From Gemmata obscuriglobus (GTDB lineage: Bacteria > Planctomycetota > Planctomycetia > Gemmatales > Gemmataceae): a DNA stretch of 32,000 nucleotides. The position numbers were made by a program, and so were the translations under genes. The stretch is taken from contig NZ_CP042911.1 in the NCBI RefSeq assembly GCF_008065095.1, positions 4,830,001 through 4,862,000 of the forward strand, written 5' to 3'. The notes under the pieces are model-generated. The model saw only the letters and a program-made list of their open reading frames with translations, was not told the origin of the DNA and did not search any database. Shown in pieces: positions 1-32,000 of the stretch. The first letter of the stretch is position 1; each line of letters opens with the position of its first letter.

Positions 1-18
1 GTAGGTGTTGGGAGAAAC
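1..18 (-). repeat. Island-specific ~36-nt repeat, copy A (cut by window edge)
   Basis: GTAGGTGTTGGGAGAAAC matches the GTAGG-NN-TTGGGAGAAAG half of the repeat family (reverse complement of CTTTCTCCCAA-NN-CCTAC). The rest lies left of the window. Confidence 0.6.
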
Positions 19-43
19 TTAGAGTTGAAGGACGCCATCGCCC

Positions 44-409
44 TCAGTCCCACACCGGTGGTCGGTAGGCCATCACGGAAGCTGCGGTCAAGAGTGCGGC
101 CAGAGCGGTGCCGAGAACGAACAAAGTCCAACGGGCTCCAACCCCTCCCGTGCGAAACACCAGCAGCCACCCTTCAACCCAAGGACCAGCCCCGAAGCAC
201 AAGTTGGCACCCAGCCCGTACACCACGAGGTAGATCAGGAACTCAACGTCAGACAGCAGTGACCAGTCGCGACCCACGGCCAGGGTGAGCACCACGACCG
301 CAGCCAGAATCAGGTTGTACGCCAGCCGGAACCGCTCCCAGGACAGGAACACGGCCCTTGCCGAAGGCTCACTCGCCGGGCTCTCCTGCCACCAATCGGG
401 CTCGCTCAT
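44..409 (-). CDS. Small integral membrane protein (121 aa), function unknown
   Basis: In-frame ATG at 409 preceded by GGAGG (TGGAGGTTCCA-ATG). Product MSEPDWWQ... has 3-4 long hydrophobic stretches. The longer ORF-track start (595) has a non-protein-like N-terminus. Confidence 0.6.
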   Translation of the reverse strand: MSEPDWWQESPASEPSARAVFLSWERFRLAYNLILAAVVVLTLAVGRDWSLLSDVEFLIYLVVYGLGANLCFGAGPWVEGWLLVFRTGGVGARWTLFVLGTALAALLTAASVMAYRPPVWD

Positions 410-539
410 TGGAACCTCCACACACGCACCTGCCACTCGGCCCTCAACACCGAAGCAGACGGATCGGTCCGACACAGACCTCAGCCAAGCACCATCTACC
501 GATCGCGGCAGCTTCCGACGAGAGATTGGGCAACTCTGG

Positions 540-1382
540 CTACCGGCCACAACCTGGACAAACAAAAGCCCTTGAGCGATCGTAAACCGTACCACAGTAC
601 CAACAGGATGCCACTCGTGGTTGCCCAGACCCTTTAGAACTCCCCACCACCATCATTACGATCAGGAGAACCACTGTGAGCGATGCCAGTACCTTTCCGA
701 CTTGCAGAGCACCCTCAGTCCACGAACAGCCTCCCGCCCAAGCTACTGCACACGAAACGAGAACAAAACCACATCCGAACAGGACAAAGAACAGTAATAT
801 TTTAGCCCGCCTAAACTGATCCGGGTCACGGTGACCGAGCAACAAACCGCCCCCACAAACCAACAGGAGAGCGAGCAACCCACCAACAAACCACAAGCCA
901 AGATTATTGGCCTCTTCGCTTTCTACCTTTGCCTTTCGGGTTCTGACCCTCCCCCGCACTTTCGGTTGTTGCTCCTTCTCGGCACCGTCTACAAGCTCGA
1001 ATTGTACCGGGAGCACCAGCCGCCCTGGAACTGTACGTTCCTCGGGGGACTGCGAGGTGGAATAAGACTTAACTAGAATCCCGAGTCGAGGTGAGCTTGA
1101 CGGAGACGGCACGACAATCGCCTGACCACATCTCAGACAGTCAACTTCCGCACCAGCACTCTGACCATCCACCTTCAACTCCATTAAACAGGACGGGCAG
1201 AGGAACTCGATTCGGGGTTTGGGTGAAGGAGCGGGCGGTTGCGGCGGTGGGGACACTGGTGCGGCGGAAGCACCCGGAACGGTGACCGCGTTACTGCACT
1301 TCGGACAGGCAACCGTCGCACCGGCCCGATCGGCACCGAACGTCAGGCGTACTTTGCAGGCGGGGCAGTGGACAGTGGGCAT
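540..1382 (-). CDS. Membrane protein with three CxxC...CxxC zinc-ribbon motifs (280 aa)
   Basis: ATG at 1382. Motifs CPACK...CPKC, CPSC...CLRC and C-terminal CWYC...CPGC. A central block of about 3 hydrophobic helices. MJ0042-type zinc-ribbon look. No functional homolog recognised. Confidence 0.6.
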   Translation of the reverse strand: MPTVHCPACKVRLTFGADRAGATVACPKCSNAVTVPGASAAPVSPPPQPPAPSPKPRIEFLCPSCLMELKVDGQSAGAEVDCLRCGQAIVVPSPSSSPRLGILVKSYSTSQSPEERTVPGRLVLPVQFELVDGAEKEQQPKVRGRVRTRKAKVESEEANNLGLWFVGGLLALLLVCGGGLLLGHRDPDQFRRAKILLFFVLFGCGFVLVSCAVAWAGGCSWTEGALQVGKVLASLTVVLLIVMMVVGSSKGSGQPRVASCWYCGTVYDRSRAFVCPGCGR

Positions 1383-1553
1383 GGGGGCGAACCACGGCTT
1401 GGGGAGCGGACCGGGGAGTTGCCAGACTAGCGAACGGCGACACTAGCGTAAAGGAACGTTAGGCAACCACCGTCGATCCGGAAGAGGCAAACGAGAGAGC
1501 CGGGGAGCGAGCACCGTCACCGACGGATCAGAGGATCGGGCCAGCCAAAACCC

Positions 1554-1589
1554 CTACCTTTCTCCCAACCCCTACTTGCATCTCGATCC
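1554..1589 (+). repeat. Island-specific ~36-nt repeat, copy B
   Basis: CTACCTTTCTCCCAACCCCTACTTGCATCTCGATCC, identical over 36 nt to 16143-16178. Intergenic. Confidence 0.9.
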
Positions 1590-1601
1590 CCGGCCCCCGG
1601 C

Positions 1602-1799
1602 TCAGCACTTGGCAGGCAGAGGAATCTTCTTCAACTGCGACCACACCAGATCCAGGTTGGCCCCAACCTCGGCGATCTCCTCCGGACTCCACTCCACAGC
1701 CATGCCACCGTTCCAGACGGGCCGGACCAGGGCTTCGAGGTGTTCGAGGATCGGTGCGAGCGGACAGGGCGGCGAATCAGAAGACTCGATCGGGTCCAT
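1602..1799 (-). CDS. Hypothetical protein (65 aa)
   Basis: ATG at 1799 (MDPIESSDSPPCPLAPILEHLEAL...). Strongly G/C-biased third codon positions in this frame. The overlapping plus-strand ORF 1576-1893 is R/S-rich and not protein-like. No obvious SD. Confidence 0.45.
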   Translation of the reverse strand: MDPIESSDSPPCPLAPILEHLEALVRPVWNGGMAVEWSPEEIAEVGANLDLVWSQLKKIPLPAKC

Positions 1800-1958
1800 A
1801 ATGACGGGAGTGGGGCAGTCGGACGAGGGCGTAAAGGACTGGCGAGGGTTGGCCACGGTGGGCTCCTGCGAGCGGGATCGGACAAGCCGGTAAAAGCCTC
1901 CCAAGCAGTATGCAAAATTCCAATTTAGTACGCAAGTAGATACCGACGATTTTTCAGT

Positions 1959-2279
1959 TTATTCCGCCTCTTCCTTCTCGTCCGGTTTTTTCATTTGCAA
2001 GTCATCGCAGTCTCTGAACTGGTCAAGGCTGATTTCGAGCGACTTTGAAATTGCGATAAGCACCGGCACCGAAGGCTTGCGGGCGGCGGTCTTTGATGTG
2101 AATCCCTTGAGAGTCTGGTAAGCTATGCCCGATCGACTCGCCAGATCTGCAAGCGAAATGTCCTTCTGCACCAAAAGCGTTCGCAGAGTTTCGCGGAAAG
2201 TGGCCATCTCAACCCCGGTAGGTACTGGGCAAGCGTACCCGCTGCTCTCTGAGGGGCAAGGAATTTGCTGAATGGCCAT
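1959..2279 (-). CDS. XRE/Cro-CI-type helix-turn-helix transcriptional regulator (106 aa)
   Basis: ATG at 2279 preceded by GGGAGAGGACA. Typical HTH_3 pattern FRETLRTLLVQKDISLADLASRSGIAYQTLKGF. Acidic C-terminal tail. Confidence 0.75.
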   Translation of the reverse strand: MAIQQIPCPSESSGYACPVPTGVEMATFRETLRTLLVQKDISLADLASRSGIAYQTLKGFTSKTAARKPSVPVLIAISKSLEISLDQFRDCDDLQMKKPDEKEEAE

Positions 2280-2441
2280 TGTCCTCTCCCGGTTTCCTGC
2301 CCCGCCTACCTGCTCAAGCGTCCCCACCCCCAAAAGCGGACTCCAAAACGAAAAGCCACCACCAGGGTCTCCCCCAGCAGTGGCTTTGCAGCGGTCAGCG
2401 AATTGAGGTAATTTGGAGTCCGGTGCCCCTTTCGGCACACG

Positions 2442-2804
2442 CTACTTACCCTTCACGCGATTCATTACAACGTCCTTGCCCGTATCGGAAATGACTACCA
2501 TCTCGGAATCCGTAAGTTTCTTGATGGTCACGGTGGACTTCTCCTCCTTTCCGCCGGGCTGGGCGTTCACAGTGAGCTTGTTGCCGTCGAGCTTATAAGT
2601 GCCATCGAACGCGACCTCCTCCTTCCCATCCCCGTGCCTCAACACCAGCTTACCGCCCTTCAGGAACTCGATGACCGCGAAGTCCCGCTCTTTGGTTGTC
2701 CACTTGCCCAGCAGTTTGGCCGGATCGATCTTCTCGTCCTTCTTGTCGTCGGCCACGAGCGGCCCGCAGAACACCAGCACCAAGCAGCCCATCAGCATCC
2801 GCAT
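2442..2804 (-). CDS. Small secreted protein, lipocalin-like pattern (120 aa)
   Basis: ATG at 2804 (MRMLMGCLVLVFCGPLVA signal-like N-terminus). The pattern GKW...F.kgGkl...DGtYklDGnkLt is typical of small lipocalin-like secreted proteins that are expanded in Gemmata-like planctomycetes. Confidence 0.6.
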   Translation of the reverse strand: MRMLMGCLVLVFCGPLVADDKKDEKIDPAKLLGKWTTKERDFAVIEFLKGGKLVLRHGDGKEEVAFDGTYKLDGNKLTVNAQPGGKEEKSTVTIKKLTDSEMVVISDTGKDVVMNRVKGK

Positions 2805-2815
2805 CTTGGTATCCC

Positions 2816-3394
2816 TTATTTTTTGCCTGGGGTGAACGATTTGAGCACCTTCACTTCGCCATTTCCCGAGACCCTTTTCACGAGCCCTACACCGCGGGCG
2901 TACCATTCGTGATAAATGGGTGGTGGCCCCAGCATCCCTCCCCGGAAGCTGCACTCGATCCGAACAGCCTGGAACACGCCAGCCTGCACTTCCACCCCCT
3001 TCACCTCGACGACCTCCCGCCTCGGCTTTGATGACGTGTAGTTCGGGCTCCAGTAATCACCCTTCTCGACCGGGGCACGCAGCAGCAACTCGGGCTTCTC
3101 GCACTCTTTCCCCGACCAACCCACCCGAGTCAGCCGAGTAGCGGACACCAGCACCTCTTCGTAGGGAACGTTCTTACCGCCGACCACCTGATCGACACTC
3201 ACTAACTGGCCCTCCGGGTCGTCCCGGACCTTCGAGATCACGTACCTCTCCTCTTTACCTTCCACGTCGTACACCCACTTCGTGCCGACCGCGGTGGGCC
3301 AGAAGGGCTCCTCTTTCATCAGGTGTTTGGGAACCGGTGCGGCACTGGCCACAGACAGGGTGATGCAGAGTGCGACCAGGGGCGTCCATCGCAT
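2816..3394 (-). CDS. Secreted hypothetical protein (192 aa)
   Basis: ATG at 3394 preceded by GGAG. Signal peptide MRWTPLVALCITLSVASA-AP. Alternative GTG start at 3415. Confidence 0.6.
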   Translation of the reverse strand: MRWTPLVALCITLSVASAAPVPKHLMKEEPFWPTAVGTKWVYDVEGKEERYVISKVRDDPEGQLVSVDQVVGGKNVPYEEVLVSATRLTRVGWSGKECEKPELLLRAPVEKGDYWSPNYTSSKPRREVVEVKGVEVQAGVFQAVRIECSFRGGMLGPPPIYHEWYARGVGLVKRVSGNGEVKVLKSFTPGKK

Positions 3395-3510
3395 GTCAAG
3401 CTCCAGAAAGGTCACTCCAGTCTACCGCGGTGCCGTGCAGTACCAAAAGCGAAAAGACCGCCACCAAGGGGGTTAGCCCTCAGCAGCGGTCAGTGTCGAG
3501 TAACTCCGTC

Positions 3511-3540
3511 TAGATGCAAGTAGGAGTTGGGAGAAAGGTA
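3511..3540 (-). repeat. Island-specific ~36-nt repeat, copy C
   Basis: TAGATGCAAGTAGGAGTTGGGAGAAAGGTA is the reverse complement of the consensus core. Intergenic, 117 nt upstream of the 3394 start. Confidence 0.85.
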
Positions 3541-3610
3541 TTGATAGAAGGCCCAGAAGACCTGAGTGTTTTTGGCAGATCCCTTTGTCTCATCCAGAGG
3601 GTGGCCGAGG

Positions 3611-3910
3611 CTACTTCAGGAAGTACAGCGGACCTTCTTTAAGCATTGTCATCCCGAGCAGTACGTAGACAAATAAAATACAGCCGACAAGCACGAGGGC
3701 CAGCATTCTGTTTTCCCAAAGTACAGACTCTCGCGACCATACCAACTTGAACGGCATTGGAGGGTCTTGATGATATTGAGCGGGCTGAACCGTCGGAACC
3801 GGCTTCTCAACGAACATCCCCCCTCCGCACCGACCGCATTTGACTGTAACGGGGGGCTCCAGGTCACAATCGAGCGAAATGTGGCAGTGCGGGCATTCAA
3901 CTACGATCAT
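3611..3910 (-). CDS. Zinc-ribbon plus single-TM protein (99 aa)
   Basis: ATG at 3910 preceded by AGGTGA. N-terminal CPHC...CGRC zinc ribbon and a C-terminal hydrophobic helix (MLALVLVGCILFVYVLLGMTM). Last gene of the tightly packed operon. Confidence 0.6.
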   Translation of the reverse strand: MIVVECPHCHISLDCDLEPPVTVKCGRCGGGMFVEKPVPTVQPAQYHQDPPMPFKLVWSRESVLWENRMLALVLVGCILFVYVLLGMTMLKEGPLYFLK

Positions 3911-3920
3911 ACATCACCTG

Positions 3921-4526
3921 TTAGGTTCCATTCAGAAGGTCGTCATTGAGAAACTGGCCCGGGAAGTACGTCGGGGTGTTGTAGGCGTACCGGGGATCAC
4001 TGAAGCTGATGTACTGAGCCTGAGCGTAACCCACCTTCGCGTCCTGACCAGCCTGAACGACCGGACCCGCCGAGGGTGCCGCACCCTGCCCGTACTGAAT
4101 CGCGTTCTGCCGCTGCGTCTCCAGTTCGATCGGGAGACCATTCAACAGGAATCCGTCCTTGGGATCGACCCGAACAGCCTGGATGAAAGTGTACTCGCCC
4201 GCGACGCCCCAGTCAAATTTCGTCCCGTTGGCGTGTGCTTTTGGAGCGTCGAACACCAGCGTGCCGGACAGGATCTGGAACGCACCCGCGTCTTTCGGTG
4301 TCGGGATCTGGGGCGGGGTGCCGGTCTTCTTCTCGTAAAACCGCGAAGTCCTTTTCATCTGCGGGGCGTAAGCCTGCACCATCACCACCGGGCTCCAGTT
4401 AGCCAATTCTTGCGGATCGGTCGGGGGCAGTTCGGCGACGGGCAGGGCGAACCGTCCGGGGTCGAAGGTGTACTCGCTCTCACCGGAGATCTGATCGTAA
4501 CTGATGGCCTTGTTCGTGTCTTTCAC
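3921..4526 (-). CDS. Hypothetical protein (201 aa), distal part of the tail-like operon
   Basis: GTG start at 4526 preceded by GAGGAGAA, 3 nt after the upstream stop. Protein-like composition. No family recognised. Confidence 0.55.
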   Translation of the reverse strand: MKDTNKAISYDQISGESEYTFDPGRFALPVAELPPTDPQELANWSPVVMVQAYAPQMKRTSRFYEKKTGTPPQIPTPKDAGAFQILSGTLVFDAPKAHANGTKFDWGVAGEYTFIQAVRVDPKDGFLLNGLPIELETQRQNAIQYGQGAAPSAGPVVQAGQDAKVGYAQAQYISFSDPRYAYNTPTYFPGQFLNDDLLNGT

Positions 4527-4529
4527 CGG

Positions 4530-5273
4530 TCATTCTCCTCTGTATTTGTCGTTGCTTGCTGGGGGTTTGGGGTAAAGCTGATCGAAGGTGGTTCCGGGCA
4601 GGCTCAGTGCCGAGTAGACCAACTGACACCAAGTGCCCCGGCTGCGACTATCGGCTGCGGGTCGGGGGTTTAGGGTCGGGCCTTCTTCGCCAGAGCCGGC
4701 TGGAGCGTAAGGGTCCGGGACTCGCGACACGTCGTGTTTGGTAATCTGGACCCGGCCGGTGTAGTGGTCTTCCAGGACCGGAACGGGCAAGCCCGGAAGG
4801 AGCGAAAAGCCGTACCCCACACCCGTACCTGTGAAGTCCCACTTTCCTCCAACCACCTCTTCCCTAGGACCGCTCAGCACCGGCAGGAGGTCGTACAGTT
4901 GGTCGGCATCCGGTCGGCCCGCAGCTTGGGTCGAGGCCAGAGCCCACGCCAAACTCGTCGAGTACCGCAGCGTGAAGGTGAGCACGTTCGAGGTGGCGTC
5001 GTAGTTGATCGCAATGGCCCCGGGCGGGGGAGCCAAATCACTCAGGTTCGCCGCGAGACGATGCACCATACCGAACGCGATGGACGCCGCGAGGTGGTAG
5101 AGTTGCTGGCGGTTCGCACGCGGTGAGCCGAAGCAGGTTACGGAAACCAGGTCTTGGATTGAACCAAATTGATCAGACAGCTCCTTGACTGCCTTCAGGC
5201 CTGACATCCCCACGTTCGCAGCGGAAACGGCGGCACTAAACGCTCCGATAACTGCGGCTGCTGGACCGGGCAT
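4530..5273 (-). CDS. Hypothetical protein (247 aa), tail-like operon
   Basis: In-frame ATG at 5273 preceded by AGGAG (CGATAGGAGTTTCC-ATG), 8 nt after the upstream stop at 5282. The longer ORF-track N-terminus overlaps the upstream gene. Confidence 0.55.
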   Translation of the reverse strand: MPGPAAAVIGAFSAAVSAANVGMSGLKAVKELSDQFGSIQDLVSVTCFGSPRANRQQLYHLAASIAFGMVHRLAANLSDLAPPPGAIAINYDATSNVLTFTLRYSTSLAWALASTQAAGRPDADQLYDLLPVLSGPREEVVGGKWDFTGTGVGYGFSLLPGLPVPVLEDHYTGRVQITKHDVSRVPDPYAPAGSGEEGPTLNPRPAADSRSRGTWCQLVYSALSLPGTTFDQLYPKPPASNDKYRGE

Positions 5274-5281
5274 GGAAACTC

Positions 5282-6550
5282 CTATCGAAGTCGAGGTGAG
5301 CGGGGAACGATGACCCGAGACGGCTTGATGGTTGGCGTGCTGGCTGTTGGCTTCGTCGGGATCGGCTTCACGGGAGCGGTCTTTGGGGGAGGAAGTGCGA
5401 CGGGGTGTGAAGCTTCCGGTGGAGTAGGCTTGGGCGGCTCTTTCTGCGAATCGTTGGCCTGCTGTAACCACCGCGAATTGAGTAACTGACTGTTTAAGTC
5501 ACTGAAGACTCCCGCAGTGCCCTTGAGCAAGTCCGCATCCGACACGATGGCCTGCGAATGAGTTGCCTCGATTCTCACCGCTCCCCACACCGCCGCACCC
5601 GGAAGGTGAACAGGCAGTTGGCGGTCCTCGAACCTGTACCTCACGCCCGTACCGTCCCTGAACCCCTCGACCACGATCCCGTCCCGCACGAACCCAAACG
5701 GGCACGGCAGCAAAAGCCGCTGTCGCAAGTCGTCGGGTGAAGTGGCCGTGCTGTAGAGCAGGTCGGATCGGAAAACGGCCTCCCCCTCGACGATGATTTT
5801 GGTCAAGTGCTGGTCGTCGATGGAGTGGATCATCGAGAACCGGTTGCTGAGCAGGGGCGACGCCACCGATCCCGCATTGGGGTCCGTGGACACGAGGTTC
5901 TCTTCCGACTCCCGAACGCAAGTCTCAATGTCAAACTGGATGATAAACGTGTCCGCATCGCCCTGGGAACTGAGGATCTCGCAGGAGATCGGCTGGGGTC
6001 CGTTGCGGGCGTCCGTGTGGTAGGAGAACCGCGTCGGTGACATCAGCAACAGTTCCGAATCCGCAGCCGAGCCGGCGAACACGAAGAGGGGCTTGCGTGG
6101 CGTGAGGAGCCGCTCTCGAATGGCCCGGACGGTCAAGGGAACGGGGTTGGCCACGGGCTCCAACTTGAACTGGCGGACCGCATTCGGAGACCGAGCACCG
6201 AGCCCCGAGGGGGGAGCGTCACCGAACACCTCGTCACCGCTCGGGGAGTGAAAGACTTTGGTGATGGGCACGTTCACGTTGGGCGGGACTGCGGCTGCGG
6301 CTCGGCTGACTCCACTGGGGGCCGTCCTGATCGCGTCATCGCCGGAATACACCAACTCGTCCGTCTTCCGATACGACACCGGCGGACCGGCCACGTCTCT
6401 CACCTCGGACTGCCCGTTCACGGTGCAGACGCCCGAAACTCGGTGCCGGGTGTACAGGTAGTCCGTCTTCGTGTCATCGTAGACCGCCTCCATCCGGTAC
6501 TCATTGATCGTCCCCATCGAGAGGTGTATGCCGTTGTACACAATATCCAT
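5282..6550 (-). CDS. Hypothetical protein (422 aa) with proline-rich C-terminal tail, tail-like operon
   Basis: ATG at 6550 preceded by TAGGAGG. The globular-looking body ends in PKPTPPEASHPVALPPPKTAPVKPIPTKP. No family recognised. Its position would fit a distal-tail or hub protein. Confidence 0.55.
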   Translation of the reverse strand: MDIVYNGIHLSMGTINEYRMEAVYDDTKTDYLYTRHRVSGVCTVNGQSEVRDVAGPPVSYRKTDELVYSGDDAIRTAPSGVSRAAAAVPPNVNVPITKVFHSPSGDEVFGDAPPSGLGARSPNAVRQFKLEPVANPVPLTVRAIRERLLTPRKPLFVFAGSAADSELLLMSPTRFSYHTDARNGPQPISCEILSSQGDADTFIIQFDIETCVRESEENLVSTDPNAGSVASPLLSNRFSMIHSIDDQHLTKIIVEGEAVFRSDLLYSTATSPDDLRQRLLLPCPFGFVRDGIVVEGFRDGTGVRYRFEDRQLPVHLPGAAVWGAVRIEATHSQAIVSDADLLKGTAGVFSDLNSQLLNSRWLQQANDSQKEPPKPTPPEASHPVALPPPKTAPVKPIPTKPTASTPTIKPSRVIVPRSPRLR

Positions 6551-6560
6551 CTAGAGCCTC

Positions 6561-7343
6561 CTAGAGTTGGCTGCGGGTGAGGATGCTGCCCATCGGCCTG
6601 CCCTGAAACCGCAGTGGTTCGGTAGCTTCGGGGTGTGGCTGGCTGGTGACGGTCACGGTGAAGGGTGCGGAGTGAAGTGGTGACGCCAGAGAAGCCGAGC
6701 CGAGATGGGGGAGAGCAACTGCCGGCCTCGGAAGTCGGGCGGGGTGCGTGTCCGGTACGGCTACCCGGTGTCGCTCGCCCCAGCCTTCAAACCTTGACAC
6801 TCGGGATTCAGACTGCCCCCTCTGGTCGAGAGCCAGTTTAGCCGTCGAAGTGTGAGGAGCGGGCGGTGTAGTGGGGCGTGAAAAAGCGGGCTGAACCACC
6901 GAGGCTCTCTCTCGCAACACCAGGGGAGCAGCCGGGGGTGCAGAAGGGGCAAGATTCGCAGGAGGTTGAAGAACGCGAGGTGAAGGTGGAGGGGTGGAAG
7001 GGCTGAGAGGGCTCGGAAGGGTCAACGGCTTTATTGGGAGCGTACTGGGTGCTCTCTCTGGACGTTTCAGGCTCGGAACTGGAATCAAGGGCGTTCGGGC
7101 AGGAAGGTCCAGTTTCTTCGGCGGGGTGACTCGGGGAAACTGCCGCTCGGGAGGGCTGAGAGGGCGGATCGAAGGGGAAGAAGCTCGGCTCGAACTGTCA
7201 CCCAACCGAATACCACGAAACGGAACTACCGGCGGAAGTTGCGTACTGCGGGACGGGGAAGGCGGTGCCAGGACACGGGATCGCAACTCTGCTCGGACTC
7301 TCGACTGCTGCTCGTAATCCCCGTCTCTTTTCGCTGTCGCCAT
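6561..7343 (-). CDS. Proline/serine/arginine-rich low-complexity protein (260 aa) in the slot normally held by a tape-measure gene
   Basis: ATG at 7343, stop 10 nt before the next start. About 50 prolines in 260 residues by my count. In the pre-IS sequence the ATG lay 3 nt after the stop of the upstream ORF (TAGCAAATG). Confidence 0.5.
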   Translation of the reverse strand: MATAKRDGDYEQQSRVRAELRSRVLAPPSPSRSTQLPPVVPFRGIRLGDSSSRASSPSIRPLSPPERQFPRVTPPKKLDLPARTPLIPVPSLKRPERAPSTLPIKPLTLPSPLSPSTPPPSPRVLQPPANLAPSAPPAAPLVLRERASVVQPAFSRPTTPPAPHTSTAKLALDQRGQSESRVSRFEGWGERHRVAVPDTHPARLPRPAVALPHLGSASLASPLHSAPFTVTVTSQPHPEATEPLRFQGRPMGSILTRSQL

Positions 7344-7348
7344 TTGCT

Positions 7349-7358
7349 ACCCCTGTTC
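7349..7358. repeat. Target-site duplication, left copy (ACCCCTGTTC)
   Basis: Identical 10-mer directly abuts both IS termini (7349-7358 and 8609-8618). Confidence 0.9.
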
Positions 7359-8608
7359 CAGGGCCTTTCCTTGATTCACTCTACGTAACTCCGATAAGTC
7401 CCTTGGCCATTGCCGGGTCCATCTGGAGCCGCTCGATCGCCTCCGGGCAACTCACCGCCTTGACCTCACGCCACAGGTGCACCACGGCGTTCCGCAACGC
7501 CGCCAGCACCTGTGGTGCGTGCCCCATGCGCACACGACACGCGTCCTCGCCCAGTGTCACGTCACGCACGTAATGCAGTTCGTTCTCGATGCGCCAGTGC
7601 GTCCGCACATGGTTCAGGAGTGTGGCCGCATCCGCCTTCTCGGCCGACAGGCTCGTGATGCCGAAATGCACTTCGACCGTCGTTTGGCCTCGGACCGTCC
7701 GCTCACGCGTCAACTGGAAGCCCTGCTTCACCCCCGCCCACGTCGGCGAGCACGTCAGAATCGAGGTCGTTTGCAGCGTCCGCTTCTCGATGCGGCCGTG
7801 ACCCTTATCGACGGTCGTGGCGATGCGGCTCGGGGCGGGCGGAGGCCGATCCCCAGGGGGAAGTGGCCGCCGCGATCGATCGGGCGGCGGTCTCGAAGGC
7901 GAACCCGGCTCGGATGTCGATCCCCAATCCGGGTTGGTTGTCCTTCACCGTGAGCACGTAGTCGCCGCCGGCCCCGACCACCTCCTCGGCCAGGTCTCGC
8001 TGGCAGAACATGGCGTCGCCGACCACGACCTTCCCTCGCAGCGGCAGAATGCCGAGGAGCGTCAAGGCGGCCTTGTGCTCGTTGGTGCTCGCATCGACCT
8101 TGACCTGGGCGAGTACGGCACCGACGGTGGGGGCGTATGCGGCCAGCAGGTGCTGACCGGGGATCGCGCCGTTGCGAGAGCCTCGAAGGGTCTTGCCGTC
8201 GATGGAGATGTGTGTGAAGGCGGCCGGGTCGACGCGGCTGGCGATCCAGTACGAGAGGACGTGCTCCAGTTGGTCGGCGTCGAAGCGTCGCAGGGTGCGG
8301 GAGAGCGTGGAAACGGCCGGGGTCTTGCCGCGTCGGAAGCCGAGGGCATGGGCGAGGGCGGGTCCGTGCTGTCGCCCGAAGCGAGCGATGCCATTGAGGC
8401 TGGTGCGCCCCATGAGCATGGCGAGGGCGACGAGTCCGAGGAAGGGGGCGAGTGGGTGGATAAGGCCGTGCTTGCTGCGGGGATCGGGAACCGCCGCCAG
8501 GGCATCGACCAGGGTGCAAGGAGACATGGGTACCTTCCTGGCTGCGAGAAGGCGCCCCACATAGCCACGTTCCCTCGTGTAAGCAAGGTGAAATAAGGAA
8601 AGGCCCTG
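7359..8608 (-). mobile_element. ISAs1-family insertion sequence, 1250 bp
   Basis: Terminal inverted repeats CAGGGCCTTTCCTTGATTCAC (7359-7379) and GTGAAATAAGGAAAGGCCCTG (8588-8608), 19/21 matching, with the CAGGG ends typical of ISAs1. Flanked by a 10-bp direct repeat. Encodes a DDE (ISAs1/H-repeat type) transposase. Confidence 0.9.
7381..8560 (-). pseudogene. ISAs1-family DDE transposase, split by one frameshift
   Basis: The N-terminal ORF (8560-7805; ...SIDGKTLRGS...NEHKAALTLL...VVGDAMFCQRDLA...VKDNQPGL) and the C-terminal ORF (to 7381; TVDKGHGRIEKRTLQ...HWRIENELHYVRDVTLGEDACRV) are in different frames. The frames cross near the G5 run at 7866-7870. Confidence 0.85.
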
Positions 8609-8618
8609 ACCCCTGTTC
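8609..8618. repeat. Target-site duplication, right copy (ACCCCTGTTC)
   Basis: See 7349-7358. Confidence 0.9.
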
Positions 8619-8876
8619 GTGTGCGTGCCTGAGTTTCATTGACCAACTCTTCCATTTCGAGTAGTCCCCGTCACCGTTCCGAAACGCCGACTGCAACCAG
8701 TGATCCGGCACGTCCCGCTCTGCTGCAACGATCTGGCTCAGGGTCGAGTAAAAGCACGAAACGTCGTAGAGCCGGGGCAAATTCAACCACAACGCCACCC
8801 AGTCCCCGTACCCCAACTCGACACTACCGAGCCCGAACGTGTGAAACAGATCCGCCCAGAACGCACCCTCTAGGCT
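8609..8876 (-). CDS. -1 frame extension ORF (T-like part of a G/GT tail-chaperone pair); native stop displaced by the IS
   Basis: The frame is open across the slippery site. There is no ATG/GTG and no SD; the only candidate start is TTG at 8816. Before IS insertion it ended ...HAHEQG-TAG, with the TAG now at 7347-7349. It now reads through into the IS. Confidence 0.55.
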
Positions 8877-9169
8877 TTTTTTGAGAGATACTCCTCGAAG
8901 TGATGGACCGCCTCCAAGACTTCCGCGTCAAGCCGGCCGCCCTCCTCGTCGAACCTCCGGAACCCGAACACCCGCCGAGCCACTCCCGCGATCTGAAGGG
9001 CCACAGTCGCTCGGTCTTGAGGAGGAGTGTCGGCACCACACCAGAGGTCCAACCACTCGTCCCACATCCCGCCGCTCTGAGCAACAAGGCTGTAGGAGAG
9101 GGCAATCGGATCGTACTTATCCCCGGTGGGGGCGGTGTAAATCTGCTTTTCGTGCTCGGTAAACAGCAT
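8870..9169 (-). CDS. Tail assembly chaperone-like protein (G-like, 99 aa)
   Basis: ATG at 9169 preceded by GGAG, 2 nt after the upstream stop. Small acidic protein located directly after the two tube-like paralogs. Ends ...TCA AAA AAA GCC TAG. Confidence 0.55.
   Translation of the reverse strand: MLFTEHEKQIYTAPTGDKYDPIALSYSLVAQSGGMWDEWLDLWCGADTPPQDRATVALQIAGVARRVFGFRRFDEEGGRLDAEVLEAVHHFEEYLSKKA
8876..8882 (-). promoter_or_regulatory. Candidate programmed -1 ribosomal frameshift site A_AAA_AAA
   Basis: Seven A residues on the coding strand are phased X_XXY_YYZ in the zero frame (TC[A AAA AAA] GCC TAG). The -1 frame continues AGC CTA GAG... and stays open for 89 codons in the pre-IS sequence. 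Confidence 0.6.
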
Positions 9170-9171
9170 GG

Positions 9172-9720
9172 CTACTCCGGGGTGACGGAAGGGAAATCGG
9201 ACGGGACTTCGGTATACAGGACGAACTCTTTCACCTGCTTGTAGTAGAGAGGATTGCACTCCACCATGAGGGTGATTGACTTAAGACGGTCTTCAGAATA
9301 TTCGGACCAATCCAACAGAGTGCCCGATCTGTAGAGGCGACCGGTCCACATCCCGGGAGGCAGAGGAACCACAGGAAAGGTGTAGATCGTGTGCCGAAAA
9401 AACAACTCGAAGTCTGACACGTTGAGCACCAACCGACCGACTTTTGGTGTGTGAACGGTTGGGGAACTGGAGTTGCTGCGGATGGAGTTCCACGTCTCAA
9501 CATTCAGTCGGTTGATCGTGGCCGTTACAACGTGCTGCTCCCCCTGCCCCGTTTTCTGCCACGGGACTTCACCGCCCTTATCACAGTGAAGATCGCTGTA
9601 GAATCGGCGGACGTGAATTTCTGGGGCGGTGGTGCAAGTGCCGAGGAAGTCGAACGAGTTGCGTGAGCGTAGCCTGACGTACAGTTCGATCGCACCGACC
9701 GGGAGGAATTGGGCTGACAT
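9172..9720 (-). CDS. Structural protein paralog B (182 aa), possible tail-tube-like protein
   Basis: ATG at 9720 preceded by GAGG. Paralogous to 9730-10302 through shared blocks LGTC, INRLNxxTWN, GRLY, ECN and the C-terminus F-P-S-V-T-P-E. The tube assignment rests on size and position upstream of the G/GT-like pair only. Confidence 0.45.
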   Translation of the reverse strand: MSAQFLPVGAIELYVRLRSRNSFDFLGTCTTAPEIHVRRFYSDLHCDKGGEVPWQKTGQGEQHVVTATINRLNVETWNSIRSNSSSPTVHTPKVGRLVLNVSDFELFFRHTIYTFPVVPLPPGMWTGRLYRSGTLLDWSEYSEDRLKSITLMVECNPLYYKQVKEFVLYTEVPSDFPSVTPE

Positions 9721-9729
9721 GGGGCAACC

Positions 9730-10302
9730 TCACTCTGGCGTGAAGCTGCCGAACTTGCCACCATCCTCAGTGAAGAGGGGAAAAGCCCGAGTCGCCGGAT
9801 CAAACACCCCGTTGCACTCGAAGAGGATGGAGACCGAGTGGGTGCGGGTGCCAGCAGAGCTTTCCGAGGAGCGGCGTGGAATGGCTGAGTAGTAGAGTCT
9901 GCCACGCGGGATCGCAGGGTCACCCGAGAACGCAGTCCCACCGAAGGCAAACGTCATCAGTAGCTGGAAGTCCGTTTTGCCAATGGTGAGCGTGCCGTGA
10001 TCGGTCTGGAAATCGGTGTAGTCAATCGGCGAATTGGTGACCTGCGGAGAGCCTCGACGGAGGACGTTGTAGGTGTTCCAGTTGAAGCGGTTGAGGGTGA
10101 GGGTGACGATCTCCTGTCTGCGGTCACGCACGTAATCTGTTGCCAGCGAACGGCCGCCCAAATCATTATACACTGGTAAGAATGAATCCGTAGCCTCCCA
10201 CTCCGGGCTACGCTCGCAAGTACCCAGATAACGCCAAGCAGAATCGGCGGGCTTCTTAATGTAGGTGTCAACTGGTCCCAGACAGGGAAAAACGGCAGGC
10301 AT
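9730..10302 (-). CDS. Structural protein paralog A (190 aa), possible tail-tube-like protein
   Basis: In-frame ATG at 10302 preceded by GGAG (GTGGAGTTCTCC-ATG). Ends F-G-S-F-T-P-E. First gene after repeat copy D. Confidence 0.45.
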   Translation of the reverse strand: MPAVFPCLGPVDTYIKKPADSAWRYLGTCERSPEWEATDSFLPVYNDLGGRSLATDYVRDRRQEIVTLTLNRFNWNTYNVLRRGSPQVTNSPIDYTDFQTDHGTLTIGKTDFQLLMTFAFGGTAFSGDPAIPRGRLYYSAIPRRSSESSAGTRTHSVSILFECNGVFDPATRAFPLFTEDGGKFGSFTPE

Positions 10303-10460
10303 GGAGAACTCCACGGACAGAAGTGCGGAAGGGAAGTGAACGAGCACAGAGCCAGAGCCGAGAGGAAGACACTACGGCCGACCTCAGCACTAGCTCTGTG
10401 GATGGAGGAGAATGAGTTAACAGGATAGGTGATGGAGCAGAGGTGACGCGGAACGGGATC

Positions 10461-10497
10461 GAGGATAGAGATGCAAGTAGGTCTTGGGAGAAAGGTA
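10461..10497 (-). repeat. Island-specific ~36-nt repeat, copy D
   Basis: GAGGATAGAGATGCAAGTAGGTCTTGGGAGAAAGGTA. Its left 21 nt are identical to copy H and its core is identical to copy F. Confidence 0.9.
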
Positions 10498-10525
10498 AAG
10501 AATAGAGTCCACCCCGAAGCACACC

Positions 10526-11146
10526 CTACATCCACTCATCCATGCCGGTCGCGGGTGGGCTAGTCCGTCGGTGGGTAGCGATTTTGTGTGCCATGCCGAG
10601 ACTGGAGATCATGCCTTGAGCAGAGGGCCAGTGCAAAGCGTCACCGGCGAAACGCGGAATGAAGTGGTGCTGGGCCGGGGTCTCGTGCTCCCAACTCGCC
10701 AAGTAGCCCGGCAGGTCGGTCACGTCCACACCCCACGGCAGCACCGGAGGCTCCTGCTCACCAGTGTACTCGGCCATAGGGTCGTGTTTGATAGACCAAG
10801 GGCGGTTGGGGTCGTCGGATCGCTGCGAGGGGTACTCGTGCTGGAGCCAGTGGGCGAGCGACTGGTGAAAGTCGGCCATGTCGTGGTGATCCTGCTCTCG
10901 CAGGTAGTCGGCGTAGGCGTTCCTGGTGATGTGGTCGAAAGGTGACTTGTCCAGGGCTTTCAGAAAAGCTTTGTTCTCCGGTCCCAGCTTACGCGGCTGT
11001 TGCTCGGGAGGCGTTTTGGTTCGCTTTGGTTTGGTGTACTTGCCGGTAGTGGGGTCTACCATCGGCCCGATCCCAGTGAACGGCTTTTTGGCAAAATGGA
11101 GTGCCTTGTTGTACGATTTGGCGTAATTGCGATTTGAACGATCCAT
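10526..11146 (-). CDS. TIGR02996-like (Gemmata repeat-companion type) domain protein (206 aa)
   Basis: ATG at 11146 preceded by AGAGG. The motif FLKALDKSPFDHITRNAYADYLREQD resembles the LVYADWLxExGD signature seen in 18624-19277. The ORF also stays open upstream through the pentanucleotide repeat to ATG 11344. Confidence 0.55.
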   Translation of the reverse strand: MDRSNRNYAKSYNKALHFAKKPFTGIGPMVDPTTGKYTKPKRTKTPPEQQPRKLGPENKAFLKALDKSPFDHITRNAYADYLREQDHHDMADFHQSLAHWLQHEYPSQRSDDPNRPWSIKHDPMAEYTGEQEPPVLPWGVDVTDLPGYLASWEHETPAQHHFIPRFAGDALHWPSAQGMISSLGMAHKIATHRRTSPPATGMDEWM

Positions 11147-11155
11147 AAAAACCTC

Positions 11156-11225
11156 TGAAGTGAAGTGAAGTGAAGTGAAGTGAAGTGACGTGAAGTGACG
11201 TGAAGTGAAGTGAAGTGAAGTGACG
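11156..11225. repeat. Pentanucleotide tandem repeat (TGAAG/TGACG) x14
   Basis: Eleven TGAAG and three TGACG units are read directly. The repeat starts 9 nt upstream of ATG 11146 and reads as (CTTCA)n on the coding strand. Confidence 0.95.
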
Positions 11226-11301
11226 GAAGAAGTGTGGAAGCGTAGCCGACTCAGATCGATAGCCGAAGCTGCTGAAGAGGCGGGGCGGCTTCGGGGGAGC
11301 G

Positions 11302-11613
11302 TCACCGGGTCCGGCCCGCTGTCGTGGAAGGGCGAAACGCCCACTCTTCGGCCACTGACACGACCTTGGCCCGAACCATTCGGTACCGCTCGAAGTCGCC
11401 GTGCTGCTCAACGTCCCAAGTCTCTTCCAGAGACTGTAGACCCAACCGTGCAACTTCGGCCCTCTCAACCGCAGGGCCACGAACTTGGACCGGGACGACA
11501 TCGACCACGTGAGCGTTCACTAACTCACCGTCCTGGCCAACAAGCTGCATGTCGAACAGTACCGCATAGGCCCGCAGCATCTGAGCCGGGTTCGAAGGAG
11601 TGACGTTACACAT
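11302..11613 (-). CDS. Hypothetical protein (103 aa)
   Basis: ATG at 11613 with GGAG upstream. Protein-like composition. Second gene of the minus-strand operon. Confidence 0.5.
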   Translation of the reverse strand: MCNVTPSNPAQMLRAYAVLFDMQLVGQDGELVNAHVVDVVPVQVRGPAVERAEVARLGLQSLEETWDVEQHGDFERYRMVRAKVVSVAEEWAFRPSTTAGRTR

Positions 11614-11633
11614 TCAGGTTCTCCAGGAAGGCT

Positions 11634-12011
11634 TTAATTCTCAGACGGGGTGTACTTGCGGCGTGAAGTGTCGGGCACGTAGGAAGTGCGGCTAACCTTC
11701 GCAGGATCGGAGGCGACCACCCACTCTTTCGCAGATTCCACCAGCACCCAATCCACAGTTTGCCACTGCCGGAGAGGCCCCATAGATTCCGCACGCCAGC
11801 CAGAACGTAAAGACTCCATTGCCAACTCCACCACCTCTTCTTCGCCGATCTCTCTAGCGTCTGGCTCCAAAAATGACACGGGAACAGGCTGGACGACAGG
11901 AGCTTTGAGGCCCGCACGCCGCAGAGTAAGCAGGACAACGAAGGACTGGAGATACTCCACCGGATTCGGGGCCGAGAATCGGGATTGACGAACCAGAACA
12001 GCGGCACACAT
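11634..12011 (-). CDS. Hypothetical protein (125 aa; 152 aa if the GTG at 12092 is used)
   Basis: ATG at 12011 preceded by AAGGTG. The alternative GTG at 12092 has a weak SD. First gene leftward of the divergent control region. Confidence 0.5.
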   Translation of the reverse strand: MCAAVLVRQSRFSAPNPVEYLQSFVVLLTLRRAGLKAPVVQPVPVSFLEPDAREIGEEEVVELAMESLRSGWRAESMGPLRQWQTVDWVLVESAKEWVVASDPAKVSRTSYVPDTSRRKYTPSEN

Positions 12012-12103
12012 ACGAGACACCTTGACGAGTGCAGAGGAGGGAACCTTAACCTGCCATACATATAGAGGCAGAAGCAGACCGAATTGTTGCACTAAACCAC
12101 ACC

Positions 12104-12123
12104 ATTTTGAGAATTCTCAAAAT
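12104..12123. promoter_or_regulatory. Perfect 20-bp palindrome, operator-like
   Basis: ATTTTGAGAATTCTCAAAAT is its own reverse complement. It abuts repeat copy E in the divergent intergenic region. Confidence 0.6.
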
Positions 12124-12153
12124 CCTACCTTTCTCCCAAGACCTACTTGCATC
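12124..12153 (+). repeat. Island-specific ~36-nt repeat, copy E
   Basis: CCTACCTTTCTCCCAAGACCTACTTGCATC. 12129-12153 is a perfect 25-bp inverted repeat of 12211-12235. Confidence 0.9.
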
Positions 12154-12201
12154 AATACGAACACACTCGACCCCAGAATGACGATTCAGAGAGGCAACTT
12201 C

Positions 12202-12235
12202 GAGGATCGAGATGCAAGTAGGTCTTGGGAGAAAG
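12202..12235 (-). repeat. Island-specific ~36-nt repeat, copy F
   Basis: GAGGATCGAGATGCAAGTAGGTCTTGGGAGAAAG. Faces copy E across a 57-bp spacer. Confidence 0.9.
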
Positions 12236-12245
12236 CTGGCGTTTT

Positions 12246-12369
12246 GAGACGGCAGAGACGGCAGAGACGGTGATTTTTGGGGAACAGTTCCTCTTTTCTC
12301 TTCTTTCTTCAAAACATGGTCAAGGAAAGAGTTTTGGGAAAACGCCGTCTCTGCCGTCTCTGCCGTCTC
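12246..12369. repeat. Iteron-like inverted arms (GAGACGGCA x2.8) flanking a 74-bp AT/pyrimidine-rich spacer; possible origin or operator
   Basis: GAGACGGCAGAGACGGCAGAGACGG (12246-12270) and its exact reverse complement CCGTCTCTGCCGTCTCTGCCGTCTC (12345-12369). The spacer contains TTCCTCTTTTCTCTTCTTTCTTC. Confidence 0.7.
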
Positions 12370-12625
12370 GAATTCTCCATCAGACCACGCTCGCATTCGA
12401 CCAGCGGACGCCACAAATCAGCCTTTTCCGGGCACCGTCGCCGGCAATGTTGCAGCAAAATTGAAAATGCCCAAAAATCTTAAACCCTTCAGCAACATAG
12501 GTTTTGAACACCTTCAATCCAACTCTGTGTCGAATCCGTAGTCTTTCCTGGACTCACTGCCTATATATTATTGGGGAGCCCATACTGACTTCCCACGAGT
12601 AGCCAAACCGATGAGGAACTAGACC

Positions 12626-12853
12626 ATGGCCAAGACCAAGACCAAGACCGCGACCGACCTCGTGAACGTGCAACTGCCCTACCTGACTCACCGGGTGATT
12701 CGGGAGCGAGCAAAACAATTAATGGCCAACGTGAAGATCGTTACCACCGCAATGGCCCGAGGATTCGAGCAACTCAGTCTGGAGGAGCAGACGAAGCTAA
12801 TCGACGAAGCTCGAACCAAGCTCATTCAGGCTGAGTCCGCAAAGGGTTACTAA
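12626..12853 (+). CDS. Small putative DNA-binding protein (75 aa), possibly ribbon-helix-helix
   Basis: ATG preceded by GAGGAA. Lysine-rich N-terminus, then VNVQLPYLTHRVIRERAKQL (strand-helix pattern). First gene rightward of the control region. Fold assignment is tentative. Confidence 0.45.
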   Translation: MAKTKTKTATDLVNVQLPYLTHRVIRERAKQLMANVKIVTTAMARGFEQLSLEEQTKLIDEARTKLIQAESAKGY

Positions 12854-12959
12854 TCGCGTGTGTTCCACCTACCCCCTTCACTCTAACGGTGTGCTCAGAT
12901 CTCCGGTCCCGCACCAGACGCACCTTCACTTCTTCTCTCTCACTTCCCGAGGCATTTCA

Positions 12960-13382
12960 ATGAGTTACCTTGATTCGATTCCCACGTCCCGCCTCGTCCC
13001 AAAGGGCACACTGGTTCAGTGTCGGCTCCTCTCCTGCGTCCGCTCTCGACATTTTGCCAATGGGCAGAAAATCCAATACGAGTGTTCCTGGCAGGTTACA
13101 CAGGGGCCATATGCCGGTCACGTGCTAACGCGGAGCTGGTGGACAACCCCGGGCGGACTCCCGGTGCTGTACGCCGATTGCGAAAAGCTCGACATTGGGC
13201 ACGCAGAGGAACTTTGCTTCGGCCCGCCTGACCCGATCGTTGTTGAGGGTGTCGCCTCGATCAGTGAGTACAACGGCGTGTCGCGAAACGAGCTGTGCAG
13301 AATCGATCGCCGAGTGCTGCCGCAGACCTCACGCACCCGCCCCAGAGAAGTCTTCGACGATGAGATCAGCACCGCATTTTAG
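12960..13382 (+). CDS. Hypothetical protein (140 aa), possible OB-fold/SSB-like
   Basis: In-frame ATG at 12960 preceded by GAGG. The acidic C-terminal tip ...EVFDDEISTAF resembles the SSB DDDIPF-type tail. Lies just upstream of the helicase-like gene. The function is a guess. Confidence 0.4.
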   Translation: MSYLDSIPTSRLVPKGTLVQCRLLSCVRSRHFANGQKIQYECSWQVTQGPYAGHVLTRSWWTTPGGLPVLYADCEKLDIGHAEELCFGPPDPIVVEGVASISEYNGVSRNELCRIDRRVLPQTSRTRPREVFDDEISTAF

Positions 13383-13411
13383 CCCCACCCCACTCACAGA
13401 AGGACAGACAT

Positions 13412-15160
13412 ATGGCAAAGAAAAAGGTCACGAAAGCAGACATTCAGGGCCAGTACGAGGTCTTCCGGTCGCTAGGCATCCGGCTGGTCAGGTCGAAGTC
13501 CGGGGAGCTGTTCCTGGCCACCAGCCCGACCGGCAAGCCCGGGGGGAGTGTGGAACTACACCCCTACGATCTGGCTGAGTCGTGTGAGGAGATCAAATGG
13601 GTACTGAGAGACGCGGGCAAAGCCATTGACATGCGACTGGTGGCCGAAGCGGTCAAGGGACTCGTCCGCAGTACCAAGAAAAGTCCACCTGAAATGGTGT
13701 CGCGTCGTGTCGCCGAGCGGGACGGGAAAATCTTCGTGGACCTGTGCAACTCCGAGCGACAGGTAGTGGAAATTGCGGCTGACGGGTGGCGAGTCACCAC
13801 CGACTGTCCGGTTCTCTTTCACAGGCCGCTCCAAGCTCTACCCCTGCCGGTCCCGGTACAGGACGGCTCCATTCAGCGATTGCGGGAGCTGTTCAGCATT
13901 CTCGACGAACCGAGCTGGATTTTGGTGCTGGGCTGGCTGAGCACCACCCTGAAGGAGCACTGCGACCACCCGTTCTTGTCGATCCTGGGTCCGCCGGGCT
14001 CGGGAAAAAGTGCCCTTACTAAGTTTGCGTACTGCACGATCGATCCTCGCGAGGCGAAGGGGCTGCAGATGCAGCAGAACGCAGAGGATTTGCAACTCAG
14101 TGCTTTCAACCGCTGGGTACTCCCGCTCGATGAGGTCGATAGCCTCCCGCCGGAAAAATCCCGGATCGTGGCGACCATCTGCACGGGCGGGGCTCTTGAA
14201 AAGCGAAAGAAGTACGAGAATACCGAAGTCGTATGTGCTGTAATCAATCGCCCGGCAATCATCAACGGGCTAGAGGCAGGGGAGTGGCTACACGAGGAGC
14301 GAATCCGGGACCGTGCGATTCCCGTGGCTCTCGGTCGGGTGCGGCCCGAAGCCAGTGTTGAGGACGGAGATCTTATCAGGGCGTTCGAGCGACATCACCC
14401 GGAGATACTCGGCGGCCTTTTCACCATCGTTTCACAGGCACTCAGAGGCATTCGGGATGGAGAGGTGACAGCTCGTCACTCCCTGCGAATCAAAGAGGCC
14501 ATGACGTGGGCGGATCGCTGCGTGCACGCTGCGGGGTACTCGAACGGGGAGTTCACCCGACTGGTGACGGAAGCACACGCCAGGATCGTTGAGAGGGTGG
14601 CCGAAGAGTGGTCCCTACTCGACCCACTACTGAAAGTGGCTGGATCGGGGTTCCAGGGCAGTCCGACGGAGCTTCTGGACAAGCTCAACAGCATGGTCGA
14701 GCGGAAGGGGCGGGATTGGCCGAAGAGTTCAAGCCAACTGACCCGAACGATCAACCAGCACGTTGAGTACTTAGAAAAGCGGGGCGTCCGGGCTGAGCAC
14801 ACCAAGGGCCAGCAACGATTCTGGGTCATTCGGTCGGTCCCGAGTTTCGCTCAACAGAGTGCCAACTCAGTGAATGCTGCCAAACCGCTGGCACCACTAT
14901 CCGAAGGCGAGCAGTCAGACCTAAAGTCGAAGCTCCTTCGGTGGGCCGATTTTGCAGACAAAATCGATATCTGCTTCACTCACCGGGACTCCAGCAACAC
15001 GCTATATGGTCGATTTGCAGAGGCGGCATCGATAGCCCTGAAGAGGTCTTTAGAGCCAGACCGCACGCTGCGAATACCTGATGACGAGTTTCTATCGCTC
15101 GATACAGCAAGCGAGTTACTACTTGTCGAAGTTAATCCAAAAGCTGAGGGCAAAAATTGA
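13412..15160 (+). CDS. P-loop NTPase, SF3-helicase-like replication protein (582 aa)
   Basis: Walker A ILGPPGSGKS, Walker B VLPLDEVD, then a beta-strand ending in N (VINRPAIIN, motif C-like). The large N-terminal domain and this position are typical of phage/plasmid primase-helicase or initiator genes. Confidence 0.55.
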   Translation: MAKKKVTKADIQGQYEVFRSLGIRLVRSKSGELFLATSPTGKPGGSVELHPYDLAESCEEIKWVLRDAGKAIDMRLVAEAVKGLVRSTKKSPPEMVSRRVAERDGKIFVDLCNSERQVVEIAADGWRVTTDCPVLFHRPLQALPLPVPVQDGSIQRLRELFSILDEPSWILVLGWLSTTLKEHCDHPFLSILGPPGSGKSALTKFAYCTIDPREAKGLQMQQNAEDLQLSAFNRWVLPLDEVDSLPPEKSRIVATICTGGALEKRKKYENTEVVCAVINRPAIINGLEAGEWLHEERIRDRAIPVALGRVRPEASVEDGDLIRAFERHHPEILGGLFTIVSQALRGIRDGEVTARHSLRIKEAMTWADRCVHAAGYSNGEFTRLVTEAHARIVERVAEEWSLLDPLLKVAGSGFQGSPTELLDKLNSMVERKGRDWPKSSSQLTRTINQHVEYLEKRGVRAEHTKGQQRFWVIRSVPSFAQQSANSVNAAKPLAPLSEGEQSDLKSKLLRWADFADKIDICFTHRDSSNTLYGRFAEAASIALKRSLEPDRTLRIPDDEFLSLDTASELLLVEVNPKAEGKN

Positions 15161-15255
15161 AGTGCGGGAACAAAGAAACCACGTGCGGCTGGTGCGAGAA
15201 GCTGGAGCAGCTCGATCTCATTTCGGGCTCAAACCTACAACTGCCTACCGTGTGA
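15157..15255 (+). CDS. Short Cys-rich ORF (32 aa, TTG start overlapping the upstream TGA); possibly the true N-terminus of the next gene via a frame change
   Basis: TTG AAG TGC GGG AAC ... encodes KCGNKETTCGWCEKLEQLDLISGSNLQLPTV-stop. The TTGA overlap with the helicase stop suggests translational coupling. Below the ORF-track size cut-off. Confidence 0.3.
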   Translation: MKCGNKETTCGWCEKLEQLDLISGSNLQLPTV

Positions 15256-15316
15256 CCGAACCTCTGATGTAATAGAGTGCGAATGCAACAAGTGCAAAAA
15301 AACCTATCACGAGAAT

Positions 15317-16099
15317 GTGATCAGAACCAAGAAGTGTGGCTTTAAGGTGGTGGAAGGACGATCTTGCTGCCCACACTGCTTCTACAAAGCCAACGACGGC
15401 TTCAAGAGTCGTGACCCAAATGGCATCCAAGAGGGTCAACGTAAACTCCGCGACACCCAAGGAAAACCCGCAATTGGCACTCCACCGACTCCGCGAGAAG
15501 CGAGGGCAATTTGTGCTTATGCTCTGGCCGAAACTTTTATGAAAGCAAACAAAGCGGACCCTCTAAGTCAGGATGACCTTCTGAACCGCCTGACGGCCAA
15601 GGGTACCGAATGCGTTTTTCGTTTTGTCCCTTCGACACAAGACATGGTAATTCCCAACTTTCGCACAAGTTACAATTGCTGCTTTGAGGTGCCAAGGGGG
15701 TTCGTAGGATACTGTTGGAAATGTTACAAGCAGATTCTAACAGATATCTATACAGAGCGTGAACAATCACCTGAGTTCCTTGAGTACAGTGAAGGACCAA
15801 TCGAAGCTGCAGCTAAGCCCGGTCTTAACCCAAGCCAGATCCTCCTAGACCCTCTCCCTTTACTGCTGCCGCCGCTCAACAACCTGACACAGCAGCAACA
15901 GGACGTTCTTTTGATGAGTCTAGGACTGCACCAGGAGTATGGCGGGGAGCTGTCCGATAACGAGATCGCCAGCCTCCTCAATATCTCTCCCGGGAACGTC
16001 CGCTCTACCAAGAGCAGGGCAAAGACACAATTGAGTGCCGATCCGGAGCTAGCAACCCTTTTTGCCAAGATATCCAGGCGTCAGACCACTGACGGGTGA
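15317..16099 (+). CDS. Cys-rich protein with C-terminal sigma-70 region-4-like HTH (at least 260 aa)
   Basis: The C-terminus LTQQQQDVLLMSLGL...LSDNEIASLLNISPGNVRSTKSRAKTQL matches the sigma70_r4_2 pattern. The first canonical start is GTG 15317, but the frame is open and Cys-rich from about 15239 (NCLPCDRTSDVIECECNKCKKTYH). Confidence 0.6.
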   Translation: MIRTKKCGFKVVEGRSCCPHCFYKANDGFKSRDPNGIQEGQRKLRDTQGKPAIGTPPTPREARAICAYALAETFMKANKADPLSQDDLLNRLTAKGTECVFRFVPSTQDMVIPNFRTSYNCCFEVPRGFVGYCWKCYKQILTDIYTEREQSPEFLEYSEGPIEAAAKPGLNPSQILLDPLPLLLPPLNNLTQQQQDVLLMSLGLHQEYGGELSDNEIASLLNISPGNVRSTKSRAKTQLSADPELATLFAKISRRQTTDG

Positions 16100-16142
16100 C
16101 ACTCGCAGAGTAGCGGTGTTGGGAGCAAGCGGACATCAAACT

Positions 16143-16180
16143 CTACCTTTCTCCCAACCCCTACTTGCATCTCGATCCTC
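16143..16180 (+). repeat. Island-specific ~36-nt repeat, copy G
   Basis: CTACCTTTCTCCCAACCCCTACTTGCATCTCGATCCTC. Ends 17 nt before the TTG 16197 start. Confidence 0.9.
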
Positions 16181-16196
16181 TACCCCAAGGACTACA

Positions 16197-16529
16197 TTGA
16201 CTACAGACGATCACACTTTGCACGCCCTCTCCCACCCTTCCCTTCAGGCCCTTCTTCCTGCCCGCGACCACGGCAAGCCTTACACAGCAAATCGACTGGC
16301 TGATTGGTGCCGAAGGGGACGCCGGGGGTTGGATGGAGAGCAGGTGAATTTGAGGGCTGAGAAGCTGGGAGGGCAATATATGACTAGCGTCACAGCTTTA
16401 CGGGAGTTCCTTGAGAAGACAGGCCTGAGCGTGGAGGATGACGATGAGGAGTTTCACGACTTCTACTACCCGCCACCACTACCGATTCCACTCTCAGTCC
16501 ATACTTTCGCAGCAAAGCACTATCGTTGA
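16197..16529 (+). CDS. Excisionase/MerR-like HTH protein, DUF1580-like (110 aa)
   Basis: TTG at 16197 preceded by AAGGA. The motif KPYTANRLADWCRRGRRGLDGEQVNLRAEKLGGQYMTSVTALREFLEK resembles the planctomycete DUF1580 pattern (T..RW...G..g..Le...vGg...TS.eAl.RF). The start codon is uncertain. Confidence 0.5.
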   Translation: MTTDDHTLHALSHPSLQALLPARDHGKPYTANRLADWCRRGRRGLDGEQVNLRAEKLGGQYMTSVTALREFLEKTGLSVEDDDEEFHDFYYPPPLPIPLSVHTFAAKHYR

Positions 16530-16568
16530 TCCATCATAAGAGCGACCAACTCCAGTTACTAATGTGAT

Positions 16569-17477
16569 TTAACAACCCGCCAAACTGATTAACAGGTTAA
16601 TGTGGGCACACGTAGCCCCGATCATATGCTCAGCGTACTCTCGGCCAGCTATGTAAGAAGGCTTTGGCCCCTTGCCGTGTGCGTCCCCCATCTTGTTGCG
16701 AATCATACCAACTGCCTTGAATATCTCCGTGTAATGAGGCGGAAACAAGTCGTGTTTTCGGCAAATTTCAACGTAAGTGGAGCAACTACCGGCGTTAGGG
16801 TCGAAGGTCCATCCCTTGAAATCACAGATCGTCCGGAGAACGCTTTCGAATGCTGATCCACAGGATGTGATAGCCCCAGCGTAGTCACCGTTTTTGACTT
16901 CCTCGAATGCGTTAAGCAATTCCCCGTTGGCGACAGAGAATCGCTCCCCGGCTAACACTTCAAGTGCGGGCTTAACGACAATTTCGTGAGTTGTCCTCTC
17001 GCCTTTCTTGATAAGACGTGGGTACTCCACTCGCTGAACGTTTGTATCAAGTTGCCGACCGTACAGAGTAGCTCGCTCGCCAGTATCACGCCATACTGGT
17101 GCAGTCAGTTCGTATCCAACCCCTTCCTCTTCAAACATCTGGTTAATCCAGGCTACGGCACCACAGGCAGCGTCTCCAGTACCAACCGCGTTTGTGCGAA
17201 AACACATCTCGATAAACTCAATTGCCTCATCATCTACACACGCAAGAAAGTGCTGAGCAGCAGGGTAGGCCTGATTAAAGTTTGCTTTTAACGAACCATA
17301 CTTTTGCAACGCCAAGTCCGCAACTTCCCCCAGGAGACGCTCGAAGCTGTAACTTATCTCGCCCCAGCCATTCCTATGATTTTTAAAGAACTGGAGCACC
17401 CGCATCCGGACTCTCTCGGAGAGCGAATACGTGTAACGTGCAATGGGAACTTCCTGCTTCTGTGCAGACCACCCCAT
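16569..17477 (-). CDS. HEPN-domain protein, AbiJ-like abortive-infection candidate (302 aa)
   Basis: ATG at 17477 preceded by AGGAGG. C-terminal Rx6H motif IRNKMGDAHG (16677-16700). N-terminal YSLSERVRMRVLQFFKN resembles AbiJ N-terminal domains. Stands alone, convergent with its neighbour. Confidence 0.6.
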   Translation of the reverse strand: MGWSAQKQEVPIARYTYSLSERVRMRVLQFFKNHRNGWGEISYSFERLLGEVADLALQKYGSLKANFNQAYPAAQHFLACVDDEAIEFIEMCFRTNAVGTGDAACGAVAWINQMFEEEGVGYELTAPVWRDTGERATLYGRQLDTNVQRVEYPRLIKKGERTTHEIVVKPALEVLAGERFSVANGELLNAFEEVKNGDYAGAITSCGSAFESVLRTICDFKGWTFDPNAGSCSTYVEICRKHDLFPPHYTEIFKAVGMIRNKMGDAHGKGPKPSYIAGREYAEHMIGATCAHINLLISLAGC

Positions 17478-17920
17478 GTCAGCCTCCTGCTTATTGGCAA
17501 AACGAACACATCAGTAAGGGGCCGGTAGTGAACTAAGCCCCTTACAGTTAAACGATTGACATCGATCGCGACAGTACGATAACGCACTGAAATAGAATGG
17601 AGTAGCCCTGCCTCGTCCCCTATAGGGCATTTTTCCGACTAAGACAGCAGCAGAATTGGAACAATCCGCAAATGCCACCAGCCTCGTTTCCTTGGCGTTC
17701 GGGAGTGGATTGGTTGGTCATGGGACCGCTGCTCTCAATTACTTTCTTTGGTGCATTACCTCCACAAGGGATTCACCAACCTGAAGATCTCGCCCTACTC
17801 CCTCTTCTTGTTCCCAAAGATACTGACTGCTTACCCACCCTAGCATCTTGGTGTTCAGTTTGCGGGTCAAAAGACTGACTCCGTTTGAAGATGGGGACAT
17901 CCTGTTGAGGGATCTGCGAA

Positions 17921-17955
17921 GAGGATAGAGATGCAAGTAGGAGATTGCGAGAAAC
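17921..17955 (-). repeat. Island-specific ~36-nt repeat, copy H (degenerate right half)
   Basis: GAGGATAGAGATGCAAGTAGGAGATTGCGAGAAAC. Confidence 0.75.
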
Positions 17956-17990
17956 AGAGAGCTGGCGGTTACAGAGGTGAGGACTGAACT

Positions 17991-18027
17991 CTAACCTTTC
18001 CTCCACCACCTACTTGTAGCACGATCC
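17991..18027 (+). repeat. Island-specific ~36-nt repeat, copy I (degenerate)
   Basis: CTAACCTTTCCTCCACCACCTACTTGTAGCACGATCC. Back-to-back with copy H across a 35-bp spacer. Confidence 0.65.
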
Positions 18028-18040
18028 CCTACCCTTCACT

Positions 18041-18062
18041 CCGGCTTCGGCTGGGGTTTTTT
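18041..18062 (+). terminator. Hairpin (UUCG loop) plus T6, terminator-like or leader element
   Basis: CCGGC-TTCG-GCTGG followed by GG TTTTTT. Lies between repeat copy I and the HNH start. A similar module recurs at 18576-18609. Confidence 0.4.
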
Positions 18063-18077
18063 CGTTTCTGGAGACCT

Positions 18078-18569
18078 ATGGAAGAGATTTGGAAGCCGAT
18101 TCCGAATGCAGATGGATACGAAGTAAGTGACCAAGGCCGAGTGAGAACTTACTACTGGCGAAAGAAGTGGTGGCCCGAGCCCCGAATCCTCTCCCTGACT
18201 CCCCACTCTGACGGGTATCTCAAGACCACCATCTACGGCCAAACCCGCTACGTCCACCAACTCGTTCTATCAGTTTTTGGTCCAGATCCCCGACCAGGGC
18301 AGGTGGTGCGTCACAGAGGGGGAGATCCCCACGACAACCGAGCCTGCAACCTGGAGTGGGGGAGTCGAACGGAGAACAATCAGGACACGGCTCGGCACGG
18401 AAAAGTAGCGGGGCAGAAGCTGAGCGAGGACGAGGCTTGGGGAATCAAACTGCTCCTGCACCACCAAGTTCCTGGACCCGACGTGAAACGGATCTACCCC
18501 CACGCCAGCACCGGAATGATCTCCTGCATCAGACTCGAAAAGACTTGGCCCCACTTGACGATCAACTAA
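18078..18569 (+). CDS. HNH homing endonuclease (NUMOD4 + HNH_3 type, 163 aa)
   Basis: WKPIPNADGYEVSDQGRVRT (NUMOD4 pattern). YVHQLVLSVFGP...VRHRGGDPHDNRACNLEWGSRTENNQD (HNH). ATG preceded by GGAG. Confidence 0.8.
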   Translation: MEEIWKPIPNADGYEVSDQGRVRTYYWRKKWWPEPRILSLTPHSDGYLKTTIYGQTRYVHQLVLSVFGPDPRPGQVVRHRGGDPHDNRACNLEWGSRTENNQDTARHGKVAGQKLSEDEAWGIKLLLHHQVPGPDVKRIYPHASTGMISCIRLEKTWPHLTIN

Positions 18570-18575
18570 CTCTCG

Positions 18576-18609
18576 CTCCTCAGCCTTCGGGTCGGGGAGT
18601 TTTCTTTTT
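18576..18609 (+). terminator. Rho-independent terminator after the HNH gene
   Basis: CTCCTCAGCC-TTCG-GGTCGGGGAG stem-loop followed by TTTTCTTTTT, 6 nt after the stop. Confidence 0.6.
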
Positions 18610-18623
18610 GGAGACTGATTGAA

Positions 18624-19277
18624 ATGACGGATGGCGACCTTCTACTCCGAGCCGTGCTGAACGACCCCGAAGACGACACCGCACGGCTGGTTTACGCGGA
18701 CTGGCTGATCGAACATGGGGACCGTAAACGGGGTGAGTTCATTCGGGGACAAGTGGAGGCTGCGAGTGCCGGGATAGAGTGCCCACGGGAAATTTGGGAT
18801 TTGCTACCGGCCGGGTTCGAGTGGCTGGGACTGCAACCGCCGGAAGAGTTCGAGATCGGTTGGGACCGTGGGTTCGTGGACTGGATCGTTTCACCGCGGC
18901 GATACATCTGGAACCGGAAGCGGCTTCAGAAACTCTTTAGTCAGCACCCGATTAACAGTGTCGAGTTGTGCGACGTGTCCCCTGCTTTCCTGGACCCCGC
19001 TGACCCCGAACAGTGCGGTTGGTGGCCGGGCGGGTGGACCGTAGATGGGAAAGTGTCCGATCTCCTGTTCGCTCGACTCCCGGACGGGGAGATGTTCTTC
19101 TGCTGTGATGCCGGCGAGTGGACGGGTTGGTTCTTGCAGTACCCGACATGGGACTCGGCCCGAGAGGCACTCCGAGCAGCGGTGACTTCCTACGGGCGAA
19201 GTCTGGTGCGGTTGCCGTCGAGTGCGTTCCGGCAGAAAGAAGGCGGGCGAATCCGAAAGCGGAAGTTCGTGACCTGA
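18624..19277 (+). CDS. TIGR02996 domain-containing protein (217 aa)
   Basis: The N-terminus LLRAVLNDPEDDTARLVYADWLIEHGDRKRGEFIRGQ is the canonical Gemmata repeat-companion signature. Confidence 0.75.
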   Translation: MTDGDLLLRAVLNDPEDDTARLVYADWLIEHGDRKRGEFIRGQVEAASAGIECPREIWDLLPAGFEWLGLQPPEEFEIGWDRGFVDWIVSPRRYIWNRKRLQKLFSQHPINSVELCDVSPAFLDPADPEQCGWWPGGWTVDGKVSDLLFARLPDGEMFFCCDAGEWTGWFLQYPTWDSAREALRAAVTSYGRSLVRLPSSAFRQKEGGRIRKRKFVT

Positions 19278-19424
19278 AATTTTTGCCGATCCGGCACGCT
19301 GGGGACGCTTCCTCGAATAGTATCCGTGGTCACTATTCCTGCTTGCCGGATCTCTTTCACTCGGGTATCGTTGGTGCTGCCTTCCGGTCTGAAACCGTCA
19401 CGAAACCCTTGAATTTCAAGGCAA

Positions 19425-19505
19425 TGGCCAAGGTGGGACTCGAACCCACACAGGTTGCCCCGCTCGATTTTGAGTCGAGTGCGTCTGCCATTCCGCCACT
19501 TGGCC
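19425..19505 (-). tRNA. tRNA-Leu (anticodon CAA), class II
   Basis: Folded by hand as GGCCAAG/CTTGGCC acceptor, GCG/CGC D-stem, CTCGA-CTCAAAA-TCGAG anticodon arm (CAA), 13-nt variable arm, GTGGG-TTCGAGT-CCCAC T-arm, discriminator A. No CCA is encoded. Confidence 0.9.
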
Positions 19506-19835
19506 TGAGCCCTTAATGTATGGGCTTTTTGCGACGTGAGCCAGAGCAAAGCAGCGGGAAGGTTGCGGAAGTTGACCGAACGGACTTCACCAACTCCGGC
19601 CACCACTTCCGATCGCCGCCGCCGCTTTCGCGCTGCAGGCACACGTCGTAACTGACGGGCTTAACGGTTCTTACAGTAACGGGCCGAGGACAAGGCGATG
19701 ACCATCCGGGGCCGAGTGACACGCGACACGGCCGTTCTTCCGACCGGATGCGGTTCAAAACTTCAGGAAGTCGCGGTCGGCGACGGCGGTGTCATCAGCC
19801 GGGAAGGCGACGGTGCCGGCGAGTCGAGTGATACC

Positions 19836-19963
19836 GAATCCGATTGAAGAGTCACTGCTTTCTGTAGCCGGCCTCTGTGAGGCCGGTGCGACATGACCGA
19901 GGTAGCACCGGCCTCACAGAGGCCGGCTACAGAATACGGCGTGGATACGGATCAATCGGATTC
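19836..19963. repeat. Composite nested palindrome 1
   Basis: Perfect 28-bp arms CTGTAGCCGGCCTCTGTGAGGCCGGTGC (19862-19889) and their reverse complement (19905-19932). Each arm contains its own hairpin GGCCTC-TGT-GAGGCC. Outer arms GAATCCGATTGA (19836-19847) and TCAATCGGATTC (19952-19963). Confidence 0.9.
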
Positions 19964-20004
19964 TAGTAGTTTCAAGTTCGCGCCGGACTTGGGGTCTGGC
20001 CTTT

Positions 20005-20139
20005 GAGTGTGGTCCGCTCACTCCGTGAGCGGCCGCGCCGCGCACCGGATTCGCTCCGCGAGCTTGCTGGCCCCGTCGTTTTGCGCAACGCGAATCCGAT
20101 ACCCGGCGCAACCGCTCACGGAGTGAGCGGACCACACTC
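20005..20139. repeat. Composite nested palindrome 2
   Basis: Perfect 28-bp arms GAGTGTGGTCCGCTCACTCCGTGAGCGG (20005-20032) and their reverse complement (20112-20139). Each arm contains CCGCTCAC-TCC-GTGAGCGG. Inner 9-bp inverted repeat CGGATTCGC / GCGAATCCG. Confidence 0.9.
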
Positions 20140-20817
20140 AGAACCAGTGCGCGGGTACTCCACGCCAACTTGAAACGACCGGACACGGTATGACCGCTTC
20201 ACGTAACTCGGTTCGGACGGACGCCGACCACGCCGAGCCGGCGTGACTGGTATGCAGCGCAACAGGGTTGCGTTTCCCCCGGAAGTTCCGCACCGCAACG
20301 CGACTTGAGTAGCAGCGGACGGGACGTCCGCGGTCCCAGGGAAAGCCAACCCTGCCTGTGGTTCGGCGGCTGGAACCGATCAGCGGCGCTGTAACGGGGG
20401 TGACAGCGTACCAGTTGCCGCCGACTGCTCTCCCGCTGGGTCGTTCGCTGCCGATCGACTACCCAATCGCTGGGGTGCCGCTACCACCGAATCCCGGGCT
20501 TTTGCACGGGGGCAGAGTCGGCTGAGCCAAACTAGTTCAGCACGACGGATACAGCGCAATGTATTGCATGGCAATTGTTTGCGGCTACCAAATCGATCCA
20601 ACAGCAAGACGAAGCCGGCGTAAACGGGGTGTCGGTTCCGCTGCAAACGGCTGGTGCGGCGGAAGGAAAACTGCCGGAAGCTCCAAATGCGGGGATGAGG
20701 GTCCTGAAATGCGCAATGTGCCGATTCAATGGCGCCGTGTTCTTTCGCTCGTGCGCCGGGGTCGGACGGGTACGGGGACGCCGCCGGCGGGCTCTGCCAT
20801 CGGACGAATAGCGGCTC

Positions 20818-21681
20818 CTATGCCTCCGGTATCATCACAACGAAATGGCGTGTGACCCATGCCCCGACCGACACGAACAGCACCATGCCGACGGACCAAA
20901 CGGGCAGCAGCGCCAGGGGTATCAGAATACCCACACCCGCGACCAGAACCCCACCGCCCCAGAGTTGCATTCGGGGGTAGCGCCGAACAAGTTCCGGCTG
21001 AAGTTCACGCACGAGGCACAGCAGCGGAACGCCCTGCACGACGACCAGCGCCGCAACCGCCGGGCGAAGCAAGCTCGCCGCGGGGTCGTGACCGAGAACG
21101 GCCGCCAGACCCAGCAGCGCCGCGCTGCCCAGCGCCAGGGCCGACGCGACGTGATACGCACCGAGCCACCGGGCGTCACGCCAGCCGGGCTGCGAACTCG
21201 TGCTGAACAACACGCCCTTGTACGCCATCGAGCCAAATGCGAACGGCAGCGCGACCACGGTTAGTACGGTCCGCCCGACTGCGTGGACCGAACAATCGGT
21301 CGGGATCGCGCCGAGGAGGCCCAGAACGTCGGTAACAGCGAGTGCCGCGAGCGGGAACGAATAGAGCGTCAGGCACCACGTACCGAGCGACATCGGCGAA
21401 CTCGGCTTGAACACCCGGAGCATGTGGTGGAAGCGGAGCGGGTCGCCCAGGTCGAGCACCAGCAGCAAAAGGTCGATGAGCAAAAAGGCGAGGGCCAGCG
21501 GGTACGCCCAGGCCGCGACCGGCGCGAACGCGGTCGGCCGCGTCAACTCGCCAACCGCAACCGTCAGGAACAGACCCGTGGTCAGCGCGTTGAAAAAGAC
21601 ATCCCAGACAACCAGCCCGTGCCACGGCGGCGCGTGCGTCGGTTCCTCGCTGGCGTATCCCGTTGCGGCGGACGTGCTCAT
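20818..21681 (-). CDS. NrfD/PsrC-like polytopic membrane subunit of the formate dehydrogenase complex (287 aa)
   Basis: ATG 4 nt after the fdnH stop. About 8 hydrophobic helices. The size and topology do not fit the 4-helix cytochrome b FdnI. Family assignment is by architecture only. Confidence 0.55.
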   Translation of the reverse strand: MSTSAATGYASEEPTHAPPWHGLVVWDVFFNALTTGLFLTVAVGELTRPTAFAPVAAWAYPLALAFLLIDLLLLVLDLGDPLRFHHMLRVFKPSSPMSLGTWCLTLYSFPLAALAVTDVLGLLGAIPTDCSVHAVGRTVLTVVALPFAFGSMAYKGVLFSTSSQPGWRDARWLGAYHVASALALGSAALLGLAAVLGHDPAASLLRPAVAALVVVQGVPLLCLVRELQPELVRRYPRMQLWGGGVLVAGVGILIPLALLPVWSVGMVLFVSVGAWVTRHFVVMIPEA

Positions 21682-21685
21682 GAAT

Positions 21686-22645
21686 TCACCCGCCCAGAAG
21701 GAACGCGAGGAGCAGCGCCACCAGTCCGACCAACCCCGCGAGCGCCGAGCGCAGGTAGTCGCCGCGCATGTGCAGCCACGGGTTCACCGGGTCGGCCGGC
21801 AAGCCGTACACCTCCGGGCGGTCGGTGAGCAGGTAGAAGGAGTGCAGTTCGGTATAGGTTTCCGTCGCCTCGGCCCCGTACAGGTACGCCGGCACGCCCT
21901 TCGCCTTCAGTTGCTCCACGCGGTTTTGTGCCCGCTCGCGCAACTCGCTCACCGGCCCGAACTGGATCGACGCGGTGGGACACGCCTTCGCGCACGCCGG
22001 CACCAGGCCGTCGCACTGCCGGTCGTAGCACAGGGTGCATTTGTGCGAGTGGCCGTCGAAGTGGCTCCGGGTGATGACCCCGAACGGGCACGCGGCGACG
22101 CAGTACGCGCACCCGTTGCAGATGTCCGGCTGGATGTACACGTTGGCGAACTCGGTGTACACGATCGAGCCCGTCGGGCACGCCTGCTGGCACGGCGCCG
22201 CCGCGCAGTGCTTGCACACGTCGGACATCATCAGCCACCGGCCGAAATCGACCGGCGGTTGCGAAACGGGGGCCGTGACGACTTCCAGAGGGAACCGCTG
22301 CGGCGCCGGCGCGACCGGCTCGGGGGTCGTGAACTGCTCGATGAACTTCACGTGCCGCCACGTGTCGCCGGTCAGCGCGCCGGTGTTGTCGTAGCTGTTG
22401 CCGGTGAACGTGAACCCGTCGGCCGGGAGCTGGTTCCACTGCTTGCACGCCACCTCGCACGCCTTACACCCGATGCACACCGTGGTATCGGTGTAGAACC
22501 CGGTGGGCGGCTGCTGTGCCGGCCGGACGCCGCGACGGAATGGGTACGTCAGCCGGTGCAACAGCTTGGCGAAGAGGCCGCGGGGCGCCGGAGTCGCATC
22601 GACACCCGCGGGGTGCGCCGGCAGTTCCAGCTCTCTAACCGCCAT
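21686..22645 (-). CDS. fdnH: Formate dehydrogenase iron-sulfur (beta) subunit (319 aa)
   Basis: ATG at 22645 preceded by GGAGGG, overlapping the fdnG end by 11 nt. Four ferredoxin-type Cys clusters (CIGCKACEVAC, CKHCAAAPCQQACP, CNGCAYCVAACP, CTLC...CAKACP). C-terminal TM anchor LAGLVGLVALLLAFLLGG. Confidence 0.85.
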   Translation of the reverse strand: MAVRELELPAHPAGVDATPAPRGLFAKLLHRLTYPFRRGVRPAQQPPTGFYTDTTVCIGCKACEVACKQWNQLPADGFTFTGNSYDNTGALTGDTWRHVKFIEQFTTPEPVAPAPQRFPLEVVTAPVSQPPVDFGRWLMMSDVCKHCAAAPCQQACPTGSIVYTEFANVYIQPDICNGCAYCVAACPFGVITRSHFDGHSHKCTLCYDRQCDGLVPACAKACPTASIQFGPVSELRERAQNRVEQLKAKGVPAYLYGAEATETYTELHSFYLLTDRPEVYGLPADPVNPWLHMRGDYLRSALAGLVGLVALLLAFLLGG

Positions 22646-25600
22646 GCGCGAACCCTCCCTCGGGCTGTGCGGACCGGGGCGTGTCGGGAACCGGGTCGCG
22701 GGTCGGCCACGGCACCGCAATCTTGGTCGCCGCCGGCGGGTTCCCCCCGTGCCGCCCGGCCTCCAACTGGCACGCGAACACCTTGCCCTCGTGCATGCTC
22801 ACGTTCGCCTCGGCCACGATTGCGGTGAGGTCGTTGGCGTTACCGCCCACCACCTCGCCCGCGAACCCCCAGTGGAACGGCAGCCCCACCTGATGCACCG
22901 CACGACCGTCCACCGTCAGCGCCTTGATCCGCGGCGTCACCAGCGCCCGGCACTCGATCGCCCCGCGGGCCGAGCGGACCGTCACCCAGTCGCCGTTCGC
23001 GACCCCGCGGGCGGCGGCCAGTTCGGGGCCGATCTCCGCGAACATCTCGGGCATCAGCTCGTTGAGCCACGAGTTGAACCGGCTCATCGGGCCGCTCAGG
23101 TAGTGCTCCGTCAGCCGGAACGTGAACGCCACCAGCGGGAACACGTCCGTCGGCCCTTGCGCGACGCTGTTCAGCGGCCCGGCAAAGGTGCGGACGGTCG
23201 GACTGCTGGCCTGCTGGGGGTACAGCAGGTTACGCACCGGCGATTCGAGCGGCTCGTAATGGCACGGCAGCGGGCCGTCCTTCGCGCCCTTCGGGGCGTA
23301 CAACCAGCCGAGGCCGTCGGTCTTCATGATGAACGGCTGGTCGCCCCCGATCGCGGCCATGCCCCGCGCCCCTTCGGGCGGGCGGTACGAGGGCGCCTTG
23401 CCGGGCTCGAAGTCGGGTTCGTCCGGCCCCACCCAACGGTCCTGCGAGTCGTCCCACCAGATGTACTTCTTGCGCTCCGACCACGGGCGCCCCTCCGGAT
23501 CGGCCGACGCACGGTTGTAGAGCACCCGGCGGTTATGCGGCCACGCGAACCCCCAGTTCGGTTCGACCGGATTGCCCGGGGTGCGCTCGCGCCGGTTCGC
23601 GCGGTTCCGCCCCGGCTCGGGGTACACGCCGCTGTACACCCAGCACCCGCACGCGGTGGAGCCGTCGGCCTTCAGGGCCGAGAACCCGGGAAGCAACTTC
23701 GGCCGGCCGCTGCGCGGGTCAATTTCGGCCGTCTGGTAGCCGTTGATTTCCTGGAGCACCTTTCCGGCGTCCGGCTCACCCGCGACCCGGCTCACCGTGC
23801 CATCTGGGAGGGTGTGCGGGTGATCGTACTCGTAGTCCCAGGTGAGGTTGAGCAGCGGCGCGTCTTTGGGGTCTGTCGAACCGGCGTACAGCGCCCGCAG
23901 CCGCTTGCCGAGTTGGTACACGAACCACGCGTCCGAGCGGGCTTCGCCGGGCGGGTCGAGCGCCTTGTTGTGCCACTGCAGCAGCCTCTGCGTGTTGGTG
24001 AGTGTACCTTCCTTCTCCACGTGACCGGCGGCCGGGATGAAAAACACCTCCGTCTTGATGTCTTTGGCGGGCGGGCCGTTCGGGTCGTCCTTCCAGAACA
24101 CCGCGCTCTCGGTCTCGAACCAGTCCGCCACCACGAGCCAGTCGAGGTTCCGCAAGGCGGCGCGCTGGAGCCCGGCGTTCATCCCTCCGCCGGCGGGGTT
24201 CTGCCCGAACAGGAAGAAGCCGGTGAGCCCGCCGCGGCTCATGCGATCGAACGTGACGAGGTGCGAATGGTCGCCGTCCACCCGCGGCAGCCAGCCGAAC
24301 CCGAACTCGTTGTCCGGCGTCGCGGCCGGACCGTAGTACGCCTTCAACAGCGAGACGACGAATTCCGGGAAGTTGGACCAGTAGCCGGTCTTCATGCCCT
24401 CTTTGTCGAGATACCCCTGGAGGCTCTCATGGTCGGCGTGCGCCACCGGCTGCGGCAGATATCCGGGGAGGGTGTCGTACAGCGTGGAAACGTCGGTGCT
24501 GCCCTGGATGCTCGAGTGCCCGCGCATCGCCATAATGCCGCCCCCGGGCCGGCCGACGTTGCCCAGGAGCAGTTGCAGGATGCCCGCGGTGCGAATGATC
24601 TGCACCCCGGTGGTGTGCTGCGTCCAACCGACCGCGTAAACGATCGCGCTCGTCCGGTCGCGCCCCGAGTTCGCGCACAGGAGTTCGGCCACGCGGACCA
24701 TTTCCTCCGGGCTGCAGCCGCACACCTCCGCCACCACCTCGGGCGTGTATCGCGCGAAGTGCCGCTTGAGGATCTGGAACACGCACCGCGGGTGCTGGAG
24801 CGTCGGGTCCGTTCGCGGGGCGTCGCCGGCTTCGGCGACACCCATCAGGCCGTAACCGTGGGTGCCGTGCTGACCGGGCTCCGATTTCTTCTGCTCGTTC
24901 CCGCTGCTGCCCGCGTAAGCCCAGTGCCCCCCCTTCGGATCGTAGGTGCCGCTCTCGGGTCGGTAGCCGCTGAACAGCCCGTCCAGGTCTTCCGCGTCTT
25001 CGAACCCCTGCTCAACAATGGTCGCGGCGTTGGTGTACGCGGCAACATACTCCTTGAACCACTTATCCTGAGTCAGGACGTAGTTCACGACGCCGCCCAG
25101 GAACGCGACATCGGACCCCGCACGGATGCCAACGAACACGTCGCACAGCGCCGAGGTACGCGAGAACCGTGGGTCCACGTGGACCAGCGTGGCGCCGGCG
25201 CCCTTTGCCCGCATCGGCCAGCGGAACCCCACCGGATGGGCCTCCGCCATGTTCGAGCCCATGATCAGAATGCAGTCACTGTTCGCCAGGTCCTGAGTAA
25301 AGTTCGTCGCCGCTCCCCGCCCGAACGAAGTGCCCAGACCGGGCACCGAGGCGGAGTGTCAAATTCTTGCCTGGTTCTCGACCGGAATCACCCCGAGACC
25401 GGCCGTGAACAACTTCTTGATGAGGTAGTTCTCTTCAACATCAAGAGTCGCGCCGCCGAGGGTACCGATCGTATCGAACCCGTTGAGCAACCGGCCGTCG
25501 GCCTTACGCGTCACGAAGTCCCGGTCGCGGGCCGCCTTCACGCGCTCGGCGATCCGGTCGAGCGCCCAGTCCATCGACCGCTCCTCCCAACGGTCGGAGT

Positions 25601-25880
25601 GCGGGGCGCGGTACATCACCCGCGTGACCCGGTGCGCGTTGGTGGCGAGCTGAAAGGCGTTCGCGCCCTTCGGACAGAGCGTGCCCTCGTTGATAGGACT
25701 GCGCGGGTCGCCTTCGATGTCGATCAGCGTCCCGCCTTTGGTGTAGATCAACTGCCCGCACCCGACGGCGCAGTAGGGACACACCCCATCAGTAACCGTC
25801 GCGCCACGGAGGCGCGAGCCCTTATCGGCGGTCTGCGGGCTGAACGGCTGCTGTTTCGACCAGAGGGGCAAGCTGAACAT
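22635..25880 (-). CDS. fdnG: Formate dehydrogenase-N/O-type molybdopterin catalytic (alpha) subunit, selenocysteine-containing (1081 aa)
   Basis: ORFs 25880-25359 and 25346-22635 are in one frame, joined by TGA at 25359-25361. The context VENQARI-U-HSASVPGLGTSFGRGAATNF parallels E. coli FdnG VDNQARV-U-HGPTVASLAPTFGRGAMTNHW. CPYCAVGCG FeS motif near the N-terminus. Collinear similarity persists to the C-terminus (WGFAGE...). Confidence 0.9.
25315..25361 (-). promoter_or_regulatory. UGA(Sec) codon plus bacterial SECIS hairpin
   Basis: mRNA UGA CAC UCC GCC UCG GUGCCC-GGUCU-GGGCAC UUCGUUCG GGCGGGG. Upper stem GUGCCC/GGGCAC (25346-25341 / 25335-25330) with a GGUCU loop as in E. coli fdhF. Lower stem CUCCGCC/GGCGGGG. 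Confidence 0.8.
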
Positions 25881-26002
25881 GGCGTGTCCTTCTTCGAGCG
25901 AAGCACCTCGAAACCGCTACCGACATCGTGTGAGCGCAGCGTTGCGAGCTCTCCGGCGGCGGTCCACCCGGACGGATCGAATAAAAGAGCGCTGAGCGAA
26001 AC

Positions 26003-26017
26003 GCAACTCGCGCGCCG
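26003..26017 (-). promoter_or_regulatory. Weak sigma54-type -24/-12 candidate upstream of fdnG
   Basis: The minus strand reads CGGCGCG-CGAG-TTGCG, against the consensus TGGCACG-N4-TTGCW, with correct GG/GC spacing. About 120 nt upstream of the fdnG ATG. The GC-rich background makes chance matches likely. Confidence 0.25.
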
Positions 26018-26295
26018 AGGGCCAGCGCACCTCTTTAAAGATCGCAGGATAGCAGCAGTTGTGTCCGTTCGCCCACAGAAACCCGGAACGGTAGCGAGTT
26101 TTCAACACCGGACCGTCACGCGCGTTTGGGCGGCGATTCTATGAGACTTTGAGCGATGGCACCGGTCTGCACATCATGGTACTAAATCGCCCAGCGGTCG
26201 CCGGCGTGCTCGTTCGCGTCTTCGGCTCCGGGACAAACATAAACGGAGACATCGTCGGTGTTGGGCCGACAACACCGCGCATAAAATGAGGTGTC

Positions 26296-26311
26296 AGGCA
26301 CCACGATTGCT
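26296..26311 (+). promoter_or_regulatory. Sigma54-type -24/-12 promoter candidate upstream of the kinase/regulator operon
   Basis: AGGCACC-ACGA-TTGCT has GGCAC and TTGC at canonical spacing. It lies about 245 nt upstream of ATG 26557, in an AT-richer patch. Confidence 0.4.
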
Positions 26312-26556
26312 ACCCTAATTGAGTTGGTTGCGAAAAAGAGCGCGGAAGTCCCCACTACCTTCCCACCGCAATGGCGCAAACGTCTCCGGGTGAGGGGTTT
26401 CGGGGGCGATTATGCAGGGCATCATGCCTTCGGCCCAATTCAAGTGGTCGGTTGTGCGAGGCAATAAGTGGGCAGAACGCGCCGGCGTGGCCAGTTATTG
26501 ATCACCGTTTACGGCCAAGATGAAGTGCGTGCAAATCATGTGGAGGCAGAGAGGAC

Positions 26557-28086
26557 ATGCATTCTCGGTTGATCGCGCGACTGACCGCCCCGGTGGTCGC
26601 GGTCAGCGTCCTCCTGGTCGCAGTTGCTGCCGGGGCAGCATGGTACGCGCATAACTCCCAGCGCAACGTCTCGGTGATGCTCGACAGTCATGTCGCAAGC
26701 GTCCACGCCGCTCAGGAACTGGAAATCAGCCTGCGCGAGATTCACGTCCAATTCGACCGTTACCTGATCACCGGTCAGCGCAAACACCTCAGCCCTGTGC
26801 CGCGGTTGCGGGAACATGCCACCGAGGCGCTGCGTGCGGCCGAACGGATGGCGACTACCGAACCCGAGCAGGTTCTCATGCGCAAGGTCCGCACGGGCTA
26901 CCAACACTTCTTCGACGCGTACGACCGCCTTGAGCAGACCCCGCCCGAACAGGGTGTGTACGCGAAGGTGTTAGAGCTAATCGACACGGTGCTGACACGC
27001 GAGATCCTGGAACCCGCCCGCGAGTACCTGCGGGTGAACCGGGACATGCTGGACCACACCGCCAAGGCGAACCACGAGCTGTCGCAACGACTCACCGTCG
27101 GGCTCGTGGGGTTGGGCGTGTGCGGATCGGTCGCCGGCCTCTTGGGTGGATGGGCGATCGCGGTATCACTCCGCCGCTCACTGCTCGACACCGACCGCGT
27201 GCTGCGTGACACCGCGGCACTGCTGGGTGAGGCTGTGCCGGCGGCCGACGGGGTAGCGCCGCTCGGGGAGCACTCTGAGACGACCGTCCAGCGCGTCACG
27301 CAGGCCGCGGCTGCTGTACTCAACCGGCTCAAGAAGACCGAACGGGACGCGCTGCGGGCCGAACAACTCGCGTGGGTCGGACAGATGGCGGCGGGGATCG
27401 CGCACGAGGTGCGGAACCCGCTCACCGTCATCAAACTACTGGTTCAGGCGGCCACCGACCCGCGCCGGGCCAACGGGTTCCGCCCACAAGATTTACGGGT
27501 GCTGGAAGGGGAGATTTTGCGGCTCGAGCAGATCATCCGCACGTTCCTGGATTTCGCCCGGCCGCCGCGCCCCGAGAAAAAGAGCGTGGCCCCGGCCGAG
27601 TTGATCCGAGACTGCGTCGAGGGTGTGACGGCTCGGGCCGAGTTGCAGGGAGTGACTGTCAGGGCGGTTGTCTCGTCAGACTTACCGCCGCTCGACGCAG
27701 ACCCAGGACAACTCGGTCAGGTGCTCTACAATCTCTTGTTTAACGCGCTCGACGTCCTCCCGTCCGGCGGGACGGTGCGGGTGACCGCGGCGGTCACGCC
27801 CGATGGCACTGACACACCCGGGGGCACGCTTACCGTACTCGTATCGGACACCGGCCCCGGGCTGCCGGTGGGACTGGAGGAGCAAATCTTCGACCCGTTC
27901 ATCAGCACGAAAGAGACAGGGCTGGGGCTCGGACTATCCATCTGTCGGCGGATCGTGGAGGCGCACGGCGGATCGATCGGCGCAACCAACGGCCCTGCCG
28001 GAGGGGCGGTGTTTGTGATCCGCCTTCCGTGCCGGGCGCAAACGAACGCCCGACCTGCCCCGCTCAGCCCCGCAGGAGCCACGTGA
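26557..28086 (+). CDS. Sensor histidine kinase (509 aa)
   Basis: ATG preceded by GAGAGGA. Two TM segments bracket a ~160-aa extracytoplasmic domain. H-box AHEVRNPL. ATPase boxes LLFNALDV, DTGPGL, GLGLGLSI. Confidence 0.85.
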   Translation: MHSRLIARLTAPVVAVSVLLVAVAAGAAWYAHNSQRNVSVMLDSHVASVHAAQELEISLREIHVQFDRYLITGQRKHLSPVPRLREHATEALRAAERMATTEPEQVLMRKVRTGYQHFFDAYDRLEQTPPEQGVYAKVLELIDTVLTREILEPAREYLRVNRDMLDHTAKANHELSQRLTVGLVGLGVCGSVAGLLGGWAIAVSLRRSLLDTDRVLRDTAALLGEAVPAADGVAPLGEHSETTVQRVTQAAAAVLNRLKKTERDALRAEQLAWVGQMAAGIAHEVRNPLTVIKLLVQAATDPRRANGFRPQDLRVLEGEILRLEQIIRTFLDFARPPRPEKKSVAPAELIRDCVEGVTARAELQGVTVRAVVSSDLPPLDADPGQLGQVLYNLLFNALDVLPSGGTVRVTAAVTPDGTDTPGGTLTVLVSDTGPGLPVGLEEQIFDPFISTKETGLGLGLSICRRIVEAHGGSIGATNGPAGGAVFVIRLPCRAQTNARPAPLSPAGAT

Positions 28087-29558
28087 TGCCGAAGGTGCTC
28101 ATCATCGACGACGAGCCCGGGATCTTATACTCGCTCAAGTCCGCCCTTGAGCGCGGTGACACCGCGGTAGCGACCGCCGCCACCGCCAAACAGGGGTTAG
28201 CTACGGTGGCGCGCGAGCGCCCGGATGCGGTGATCCTCGACGTGCGGTTGCCGGACATGTCGGGTCTCGACGCGTTCCTACTGATTCGTGAGACCGACCC
28301 TCGGTTGCCGGTGATCGTGATCACCGCGCACGGCAGCACCGAGACCGCCATTGAGGCCACCAAGCGCGGCGCGTTCGAGTACCTGCTCAAACCGATCGAC
28401 CTCCACCAACTCGACGAGGTGCTCGGACGGGCATTCGAGATGCGACTCGCGCAGGTTGCACCGACAGCGAGCGGAGACGCTCCACCGCCGGAAGATAGTG
28501 CCGATACAGAACAGATCGTTGGGCAATGCCCAGCGATGCTCGATGTGTACAAGGCCATCGGCCGCATCGCGCCACAGGACGTACCCGTTCTAATCTTGGG
28601 CGAAAGTGGCACTGGCAAAGAACTGGTCGCACGTGCGCTGTACCTGCACTCGCCGCGGTCCGACAAGCCGTTTGTGGCCATCAACTGCGCGGCCATTCCG
28701 GACGCGCTGCTGGAGAGCGAGTTATTCGGACACGAGAAGGGGGCGTTCACCGGCGCCGACCGGCGCCGGGTGGGCAAGTTCGAGCAGGCGCAAGGCGGCA
28801 CCGTGTTCCTCGACGAAATCGGCGATATGCCCCCGGCGGCACAGGCCAAGATGTTGCGGTTGCTGCAGGACCAGCGGTTCGAGCGGGTGGGCGGGAACGA
28901 GTCGGTGCAGACCGACGTGCGGGTAATCGCGGCGACCAACCGCGACCTGTCAGCCCTGGTACGGGACAGCAAATTCCGTGAGGACCTGCTCTACCGACTC
29001 AACTCGTTCACGGTCACGCTACCGCCCCTGCGTGACCGGACGGGCGACATCGAGCCGCTGGTGAGCCACTTCGTGACGGCGGCGAACCGCAAGCTGAAGA
29101 AGAACGTCCGGGGGGTGGACGCTGCGGCCCTGGCTGTACTGGAGTCGCATCGCTGGCCCGGCAACGTGCGTGAGTTGCAAAACGCAATGCGATACGCGGT
29201 GGTCCAGGCCGTGGGTGAGGTGATCACTCCGGACTGCCTTCCGGCATCGTTACGTGGCGCGGCAGCACCGCCGGGCGACGCGCTGGAACTGACCGCGCTG
29301 ATTACGAGTCTGCTGCGAGTCGGTGCCACCGACATCTACAGGCAAGTGACTCACACCGTCGACCGCGCGCTGTTAACGGCCGTATTAGAACACGTTCACG
29401 GAAACCAGAAGCAGGCCGCGGACCGATTAGGCATCTCGCGCACTACTCTACGCGCGAAGCTCCAGACCCTCGGTTTGGGTGTCGAGAAGCATGTTCGGAG
29501 TGTAGACGGCAGCGAAGACCCGGGCGGCGTAAGCCCGGATTCGGTGGCCACTGAATGA
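28086..29558 (+). CDS. Sigma54-dependent response regulator, NtrC family (490 aa)
   Basis: The ATG overlaps the kinase stop (TGATG). Receiver domain (VLIIDDE...ILDVRLPDMSG). AAA+ Walker A GESGTGKE, GAFTGA sigma54-contact motif, Walker B VFLDEIGD. C-terminal Fis-type HTH QKQAADRLGISRTTLRAKL. Confidence 0.85.
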   Translation: MPKVLIIDDEPGILYSLKSALERGDTAVATAATAKQGLATVARERPDAVILDVRLPDMSGLDAFLLIRETDPRLPVIVITAHGSTETAIEATKRGAFEYLLKPIDLHQLDEVLGRAFEMRLAQVAPTASGDAPPPEDSADTEQIVGQCPAMLDVYKAIGRIAPQDVPVLILGESGTGKELVARALYLHSPRSDKPFVAINCAAIPDALLESELFGHEKGAFTGADRRRVGKFEQAQGGTVFLDEIGDMPPAAQAKMLRLLQDQRFERVGGNESVQTDVRVIAATNRDLSALVRDSKFREDLLYRLNSFTVTLPPLRDRTGDIEPLVSHFVTAANRKLKKNVRGVDAAALAVLESHRWPGNVRELQNAMRYAVVQAVGEVITPDCLPASLRGAAAPPGDALELTALITSLLRVGATDIYRQVTHTVDRALLTAVLEHVHGNQKQAADRLGISRTTLRAKLQTLGLGVEKHVRSVDGSEDPGGVSPDSVATE

Positions 29559-29661
29559 GCCCACTCAGTTCCAGGACGGGAAGTCAACATCGCCGCTACG
29601 GTGGCCGTGAGATGAGCTCTGCCAGCCACCGCGTCAGCCATACCCCGAACGGGTGCAACGG

Positions 29662-32000
29662 TCACACCGTTACAACCGATTTTACCGGCGCGGCCTTTTG
29701 CACCCACCGCTCCAAAATTTGCCGCAGGTCTGGTGCGGGTTGCCCGTTTACCGCTGCCGCAAAGTGGAAGCGTTCGATCTCGGCAAGATCCTGATCCAGC
29801 GCGGCGCGCTGTGACGGGCTCAGATCAGCGCGCTCGCGTACCTCTCGCAGGAGGGCGGCCGCGGTAAACGGGTCGAGGTTCTTGGGCAACCGGCTCTCGA
29901 CCGGTGCGTGCGTGGCTGTTCGCGACACGACCACCGCAACCACCACGGCAACCAGTACGAAAGCTGCTATCAATCCCGCCAACACATACCAAAGCAGCAT
30001 GCTCTTCTTTTTGCCGTAGGTCTGCTCCAGTGGCACCTCTTCACTGACCGACGCGAGGTCCGCGTCCACGTAGCGCTGGTATACGGTCTCCTTGGTCGGC
30101 ACCTTAACCGAAGCGAACTTGAACGTCTTCGGGAGCTGAGTCCGGTCCTCGCGTCCCTTCAGCGTGAGCGTCCACACTTGCTCTGAAACTACCGCGTTGC
30201 GGTCGCTGTCCTCATCGAACTTCTTCACGCCCAACCCGTTCGTTTCCGTCTTGGCCACCTCGAACCCCTCCGGGACATAGTCGCCCGCAAGTTCCGACCA
30301 TTCCGGCACGAGCCCGACCCCCACCGCTTTCACCTCAAGCAACAGCACGCCCTTATCGGCCTGACGCTCGTCGAGCGTCTGCGTGACCGACAACTTCTCC
30401 ACCGGACGCGGCTCGCCCAGTACAGTGCGCGCGCTGATCGGAACCGCCGGCGTCTCCACCGGCATCACGACGTAGCCCGACGTTTCCAGGAAGTCGAGGT
30501 CCAACCGCAGCGGCGGGATCTTGTCCACCTGGGGGCCACGCGGCTTGAGCATGATGTATGCGTATGGGGTGTACCGCCACCCGAACTCGCCGGCGGCCGC
30601 CCGCGACGTTACCTTTTCGTCCTGGAACGTCACCGACACCACCTCGAACTGCTCCTTGAGAGCGGTTCGCGCGGCGGACTCGAACCGGTCGCGGTAGTCC
30701 GCGGTGGGGCGGCCGTAGTTGTAGGAGTAGGACATACTGTTCTGGTTCTGGAGGTACCGGCCGAACCCGCCCGACTCGCGTTCGATGTCGCGCGTGTGCT
30801 TGAGGTTCACGAACAGCCCGAACGGGCGCCCGTGGCCCACCTCGCTCGACCCGTCGACCACCGCCTCCAGCTTGATCTCGGTGACGAGGTCCTTGTAGTA
30901 ATCGAACACCTTCTTCGCCTCGGCCGCCTGCTTGTGATCCTCGACGATCTGGAACCCGGCCTTCAGGTAGTTGAACTTCACGTGCGGCTTGGCGCCGCTC
31001 ATCTTGATGAAGAGGTTGTTCGCGAACTTACCCATGTGCTTCTCGGCGAGGTCGCCGGGCAGCGCGAGCAGGGCCGCGCGGATGAGCGGTGGCTGGGTCC
31101 AGTCCGGCTGTTTCTCCTCCGAGATCATACCCAGATCGACGGCCCCGAGCCCCGCCGCGAACCACTGCTCGTATACAGACGTAGTATGCTCGTCCTCGGG
31201 TAGAGTGCGGACCGCCTTCGCGTACTCCTCCGCGGCTTGGCGGTACGTCTTGAGTGCGGCGGTGCGTTTCGCGGAGAAATCGGACGACTTGTTCAGCTCC
31301 TGGCGGAAGTTGATCTCGTCGTGCATCAGCCCCGCCCGGGCGGTGAGCAGCACCCAGTGGCCGGGGAACTTCTTCAGCCCATCGGTCACCACCGCTTGCG
31401 CCACCTCGTACCCGCGGAGCACCTCCGCCTCAATGTCCTTCTTCTTCCGTTTGGTCTTGTTCTGCTCCTGGTTCGCTGGCGACTTCCACAAACCAGCGAG
31501 GTTGGTGCGCATCTGATCGGCCAGGCCGGCAAGCGTCTTCGGCTTCAGCCCGCCGAGCGGCCCGAACACGGCCTCGATCGCCTCGGTGCGGTACACCTCG
31601 GCGGAGCTGTGGCACGCGGTGAACGCCCGCACCACGGCCTCGTCGTCGAGGTCGCCGGCGCCCCCGGGCAGCTTCTTGATGCGGGACACCCAGTCGGCCA
31701 GTTCCTTCAGGTTCCGCTCCTGCTTCGAGCGGGTCAGCGGAATGCTCTCGGCCCGCTGCTCGAAGGCAAAAAAGAACCACGAGTACCGGTTCTCGTTACG
31801 ACTCGCGTTCGGGTCGTGGTTCCGGGTCCACACCCGCAGGAACTCTTTCACCAGCCCCTTCGCCTCGGCGGGCTGGGCGGTGGCGAGTTGCTCAATGAGT
31901 GGGAACGCCTTGTCCTCCTCGTTCACCTTCAGGTGCAACCGGGCCACCGCCTCGGCGAGCTTGGGGCGCAGCGACTCGTCGACCGCGGCGAGCCACGCGG
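29662..32000 (-). CDS. Large membrane-anchored hypothetical protein, 5' end outside the window
   Basis: The frame stays open to the window edge beyond the first Met at 31947. A single TM helix (MLLWYVLAGLIAAFVLVAVVVAVVV) about 90 aa from the C-terminus. No family recognised. Confidence 0.6.
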   Translation of the reverse strand, partial: AWLAAVDESLRPKLAEAVARLHLKVNEEDKAFPLIEQLATAQPAEAKGLVKEFLRVWTRNHDPNASRNENRYSWFFFAFEQRAESIPLTRSKQERNLKELADWVSRIKKLPGGAGDLDDEAVVRAFTACHSSAEVYRTEAIEAVFGPLGGLKPKTLAGLADQMRTNLAGLWKSPANQEQNKTKRKKKDIEAEVLRGYEVAQAVVTDGLKKFPGHWVLLTARAGLMHDEINFRQELNKSSDFSAKRTAALKTYRQAAEEYAKAVRTLPEDEHTTSVYEQWFAAGLGAVDLGMISEEKQPDWTQPPLIRAALLALPGDLAEKHMGKFANNLFIKMSGAKPHVKFNYLKAGFQIVEDHKQAAEAKKVFDYYKDLVTEIKLEAVVDGSSEVGHGRPFGLFVNLKHTRDIERESGGFGRYLQNQNSMSYSYNYGRPTADYRDRFESAARTALKEQFEVVSVTFQDEKVTSRAAAGEFGWRYTPYAYIMLKPRGPQVDKIPPLRLDLDFLETSGYVVMPVETPAVPISARTVLGEPRPVEKLSVTQTLDERQADKGVLLLEVKAVGVGLVPEWSELAGDYVPEGFEVAKTETNGLGVKKFDEDSDRNAVVSEQVWTLTLKGREDRTQLPKTFKFASVKVPTKETVYQRYVDADLASVSEEVPLEQTYGKKKSMLLWYVLAGLIAAFVLVAVVVAVVVSRTATHAPVESRLPKNLDPFTAAALLREVRERADLSPSQRAALDQDLAEIERFHFAAAVNGQPAPDLRQILERWVQKAAPVKSVVTV

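Follow-up and report, generated by a model that had tools for sequence, protein, structure and literature searches.

Several families of short, repeated signals are known from phages and other mobile elements. Phage-specific promoter sets, recognised by specificity factors that the phages themselves encode, include the 23-bp class promoters of T7, those of SPO1 (gp28 and gp33-34), the MotA-box middle promoters of T4 and those of PBSX (Xpf). The lambda pR'-qut-tR' late module and the RfaH ops/JUMPStart leaders occupy one or two sites per genome. The conserved inverted repeats of phiC31 are 17-bp palindromes that act as repressor operators scattered in intergenic regions, and the start-associated sequences of Cluster K phages keep a constant distance and contain the ribosome-binding site. 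For planctomycete hosts, to our knowledge, neither promoters nor phages have been characterised. The stoperators of Cluster A mycobacteriophages (L5 gp71 and relatives) are 13-14 bp long, asymmetric, intergenic and orientation-linked (PMC9283540).

Here we analyse a repeat in a 32,000-nt stretch of Gemmata obscuriglobus contig NZ_CP042911.1 (the window). It is a bipartite, asymmetric unit of ~35 bp, made of TTTCTCCCAA, a gap of 2-3 nt, CCTACTTGCATCT and an invariant A three bases further (consensus cTAccTTTCTCCCAA-N2-3-CCTACTTGCATCT-nnA). The copies reside in a degraded phage-derived island integrated at tRNA-Leu. G. obscuriglobus has 13 of them, nine in the window and four to its left, and the orthologous island of G. 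algarum JC673 has 17.

Detection and sequence of the repeat

All nine window copies listed in a first-pass annotation were recovered by pattern searches, a repeat finder and an nhmmer profile (Table 1). The full 36-mer matched with 0-2 mismatches at 1554(+), 10463(-), 12204(-) and 16143(+), and its 3' half additionally at 17923(-) and 18009(+), against a chance expectation of 0.00-0.01 in shuffles; the repeat finder contributed further members at 1-37, 3502-3556 and 12120-12168. A profile of 29 copies, searched against the extended island together with 12.4 kb of flanking host DNA, returned nine window matches (25.7-42.1 bits, E 5.7e-07 to 4.3e-12), no weaker matches up to E = 10 and zero copies in the host flanks, a clean two-class result that also confirmed the absence of copies to the right of the tRNA. 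The annotated 36-nt identity of the copies at 1554 and 16143 holds, as does the perfect 25-nt inverted repeat of 12129-12153 and 12211-12235, whose arms extend to 39 nt at 90%. The gap, described earlier as a central dinucleotide, is 2 or 3 nt long, the longer form occurring in 17930-17956 and in five JC673 copies. The unit has no internal hairpin, as had been noted (MFE 0 kcal/mol, z-score 0.22), and downstream of it the sense strand is rich in C and poor in G (skew 0.29, P 6e-5; upstream skew 0.13).

Table 1 Copies of the repeat and associated features (window coordinates; negative values lie left of the window)
Feature	Position	Strand	Remarks
Copy A'	-77..-37		Left of window; degenerate inverted partner of A
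Copy A	1..24	-	nhmmer match truncated by window edge, full span -15..24; complete copy A present in L008 at 1565-1590
Copy B	1553..1592	+	Perfect core; orientation exception, pointing antisense into a 66-aa ORF (~1602-1802, -) and the CI-like HTH gene (1959-2279, -); same orientation in JC673
Copy C	3507..3543	-	Perfect core; 98 nt upstream of gene 2816-3415(-); terminator-like hairpin 3491-3456 directly after the copy
Copy D	10460..10499	-	Perfect core; between gene 10526-11146(-) and the tail-like block, which begins at 10302/10347(-)
Copy E	12124..12159	+	Left arm of face-to-face pair at main divergent junction; toward replication operon (12626 onward)
Copy F	12201..12237	-	Right arm of face-to-face pair; toward leftward operon (start 11960 or 12061)
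Copy G	16141..16180	+	36 nt identical to B; core ends 26 nt before TTG start 16197, which has an AAGGA Shine-Dalgarno
Copy H	17921..17956	-	Degenerate, 3-nt gap, 3 core mismatches; toward AbiJ-like gene 16569-17477(-)
Copy I	17994..18029	+	Degenerate, 5 core mismatches; toward HNH gene at 18078, with hairpin and T-run (18038-18057) in between; well preserved in JC673
Cro/CI-type HTH_3 gene, candidate repressor	1959..2279	-	No element copy upstream; preceded by strong terminator 2387-2352(-)
Candidate DNA-binding factor	15156..16099	+	Cys-rich N-terminus, region-4-type HTH
tRNA-Leu(CAA)	19425..19505	-	Right island boundary
Copy-free boundary	2280-2441		Strong terminator at 2387-2352 instead
Copy-free boundary	11147-11301		Holds (TGAAG)13 array
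Copy-free boundaries	15161-15538 and 16530-16568		

Distribution and conservation

The island encodes a tyrosine integrase, an SF3 primase/helicase, a CI-like HTH protein, an HNH protein and a phage tail-like module, and a nine-gene block of it is syntenic with metagenomic phage-like contigs carrying a head-tail adaptor. The 3' 53 nt of the tRNA-Leu (19425-19477) recur at the opposite end of the island in JC673, beside a tyrosine integrase. The pattern search proposed in the first-pass annotation, which had called the element island-specific, found it confined to this island and its JC673 ortholog. Across 185,579 species genomes there were nine exact matches, every one of them between 136 and 176 kb on JC673 contig 1, and three chance singles; IMG/VR gave 0 matches to the motif, a JGI metagenome scan only three unrelated singles, and an exact-pattern scan of the rest of the JC673 genome no copy outside the island.

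Divergence between the two species is about 7% overall and reaches about 15% in the copy flanks; copies are near the consensus in both. Orthologous cores are 90.8% identical versus 83-86% for the flanks, and 14 of 29 copies are mismatch-free across the 24 specified core positions, where the divergence rate of the flanks predicts ~15%. We count this excess of core over flank conservation as selection, which would be keeping the copies. Covariation of the element with module gain and loss between the two species, in matching orientation, is supported: the AbiJ-like gene and copy H occur in G. obscuriglobus only and are missing from JC673, and JC673-specific modules of 5.1 kb and 3.1 kb bring their own copies facing their genes. 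A metagenomic phage-like relative, L013, has a different 30-45-nt repeat of its own, which occupies six gaps between genes; one of these gaps corresponds by synteny to that of copy D, and another contains an inverted pair beside HTH genes.

Placement and orientation

The proposal that copies mark every gene-block boundary was overstated, because at least four boundaries have none (Table 1). All nine window copies are non-coding on this gene map, which is ~82% coding, so that P is ~2e-7; the earlier description of all copies as intergenic is qualified by copy G, which lies within the open frame 16062-16529, a gene in one older annotation. The reported bias toward the next gene's 5' end, with the copy at 1554 as an exception, is present but not near-absolute: it holds for 10 of the 13 G. 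obscuriglobus copies and for 22 of 30 when both genomes are combined, the latter count including orthologous copies, which are not independent. These 5'-facing copies stand 26-550 nt from the gene start; the 8 of 30 that face a gene 3' end are B, A', -4549 and five in JC673. Solo copies are more numerous than paired ones, the back-to-back pairs being H/I and, in JC673, 160400/160468 and 154543/154615. Copies C and I are each followed, after 17-22 nt, by a terminator-like hairpin with a T-run; both hairpins are conserved in JC673, where copy 148583 sits at a convergent junction immediately after a terminator. The main junction also holds 9-bp GAGACGGCA iterons in inverted triplets and an 18-bp palindrome.

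Candidate reader and function of the repeat

The protein at 15317-16099, suggested earlier as a sigma-region-4 reader, is not a sigma factor: its region-4-type HTH is weak (Pfam 28.8 bits; below all NCBIfam cut-offs), region 2 was not found in the product, and an exhaustive HMMER search of 1.84 billion representatives gave five partial matches and no ECF sigma. The JC673 version of the longer factor (15156-16099) is intact at ~313 aa; relative to it, a 1-nt frameshift in G. obscuriglobus severs the Cys-rich N-terminal part, and the NCBI annotation covers 15539-16099 only (186 aa). This orphan Cys-rich/region-4-HTH protein is the best, albeit weak, candidate for a specificity factor.

Judging from sequence, we tentatively favour, at a little short of an even chance, the reading that the element is a private transcription signal of the tRNA-Leu island, combining a promoter core with a built-in regulator site. 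It would drive most non-lysogenic transcription units of the island, with initiation just downstream of the block by RNA polymerase that a specificity factor encoded in the island directs or assists; the 2- or 3-nt gap would match the latitude of +/-1 nt in spacer length that two-module promoter recognition allows. Expression in the quiescent state may explain why the CI-like HTH gene lacks a copy, and copy B could oppose this gene through convergent transcription. Inverted pairs at divergent junctions would be back-to-back or face-to-face promoters, and those between co-directional genes could form a long stem in read-through RNA, insulating neighbouring units. The promoter/operator hypothesis raised at first pass is partly supported: it keeps specificity, asymmetry, placement, orientation bias and covariation on its side and loses its boundary rule and its sigma reader; it fits better than the tested alternatives because the element is island-specific, asymmetric, unstructured, non-coding, gene-facing and module-covarying. 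Also counted in its favour are the selection on the cores, the C-rich, G-poor strand downstream, the back-to-back pairs, whose close spacing leaves other promoters no space upstream of the elements, the island's phage gene context and, as an independent parallel, the separate intergenic repeat of L013; counted against it are the frameshift in the candidate factor and the convergent junction at JC673 copy 148583. By inspection, no -35/-10 geometry of sigma-70, sigma-54 or ECF type fits the conserved blocks, which are ~15 nt apart centre to centre with a would-be spacer conserved like the boxes, and a sigma-70 consensus scan found nothing at the copies. As promoters, the 8 of 30 copies facing gene 3' ends would yield antisense RNA.

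The main rival, which we judge somewhat unlikely, holds that all copies are operators or 'stoperator'-like sites bound by a repressor, for example the CI-like HTH protein or a two-domain monomer, an orientation-dependent block of initiation or elongation keeping the integrated island quiet. Many asymmetric intergenic copies whose orientation tracks transcription recall the Cluster A mycobacteriophage stoperators (PMC9283540), and copies D and G, each of which lies in a short gap separating co-directional genes and lacks an upstream terminator, suit such sites; paired copies facing both ways would block both directions, and restriction to the island resembles immunity-type specificity. However, the block is ~35 bp versus 13-14 bp, no other shared promoter-like motif stands alongside the copies, back-to-back pairs, with ~40 nt between their 5' ends, leave no room upstream for separate promoters, and the GAGACGGCA iterons and palindrome at the main junction form a separate, more operator-like array.

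The hairpins within ~20 nt after C and I, before the gene, would make a plain promoter self-defeating there and would instead be read through if the block, located at or just after the start site, were a qut- or ops-like processive antitermination leader that loads an island factor onto RNA polymerase. Its length beyond what a promoter needs and its C-rich, unstructured sense strand agree with this, but such a hairpin follows only 2 of 13 copies, NusG/RfaH-, Q- or N-like proteins were not detected in the island, and 13-17 sites per island contrast with one or two in known systems, which leaves antitermination distinctly unlikely. That the copies are module-exchange sites, homology patches or MITE-like repeat ends, their link to transcription incidental, is very unlikely, even though copies are found at most of the points where an insertion or deletion distinguishes the islands: copies 154543/154615 and 159540 enclose the JC673 5.1-kb module, the direct copies 146869 and 148583 enclose a 1.7-kb JC673 insert, a serine-recombinase insert lies 61 nt from copy -1347, the AbiJ replacement ends on its right at copy I, and the face-to-face arms have common variants and extended flanks. 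Mosaic joints at conserved regulatory sequences are expected in any case, however; the copies are restricted to one island, solo copies prevail, target-site duplications were not seen at the copies, and gene order is collinear between both islands, with no inversion between inverted copies. Most improbable is an RNA-level element, either a C-rich site that loads Rho (rut) where blocks end or an anti-Shine-Dalgarno-like leader. The sense RNA is C-rich, G-poor and unstructured, and ACCUUUCU and GAUCCUC, which we take to resemble pieces of the 16S 3' tail, were counted for it. Against it, only 5 of 13 copies come after a co-directional gene, so the unit is not a 3'-end element; the 26-550 nt to the start codon imply no fixed relation to ribosome-binding sites; and the SD-ATG mini-ORF on the opposite strand (8-100 codons) is not conserved.

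Comparison with known systems

The island repeat is short, intergenic and sometimes in inverted pairs, like REP/BIME and MITE repeats, but it is not genome-wide and has neither a hairpin nor target-site duplications. Like the phiC31 repeats and the Cluster K sequences, it is dispersed between genes, private to a phage-type element and linked to gene starts; it differs from them in its asymmetry and variable distance. Copies C and I, a block and then an intrinsic terminator before genes, and a signal longer than a core promoter are reminiscent of lambda qut and RfaH ops; unlike there, most island copies have no downstream terminator, and no Q-, N- or NusG-family protein was found in the island. 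With stoperators the element shares more than ten asymmetric intergenic sites, an orientation correlated with transcription and specificity to its own immunity group. Yet its block is bipartite and 35 bp long, its copies occupy larger gaps where units meet, not the interior of long operons, many of them form inverted pairs, and a homologue of the two-domain stoperator repressor was not detected in the island. Phage promoter sets differ from the island in three respects: it encodes neither a single-subunit RNA polymerase nor a bona fide sigma (region 2), its box geometry matches no sigma-70-family class, and about a quarter of its copies face gene 3' ends. It is like them in having many near-identical asymmetric copies private to one mobile genome, placed before transcription units and facing genes, and a small sigma-like or HTH factor encoded in the element itself.

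A conserved bipartite repeat confined to a mobile island

The phage-derived, tRNA-Leu-integrated island carries a ~35-nt asymmetric intergenic repeat (the element) that, judging from sequence comparison, is probably a cis-acting transcription signal of the island. Allowing up to three mismatches, the 36-mer recovered copies at 1554(+), 10463(-), 12204(-) and 16143(+), against a chance expectation of 0.00-0.01 in dinucleotide-preserving shuffles; its 3' half matched at 17923(-) and 18009(+), and a repeat finder independently placed 1-37, 3502-3556 and 12120-12168 in the same group, bearing out the copies listed in the first-pass annotation. A profile HMM built from 29 aligned copies was scanned over the island and over 12.4 kb of host sequence to the right of the tRNA gene; the host sequence contained none, as initially observed; the window gave nine matches (25.7-42.1 bits) and no weaker one up to E = 10. 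Also as first described, the copies at 1554 and 16143 share the same 36 nt, and 12129-12153 and 12211-12235 form a perfect 25-nt inverted repeat, whose arms we find to reach 39 nt.

Across 26, then 29, aligned copies the consensus reads cTAccTTTCTCCCAA, 2-3 variable bases, CCTACTTGCATCT and an invariant A three bases on, followed by a C-rich tail (TCGATCCTC or TAGACNCTC); in the alignment, conservation extends over ~33-35 nt in two boxes. G. obscuriglobus has 13 copies (-4549, -4411, -1347 and A' at -77 to the left, nine inside the window), and the profile scan found 17 in the orthologous island of Gemmata algarum JC673. The 24 specified core positions show zero mismatches in 14 of 29 copies, with ~15% of copies expected unchanged at the flank divergence of orthologous copies, and orthologous cores are 90.8% identical versus 83-86% for their 60-nt flanks. 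This conservation points to a family that is older than the species split and whose copies are held near consensus through selection or conversion. A lone half site resembling box 2 scores under the profile threshold (Table).

When 185,579 species genomes were scanned with TTCTCCCAANNCCTACTTGCA, nine exact matches appeared, all on JC673 contig 1 (136-176 kb); three further singles, in unrelated MAGs, are about as many as chance would give. All nine lie within the island and none in the scanned host flanks, which upholds the proposed island specificity and rejects a MITE or genome-wide dispersed repeat; the G. obscuriglobus scan covered the island and its host flank. IMG/VR held zero matches, JGI metagenomes only three unrelated singles, and no target-site duplications surround the inverted pairs. 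Over the 32-kb window, Rfam at gathering score identified tRNA-Leu(CAA) at 19425-19505 alone.

Table. Element copies and other features of the islands, their flank and their relatives. Positions refer to the window unless a contig is named (window position x = CP025958.1 position 3,190,374 - x); negative positions in the text lie left of the window.
Feature	Position	Strand	Remark
Copy A	1-24	-	
Copy B	1553-1592	+	
Copy C	3507-3543	-	
Copy D	10460-10499	-	
Copy E	12124-12159	+	
Copy F	12201-12237	-	
Copy G	16141-16180	+	
Copy H	17921-17956	-	
Copy I	17994-18029	+	
Box-2-like half site TCTACTTGCGTA (9/12)	1926-1940	-	between CI-like HTH gene and 66-aa ORF
Intrinsic-terminator-like hairpin and T-run	3456-3491	-	17-22 nt downstream of copy C, before next gene; kept in JC673
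Intrinsic-terminator-like hairpin and T-run	18038-18057	+	17-22 nt downstream of copy I, before next gene; kept in JC673
Intrinsic-terminator-like hairpin and T-run	2352-2387	-	between lipocalin-like and CI-like HTH genes; no element near
Perfect 18-bp palindrome TTTTGAGAATTCTCAAAA	12107-12124		adjoins 5' side of copy E
Inverted iteron arrays	12246-12270, 12344-12369		each three perfect 9-bp iterons GAGACGGCA; ~70 nt apart
(TGAAG)x13.6 microsatellite	11156-11223		immediately upstream of NCBI-called start of 10526-11146(-)
Cro/CI-type HTH	1959-2279		recognisable island gene
SF3 primase/helicase relative	13412-15160		recognisable island gene
AbiJ-like gene, HNH/NUMOD4 endonuclease, weak region-4 HTH protein, transposase fragment			other recognisable island genes
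Lipocalin-like/DUF3108-like paralogues	2442-3415; L008 6109-6837; L004 4180-4632, 6390-6974		small, secreted-looking
Segment missing in JC673 (1.25 kb)	7359-8606		DDE transposase fragment at 7381-7731
Large near-perfect hairpins	19860-19934, 20004-20140		host side of tRNA, just beyond island
Large serine recombinase	L008 2931-4484 (window -2900..-1347)		Resolvase + Recombinase domains
Repeat of metagenomic contig L013, ..CCAAYCCCCRCAGACCGCCCGGCACG..	L013 2951, 6209, 7629, 14769, 14894, 18556		30-45 nt; six intergenic gaps
(GGAGTG)n array	L013 14654-14705		at regulatory junction

The islands resemble decaying prophages

The sigma-like ORF matches a G. obscuriglobus protein at 100% identity, and the HNH gene puts the window on CP025958.1. 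The JC673 region is ~93% identical to the window and is bounded by 53 bp repeated from the 3' portion of the tRNA-Leu gene, beside a tyrosine integrase; in JC673 the region is therefore a 37-kb tRNA-integrated island. For G. obscuriglobus, the public assembly contig L008 adds 7.7 kb left of the window, holding four further copies, a large serine recombinase and an integrase. In family searches, island ORFs were mostly without a family; the recognisable genes are tabulated. A 422-aa protein (5282-6550) and eight neighbours are syntenic with metagenomic contigs resembling phage morphogenesis regions, which carry genes the size of a large terminase, a portal and a capsid gene, plus a head-tail adaptor match; the AlphaFold model of this tail-block protein (pLDDT 52) was unusable for structural identification. 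The Gemmata islands are without head genes, and INPHARED contains no related isolated phage by protein or DNA match. The missing head genes, an IS fragment, species-specific cargo and a regulator broken by a frameshift give them the look of prophages that are decaying or satellite-like; the segment missing in JC673, within the tail-like gene block, is an IS remnant and thus a sign of decay. Literature searches gave nothing usable on prophages of Gemmata or on the mapping of its transcription starts.

The two islands differ by modules, and these differences track element copies. The AbiJ-like gene and copy H occur in G. obscuriglobus only; JC673 has a 5.1-kb module entered from its D-orthologous copy and with another pair at the far end, a 3.1-kb module opening with a back-to-back pair, and a 1.7-kb insert between direct copies. 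The 3.1-kb module sits at the exact point of the (TGAAG)x13.6 microsatellite, in its stead. The serine recombinase, also restricted to G. obscuriglobus, is inserted directly downstream of an element copy, 61 nt off and convergent with it. The remaining gene order is collinear, with no inversion between inverted copies. Paralogous lipocalin-like and DUF3108-like genes recur in the island, each behind an element copy, and the leaders after copies A and C have GCTTTTGGTA..CTGCACGG in common. Beyond the island, two host-side hairpins (arms of 33 nt at 97% and 51 nt at 90%), the second matching JC673 inverted at 75%, may be a host repeat or terminator.

Copies mark gene starts more often than gene ends

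All nine copies are intergenic, as first described: on our own gene map they occupy the noncoding share of an island part that is ~82% coding (P about 2e-7). The accompanying claim that copies point toward the 5' end of the next gene held as a majority tendency (10/13 in G. obscuriglobus; 22/30 overall, a count that takes in orthologous copies, which are not independent) but not as a near-absolute rule. Sense copies lie 26 to ~550 nt from that 5' end. Copy B, already singled out as an exception, runs antisense, like its JC673 orthologue, into a 66-aa ORF and the CI-like HTH gene; the other exceptions are inner-facing members of inverted pairs between co-directional genes. Because a co-directional gene lies upstream of only 5 of the 13 copies, we reject a 3'-end signal. 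The sense strand is C-rich and G-poor for ~40 nt downstream (skew 0.29, P 6e-5), not upstream. The copies of back-to-back pairs have their 5' ends only ~40 nt apart, so any promoter of the divergent genes they serve must overlap the elements. The CI-like gene has no copy, and one JC673 copy sits at a convergent junction directly past a terminator.

A single unit has no internal hairpin, as initially stated (MFE 0 kcal/mol, z-score 0.22), and a stem can form solely between paired copies, which rejects an intrinsic terminator or REP-type repeat. An integron attC site is an imperfect internal palindrome that folds as single-stranded DNA beside an integron integrase; this reading is rejected here, as the unit does not fold and the island's recombinases comprise an ordinary tyrosine integrase, located at the att end, and the large serine recombinase of one species.

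The main divergent junction carries additional sites. The half-site TTTTGAGA of its 18-bp palindrome is found again where the iteron array begins, and it also flanks copy F. The iteron arrays, which occupy the interval from copy F to the helicase operon's first gene, may be a replication origin or operator, and AT-rich TATAT boxes lie nearer to the genes. These features are more operator-like than the element.

The tested promoter classes do not fit the element

Sigma-70 promoters combine TTGACA-like and TATAAT-like hexamers 16-18 nt apart; a consensus scan of 19.6 kb found 6 sites where 4.7 are expected, and no copy coincides with one. Inspection showed just one -10-like feature, (G/T/A)A(T/C)CCT, which is weak, follows the block and has a poor -35. 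The conserved boxes lie ~15 nt apart centre to centre with an equally conserved region between them, and ECF geometry does not fit them. Sigma-54 promoters place GG at -24 and GC at -12 with a fixed distance of 10 nt (TGGCAC-N5-TTGCA); box 2 contains TTGCA, with no GG at the needed distance on either strand (inspection). A T7-like single-subunit polymerase promoter, which needs a cognate polymerase gene in the same mobile element, was likewise rejected: Pfam, PHROGs and NCBIfam detected no polymerase domain among the island ORFs (none longer than 582 aa), and reverse-strand GGGAGA is directed away from genes. On the opposite strand, GAGGA-N6-ATG CAA GTA GG.. could be read as a Shine-Dalgarno sequence and start (MQVGLGRKV); we rejected these ORFs because they span 8-100 codons, conservation ends with the repeat and copies with a 3-nt gap shift the frame. 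Logan contigs starting inside copies (1583, 16149) begin exactly k-1 = 30 nt into the repeat and are thus assembly breaks, not transcription starts.

A sigma-70-family factor combines region 2, for core binding and -10 recognition, with region 4. The 15317-16099 product, proposed earlier as one candidate reader, showed a weak region-4 HTH alone (28.8 bits) and no region 2; it fell far under the cut-offs of all NCBIfam sigma models, had no PDB match, and yielded five partial matches and no ECF sigma in an exhaustive search of 1.84 billion representatives. The product is therefore not a sigma factor, and the promoter/operator reading of the first-pass annotation is partly supported. The JC673 form has 313 aa, a Cys-rich N-terminus with extra CxxC motifs and a TTG start overlapping the helicase TGA. 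In G. obscuriglobus, a 1-nt insertion (CAAACCTAC versus CAAACTAC; 15156-15320 versus 7242-7420 of the JC673 sequence L005) frameshifts the N-terminus, so the annotated 186-aa product is probably truncated or inactive. Helicase and sigma-like ORF are in-frame across one TGA in G. obscuriglobus and not in JC673; this species difference is the 1-nt indel, which rules out stop-codon read-through.

Phage-like relatives carry their own repeats or none

L013 encodes a homologue of the 422-aa protein with 39% identity and has its own intergenic repeat, with four copies facing genes and two facing gene ends, one at a position syntenic with copy D, and an inverted pair 55 nt apart beside small HTH genes. 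A (GGAGTG)n array lies at a regulatory junction of the same contig. Another relative, L012, has one inverted pair. Only CCAA-N2-CC is common to the element and these repeats, with ~5/13 further positions; this is not significant, and we treat the likeness as analogy only. L014, L015 and three IMG/VR relatives showed no repeated intergenic motif, which rejects the element as a general feature of the phage lineage. Private intergenic control repeats thus appear to arise repeatedly in the lineage without being universal.

Interpretation and relation to known systems

Within the transcription-signal reading, a promoter is a serious possibility to which we give somewhat less than an even chance. 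A promoter or promoter-operator best accounts for island specificity, strictly noncoding location, polarity, the lack of space at back-to-back pairs, covariation with modules and absence from the CI-like gene. Against a simple promoter speak the box spacing, the hairpins after copies C and I, the JC673 copy at a convergent junction, the non-sigma reader and the more operator-like features at the main divergent junction. A repressor site akin to the stoperator accounts for most of the same facts (PMC9283540), but the 35-bp size and back-to-back geometry are its weak points, and we consider it rather unlikely.

A qut- or ops-like antitermination signal would account for the two hairpins after copies C and I but for little besides. 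Recombination or MITE readings, which account for the indel boundaries, fail on island confinement and the absence of rearrangements, and RNA-level elements fail on the variable distances and the few copies behind co-directional genes.

A bolder form of the promoter reading, which we regard as improbable, is that the island bears a self-contained, orthogonal transcription system of a previously undescribed kind. The orphan Cys-rich (zinc-ribbon-like) region-4-HTH candidate would redirect planctomycete RNA polymerase to a 35-bp bipartite promoter without -35/-10 geometry, and inverted pairs would double as an insulator or terminator stem for read-through RNA, so that one motif would both start and delimit every transcription unit. 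If the unrelated L013 motif plays the same role, this would be a general design in an uncharacterised planctomycete phage lineage.

To our knowledge, almost nothing is known of promoters, transcription factors or phages in Planctomycetes, whose model organism is G. obscuriglobus. If the 35-bp signal controls the whole mobile island, it would offer a first way to study how such mobile elements become active in these bacteria, a candidate orthogonal promoter-factor pair for a sparse genetic toolbox and a marker for finding related islands. Its importance would rise sharply if the orphan factor were shown to control transcription that starts at the block; as the class is already known, only a new recognition mechanism would make the advance more than incremental.

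One known system for comparison is the stoperator: a monomeric immunity repressor binds this asymmetric site of 13-14 bp, whose orientation tracks transcription direction (PMC9283540). The element differs in size, with ~33-35 nt in two boxes, and its sense orientation (22/30; 10/13 in G. obscuriglobus) is counted over copies that include non-independent orthologues. Were it a repressor site, stoperator-type genome-wide silencing would extend beyond actinobacteriophages. Phage-private intergenic control repeats are already known as a kind of feature; this case is new in its sequence, its length, its two-box form, the frequency of inverted pairs, an orphan protein as candidate factor and a host among the planctomycetes.

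Follow-up and report, generated by a model that had tools for sequence, protein, structure and literature searches.

What does a phage tail operon do in the chromosome of Gemmata obscuriglobus if no head genes accompany it, and are its genes still in use? We analyzed a 32,000-nucleotide stretch of this genome (NZ_CP042911.1:4830001-4862000; hereafter the window), in which an initial annotation made from the sequence alone had described a head-less, tail-like operon at 3611-12092.

A conserved tail module

The gene order, strand and coordinates of that annotation were all recovered. The proposed extent holds for 3611-10302 on the minus strand, a tightly packed operon that forms the conserved tail module, and for the TIGR02996-like gene at 10526-11146, but is only putative for the 103-aa and 152-aa ORFs beyond it, which have no homolog in the orthologous locus of G. 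algarum or in phage relatives. The features are as follows.

3456-3491, minus strand: terminator-like hairpin (15-bp stem, then a T run) at the operon end
3611-3910, minus strand: final operon gene, for a zinc-ribbon protein of 99 aa whose C-terminus has a hydrophobic (transmembrane-like) segment
3921-4526, minus strand: 201-aa conserved tail-module protein, family f201 (orthologs; dN/dS 0.13)
4530-5273, minus strand: 247-aa protein, family f247 (dN/dS 0.07)
5282-6550, minus strand: 422-aa tail protein, family f422 (family and position; dN/dS 0.12)
6561-7343, minus strand: Pro-rich (19% Pro) low-complexity protein of 260 aa in the tape-measure slot (position; dN/dS 0.38)
7360-8608, minus strand: IS element of 1,249 bp, its DDE_Tnp_1 transposase split into two ORFs
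8619-8882, minus strand: T extension of about 88 codons, -1 frame (homologous by tblastn and HMM to the relatives' T ORFs)
8876-8882, minus strand: -1 slippery heptamer A_AAA_AAA followed by G, one codon (GCC) 5' of the G stop at 8872-8870
8870-9169, minus strand: G-like tail assembly chaperone, 99 aa (homologs at the equivalent position; dN/dS 0.031)
9172-9720, minus strand: tube-fold paralog B, 182 aa (paralogy to A; dN/dS 0.086)
9730-10302, minus strand: tube-fold paralog A, 190 aa, predicted tail tube or tail terminator protein (AF2 and Foldseek; dN/dS 0.017)
10468-10490, minus strand: copy of a Gemmata repeat, CTCCCAAGACCTACTTGCATCTC, about 165 nt upstream of paralog A
10526-11146, minus strand: TIGR02996-domain protein, 206 aa (NCBIfam)
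11302-12092, minus strand: 103-aa and 152-aa ORFs, putative module members with no family matches

Short intergenic gaps had been taken as a sign of a single operon. Gaps of 2-10 nt indeed separate the A, B and G genes, and likewise the genes for the Pro-rich, 422-, 247-, 201- and 99-aa proteins, but the spacing widens upstream, where the 152-aa, 103-aa, TIGR02996-like and A genes follow one another at intervals of 20, 155 and 223 nt. GGAG-like motifs lie 5' of most starts, as described. The TIGR02996 domain scores just above its NCBIfam cut-off (29.7 versus 29.05 bits), and in both Gemmata species its gene precedes those of the tail, with 88.8% amino acid identity and a dN/dS of 0.08. The repeat copy at 10468-10490 may be a promoter or operator; the motif recurs at several promoter-like positions in the surrounding island.

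Tube-fold paralogs and the G/GT pair

Proteins A and B (~185 aa each) are true paralogs, as had been proposed (29% identity, E 8e-21), and orthologous A/B pairs are kept in all relatives. The AF2 model of paralog A (pLDDT 83.9, pTM 0.79) gave 38 Foldseek matches in the PDB at E<=1e-3, all to tail tube, terminator or Hcp proteins (probability 1.0, TM 0.35-0.56), including lambda gpV (7t2e, 8k36), SPP1, the monocin tube (8qhs, 9j1j) and Hcp; no sequence-level PDB match was found for the tube-paralog profile. By predicted structure, the A/B pair belongs to the phage tail tube/Hcp fold superfamily. The initial annotation had also considered a jelly-roll capsid role for A and B in a virus that contains a membrane, here read as single jelly-roll proteins of a tail-less virus; several small zinc-ribbon membrane proteins close by lend this idea some color. 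This proposal was rejected and has a negligible chance of being correct: the 38 matches place A in the tube/terminator/Hcp fold, no jelly-roll capsid appears among the 50 matches listed, the relatives of A and B lie between a Mu gp36-type adaptor and the G/GT pair in tailed-phage virion modules, and a packaging ATPase or other gene in support of a membrane virus is absent.

The G/GT-like pair also proved real, with the heptamer just before the G stop followed by a -1 ORF homologous to the T ORFs of relatives. Overlapping ORFs, lying between the tube and tape-measure-slot genes and linked by a predicted -1 frameshift at a slippery heptamer close to the G stop, are present, as expected of such a pair. 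The G protein matches no chaperone family in Pfam, PHROG or NCBIfam; it shares 38-52% identity with 98-99-aa proteins at the equivalent position in three metagenomic relatives (L001, L004 and L006). Despite this low identity, the string A7G followed by TAGAGGG is common to the window, the G. algarum locus and all three relatives. Homology to the T ORFs begins at the slippery site (tblastn, HMM), and the T extension has a dN/dS of 0.12 in the -1 frame, the other frames carrying stops.

The tape-measure slot and the distal genes

As had been noted, the operon encodes no sheath-sized protein, making it non-contractile by gene content, and no long helical protein. The missing tape measure had been counted among the signs of loss, a reading that failed because all related phages lack one too: a helical tape measure is absent from every relative, and a Pro-rich disordered protein of 181-540 aa occupies the position in every relative having this slot. 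The Gemmata protein corresponds to a tape measure in position, not in length or alpha-helical composition; its C-terminus (..LTxxxL) is conserved, and its gene shows no indels relative to G. algarum.

No confident structural assignment was obtained for the 422-, 247- and 201-aa proteins. The f422 family comprises 3,034 clusters, and the 422-aa protein has no sequence match in Pfam, PHROG or the PDB. Its AF2 model (pLDDT 62) gave nothing significant in Foldseek against the PDB, with weak baseplate matches only (probability 0.66), and weak Dit-like N-domain matches against BFVD (E 4e-3 to 0.15), making a distal-tail (Dit-like) or hub component possible on the basis of this model. Of 158 family members, 18 (e.g. 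P0008) join the f247 domain to f422, so that f247 is the C-terminal half of the f422 protein in other lineages. Orthologs of f201, which weakly matches the function-unknown family phrog_5392, occur in seven relatives (L001, L004, L005, L006, L008, L013 and L014). The 99-aa zinc-ribbon protein has a counterpart of equal length and architecture at the end of the L001 module and could, as a weak candidate, be a holin; the island ORFs scanned gave no match to endolysin or holin families. A further family, f429 (~430-480 aa), is conserved in all related phages covering that region and absent from both Gemmata loci; neither f247 nor f429 matches Pfam, PHROG or PDB sequences, nor does f201 apart from its weak PHROG match.

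Head genes are missing from the locus and its surroundings

The module is syntenic in six metagenomic relatives (L001, L004, L006, L008, L013 and L014). In relatives, genes for a protease/scaffold, a decoration protein (phrog_673, E 2e-13), a putative capsid (from its position and one weak precomputed Pfam match) and a Mu gp36-type adaptor (Pfam, 25.2 bits; phrog_195, E 3e-7) lie immediately 5' of paralog A, the adaptor being its direct neighbor in L001, L004, L006 and L013. This place right after the head-tail adaptor, together with the tube fold and the frameshift pair, bears out the description of the operon as tail-type. HMMs built from the four head and adaptor proteins found no match in the 32-kb window, in the 7.7 kb to its left (L009) or in the 21-kb G. 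algarum locus (L003). The operon is therefore orphaned over at least -7.7 kb to +32 kb, in agreement with the head-less operon first described, and no head module lies immediately left of the window, where the annotation had suggested looking for one. A tail cluster with no head or packaging genes, as in F-type tailocins, is what the window, L009 and L003 contain.

Such tail genes under purifying selection with no linked head genes could form one locus of a split virion system, of the gene transfer agent (GTA) type or a scattered prophage, in which other chromosomal loci encode the head and packaging proteins and whole particles are assembled. Virion genes are spread over several loci in GTA systems such as RcGTA, and the island has its own sigma-like regulator and the repeat at several promoter-like positions. 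We nevertheless consider this improbable: head and tail genes are contiguous in every related phage, no head gene lies within about 40 kb in G. obscuriglobus or 21 kb in G. algarum, and the adaptor joining head to tail is also missing.

The island itself is mosaic: its GC content is low, and it contains integrases and an Abi-like gene. Left of the window are small genes and two integrases, one of the serine and one of the tyrosine type. Between the tail operon and a rightward operon lies a divergent control region; the rightward operon encodes a sigma-like protein and a primase/helicase of phage type (E 4e-22 to Microbacterium phage Zeta1847 gp37). With a large serine integrase 2 kb left of the window and a tRNA-Leu at 19425-19505, this layout in G. 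obscuriglobus could be that of a mobile, tail-encoding satellite, which would take its heads from a helper phage and so mirror the capsid-forming PICIs. The G. algarum locus, however, has no such serine integrase, and the replication operon is not adjacent there either (1.6 kb upstream of the module start was covered). Moreover, the synteny of the flank points to vertical inheritance rather than recent mobility, and no adaptor or head-joining gene is present, so that we regard a satellite as very improbable.

Selection on the module and the state of the G. obscuriglobus copy

Comparison with the orthologous module of G. algarum, whose left flank is syntenic, gave dS values of 0.13-0.62 for the tail genes, dN/dS values of 0.017-0.13 for seven coding units (A, B, G, T, 422, 247 and 201) and a single indel column in ~1,600 codons. 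Therefore, the head-less module has been maintained by selection. From these substitution patterns, strong purifying selection appears to act in both Gemmata species and the genes appear to be still in use. Nucleotide identity of the module between the two species is 85-97%, near 93.2%, the highest genome ANI given in the G. algarum paper versus other Gemmata species. The tail genes are 93-99.5% identical, versus 60% for the neighboring HTH protein and 55.6% for the 99-aa protein.

The copy in the window is recently damaged. The IS is real, as annotated, with 20-bp terminal inverted repeats and a 10-bp target duplication (GAACAGGGGT; 8609-8618 and 7350-7359), and is not found in the G. algarum locus. 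It replaces the final residues and stop codon of the T extension and splits the five distal genes from the upstream promoter region of the operon. In addition, a 5.1-kb segment with a collagen-like fibre gene, located within the same operon in G. algarum, has no counterpart in G. obscuriglobus; the repeat copy at 10468-10490 marks its boundary (blastn of the window versus L003). Because of the IS damage and the missing fibre segment, the G. obscuriglobus copy is probably not assembly-competent at present.

This damage, together with the absence of f429 from both species, of a lysis cassette among the island ORFs scanned, and the mosaic character of the island, could mean that the locus is an inert prophage remnant, whose genes are intact because little time has passed or through hitch-hiking, and not because a product is selected for. 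The IS at the T/Pro-rich junction, the lost fibre segment, the lack of f429 and the lack of a recognizable lysis cassette do speak against a functional G. obscuriglobus copy. Function is favored by strong purifying selection in two species, as estimated from the alignments, and neither the low dN/dS in seven coding units with one indel column nor the better conservation of the tail genes than of their island neighbors resembles neutral decay. We therefore consider an inert remnant unlikely, and we lean, with modest confidence, towards a tail-morphogenesis module of a prophage-derived island: descended from phage, head-less, selectively kept and encoding a tail-like product.

Proposed origin and product

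The source of this tail-morphogenesis module would be an uncultured, siphovirus-like (sheath-less) phage lineage, some members of which would infect Gemmata-type planctomycetes. We infer that the head and adaptor genes were lost before the split of G. obscuriglobus and G. algarum, after which selection would have kept the head-less module. A and B would make the tube and/or the terminator ring, in roles that may be divided either way, while G and a G-T fusion arising from -1 frameshifting at A_AAA_AAA would, following the lambda G/GT paradigm, chaperone the Pro-rich protein. Position and the weak Dit-like fold match suggest that the 422-, 247- and 201-aa proteins form the distal tail or tip. 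By analogy with F-type tailocins, the module would yield a non-contractile tail-like particle that has no head; alternatively, the module may supply tails for heads encoded elsewhere.

Comparison with known systems

The module resembles the lambda/HK97 siphovirus tail in its gene order (tube, G, -1 GT, tape-measure-slot protein, distal proteins), in the tube fold (gpV), in the lack of a sheath and, in relatives, in its place right after the head-tail adaptor. It differs in that its two tube-fold genes are paralogs, where the lambda-type tail has one tube gene and an unrelated terminator, and in the Pro-rich low-complexity protein that stands in place of the long alpha-helical gpH, and the Gemmata module has no head, adaptor or f429 genes.

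With GTAs of the RcGTA type it shares phage structural genes that are domesticated, inherited vertically and subject to purifying selection. RcGTA g10/g10.1/g11 comprise a short tape-measure-slot protein and a G/GT-like chaperone pair, a further likeness, whereas the GTA cluster has terminase, portal, protease and capsid genes and the Gemmata module has none. Like capsid-forming PICIs, the island combines an integrase, a divergent regulatory region and a primase/helicase with half a virion; it carries the tail half, whereas PICIs carry the head half, its integrase is absent from the second species and its mobility is only putative.

F-type tailocins, such as pyocin F of Pseudomonas aeruginosa and the monocin of Listeria, differ in several respects: no lysis cassette was recognized for the Gemmata module, its particles and any killing activity are hypothetical, its tape-measure equivalent is atypical, it is embedded in a larger island that resembles a mobile element and has integrase and replication genes, and the G. 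obscuriglobus copy is IS-interrupted and has no fibre gene. The window accordingly lacks a complete set of tailocin parts (no fibre, no f429, T disrupted), while G. algarum has the fibre and not f429. The likenesses are a chromosomal, siphovirus-type tail cluster separate from head genes, the tube fold, purifying selection in related species and a variable fibre region, and a working tailocin is plausible from the gene content.

Gene content and layout of the tail operon

The region is a phage-derived, sheath-less tail gene module with tube-fold paralogs and a conserved G/GT frameshift signal. The minus-strand gene order of the initial annotation was correct, and we list the features in that order:

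11634-12092 (-), 152-aa ORF
11302-11613 (-), 103-aa ORF
10526-11146 (-), TIGR02996-domain protein (NCBIfam 29.7 bits, cut-off 29.05)
10468-10490 (-), Gemmata repeat copy, CTCCCAAGACCTACTTGCATCTC
9730-10302 (-), tube-fold paralog A
9172-9720 (-), tube-fold paralog B
8870-9169 (-), G-like protein, 99 aa
7360-8608 (-), insertion sequence (IS)
6561-7343 (-), Pro-rich protein, 260 aa
5282-6550 (-), 422-aa protein
4530-5273 (-), 247-aa protein
3921-4526 (-), 201-aa protein
3611-3910 (-), zinc-ribbon/TM protein, 99 aa

From A to the operon end, consecutive genes are separated by 2-10 nt, the IS excepted; most operon starts have a GGAG-like motif just upstream, and a strong terminator-like hairpin (3491-3456) lies at the end. 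Paralog A is 100% identical to GobsT_40980 of Gemmata obscuriglobus. Searches of the module proteins against Pfam, PHROG, and NCBIfam returned TIGR02996, one weak PHROG of unknown function, and nothing else. Upstream of the TIGR02996-like gene, and adjoining its start, is a pentanucleotide tandem repeat (11156-11223; (TGAAG)13.6 on the plus strand, CTTCA on the gene strand), which is present in a shorter form in Gemmata algarum and may be phase-variable or regulatory. The divergent control region contains two inverted arrays of a 9-bp unit (GAGACGGCA x2.8), at 12246-12270 and 12344-12369, that look like operators.

Relatives in uncultured phages

Word-indexed homology searches of a 5.8-billion-protein collection retrieved 26 proteins for the A/B family and 15 for the 422-aa family, and a profile search of genome contigs found G. 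algarum only. Gene order is conserved on six metagenomic contigs: L001 (17 kb, farmland soil), L004 (96 kb), L006 (78.6 kb), L008 (45 kb), and L013 and L014 from IMG/VR. The head half consists of a protease/scaffold (~470 aa), a ~135-aa protein (phrog_673, E 2e-13), a ~350-aa putative major capsid protein, and a Mu gp36-type head-tail adaptor (Pfam 25.2 bits; phrog_195, E 3e-7); it is followed by A, B, G/T, the Pro-rich protein, the 422-, 247-, and 201-aa families, a ~429-aa family (f429), and a fibre. The f429 gene, which has no Pfam or PHROG match, is located between the adaptor and A in L004 (429 aa) and beside the fibre in other relatives. Given this conserved head-to-tail order, the relatives are tailed phages, with the Gemmata genes corresponding to their tail half. 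Among the genes of sheath size in the relatives, none belongs to a recognisable sheath family. Profiles of the capsid and adaptor families matched nothing meaningful among PDB sequences, and a tblastn search with the L013 capsid against 50,697 GenBank phages gave no match.

The whole virion module has distant relatives in low-GC uncultured phages (L012 and the IMG/VR UViGs L013 and L014, GC 41-42%), so the lineage extends well beyond planctomycete hosts. Upstream of their scaffold gene, these low-GC relatives encode a protein of 1,357-1,465 aa, and an HMM search detected no G/T ORFs in them. In several relatives the interval from the capsid gene to the adaptor gene is a shared insertion site for genes resembling HNH and LAGLIDADG homing endonucleases; genes of this type are found at 7903-8643 (-), 3811-4773, and 14791-15939 (-) in L001, 4609-5568 (-) in L004, and 7938-8630 (-) in L006. 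Large TIGR02996-repeat proteins (781-1062 aa) are encoded upstream of the head genes in L001, L006, and L008.

The Gemmata module is detached from the head genes that its relatives possess. Searches with HMMs for the protease/scaffold, decoration, capsid, adaptor, and f429 families of the relatives gave no match in the 32-kb window, in G. obscuriglobus DNA reaching 7.7 kb to its left (L009), or in the orthologous 21-kb locus of G. algarum JC673 (L003). The absence of a head that the initial annotation had proposed thus holds in the 7.7 kb to the left of the window, where integrases and small genes, instead of a head module, occupy the DNA. The flanking features are as follows:

L009 2931-4484, about 1.3-2.9 kb before the window begins, integrase of the large serine recombinase type (phrog_95, E 9e-66), with a tyrosine integrase a further 3.6 kb left
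13412-15160 (+), 582-aa P-loop protein, like the Microbacterium phage Zeta1847 DNA primase/helicase (27.5% identity, E 4e-22)
15317-16099 (+), sigma-70 region-4 protein
16569-17477 (-), AbiJ/Abi_C-like protein
18078-18569 (+), NUMOD4-HNH endonuclease
18624-19277 (+), second TIGR02996-domain protein (strong, 76 bits)
19425-19505 (-), tRNA-Leu(CAA)

Its similarity to a phage primase/helicase led us to reject the 582-aa protein as a terminase; it is a replication gene of the island. The tRNA gene and the genes beside it probably form the right end of the island, beyond which lie ordinary chromosomal genes of higher GC. That this island is a tail-encoding satellite seems very improbable to us, its integrases and replication gene notwithstanding.

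A 23-nt repeat, CTCCCAAnnCCTACTTGCATCTC, occurs six times in the window, at 1562-1584(+), 3511-3533(-), 10468-10490(-), 12133-12155(+), 12209-12231(-), and 16151-16173(+), with none expected by chance. Further copies are located at 2336, 7254, 19611, 21082, and 21212 in L003 and at 2920, 5984, and 6108 in L009, and the repeat is absent from all of the metagenomic phage relatives. The copies are oriented toward downstream genes and flank a 5.1-kb fibre indel; they could serve the island's sigma-like protein as a promoter, or belong to a repeat dispersed in Gemmata.

Tube paralogs and the frameshift pair

A and B share 29% identity (E 8e-21) and are paralogs. A was modelled with AF2 from an alignment of 25 family members (pLDDT 83.9, pTM 0.79), and the model gave 38 Foldseek matches in the PDB with E<=1e-3. 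Every one is a tail tube, tail terminator, Hcp, or CIS-tube protein; lambda gpV, SPP1 gp17.1, the monocin tube, HFTV1, and neck proteins of phages 812 and Douge are among them. Because the A/B sequence profile has no meaningful match among PDB sequences, the likeness is at the fold level only. A and B would build the tube and terminator. An earlier suggestion that they are jelly-roll capsid proteins conflicts with both this tube fold and the tailed-phage gene order of the relatives, and we reject it, a jelly-roll virus being extremely improbable.

The 99-aa G gene ends with ...TC A AAA AAA GCC TAG. From the heptamer onward the -1 frame is open and codes for a domain (T) homologous to the small ORF that follows G in the relatives. 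The window, G. algarum, L001, L004, and L006 all have the A7G and TAGAGGG string without a single change, even though their proteins share no more than 38-52% identity. Comparison of the two Gemmata species gives the -1 frame a dN/dS of 0.12, and the remaining two frames are interrupted by stops. At the sequence level, the heptamer and conserved -1 frame are the signature of G/GT tail assembly chaperones. A literature search for frameshifts in F-type tailocins yielded nothing relevant.

A Pro-rich protein in the tape-measure slot

Every relative encodes a low-complexity Pro/Ser/Thr-rich protein; its gene comes right after T, except in L013 and L014, where it comes straight after tube B. These proteins contain 12-30% Pro and measure 181-260 aa, but 409-540 aa in L013 and L014; those of Gemmata-type relatives have a common short C-terminal motif, ..LT(x)xDL. 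We reject decay as the cause of the missing tape measure: the whole lineage is without a helical one. The Pro-rich protein would be the tape-measure equivalent chaperoned by G/GT. A tblastn search of 50,697 GenBank phages with the 540-aa protein of L013 gave no match, and a literature search for proline-rich tape measures found nothing relevant.

Putative distal tail proteins

The 422-aa family is very large: clustering at 50% identity leaves 3,034 clusters with E<=1e-3, of which 849 reach E<=1e-30. Pfam has no model for it, and profile searches of the PDB found no sequence relative; a PHROG scan of 96 diverse members gave one weak match. The 422-aa protein was not matched by tblastn in 50,697 GenBank phages, nor was the 422 pair in IMG/VR. 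Its AF2 model is weak (pLDDT 62) and has no significant Foldseek match in the PDB; in BFVD, this low-confidence model matched two uncharacterised proteins of uncultured Caudovirales (E 1.8e-8 and 2.3e-7) and, weakly, Dit-like N-terminal domains (E 4e-3). That the 422-aa gene follows the tape-measure slot is compatible with a role in the distal tail or hub. Family profiles of the 247- and 201-aa proteins matched nothing meaningful among PDB sequences. In 18 of 158 members of the 422-aa family, e.g. P0008 (E 2.5e-36), the 247-aa domain is joined to the C-terminus, and the separate Gemmata proteins are therefore two halves of one functional unit. The 422- and 247-aa proteins, together with the 201-aa protein, may form the tail tip.

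Comparison with Gemmata algarum

The tail module is common to two Gemmata species. L003 7506-9205 aligns by blastn with window 10305-8606 (94%), and L003 9192-12684 with window 7359-3864 (89%); these segments flank the IS, which G. algarum lacks. In the window, the recent IS is bounded by 20-bp inverted ends (CAGGGCCTTTCCTT...) and has duplicated a 10-bp target (GAACAGGGGT). Its insertion breaks the operon at a site that coincides with the T stop codon and is 5 nt short of the ATG of the Pro-rich gene, so that GT now continues into IS sequence and the five distal genes lie 1.25 kb from the upstream genes. The transposase (DDE_Tnp_1 and DDE_Tnp_1_assoc) is broken into two ORFs, 7381-7731 and 7805-8560 (-), and may be frameshifted or recently inactivated, though the inverted repeats and target duplication are intact.

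The window copy is also without a fibre. G. algarum carries a further 5.1-kb segment, bounded by Gemmata repeat copies, that lies between the TIGR02996 gene and A and encodes a collagen-like tail fibre of 1,054 aa (matched by PHROG tail fibre families, down to E 2.8e-26), a 354-aa protein, and a glycosyltransferase-like protein. The N-terminal 400 aa of the fibre are homologous to fibre-like proteins of three phage relatives (L004, L005, and L013). G. obscuriglobus has one repeat copy at this position, and the flanks are too diverged to decide whether recombination between repeat copies produced the indel.

The left flank is syntenic, with four further genes 92-99% identical; the serine integrase is missing in G. 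algarum. The 99-aa zinc-ribbon/TM proteins (window 3611-3910, L003 12638-12937) are 55.6% identical, versus 93-99.5% for neighbouring tail genes, and G. algarum has an extra 266-aa HEAT-like gene just downstream; these surroundings are a local hot spot of replacement or diversification.

G. algarum has ANI values of 79.4-93.2% to three other Gemmata species and is closest to G. obscuriglobus by 16S rRNA (PMC10817699). Against this range, the 85-97% nucleotide identity of the module fits vertical inheritance of an already head-less island.

dN/dS of module genes, window versus L003 (NG86)
Gene, dN/dS, dS
A, 0.017, 0.13
B, 0.086, 0.38
G, 0.031, 0.29
T, 0.12, 0.16
Pro-rich, 0.38, 0.31
422, 0.12, 0.31
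247, 0.07, 0.62
201, 0.13, 0.16
TIGR02996-like, 0.08, 0.68

The module is under purifying selection, and a single indel column interrupts its alignment of about 1,600 codons. Conservation is lower in neighbouring island genes (HTH protein about 60% identical, zinc-ribbon/TM protein 56%). This pattern is not neutral decay, and the tail proteins were needed during most of the time since the two copies diverged. An inert remnant, of which the IS-broken, fibre-less window copy might be taken as a sign, is hence an unlikely reading.

Discussion

We lean slightly toward a selected, tail-producing domesticated module, which would form head-less F-type tailocin-like particles or provide tails for heads encoded elsewhere. 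A split GTA-like system would also separate heads from tails; with head-gene HMMs silent across the window, L009, and L003, we regard it as rather improbable. No lysis cassette was recognised among the island ORFs scanned and f429 is missing from the loci of both species, which counts against a working tailocin. A fuller proposal, which we consider unlikely, is that Gemmata keep a domesticated head-less non-contractile tail machine, with twin tube paralogs and a Pro-rich disordered length-determining or ejection core rather than a helical tape measure. If true, it would be the first tailocin-like system in Planctomycetota and a tail-assembly solution not yet described; if functional, phage-tail-derived weapons or delivery devices would extend to this phylum. 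To our knowledge, Gemmata has yielded no phage isolate. Literature searches on Gemmata prophages and planctomycete tailocins found nothing relevant and no tailocin report for the phylum.

Functional or not, the comparison reveals a large uncultured phage lineage, whose signature protein forms >3,000 clusters at 50% identity and which pairs a classical G/GT frameshift with a non-helical Pro-rich slot protein and duplicated tube genes. It becomes testable whether a disordered or polyproline protein can stand in for a helical ruler in tail-length determination.

Like an F-type tailocin, the Gemmata module is a head-less non-contractile tail gene set, and it is of an already known kind, a defective-prophage tail cluster or tailocin. 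The new details are the host phylum, the duplicated tube genes, the Pro-rich disordered slot protein beside a classical G/GT pair, and a very large distal-tail protein family outside all curated libraries.

Follow-up and report, generated by a model that had tools for sequence, protein, structure and literature searches.

Genes and features of the locus

The window, a 32-kb stretch of DNA from Gemmata obscuriglobus, carries an operon that runs along the minus strand from position 10302 to position 3611. Two paralogous genes stand at its head. The first (9730..10302; GobsT_40980) encodes a protein of 190 aa that matches P0001 of Gemmata obscuriglobus at 100% identity, and the second (9172..9720) a protein of 182 aa. 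For reasons of synteny given below we call these proteins tube-like. Paralog 1 shares 50% identity with the tube1 protein of a homologous locus, L001, and about 30% with paralog 2, which itself aligns with the tube family across loci.

These genes are followed on the same strand by a zero-frame ORF, G (8870..9169), which opens with ATG at 9169-9167, closes with TAG at 8872-8870 and encodes a putative tail-assembly-chaperone-like protein of 99 aa. The 3' end of G reads TAT CTC TCA AAA AAA GCC TAG. Within it the heptamer A_AAA_AAA (8876..8882), made up of the last base of the codon tcA (8884-8882) and the two AAA codons after it, lies 3 nt ahead of the zero-frame stop and is phased exactly as X_XXY_YYZ; when these coordinates were re-derived, those of the initial annotation for the ORF and the A7 tract proved exact. 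From 8876 the -1 frame reads SLEGAFWADLFHTFGLGSVELGYGDW...HAHEQG and is open for 89 codons (8876-8610). The original stop codon of this T segment (8610..8876, minus strand) is composed of T8609, A7348 and G7347, and the first start codon found in its frame is a TTG at 8816, 20 codons past the slip site, the same codon that had been named as the only candidate start. A shift at the heptamer would join 98 residues of G to 89 of T in a fusion of 187 aa with the junction ...EEYLSKK-SLEGAFW..., which agrees with the open frame and the fusion length first proposed.

The stop codon of T is interrupted by an ISAs1-type insertion sequence (IS) of 1250 bp (7359..8608, minus strand), which sits at the last codons of the segment. 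The IS has the features by which the ISAs1 family is recognized, namely a DDE transposase with an N-terminal DDE_Tnp_1_assoc domain (Pfam DDE_Tnp_1_assoc and DDE_Tnp_1, 2e-16 and 2e-12), terminal inverted repeats (21 nt, at 7359-7379 and 8588-8608, 90% complementary) and a target duplication of 8-10 bp (here 10 bp, at 7349-7358 and 8609-8618). The copy is probably defective, because the reading frame of its transposase is broken and split over two frames. Removal of the IS in silico gives CAG GGG TAG caa ATG, so that the stop of T is followed, after 3 nt, by the ATG with which the next gene opens at 7343. Gemmata algarum has no IS at its orthologous locus (L003), where stop, 3 nt and start are arranged in the same way. 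Inverted repeats, target duplication and the IS-free locus all agree, and they bear out the "pre-IS" sequence of T from which the initial annotation had worked. With the IS in place, the -1 frame extends for 373 codons beyond the slip site; since the stop codon of T has been displaced, a ribosome that shifts would add about 284 junk residues, for a product of 471 aa. The IS also stands between G/GT and the downstream genes of the module, and it is probable that the module is impaired in G. obscuriglobus and intact in G. algarum.

The next gene (6561..7343, minus strand, like all those that follow it in the operon) encodes a proline-rich, low-complexity protein of 260 aa and is assigned by its position to the tape-measure slot. 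Its counterparts at other loci are 164-260 aa in length, with a high content of P, S, T and R, and conservation among them is limited to a SILTxSxL-like motif at the C-terminus. Searches of Pfam and PHROGs with the 260-aa protein gave no family match and, in particular, no tape-measure family. In the G/GT arrangement to which the initial annotation likened the pair, a tape-measure gene comes next; here the occupant of that position is not recognizable as a tape measure. There follow conserved module proteins of 422 aa (5282..6550; 43.5% identity to p400 of L001), 247 aa (4530..5273, with its ATG at 5273, 8 nt past the stop of the 422-aa gene; 39% identity to p258 of L001) and 201 aa (3921..4526; 44% identity to p211 of L001). 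The last gene of the module (3611..3910) encodes a 99-aa protein with weak zinc-ribbon matches and a hydrophobic C-terminus, and an ORF of equal size is found at its position in L001, L003 and L004. The 422-aa protein, for which dN/dS is 0.12, may belong to the distal tail or the baseplate. It matched no family in Pfam or PHROGs, and a tblastn search of 50,697 GenBank phage records with this protein and the tube-like proteins yielded no match. The 201-aa protein matches phrog_5392 (function unknown) at 3.6e-5. Near the module lies a Cro/C1-type HTH gene (1959-2438).

Conservation of the slip site and of the -1 frame

A heptamer followed by an open -1 frame is, taken alone, not rare in the Gemmata module. 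The 1684 codons of the module contain six in-phase X_XXY_YYZ heptamers, or about one per 280 codons, and two of the five others precede -1 frames that are open for 106 and 283 codons. These frequencies, together with the ease with which long alternative frames stay open at 61-64% GC, would suit an explanation in which the heptamer is a product of chance, or in which a mutation has split a single gene and left a pseudogene. The site at 8882-8876 stands above chance because it is conserved across loci. The control heptamer, C_CCA_AAG at 5387, is missing from the G. algarum locus.

An exhaustive HMMER search recovered about 35 homologs of G, 91-140 aa in length; a word-indexed search with the GT fusion gave no match. 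The comparison set consisted of 12 loci from 10 diverged lineages, in which G is 29-52% identical and GC content ranges from 39 to 67%. All 12 loci possess an in-phase canonical heptamer in the same alignment column, directly after an FLxWL motif. The heptamer may be A_AAA_AAA, A_AAA_AAC, G_GGA_AAA or G_GGA_AAC, and the residues that it encodes vary accordingly among SKK, IKN, EGK, MGK, QGK, AGK and EGN. Given the amino acids and the codon usage of each locus, the joint probability that codon choice would produce the 12 heptamers is P = 3.5e-12, and by this measure the heptamer is under selection at the nucleotide level. The frameshift reading of the initial annotation is thus upheld in every homologous locus recovered, each of which has a slip site and a -1 ORF while the heptamer type switches and the residues change. 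In the slip column, neither Lys nor Gly-Lys is present in the relatives P0015, P0018 and P0019. A7 itself is missing in some relatives, but these have lambda's G_GGA_AAx heptamer in its place and no locus has a stop in the -1 frame, so that the first refuting condition of the initial annotation does not arise.

This last result bears on whether the ribosome or the RNA polymerase slips. Polymerase slippage on runs of A occurs in bacteria, and the addition of one A within A7 would give the identical G-T fusion with no ribosomal slip. Runs of seven A residues are present at the slip sites of Gemmata, L001, L005 and L012. However, at 7 of the 12 loci the heptamer is G_GGA_AAA or G_GGA_AAC, and the 3-4 A residues that these contain are too few for polymerase slippage and an exact fit to the slippage of tandem tRNAs. 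Moreover, phase is irrelevant to transcriptional slippage and yet it is kept at 12 of 12 loci. As a general mechanism transcriptional slippage, a topic reviewed in PMC5009743, is rejected on the strength of the G_GGA_AAN loci and of the conserved phase, and we regard it as quite improbable. A ribosomal shift remains the preferred reading, and the sequences around the heptamer may be considered in its light.

GGAG lies 8 nt 5' of the heptamer in 7 of the 12 loci, where its occurrence cannot be separated from that of a conserved Glu-Trp motif. Downstream of the Gemmata heptamer no significantly stable RNA structure was found (z = 0.01). Folds of single sequences predict a hairpin 4-5 nt 3' of the heptamer in several relatives. 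RNAalifold, applied to four hairpin-bearing loci, missed the outer GAGGG/CCCUC stem, which is offset by one codon between loci, and the claim of a hairpin therefore depends on the single-sequence folds. In the E. coli dnaX gene (gamma/tau), a -1 shift at A_AAA_AAG is about 50% efficient and results in early termination. The present system would share with dnaX a heptamer rich in A on which two Lys-tRNAs slip by -1, the GGAG upstream at those seven loci and the hairpins of several relatives. It differs from dnaX in that the shift lengthens the protein and in that Gemmata has no stable structure downstream.

The -1 frame shows a corresponding pattern. Across the loci the zero-frame stop occurs 3-63 nt past the heptamer, and the zero-frame tails are variable in length and unconserved. 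The -1 frame is open for 56-86 codons beyond that stop, and at none of the loci is it closed by a stop. Conservation of the T domain across loci is confined to the -1 frame, with a mean local score of 86 versus 27-29 in the other frames. When the window is compared with L003, T has a dN/dS of 0.156 if read in the -1 frame, against about 1.1 if read in either of the other two; the value for G is 0.031. In terms of these substitution rates the -1 ORF is under selection at the protein level. The split and the heptamer recur in 10 diverged lineages, and G and T are each under purifying selection in their own frames, which argues against both of the explanations raised at the start of this section. 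A chance heptamer is rejected, the control at 5387 not being conserved and the slip site being so, and a pseudogene split is effectively refuted by the conserved split, the dN/dS values and the codon-choice probability; we give these explanations next to no credence.

A further possibility is that T is a separate small gene with a start of its own (TTG at 8816 in Gemmata, GTG or ATG at other loci) and that the heptamer is incidental. Gene callers do annotate stand-alone T ORFs of 76-92 aa (P0016, P0028, P0030, P0031 and P0034), and L001 has an in-frame GTG five codons past the slip site with AGGGGG ahead of it. On the other hand, the start codons of T vary in position and type, none is conserved across loci, and T is already conserved from the codon that directly follows the slip; the Gemmata TTG at 8816 has 20 conserved codons (SLEGA...GLG...) ahead of it. 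The nucleotide-level selection on the heptamer also counts against a separate gene, as do two relatives in which G and T form one ORF, P0021 (194 aa) and P0029 (198 aa), which hhalign matched to the T profile with probabilities of 96% and 92.5%. Independent initiation of T was rejected on the basis of the unconserved starts, the selected heptamer and the G+T fusions, and we consider it very improbable. An alignment of the T-only proteins with the fusion was discarded because MAFFT had wrongly placed them onto G. As a separate observation, the single-ORF forms P0021 and P0029 could be homopolymer assembly errors.

As a whole, these comparisons of sequence make it very probable that a programmed -1 ribosomal frameshift at A7 is real.

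Gene order in relatives and the head-less Gemmata module

Relatives from metagenomes place G/GT in a viral context. Along L001 come, in this order, a head scaffolding protein (phrog_673, 2.3e-13), a head-tail adaptor that is Mu Gp36-like (Pfam Phage_Mu_Gp36, 25.2 bits against a cut-off of 24.7; phrog_195, 2.7e-7) and lies directly 5' of the tube-like genes, the tube-like genes themselves, and G/GT. Phage HNH endonucleases are also present at this locus, and the tube-like paralogs come after the head-tail adaptor in L005 and L006 as well as in L001. PDB profile searches with the candidate capsid and adaptor families gave no match. Synteny in relatives such as L001 supports the proposal, made in the initial annotation, that the operon at 10302-3611 is a phage-tail-like module.

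The same synteny favors the label of "major tail protein" for the two paralogs; the accompanying fold signal is weak and comes from a poor model. An AlphaFold2 model of the tube-like protein, built from a 3-sequence alignment, is beta-rich with one helix and has a pLDDT of 41. Foldseek searches with this model returned mostly phage tail tube proteins, including monocin structures, at E values that are individually non-significant (best, 0.015). The tube-like protein matched nothing in Pfam, in PHROG or among PDB sequences, and a scan of IMG/VR with the tube alignment found no relative. Between the two Gemmata species, dN/dS is 0.017 for paralog 1 and 0.086 for paralog 2. Taking the model and the synteny together, we suggest that the paralogs may be tail tube proteins, for which the term tube-like is appropriate.

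The tailed-virus structural module that surrounds G/GT in the relatives was found neither in the Gemmata window nor in L003, and no homologs of head genes are present in the 32 kb of the former or in 20 kb of the latter. The Gemmata module occupies a fixed chromosomal site common to the two species, with flanks that are syntenic and have diverged as much as the module, and its genes are under purifying selection (dN/dS 0.02-0.16). A collagen-repeat, tail-fibre-like gene adjoins the module in G. algarum. In these respects, as a head-less, tail-like cluster under purifying selection at a conserved chromosomal site, the module resembles a tailocin.

F-type tailocins, such as F-pyocins and monocins, are clusters for flexible, non-contractile phage tails that bacteria keep without head genes. 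The Gemmata module resembles them in that it has genes for tube-like proteins, a putative chaperone pair and putative distal tail components but none for a head, as well as in its fixed site, its selection and its fibre-like neighbor in G. algarum. It differs from them in that only the Cro/C1-type HTH gene and the zinc-ribbon, membrane-like protein were found near it, no lysis cassette or regulator being identified, and in that the G. obscuriglobus copy has an IS and is missing the fibre segment.

The G/GT family and its probable role

The AlphaFold2 model of G has a pLDDT of 94-98 over residues 11-90 and predicts a beta-hairpin followed by helices. The likeness to tail assembly chaperones that the initial annotation drew from the arrangement of the two ORFs does not reappear at the level of fold: Foldseek matched the G domain to no such family, with best E values of 0.46 in the PDB and 0.38 in BFVD. 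None of G, T and GT matched any family in Pfam, PHROGs or PDB sequence profiles, and they fall outside the described chaperone families represented by Pfam Phage_TAC, by the PHROG tail chaperones and by solved or predicted viral structures. G/GT is a new sequence family in an arrangement that is itself textbook.

In phage lambda the slip heptamer is G_GGA_AAG. The heptamers of most of the relatives studied here, G_GGA_AAA and G_GGA_AAC, differ from it in the last base only. As in lambda, a short ORF (about 100-140 aa) gains an extension through a -1 shift at an X_XXY_YYZ that is in phase and near its stop, it stands between the tube-like gene or genes and the tape-measure slot (in the relatives, downstream of the scaffold and the head-tail adaptor), and it is the arrangement that is conserved and not the sequence. 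The lambda G/GT chaperone and the counterparts that it has in dsDNA phages with long tails have been described by Levin 1993 and by Xu, Hendrix and Duda 2004, 2013 and 2014, work that is summarized in PMC5009743. Four differences from that system may be noted. The present family has no detectable likeness in sequence or fold to the described chaperones, the next gene encodes a proline-rich, low-complexity protein of 164-260 aa and not a tape measure that is long and helical, four lineages possess a pair of tube-like paralogs in place of one, and the Gemmata copies belong to a module without head genes.

These differences raise the possibility that the frameshift is real but that G/GT is not a tail chaperone and serves some other role, in a tail-derived module or in an unrelated envelope or secretion module that has been retained by Gemmata. 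Its lack of likeness in sequence or fold to any described chaperone, a downstream partner that is proline-rich, disordered-looking and not a tape measure, and a Gemmata module that is without head genes and yet under purifying selection would all accord with such a role. Nevertheless, in the viral relatives the pair stands where a tail chaperone is canonically found, behind the genes for scaffold, adaptor and tube-like proteins, the tube-like protein draws tail tube structures in Foldseek, and the known chaperone families are mutually unrecognizable by sequence (PMC5009743). We therefore think a role other than that of a chaperone unlikely. The functional analogy with lambda is drawn because of the synteny in the viral relatives, and by that analogy a tail-chaperone-like function for G/GT is likely. 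Considered overall, the locus can with good confidence be read as a gene of two ORFs that, in the manner of lambda G/GT, are linked by a programmed -1 frameshift.

If the tail-chaperone reading is correct, most ribosomes would make the 99-aa G protein and terminate at the TAG 3 nt past the heptamer. A minority, at an efficiency that we can only infer, would slip back by one base with Lys-tRNAs in the P and A sites on A_AAA_AAA, and would then read the -1 frame to give the 187-aa G-T fusion. By analogy with lambda, the G domain common to both products would coat the protein of the tape-measure slot, its presumed binding partner as a chaperone, and the T domain, found in the rarer product only, would bring in the tube-like protein for the polymerization of a non-contractile tail tube. 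A more speculative reading, which we put forward only tentatively and with considerable doubt, is that the Gemmata module may be a domesticated, tailocin-like, head-less, non-contractile tail derived from undescribed tailed viruses, with a frameshifted chaperone pair of new fold and a proline-rich "tape measure" that would probably be extended or disordered.

A firm annotation from sequence alone becomes available for genes that are listed as "hypothetical" in metagenomes of soil and water as well as in Gemmata, among them a recoded G/GT gene of a kind that current gene callers miss or split. The G/GT gene family is absent from the GenBank phages, PHROGs and IMG/VR, and because it is absent from these reference collections it marks a lineage of undescribed tailed viruses, one without a reference genome in any of the three. 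From the Gemmata copies only, the hosts of these viruses are inferred to be Planctomycetes. The family also offers a natural experiment, in which heptamers of the types A_AAA_AAN and G_GGA_AAN have been swapped while place and phase were kept. Finally, the Gemmata module, head-less and under selection, and the proline-rich protein in its tape-measure slot could prove to be new biology.

The slip site and the insertion sequence

In the minus-strand operon the zero-frame ORF, G, runs from an ATG at 9169 to a TAG at 8872-8870, encodes 99 aa and ends ...GAG GAG TAT CTC TCA AAA AAA GCC TAG. The 190-aa protein encoded upstream of it matches GobsT_40980 at 100% identity. The run of seven A residues near the end of G (A7; 8882-8876, minus strand) is read in the zero frame as tcA AAA AAA, the X_XXY_YYZ phasing required for a tandem -1 slip. 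From 8876 the -1 frame reads SLEGAFWADLFHTFGLGSVELGYGDW...HAHEQG for 89 codons, a segment denoted T; no in-frame start codon precedes a TTG at 8816, 20 codons into T, and the predicted G-T fusion is 187 aa long. The initial annotation had described the slip site, the -1 frame and the fusion length in these terms, and a re-reading of the window coordinates shows all of these details to be correct. A priori, such a site carries little weight. Across its 1684 codons the module contains 6 X_XXY_YYZ heptamers in phase, and open alternative frames of several hundred codons are frequent at 61-64% GC. The heptamer C_CCA_AAG at 5387-5381 (minus strand), inside the 422-aa gene, is followed by 283 open -1 codons and is not kept in G. 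algarum; it is a chance site and served as a negative control. By themselves, a heptamer and an open -1 frame are no more than chance provides, and the case depends on the relatives.

T is interrupted by an ISAs1-type insertion sequence of 1250 bp (7359-8608) with 21-nt terminal inverted repeats and a 10-bp target duplication, GAACAGGGGT (minus strand), at 8618-8609 and 7358-7349. Its transposase, with DDE_Tnp_1_assoc and DDE_Tnp_1 domains, lies in two frames (8527-7805 and about 7815-7381, the break falling between about 7900 and 7815), and this copy is therefore probably defective. Excision in silico of the element and one copy of the duplication gives ...GAA CAG GGG TAG caa ATG, so that only 3 nt separate the T stop from the next gene, which starts at 7343. 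The same layout of stop, 3 nt and start is found without the element in Gemmata algarum JC673 (L003), whose module is about 89% and 94% identical in nucleotide sequence to that of the window (two aligned blocks) and whose flanks are syntenic. The excised sequence and the element-free locus both bear out the proposal that the -1 ORF belongs to the sequence before insertion. In G. obscuriglobus the T stop has been replaced and the -1 frame, lengthened by about 284 codons, extends 373 codons past the slip site, so that a slip would now yield a 471-aa protein ending in a junk tail. The element also separates the downstream genes from the operon.

Conservation of the heptamer and of the -1 frame

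An exhaustive HMMER search with the G-T fusion as query matched 37 proteins: about 30 are G-like (91-140 aa), five are T-like (76-92 aa), and in two, P0021 (194 aa) and P0029 (198 aa), one ORF spans G and T. The window and 11 further loci with DNA make up a set of 12 loci from 10 diverged lineages (L002 duplicates L001), in which G shares 29-52% identity with the Gemmata protein and the coding GC content ranges over 39-67%. An in-phase canonical heptamer occupies the same alignment column in all 12, directly after a conserved FLxWL motif. It is A_AAA_AAA in the window, L003, L001 and L012, A_AAA_AAC in L009, G_GGA_AAA in L004, L006, L007, L008, L011 and L005, and G_GGA_AAC in L010; in L005 it overlaps an in-phase A_AAA_AAA (a G3A7 run). 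The encoded residues vary (SKK, AKK, IKN, EGK, MGK, QGK, AGK, EGN), so the constraint acts on nucleotides. Given these residues and the codon usage of each locus, all ten heptamers would occur together with a probability of 3.5e-12.

The zero-frame stop lies 3 to 63 nt past the heptamer, and the zero-frame tails are mutually unrelated. Beyond that stop the -1 frame continues for another 56-86 codons, depending on the locus, and encodes a domain with the conserved pattern R-x-E-G...VA..YGLG...sY.qFV.LWLN...P.EWI.aa..P.EAskWR.WDLkR. Pairwise local alignments score 86 on average in this frame, compared with 29 and 27 in the remaining frames. Conservation of T begins at codon 1 past the slip, and no T start codon is conserved among the aligned loci. 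A comparison of the two Gemmata species gives dN/dS values of 0.031 (G) and 0.156 (T, -1 frame); the T-region DNA has a value of 1.1 in each of the other two frames. The T profile is matched by P0021 (hhalign probability 96%) and P0029 (92.5%), and G and T are therefore also encoded as a single polypeptide, whether by a natural fusion that needs no frameshift or through a homopolymer error in assembly. Five other G homologs (P0013, P0015, P0018, P0019, P0036) have long zero-frame tails with a common P-C-T-D-C-P-P motif; at the slip column P0015, P0018 and P0019 have neither Lys-Lys nor Gly-Lys, so the subgroup may be arranged differently.

Ribosomal -1 frameshifting fits the pattern across loci. 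Transcriptional slippage on A7 would yield the same product, but it cannot explain the conservation of phase or the G_GGA_AAN sites, with just 3-4 A residues. We are highly confident that the frameshift site is real. In several relatives a hairpin is predicted (L001 10952-11010, L004 2963-3020, L008 2595-2651, L010 425-485), with a 5' arm, GAGGG, that begins 4-5 nt past the heptamer in codons for the conserved E-G, and a 3' arm, CCCUC, about 55 nt downstream. The folds have z-scores of -4.96 (L010), -2.44 (L008), -1.66 (L004) and -0.71 (L001), and the folds of L005, L006 and L009 are also better than shuffles. Covariation was not demonstrated across the hairpin-bearing loci because the stem register moves one codon between them. 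Folding does not predict this hairpin after the Gemmata heptamer (z = 0.01), where the zero-frame stop 3 nt past the heptamer is the sole obvious extra feature. GGAG occurs 8 nt 5' of the heptamer in 7/12 loci, confounded with a conserved Glu-Trp motif.

Gene order and the neighbouring proteins

The Gemmata operon proteins match neither Pfam nor any annotated PHROG. In the viral relative L001 the order is a 138-aa head scaffolding protein (phrog_673, 2.3e-13), a 349-aa protein, a phage HNH endonuclease, a 185-aa head-tail adaptor (Pfam Phage_Mu_Gp36 above cut-off; phrog_195, 2.7e-7), two tube-like paralogs, G/GT, a proline-rich protein, and proteins of 400, 258, 211 and 99 aa. L005 and L006 differ from this order in having a single tube-like gene. 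This is the order of structural genes in tailed viruses, and G/GT appears to occupy its canonical slot there. Genes for phage-type HNH homing endonucleases in L001 (7903-8643) and L005 (6544-7467, reverse strand) match phrog_374 (up to 1e-62); they are inserted in opposite orientation between the candidate capsid and adaptor genes.

The tube-like protein yields a poor model (pLDDT 41), beta-rich with one helix. Its Foldseek matches are mostly phage tail tube proteins, led by the TTP polymer 9jgh (E 0.015, probability 0.96) and including SPR, YSD1, lambda, T5, monocin and AFP, a list that suggests tube identity but does not prove it. The G domain is modelled with confidence (pLDDT 94-98) as a beta-hairpin then helices, and structural searches of PDB and BFVD give no neighbour for it. 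The tape-measure slot (window 6561-7343; L001 11197-11844; L004 3175-3738; L006 5401-5961; L007 1504-2103; L008 2819-3556; L009 1516-2010) encodes in every locus a short, P/S/T/R-rich, low-complexity protein of 164-260 aa, conserved solely in a C-terminal SILTxSxL-like motif; known tape measures, in contrast, are helical.

The module in Gemmata

Homologs of the L001 head genes are absent from the 32-kb window and the 20-kb G. algarum locus. The module's flanks are common to both Gemmata species and have diverged equally with it, and dN/dS of all tested module genes is 0.02-0.16. Head-less, syntenic and selected, the module must therefore be a domesticated tail or else the remnant of a prophage kept for a long time. 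Upstream of it G. algarum carries an extra 5 kb (L003 4849-9988), absent from G. obscuriglobus between window 10313 and 10469, that encodes a 1054-aa collagen-like-repeat protein matching tail-fibre PHROGs (2.8e-26) and proteins of 354 and 213 aa. A (TGAAG) x 13.6 tandem repeat (11156-11223) lies just 5' of where the 10526-11344 gene probably starts; G. algarum has a similar pentanucleotide repeat, translated HFTSLHFTS.... The surroundings are mobile or phage-derived, comprising a Cro/C1-type HTH gene (1959-2438) and a low-GC island (12500-19700, 50-53% GC) with genes for a sigma-70 region-4 protein (15317-16099), an Abi_C/AbiJ-like protein (16569-17477), a phage-type NUMOD4+HNH endonuclease (18078-18569; phrog_59, 1.8e-35) and a 217-aa protein that has a repeat in common with a 781-aa L001 protein.

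In architecture, and apparently in position, the Gemmata frameshift site is of the lambda G/GT kind, and we infer that a tail-chaperone function is likely. G/GT here forms a new sequence family in an arrangement that is itself textbook. The unusual points worth pursuing are the proline-rich protein in the tape-measure slot and the presence in Gemmata of a head-less module under selection.
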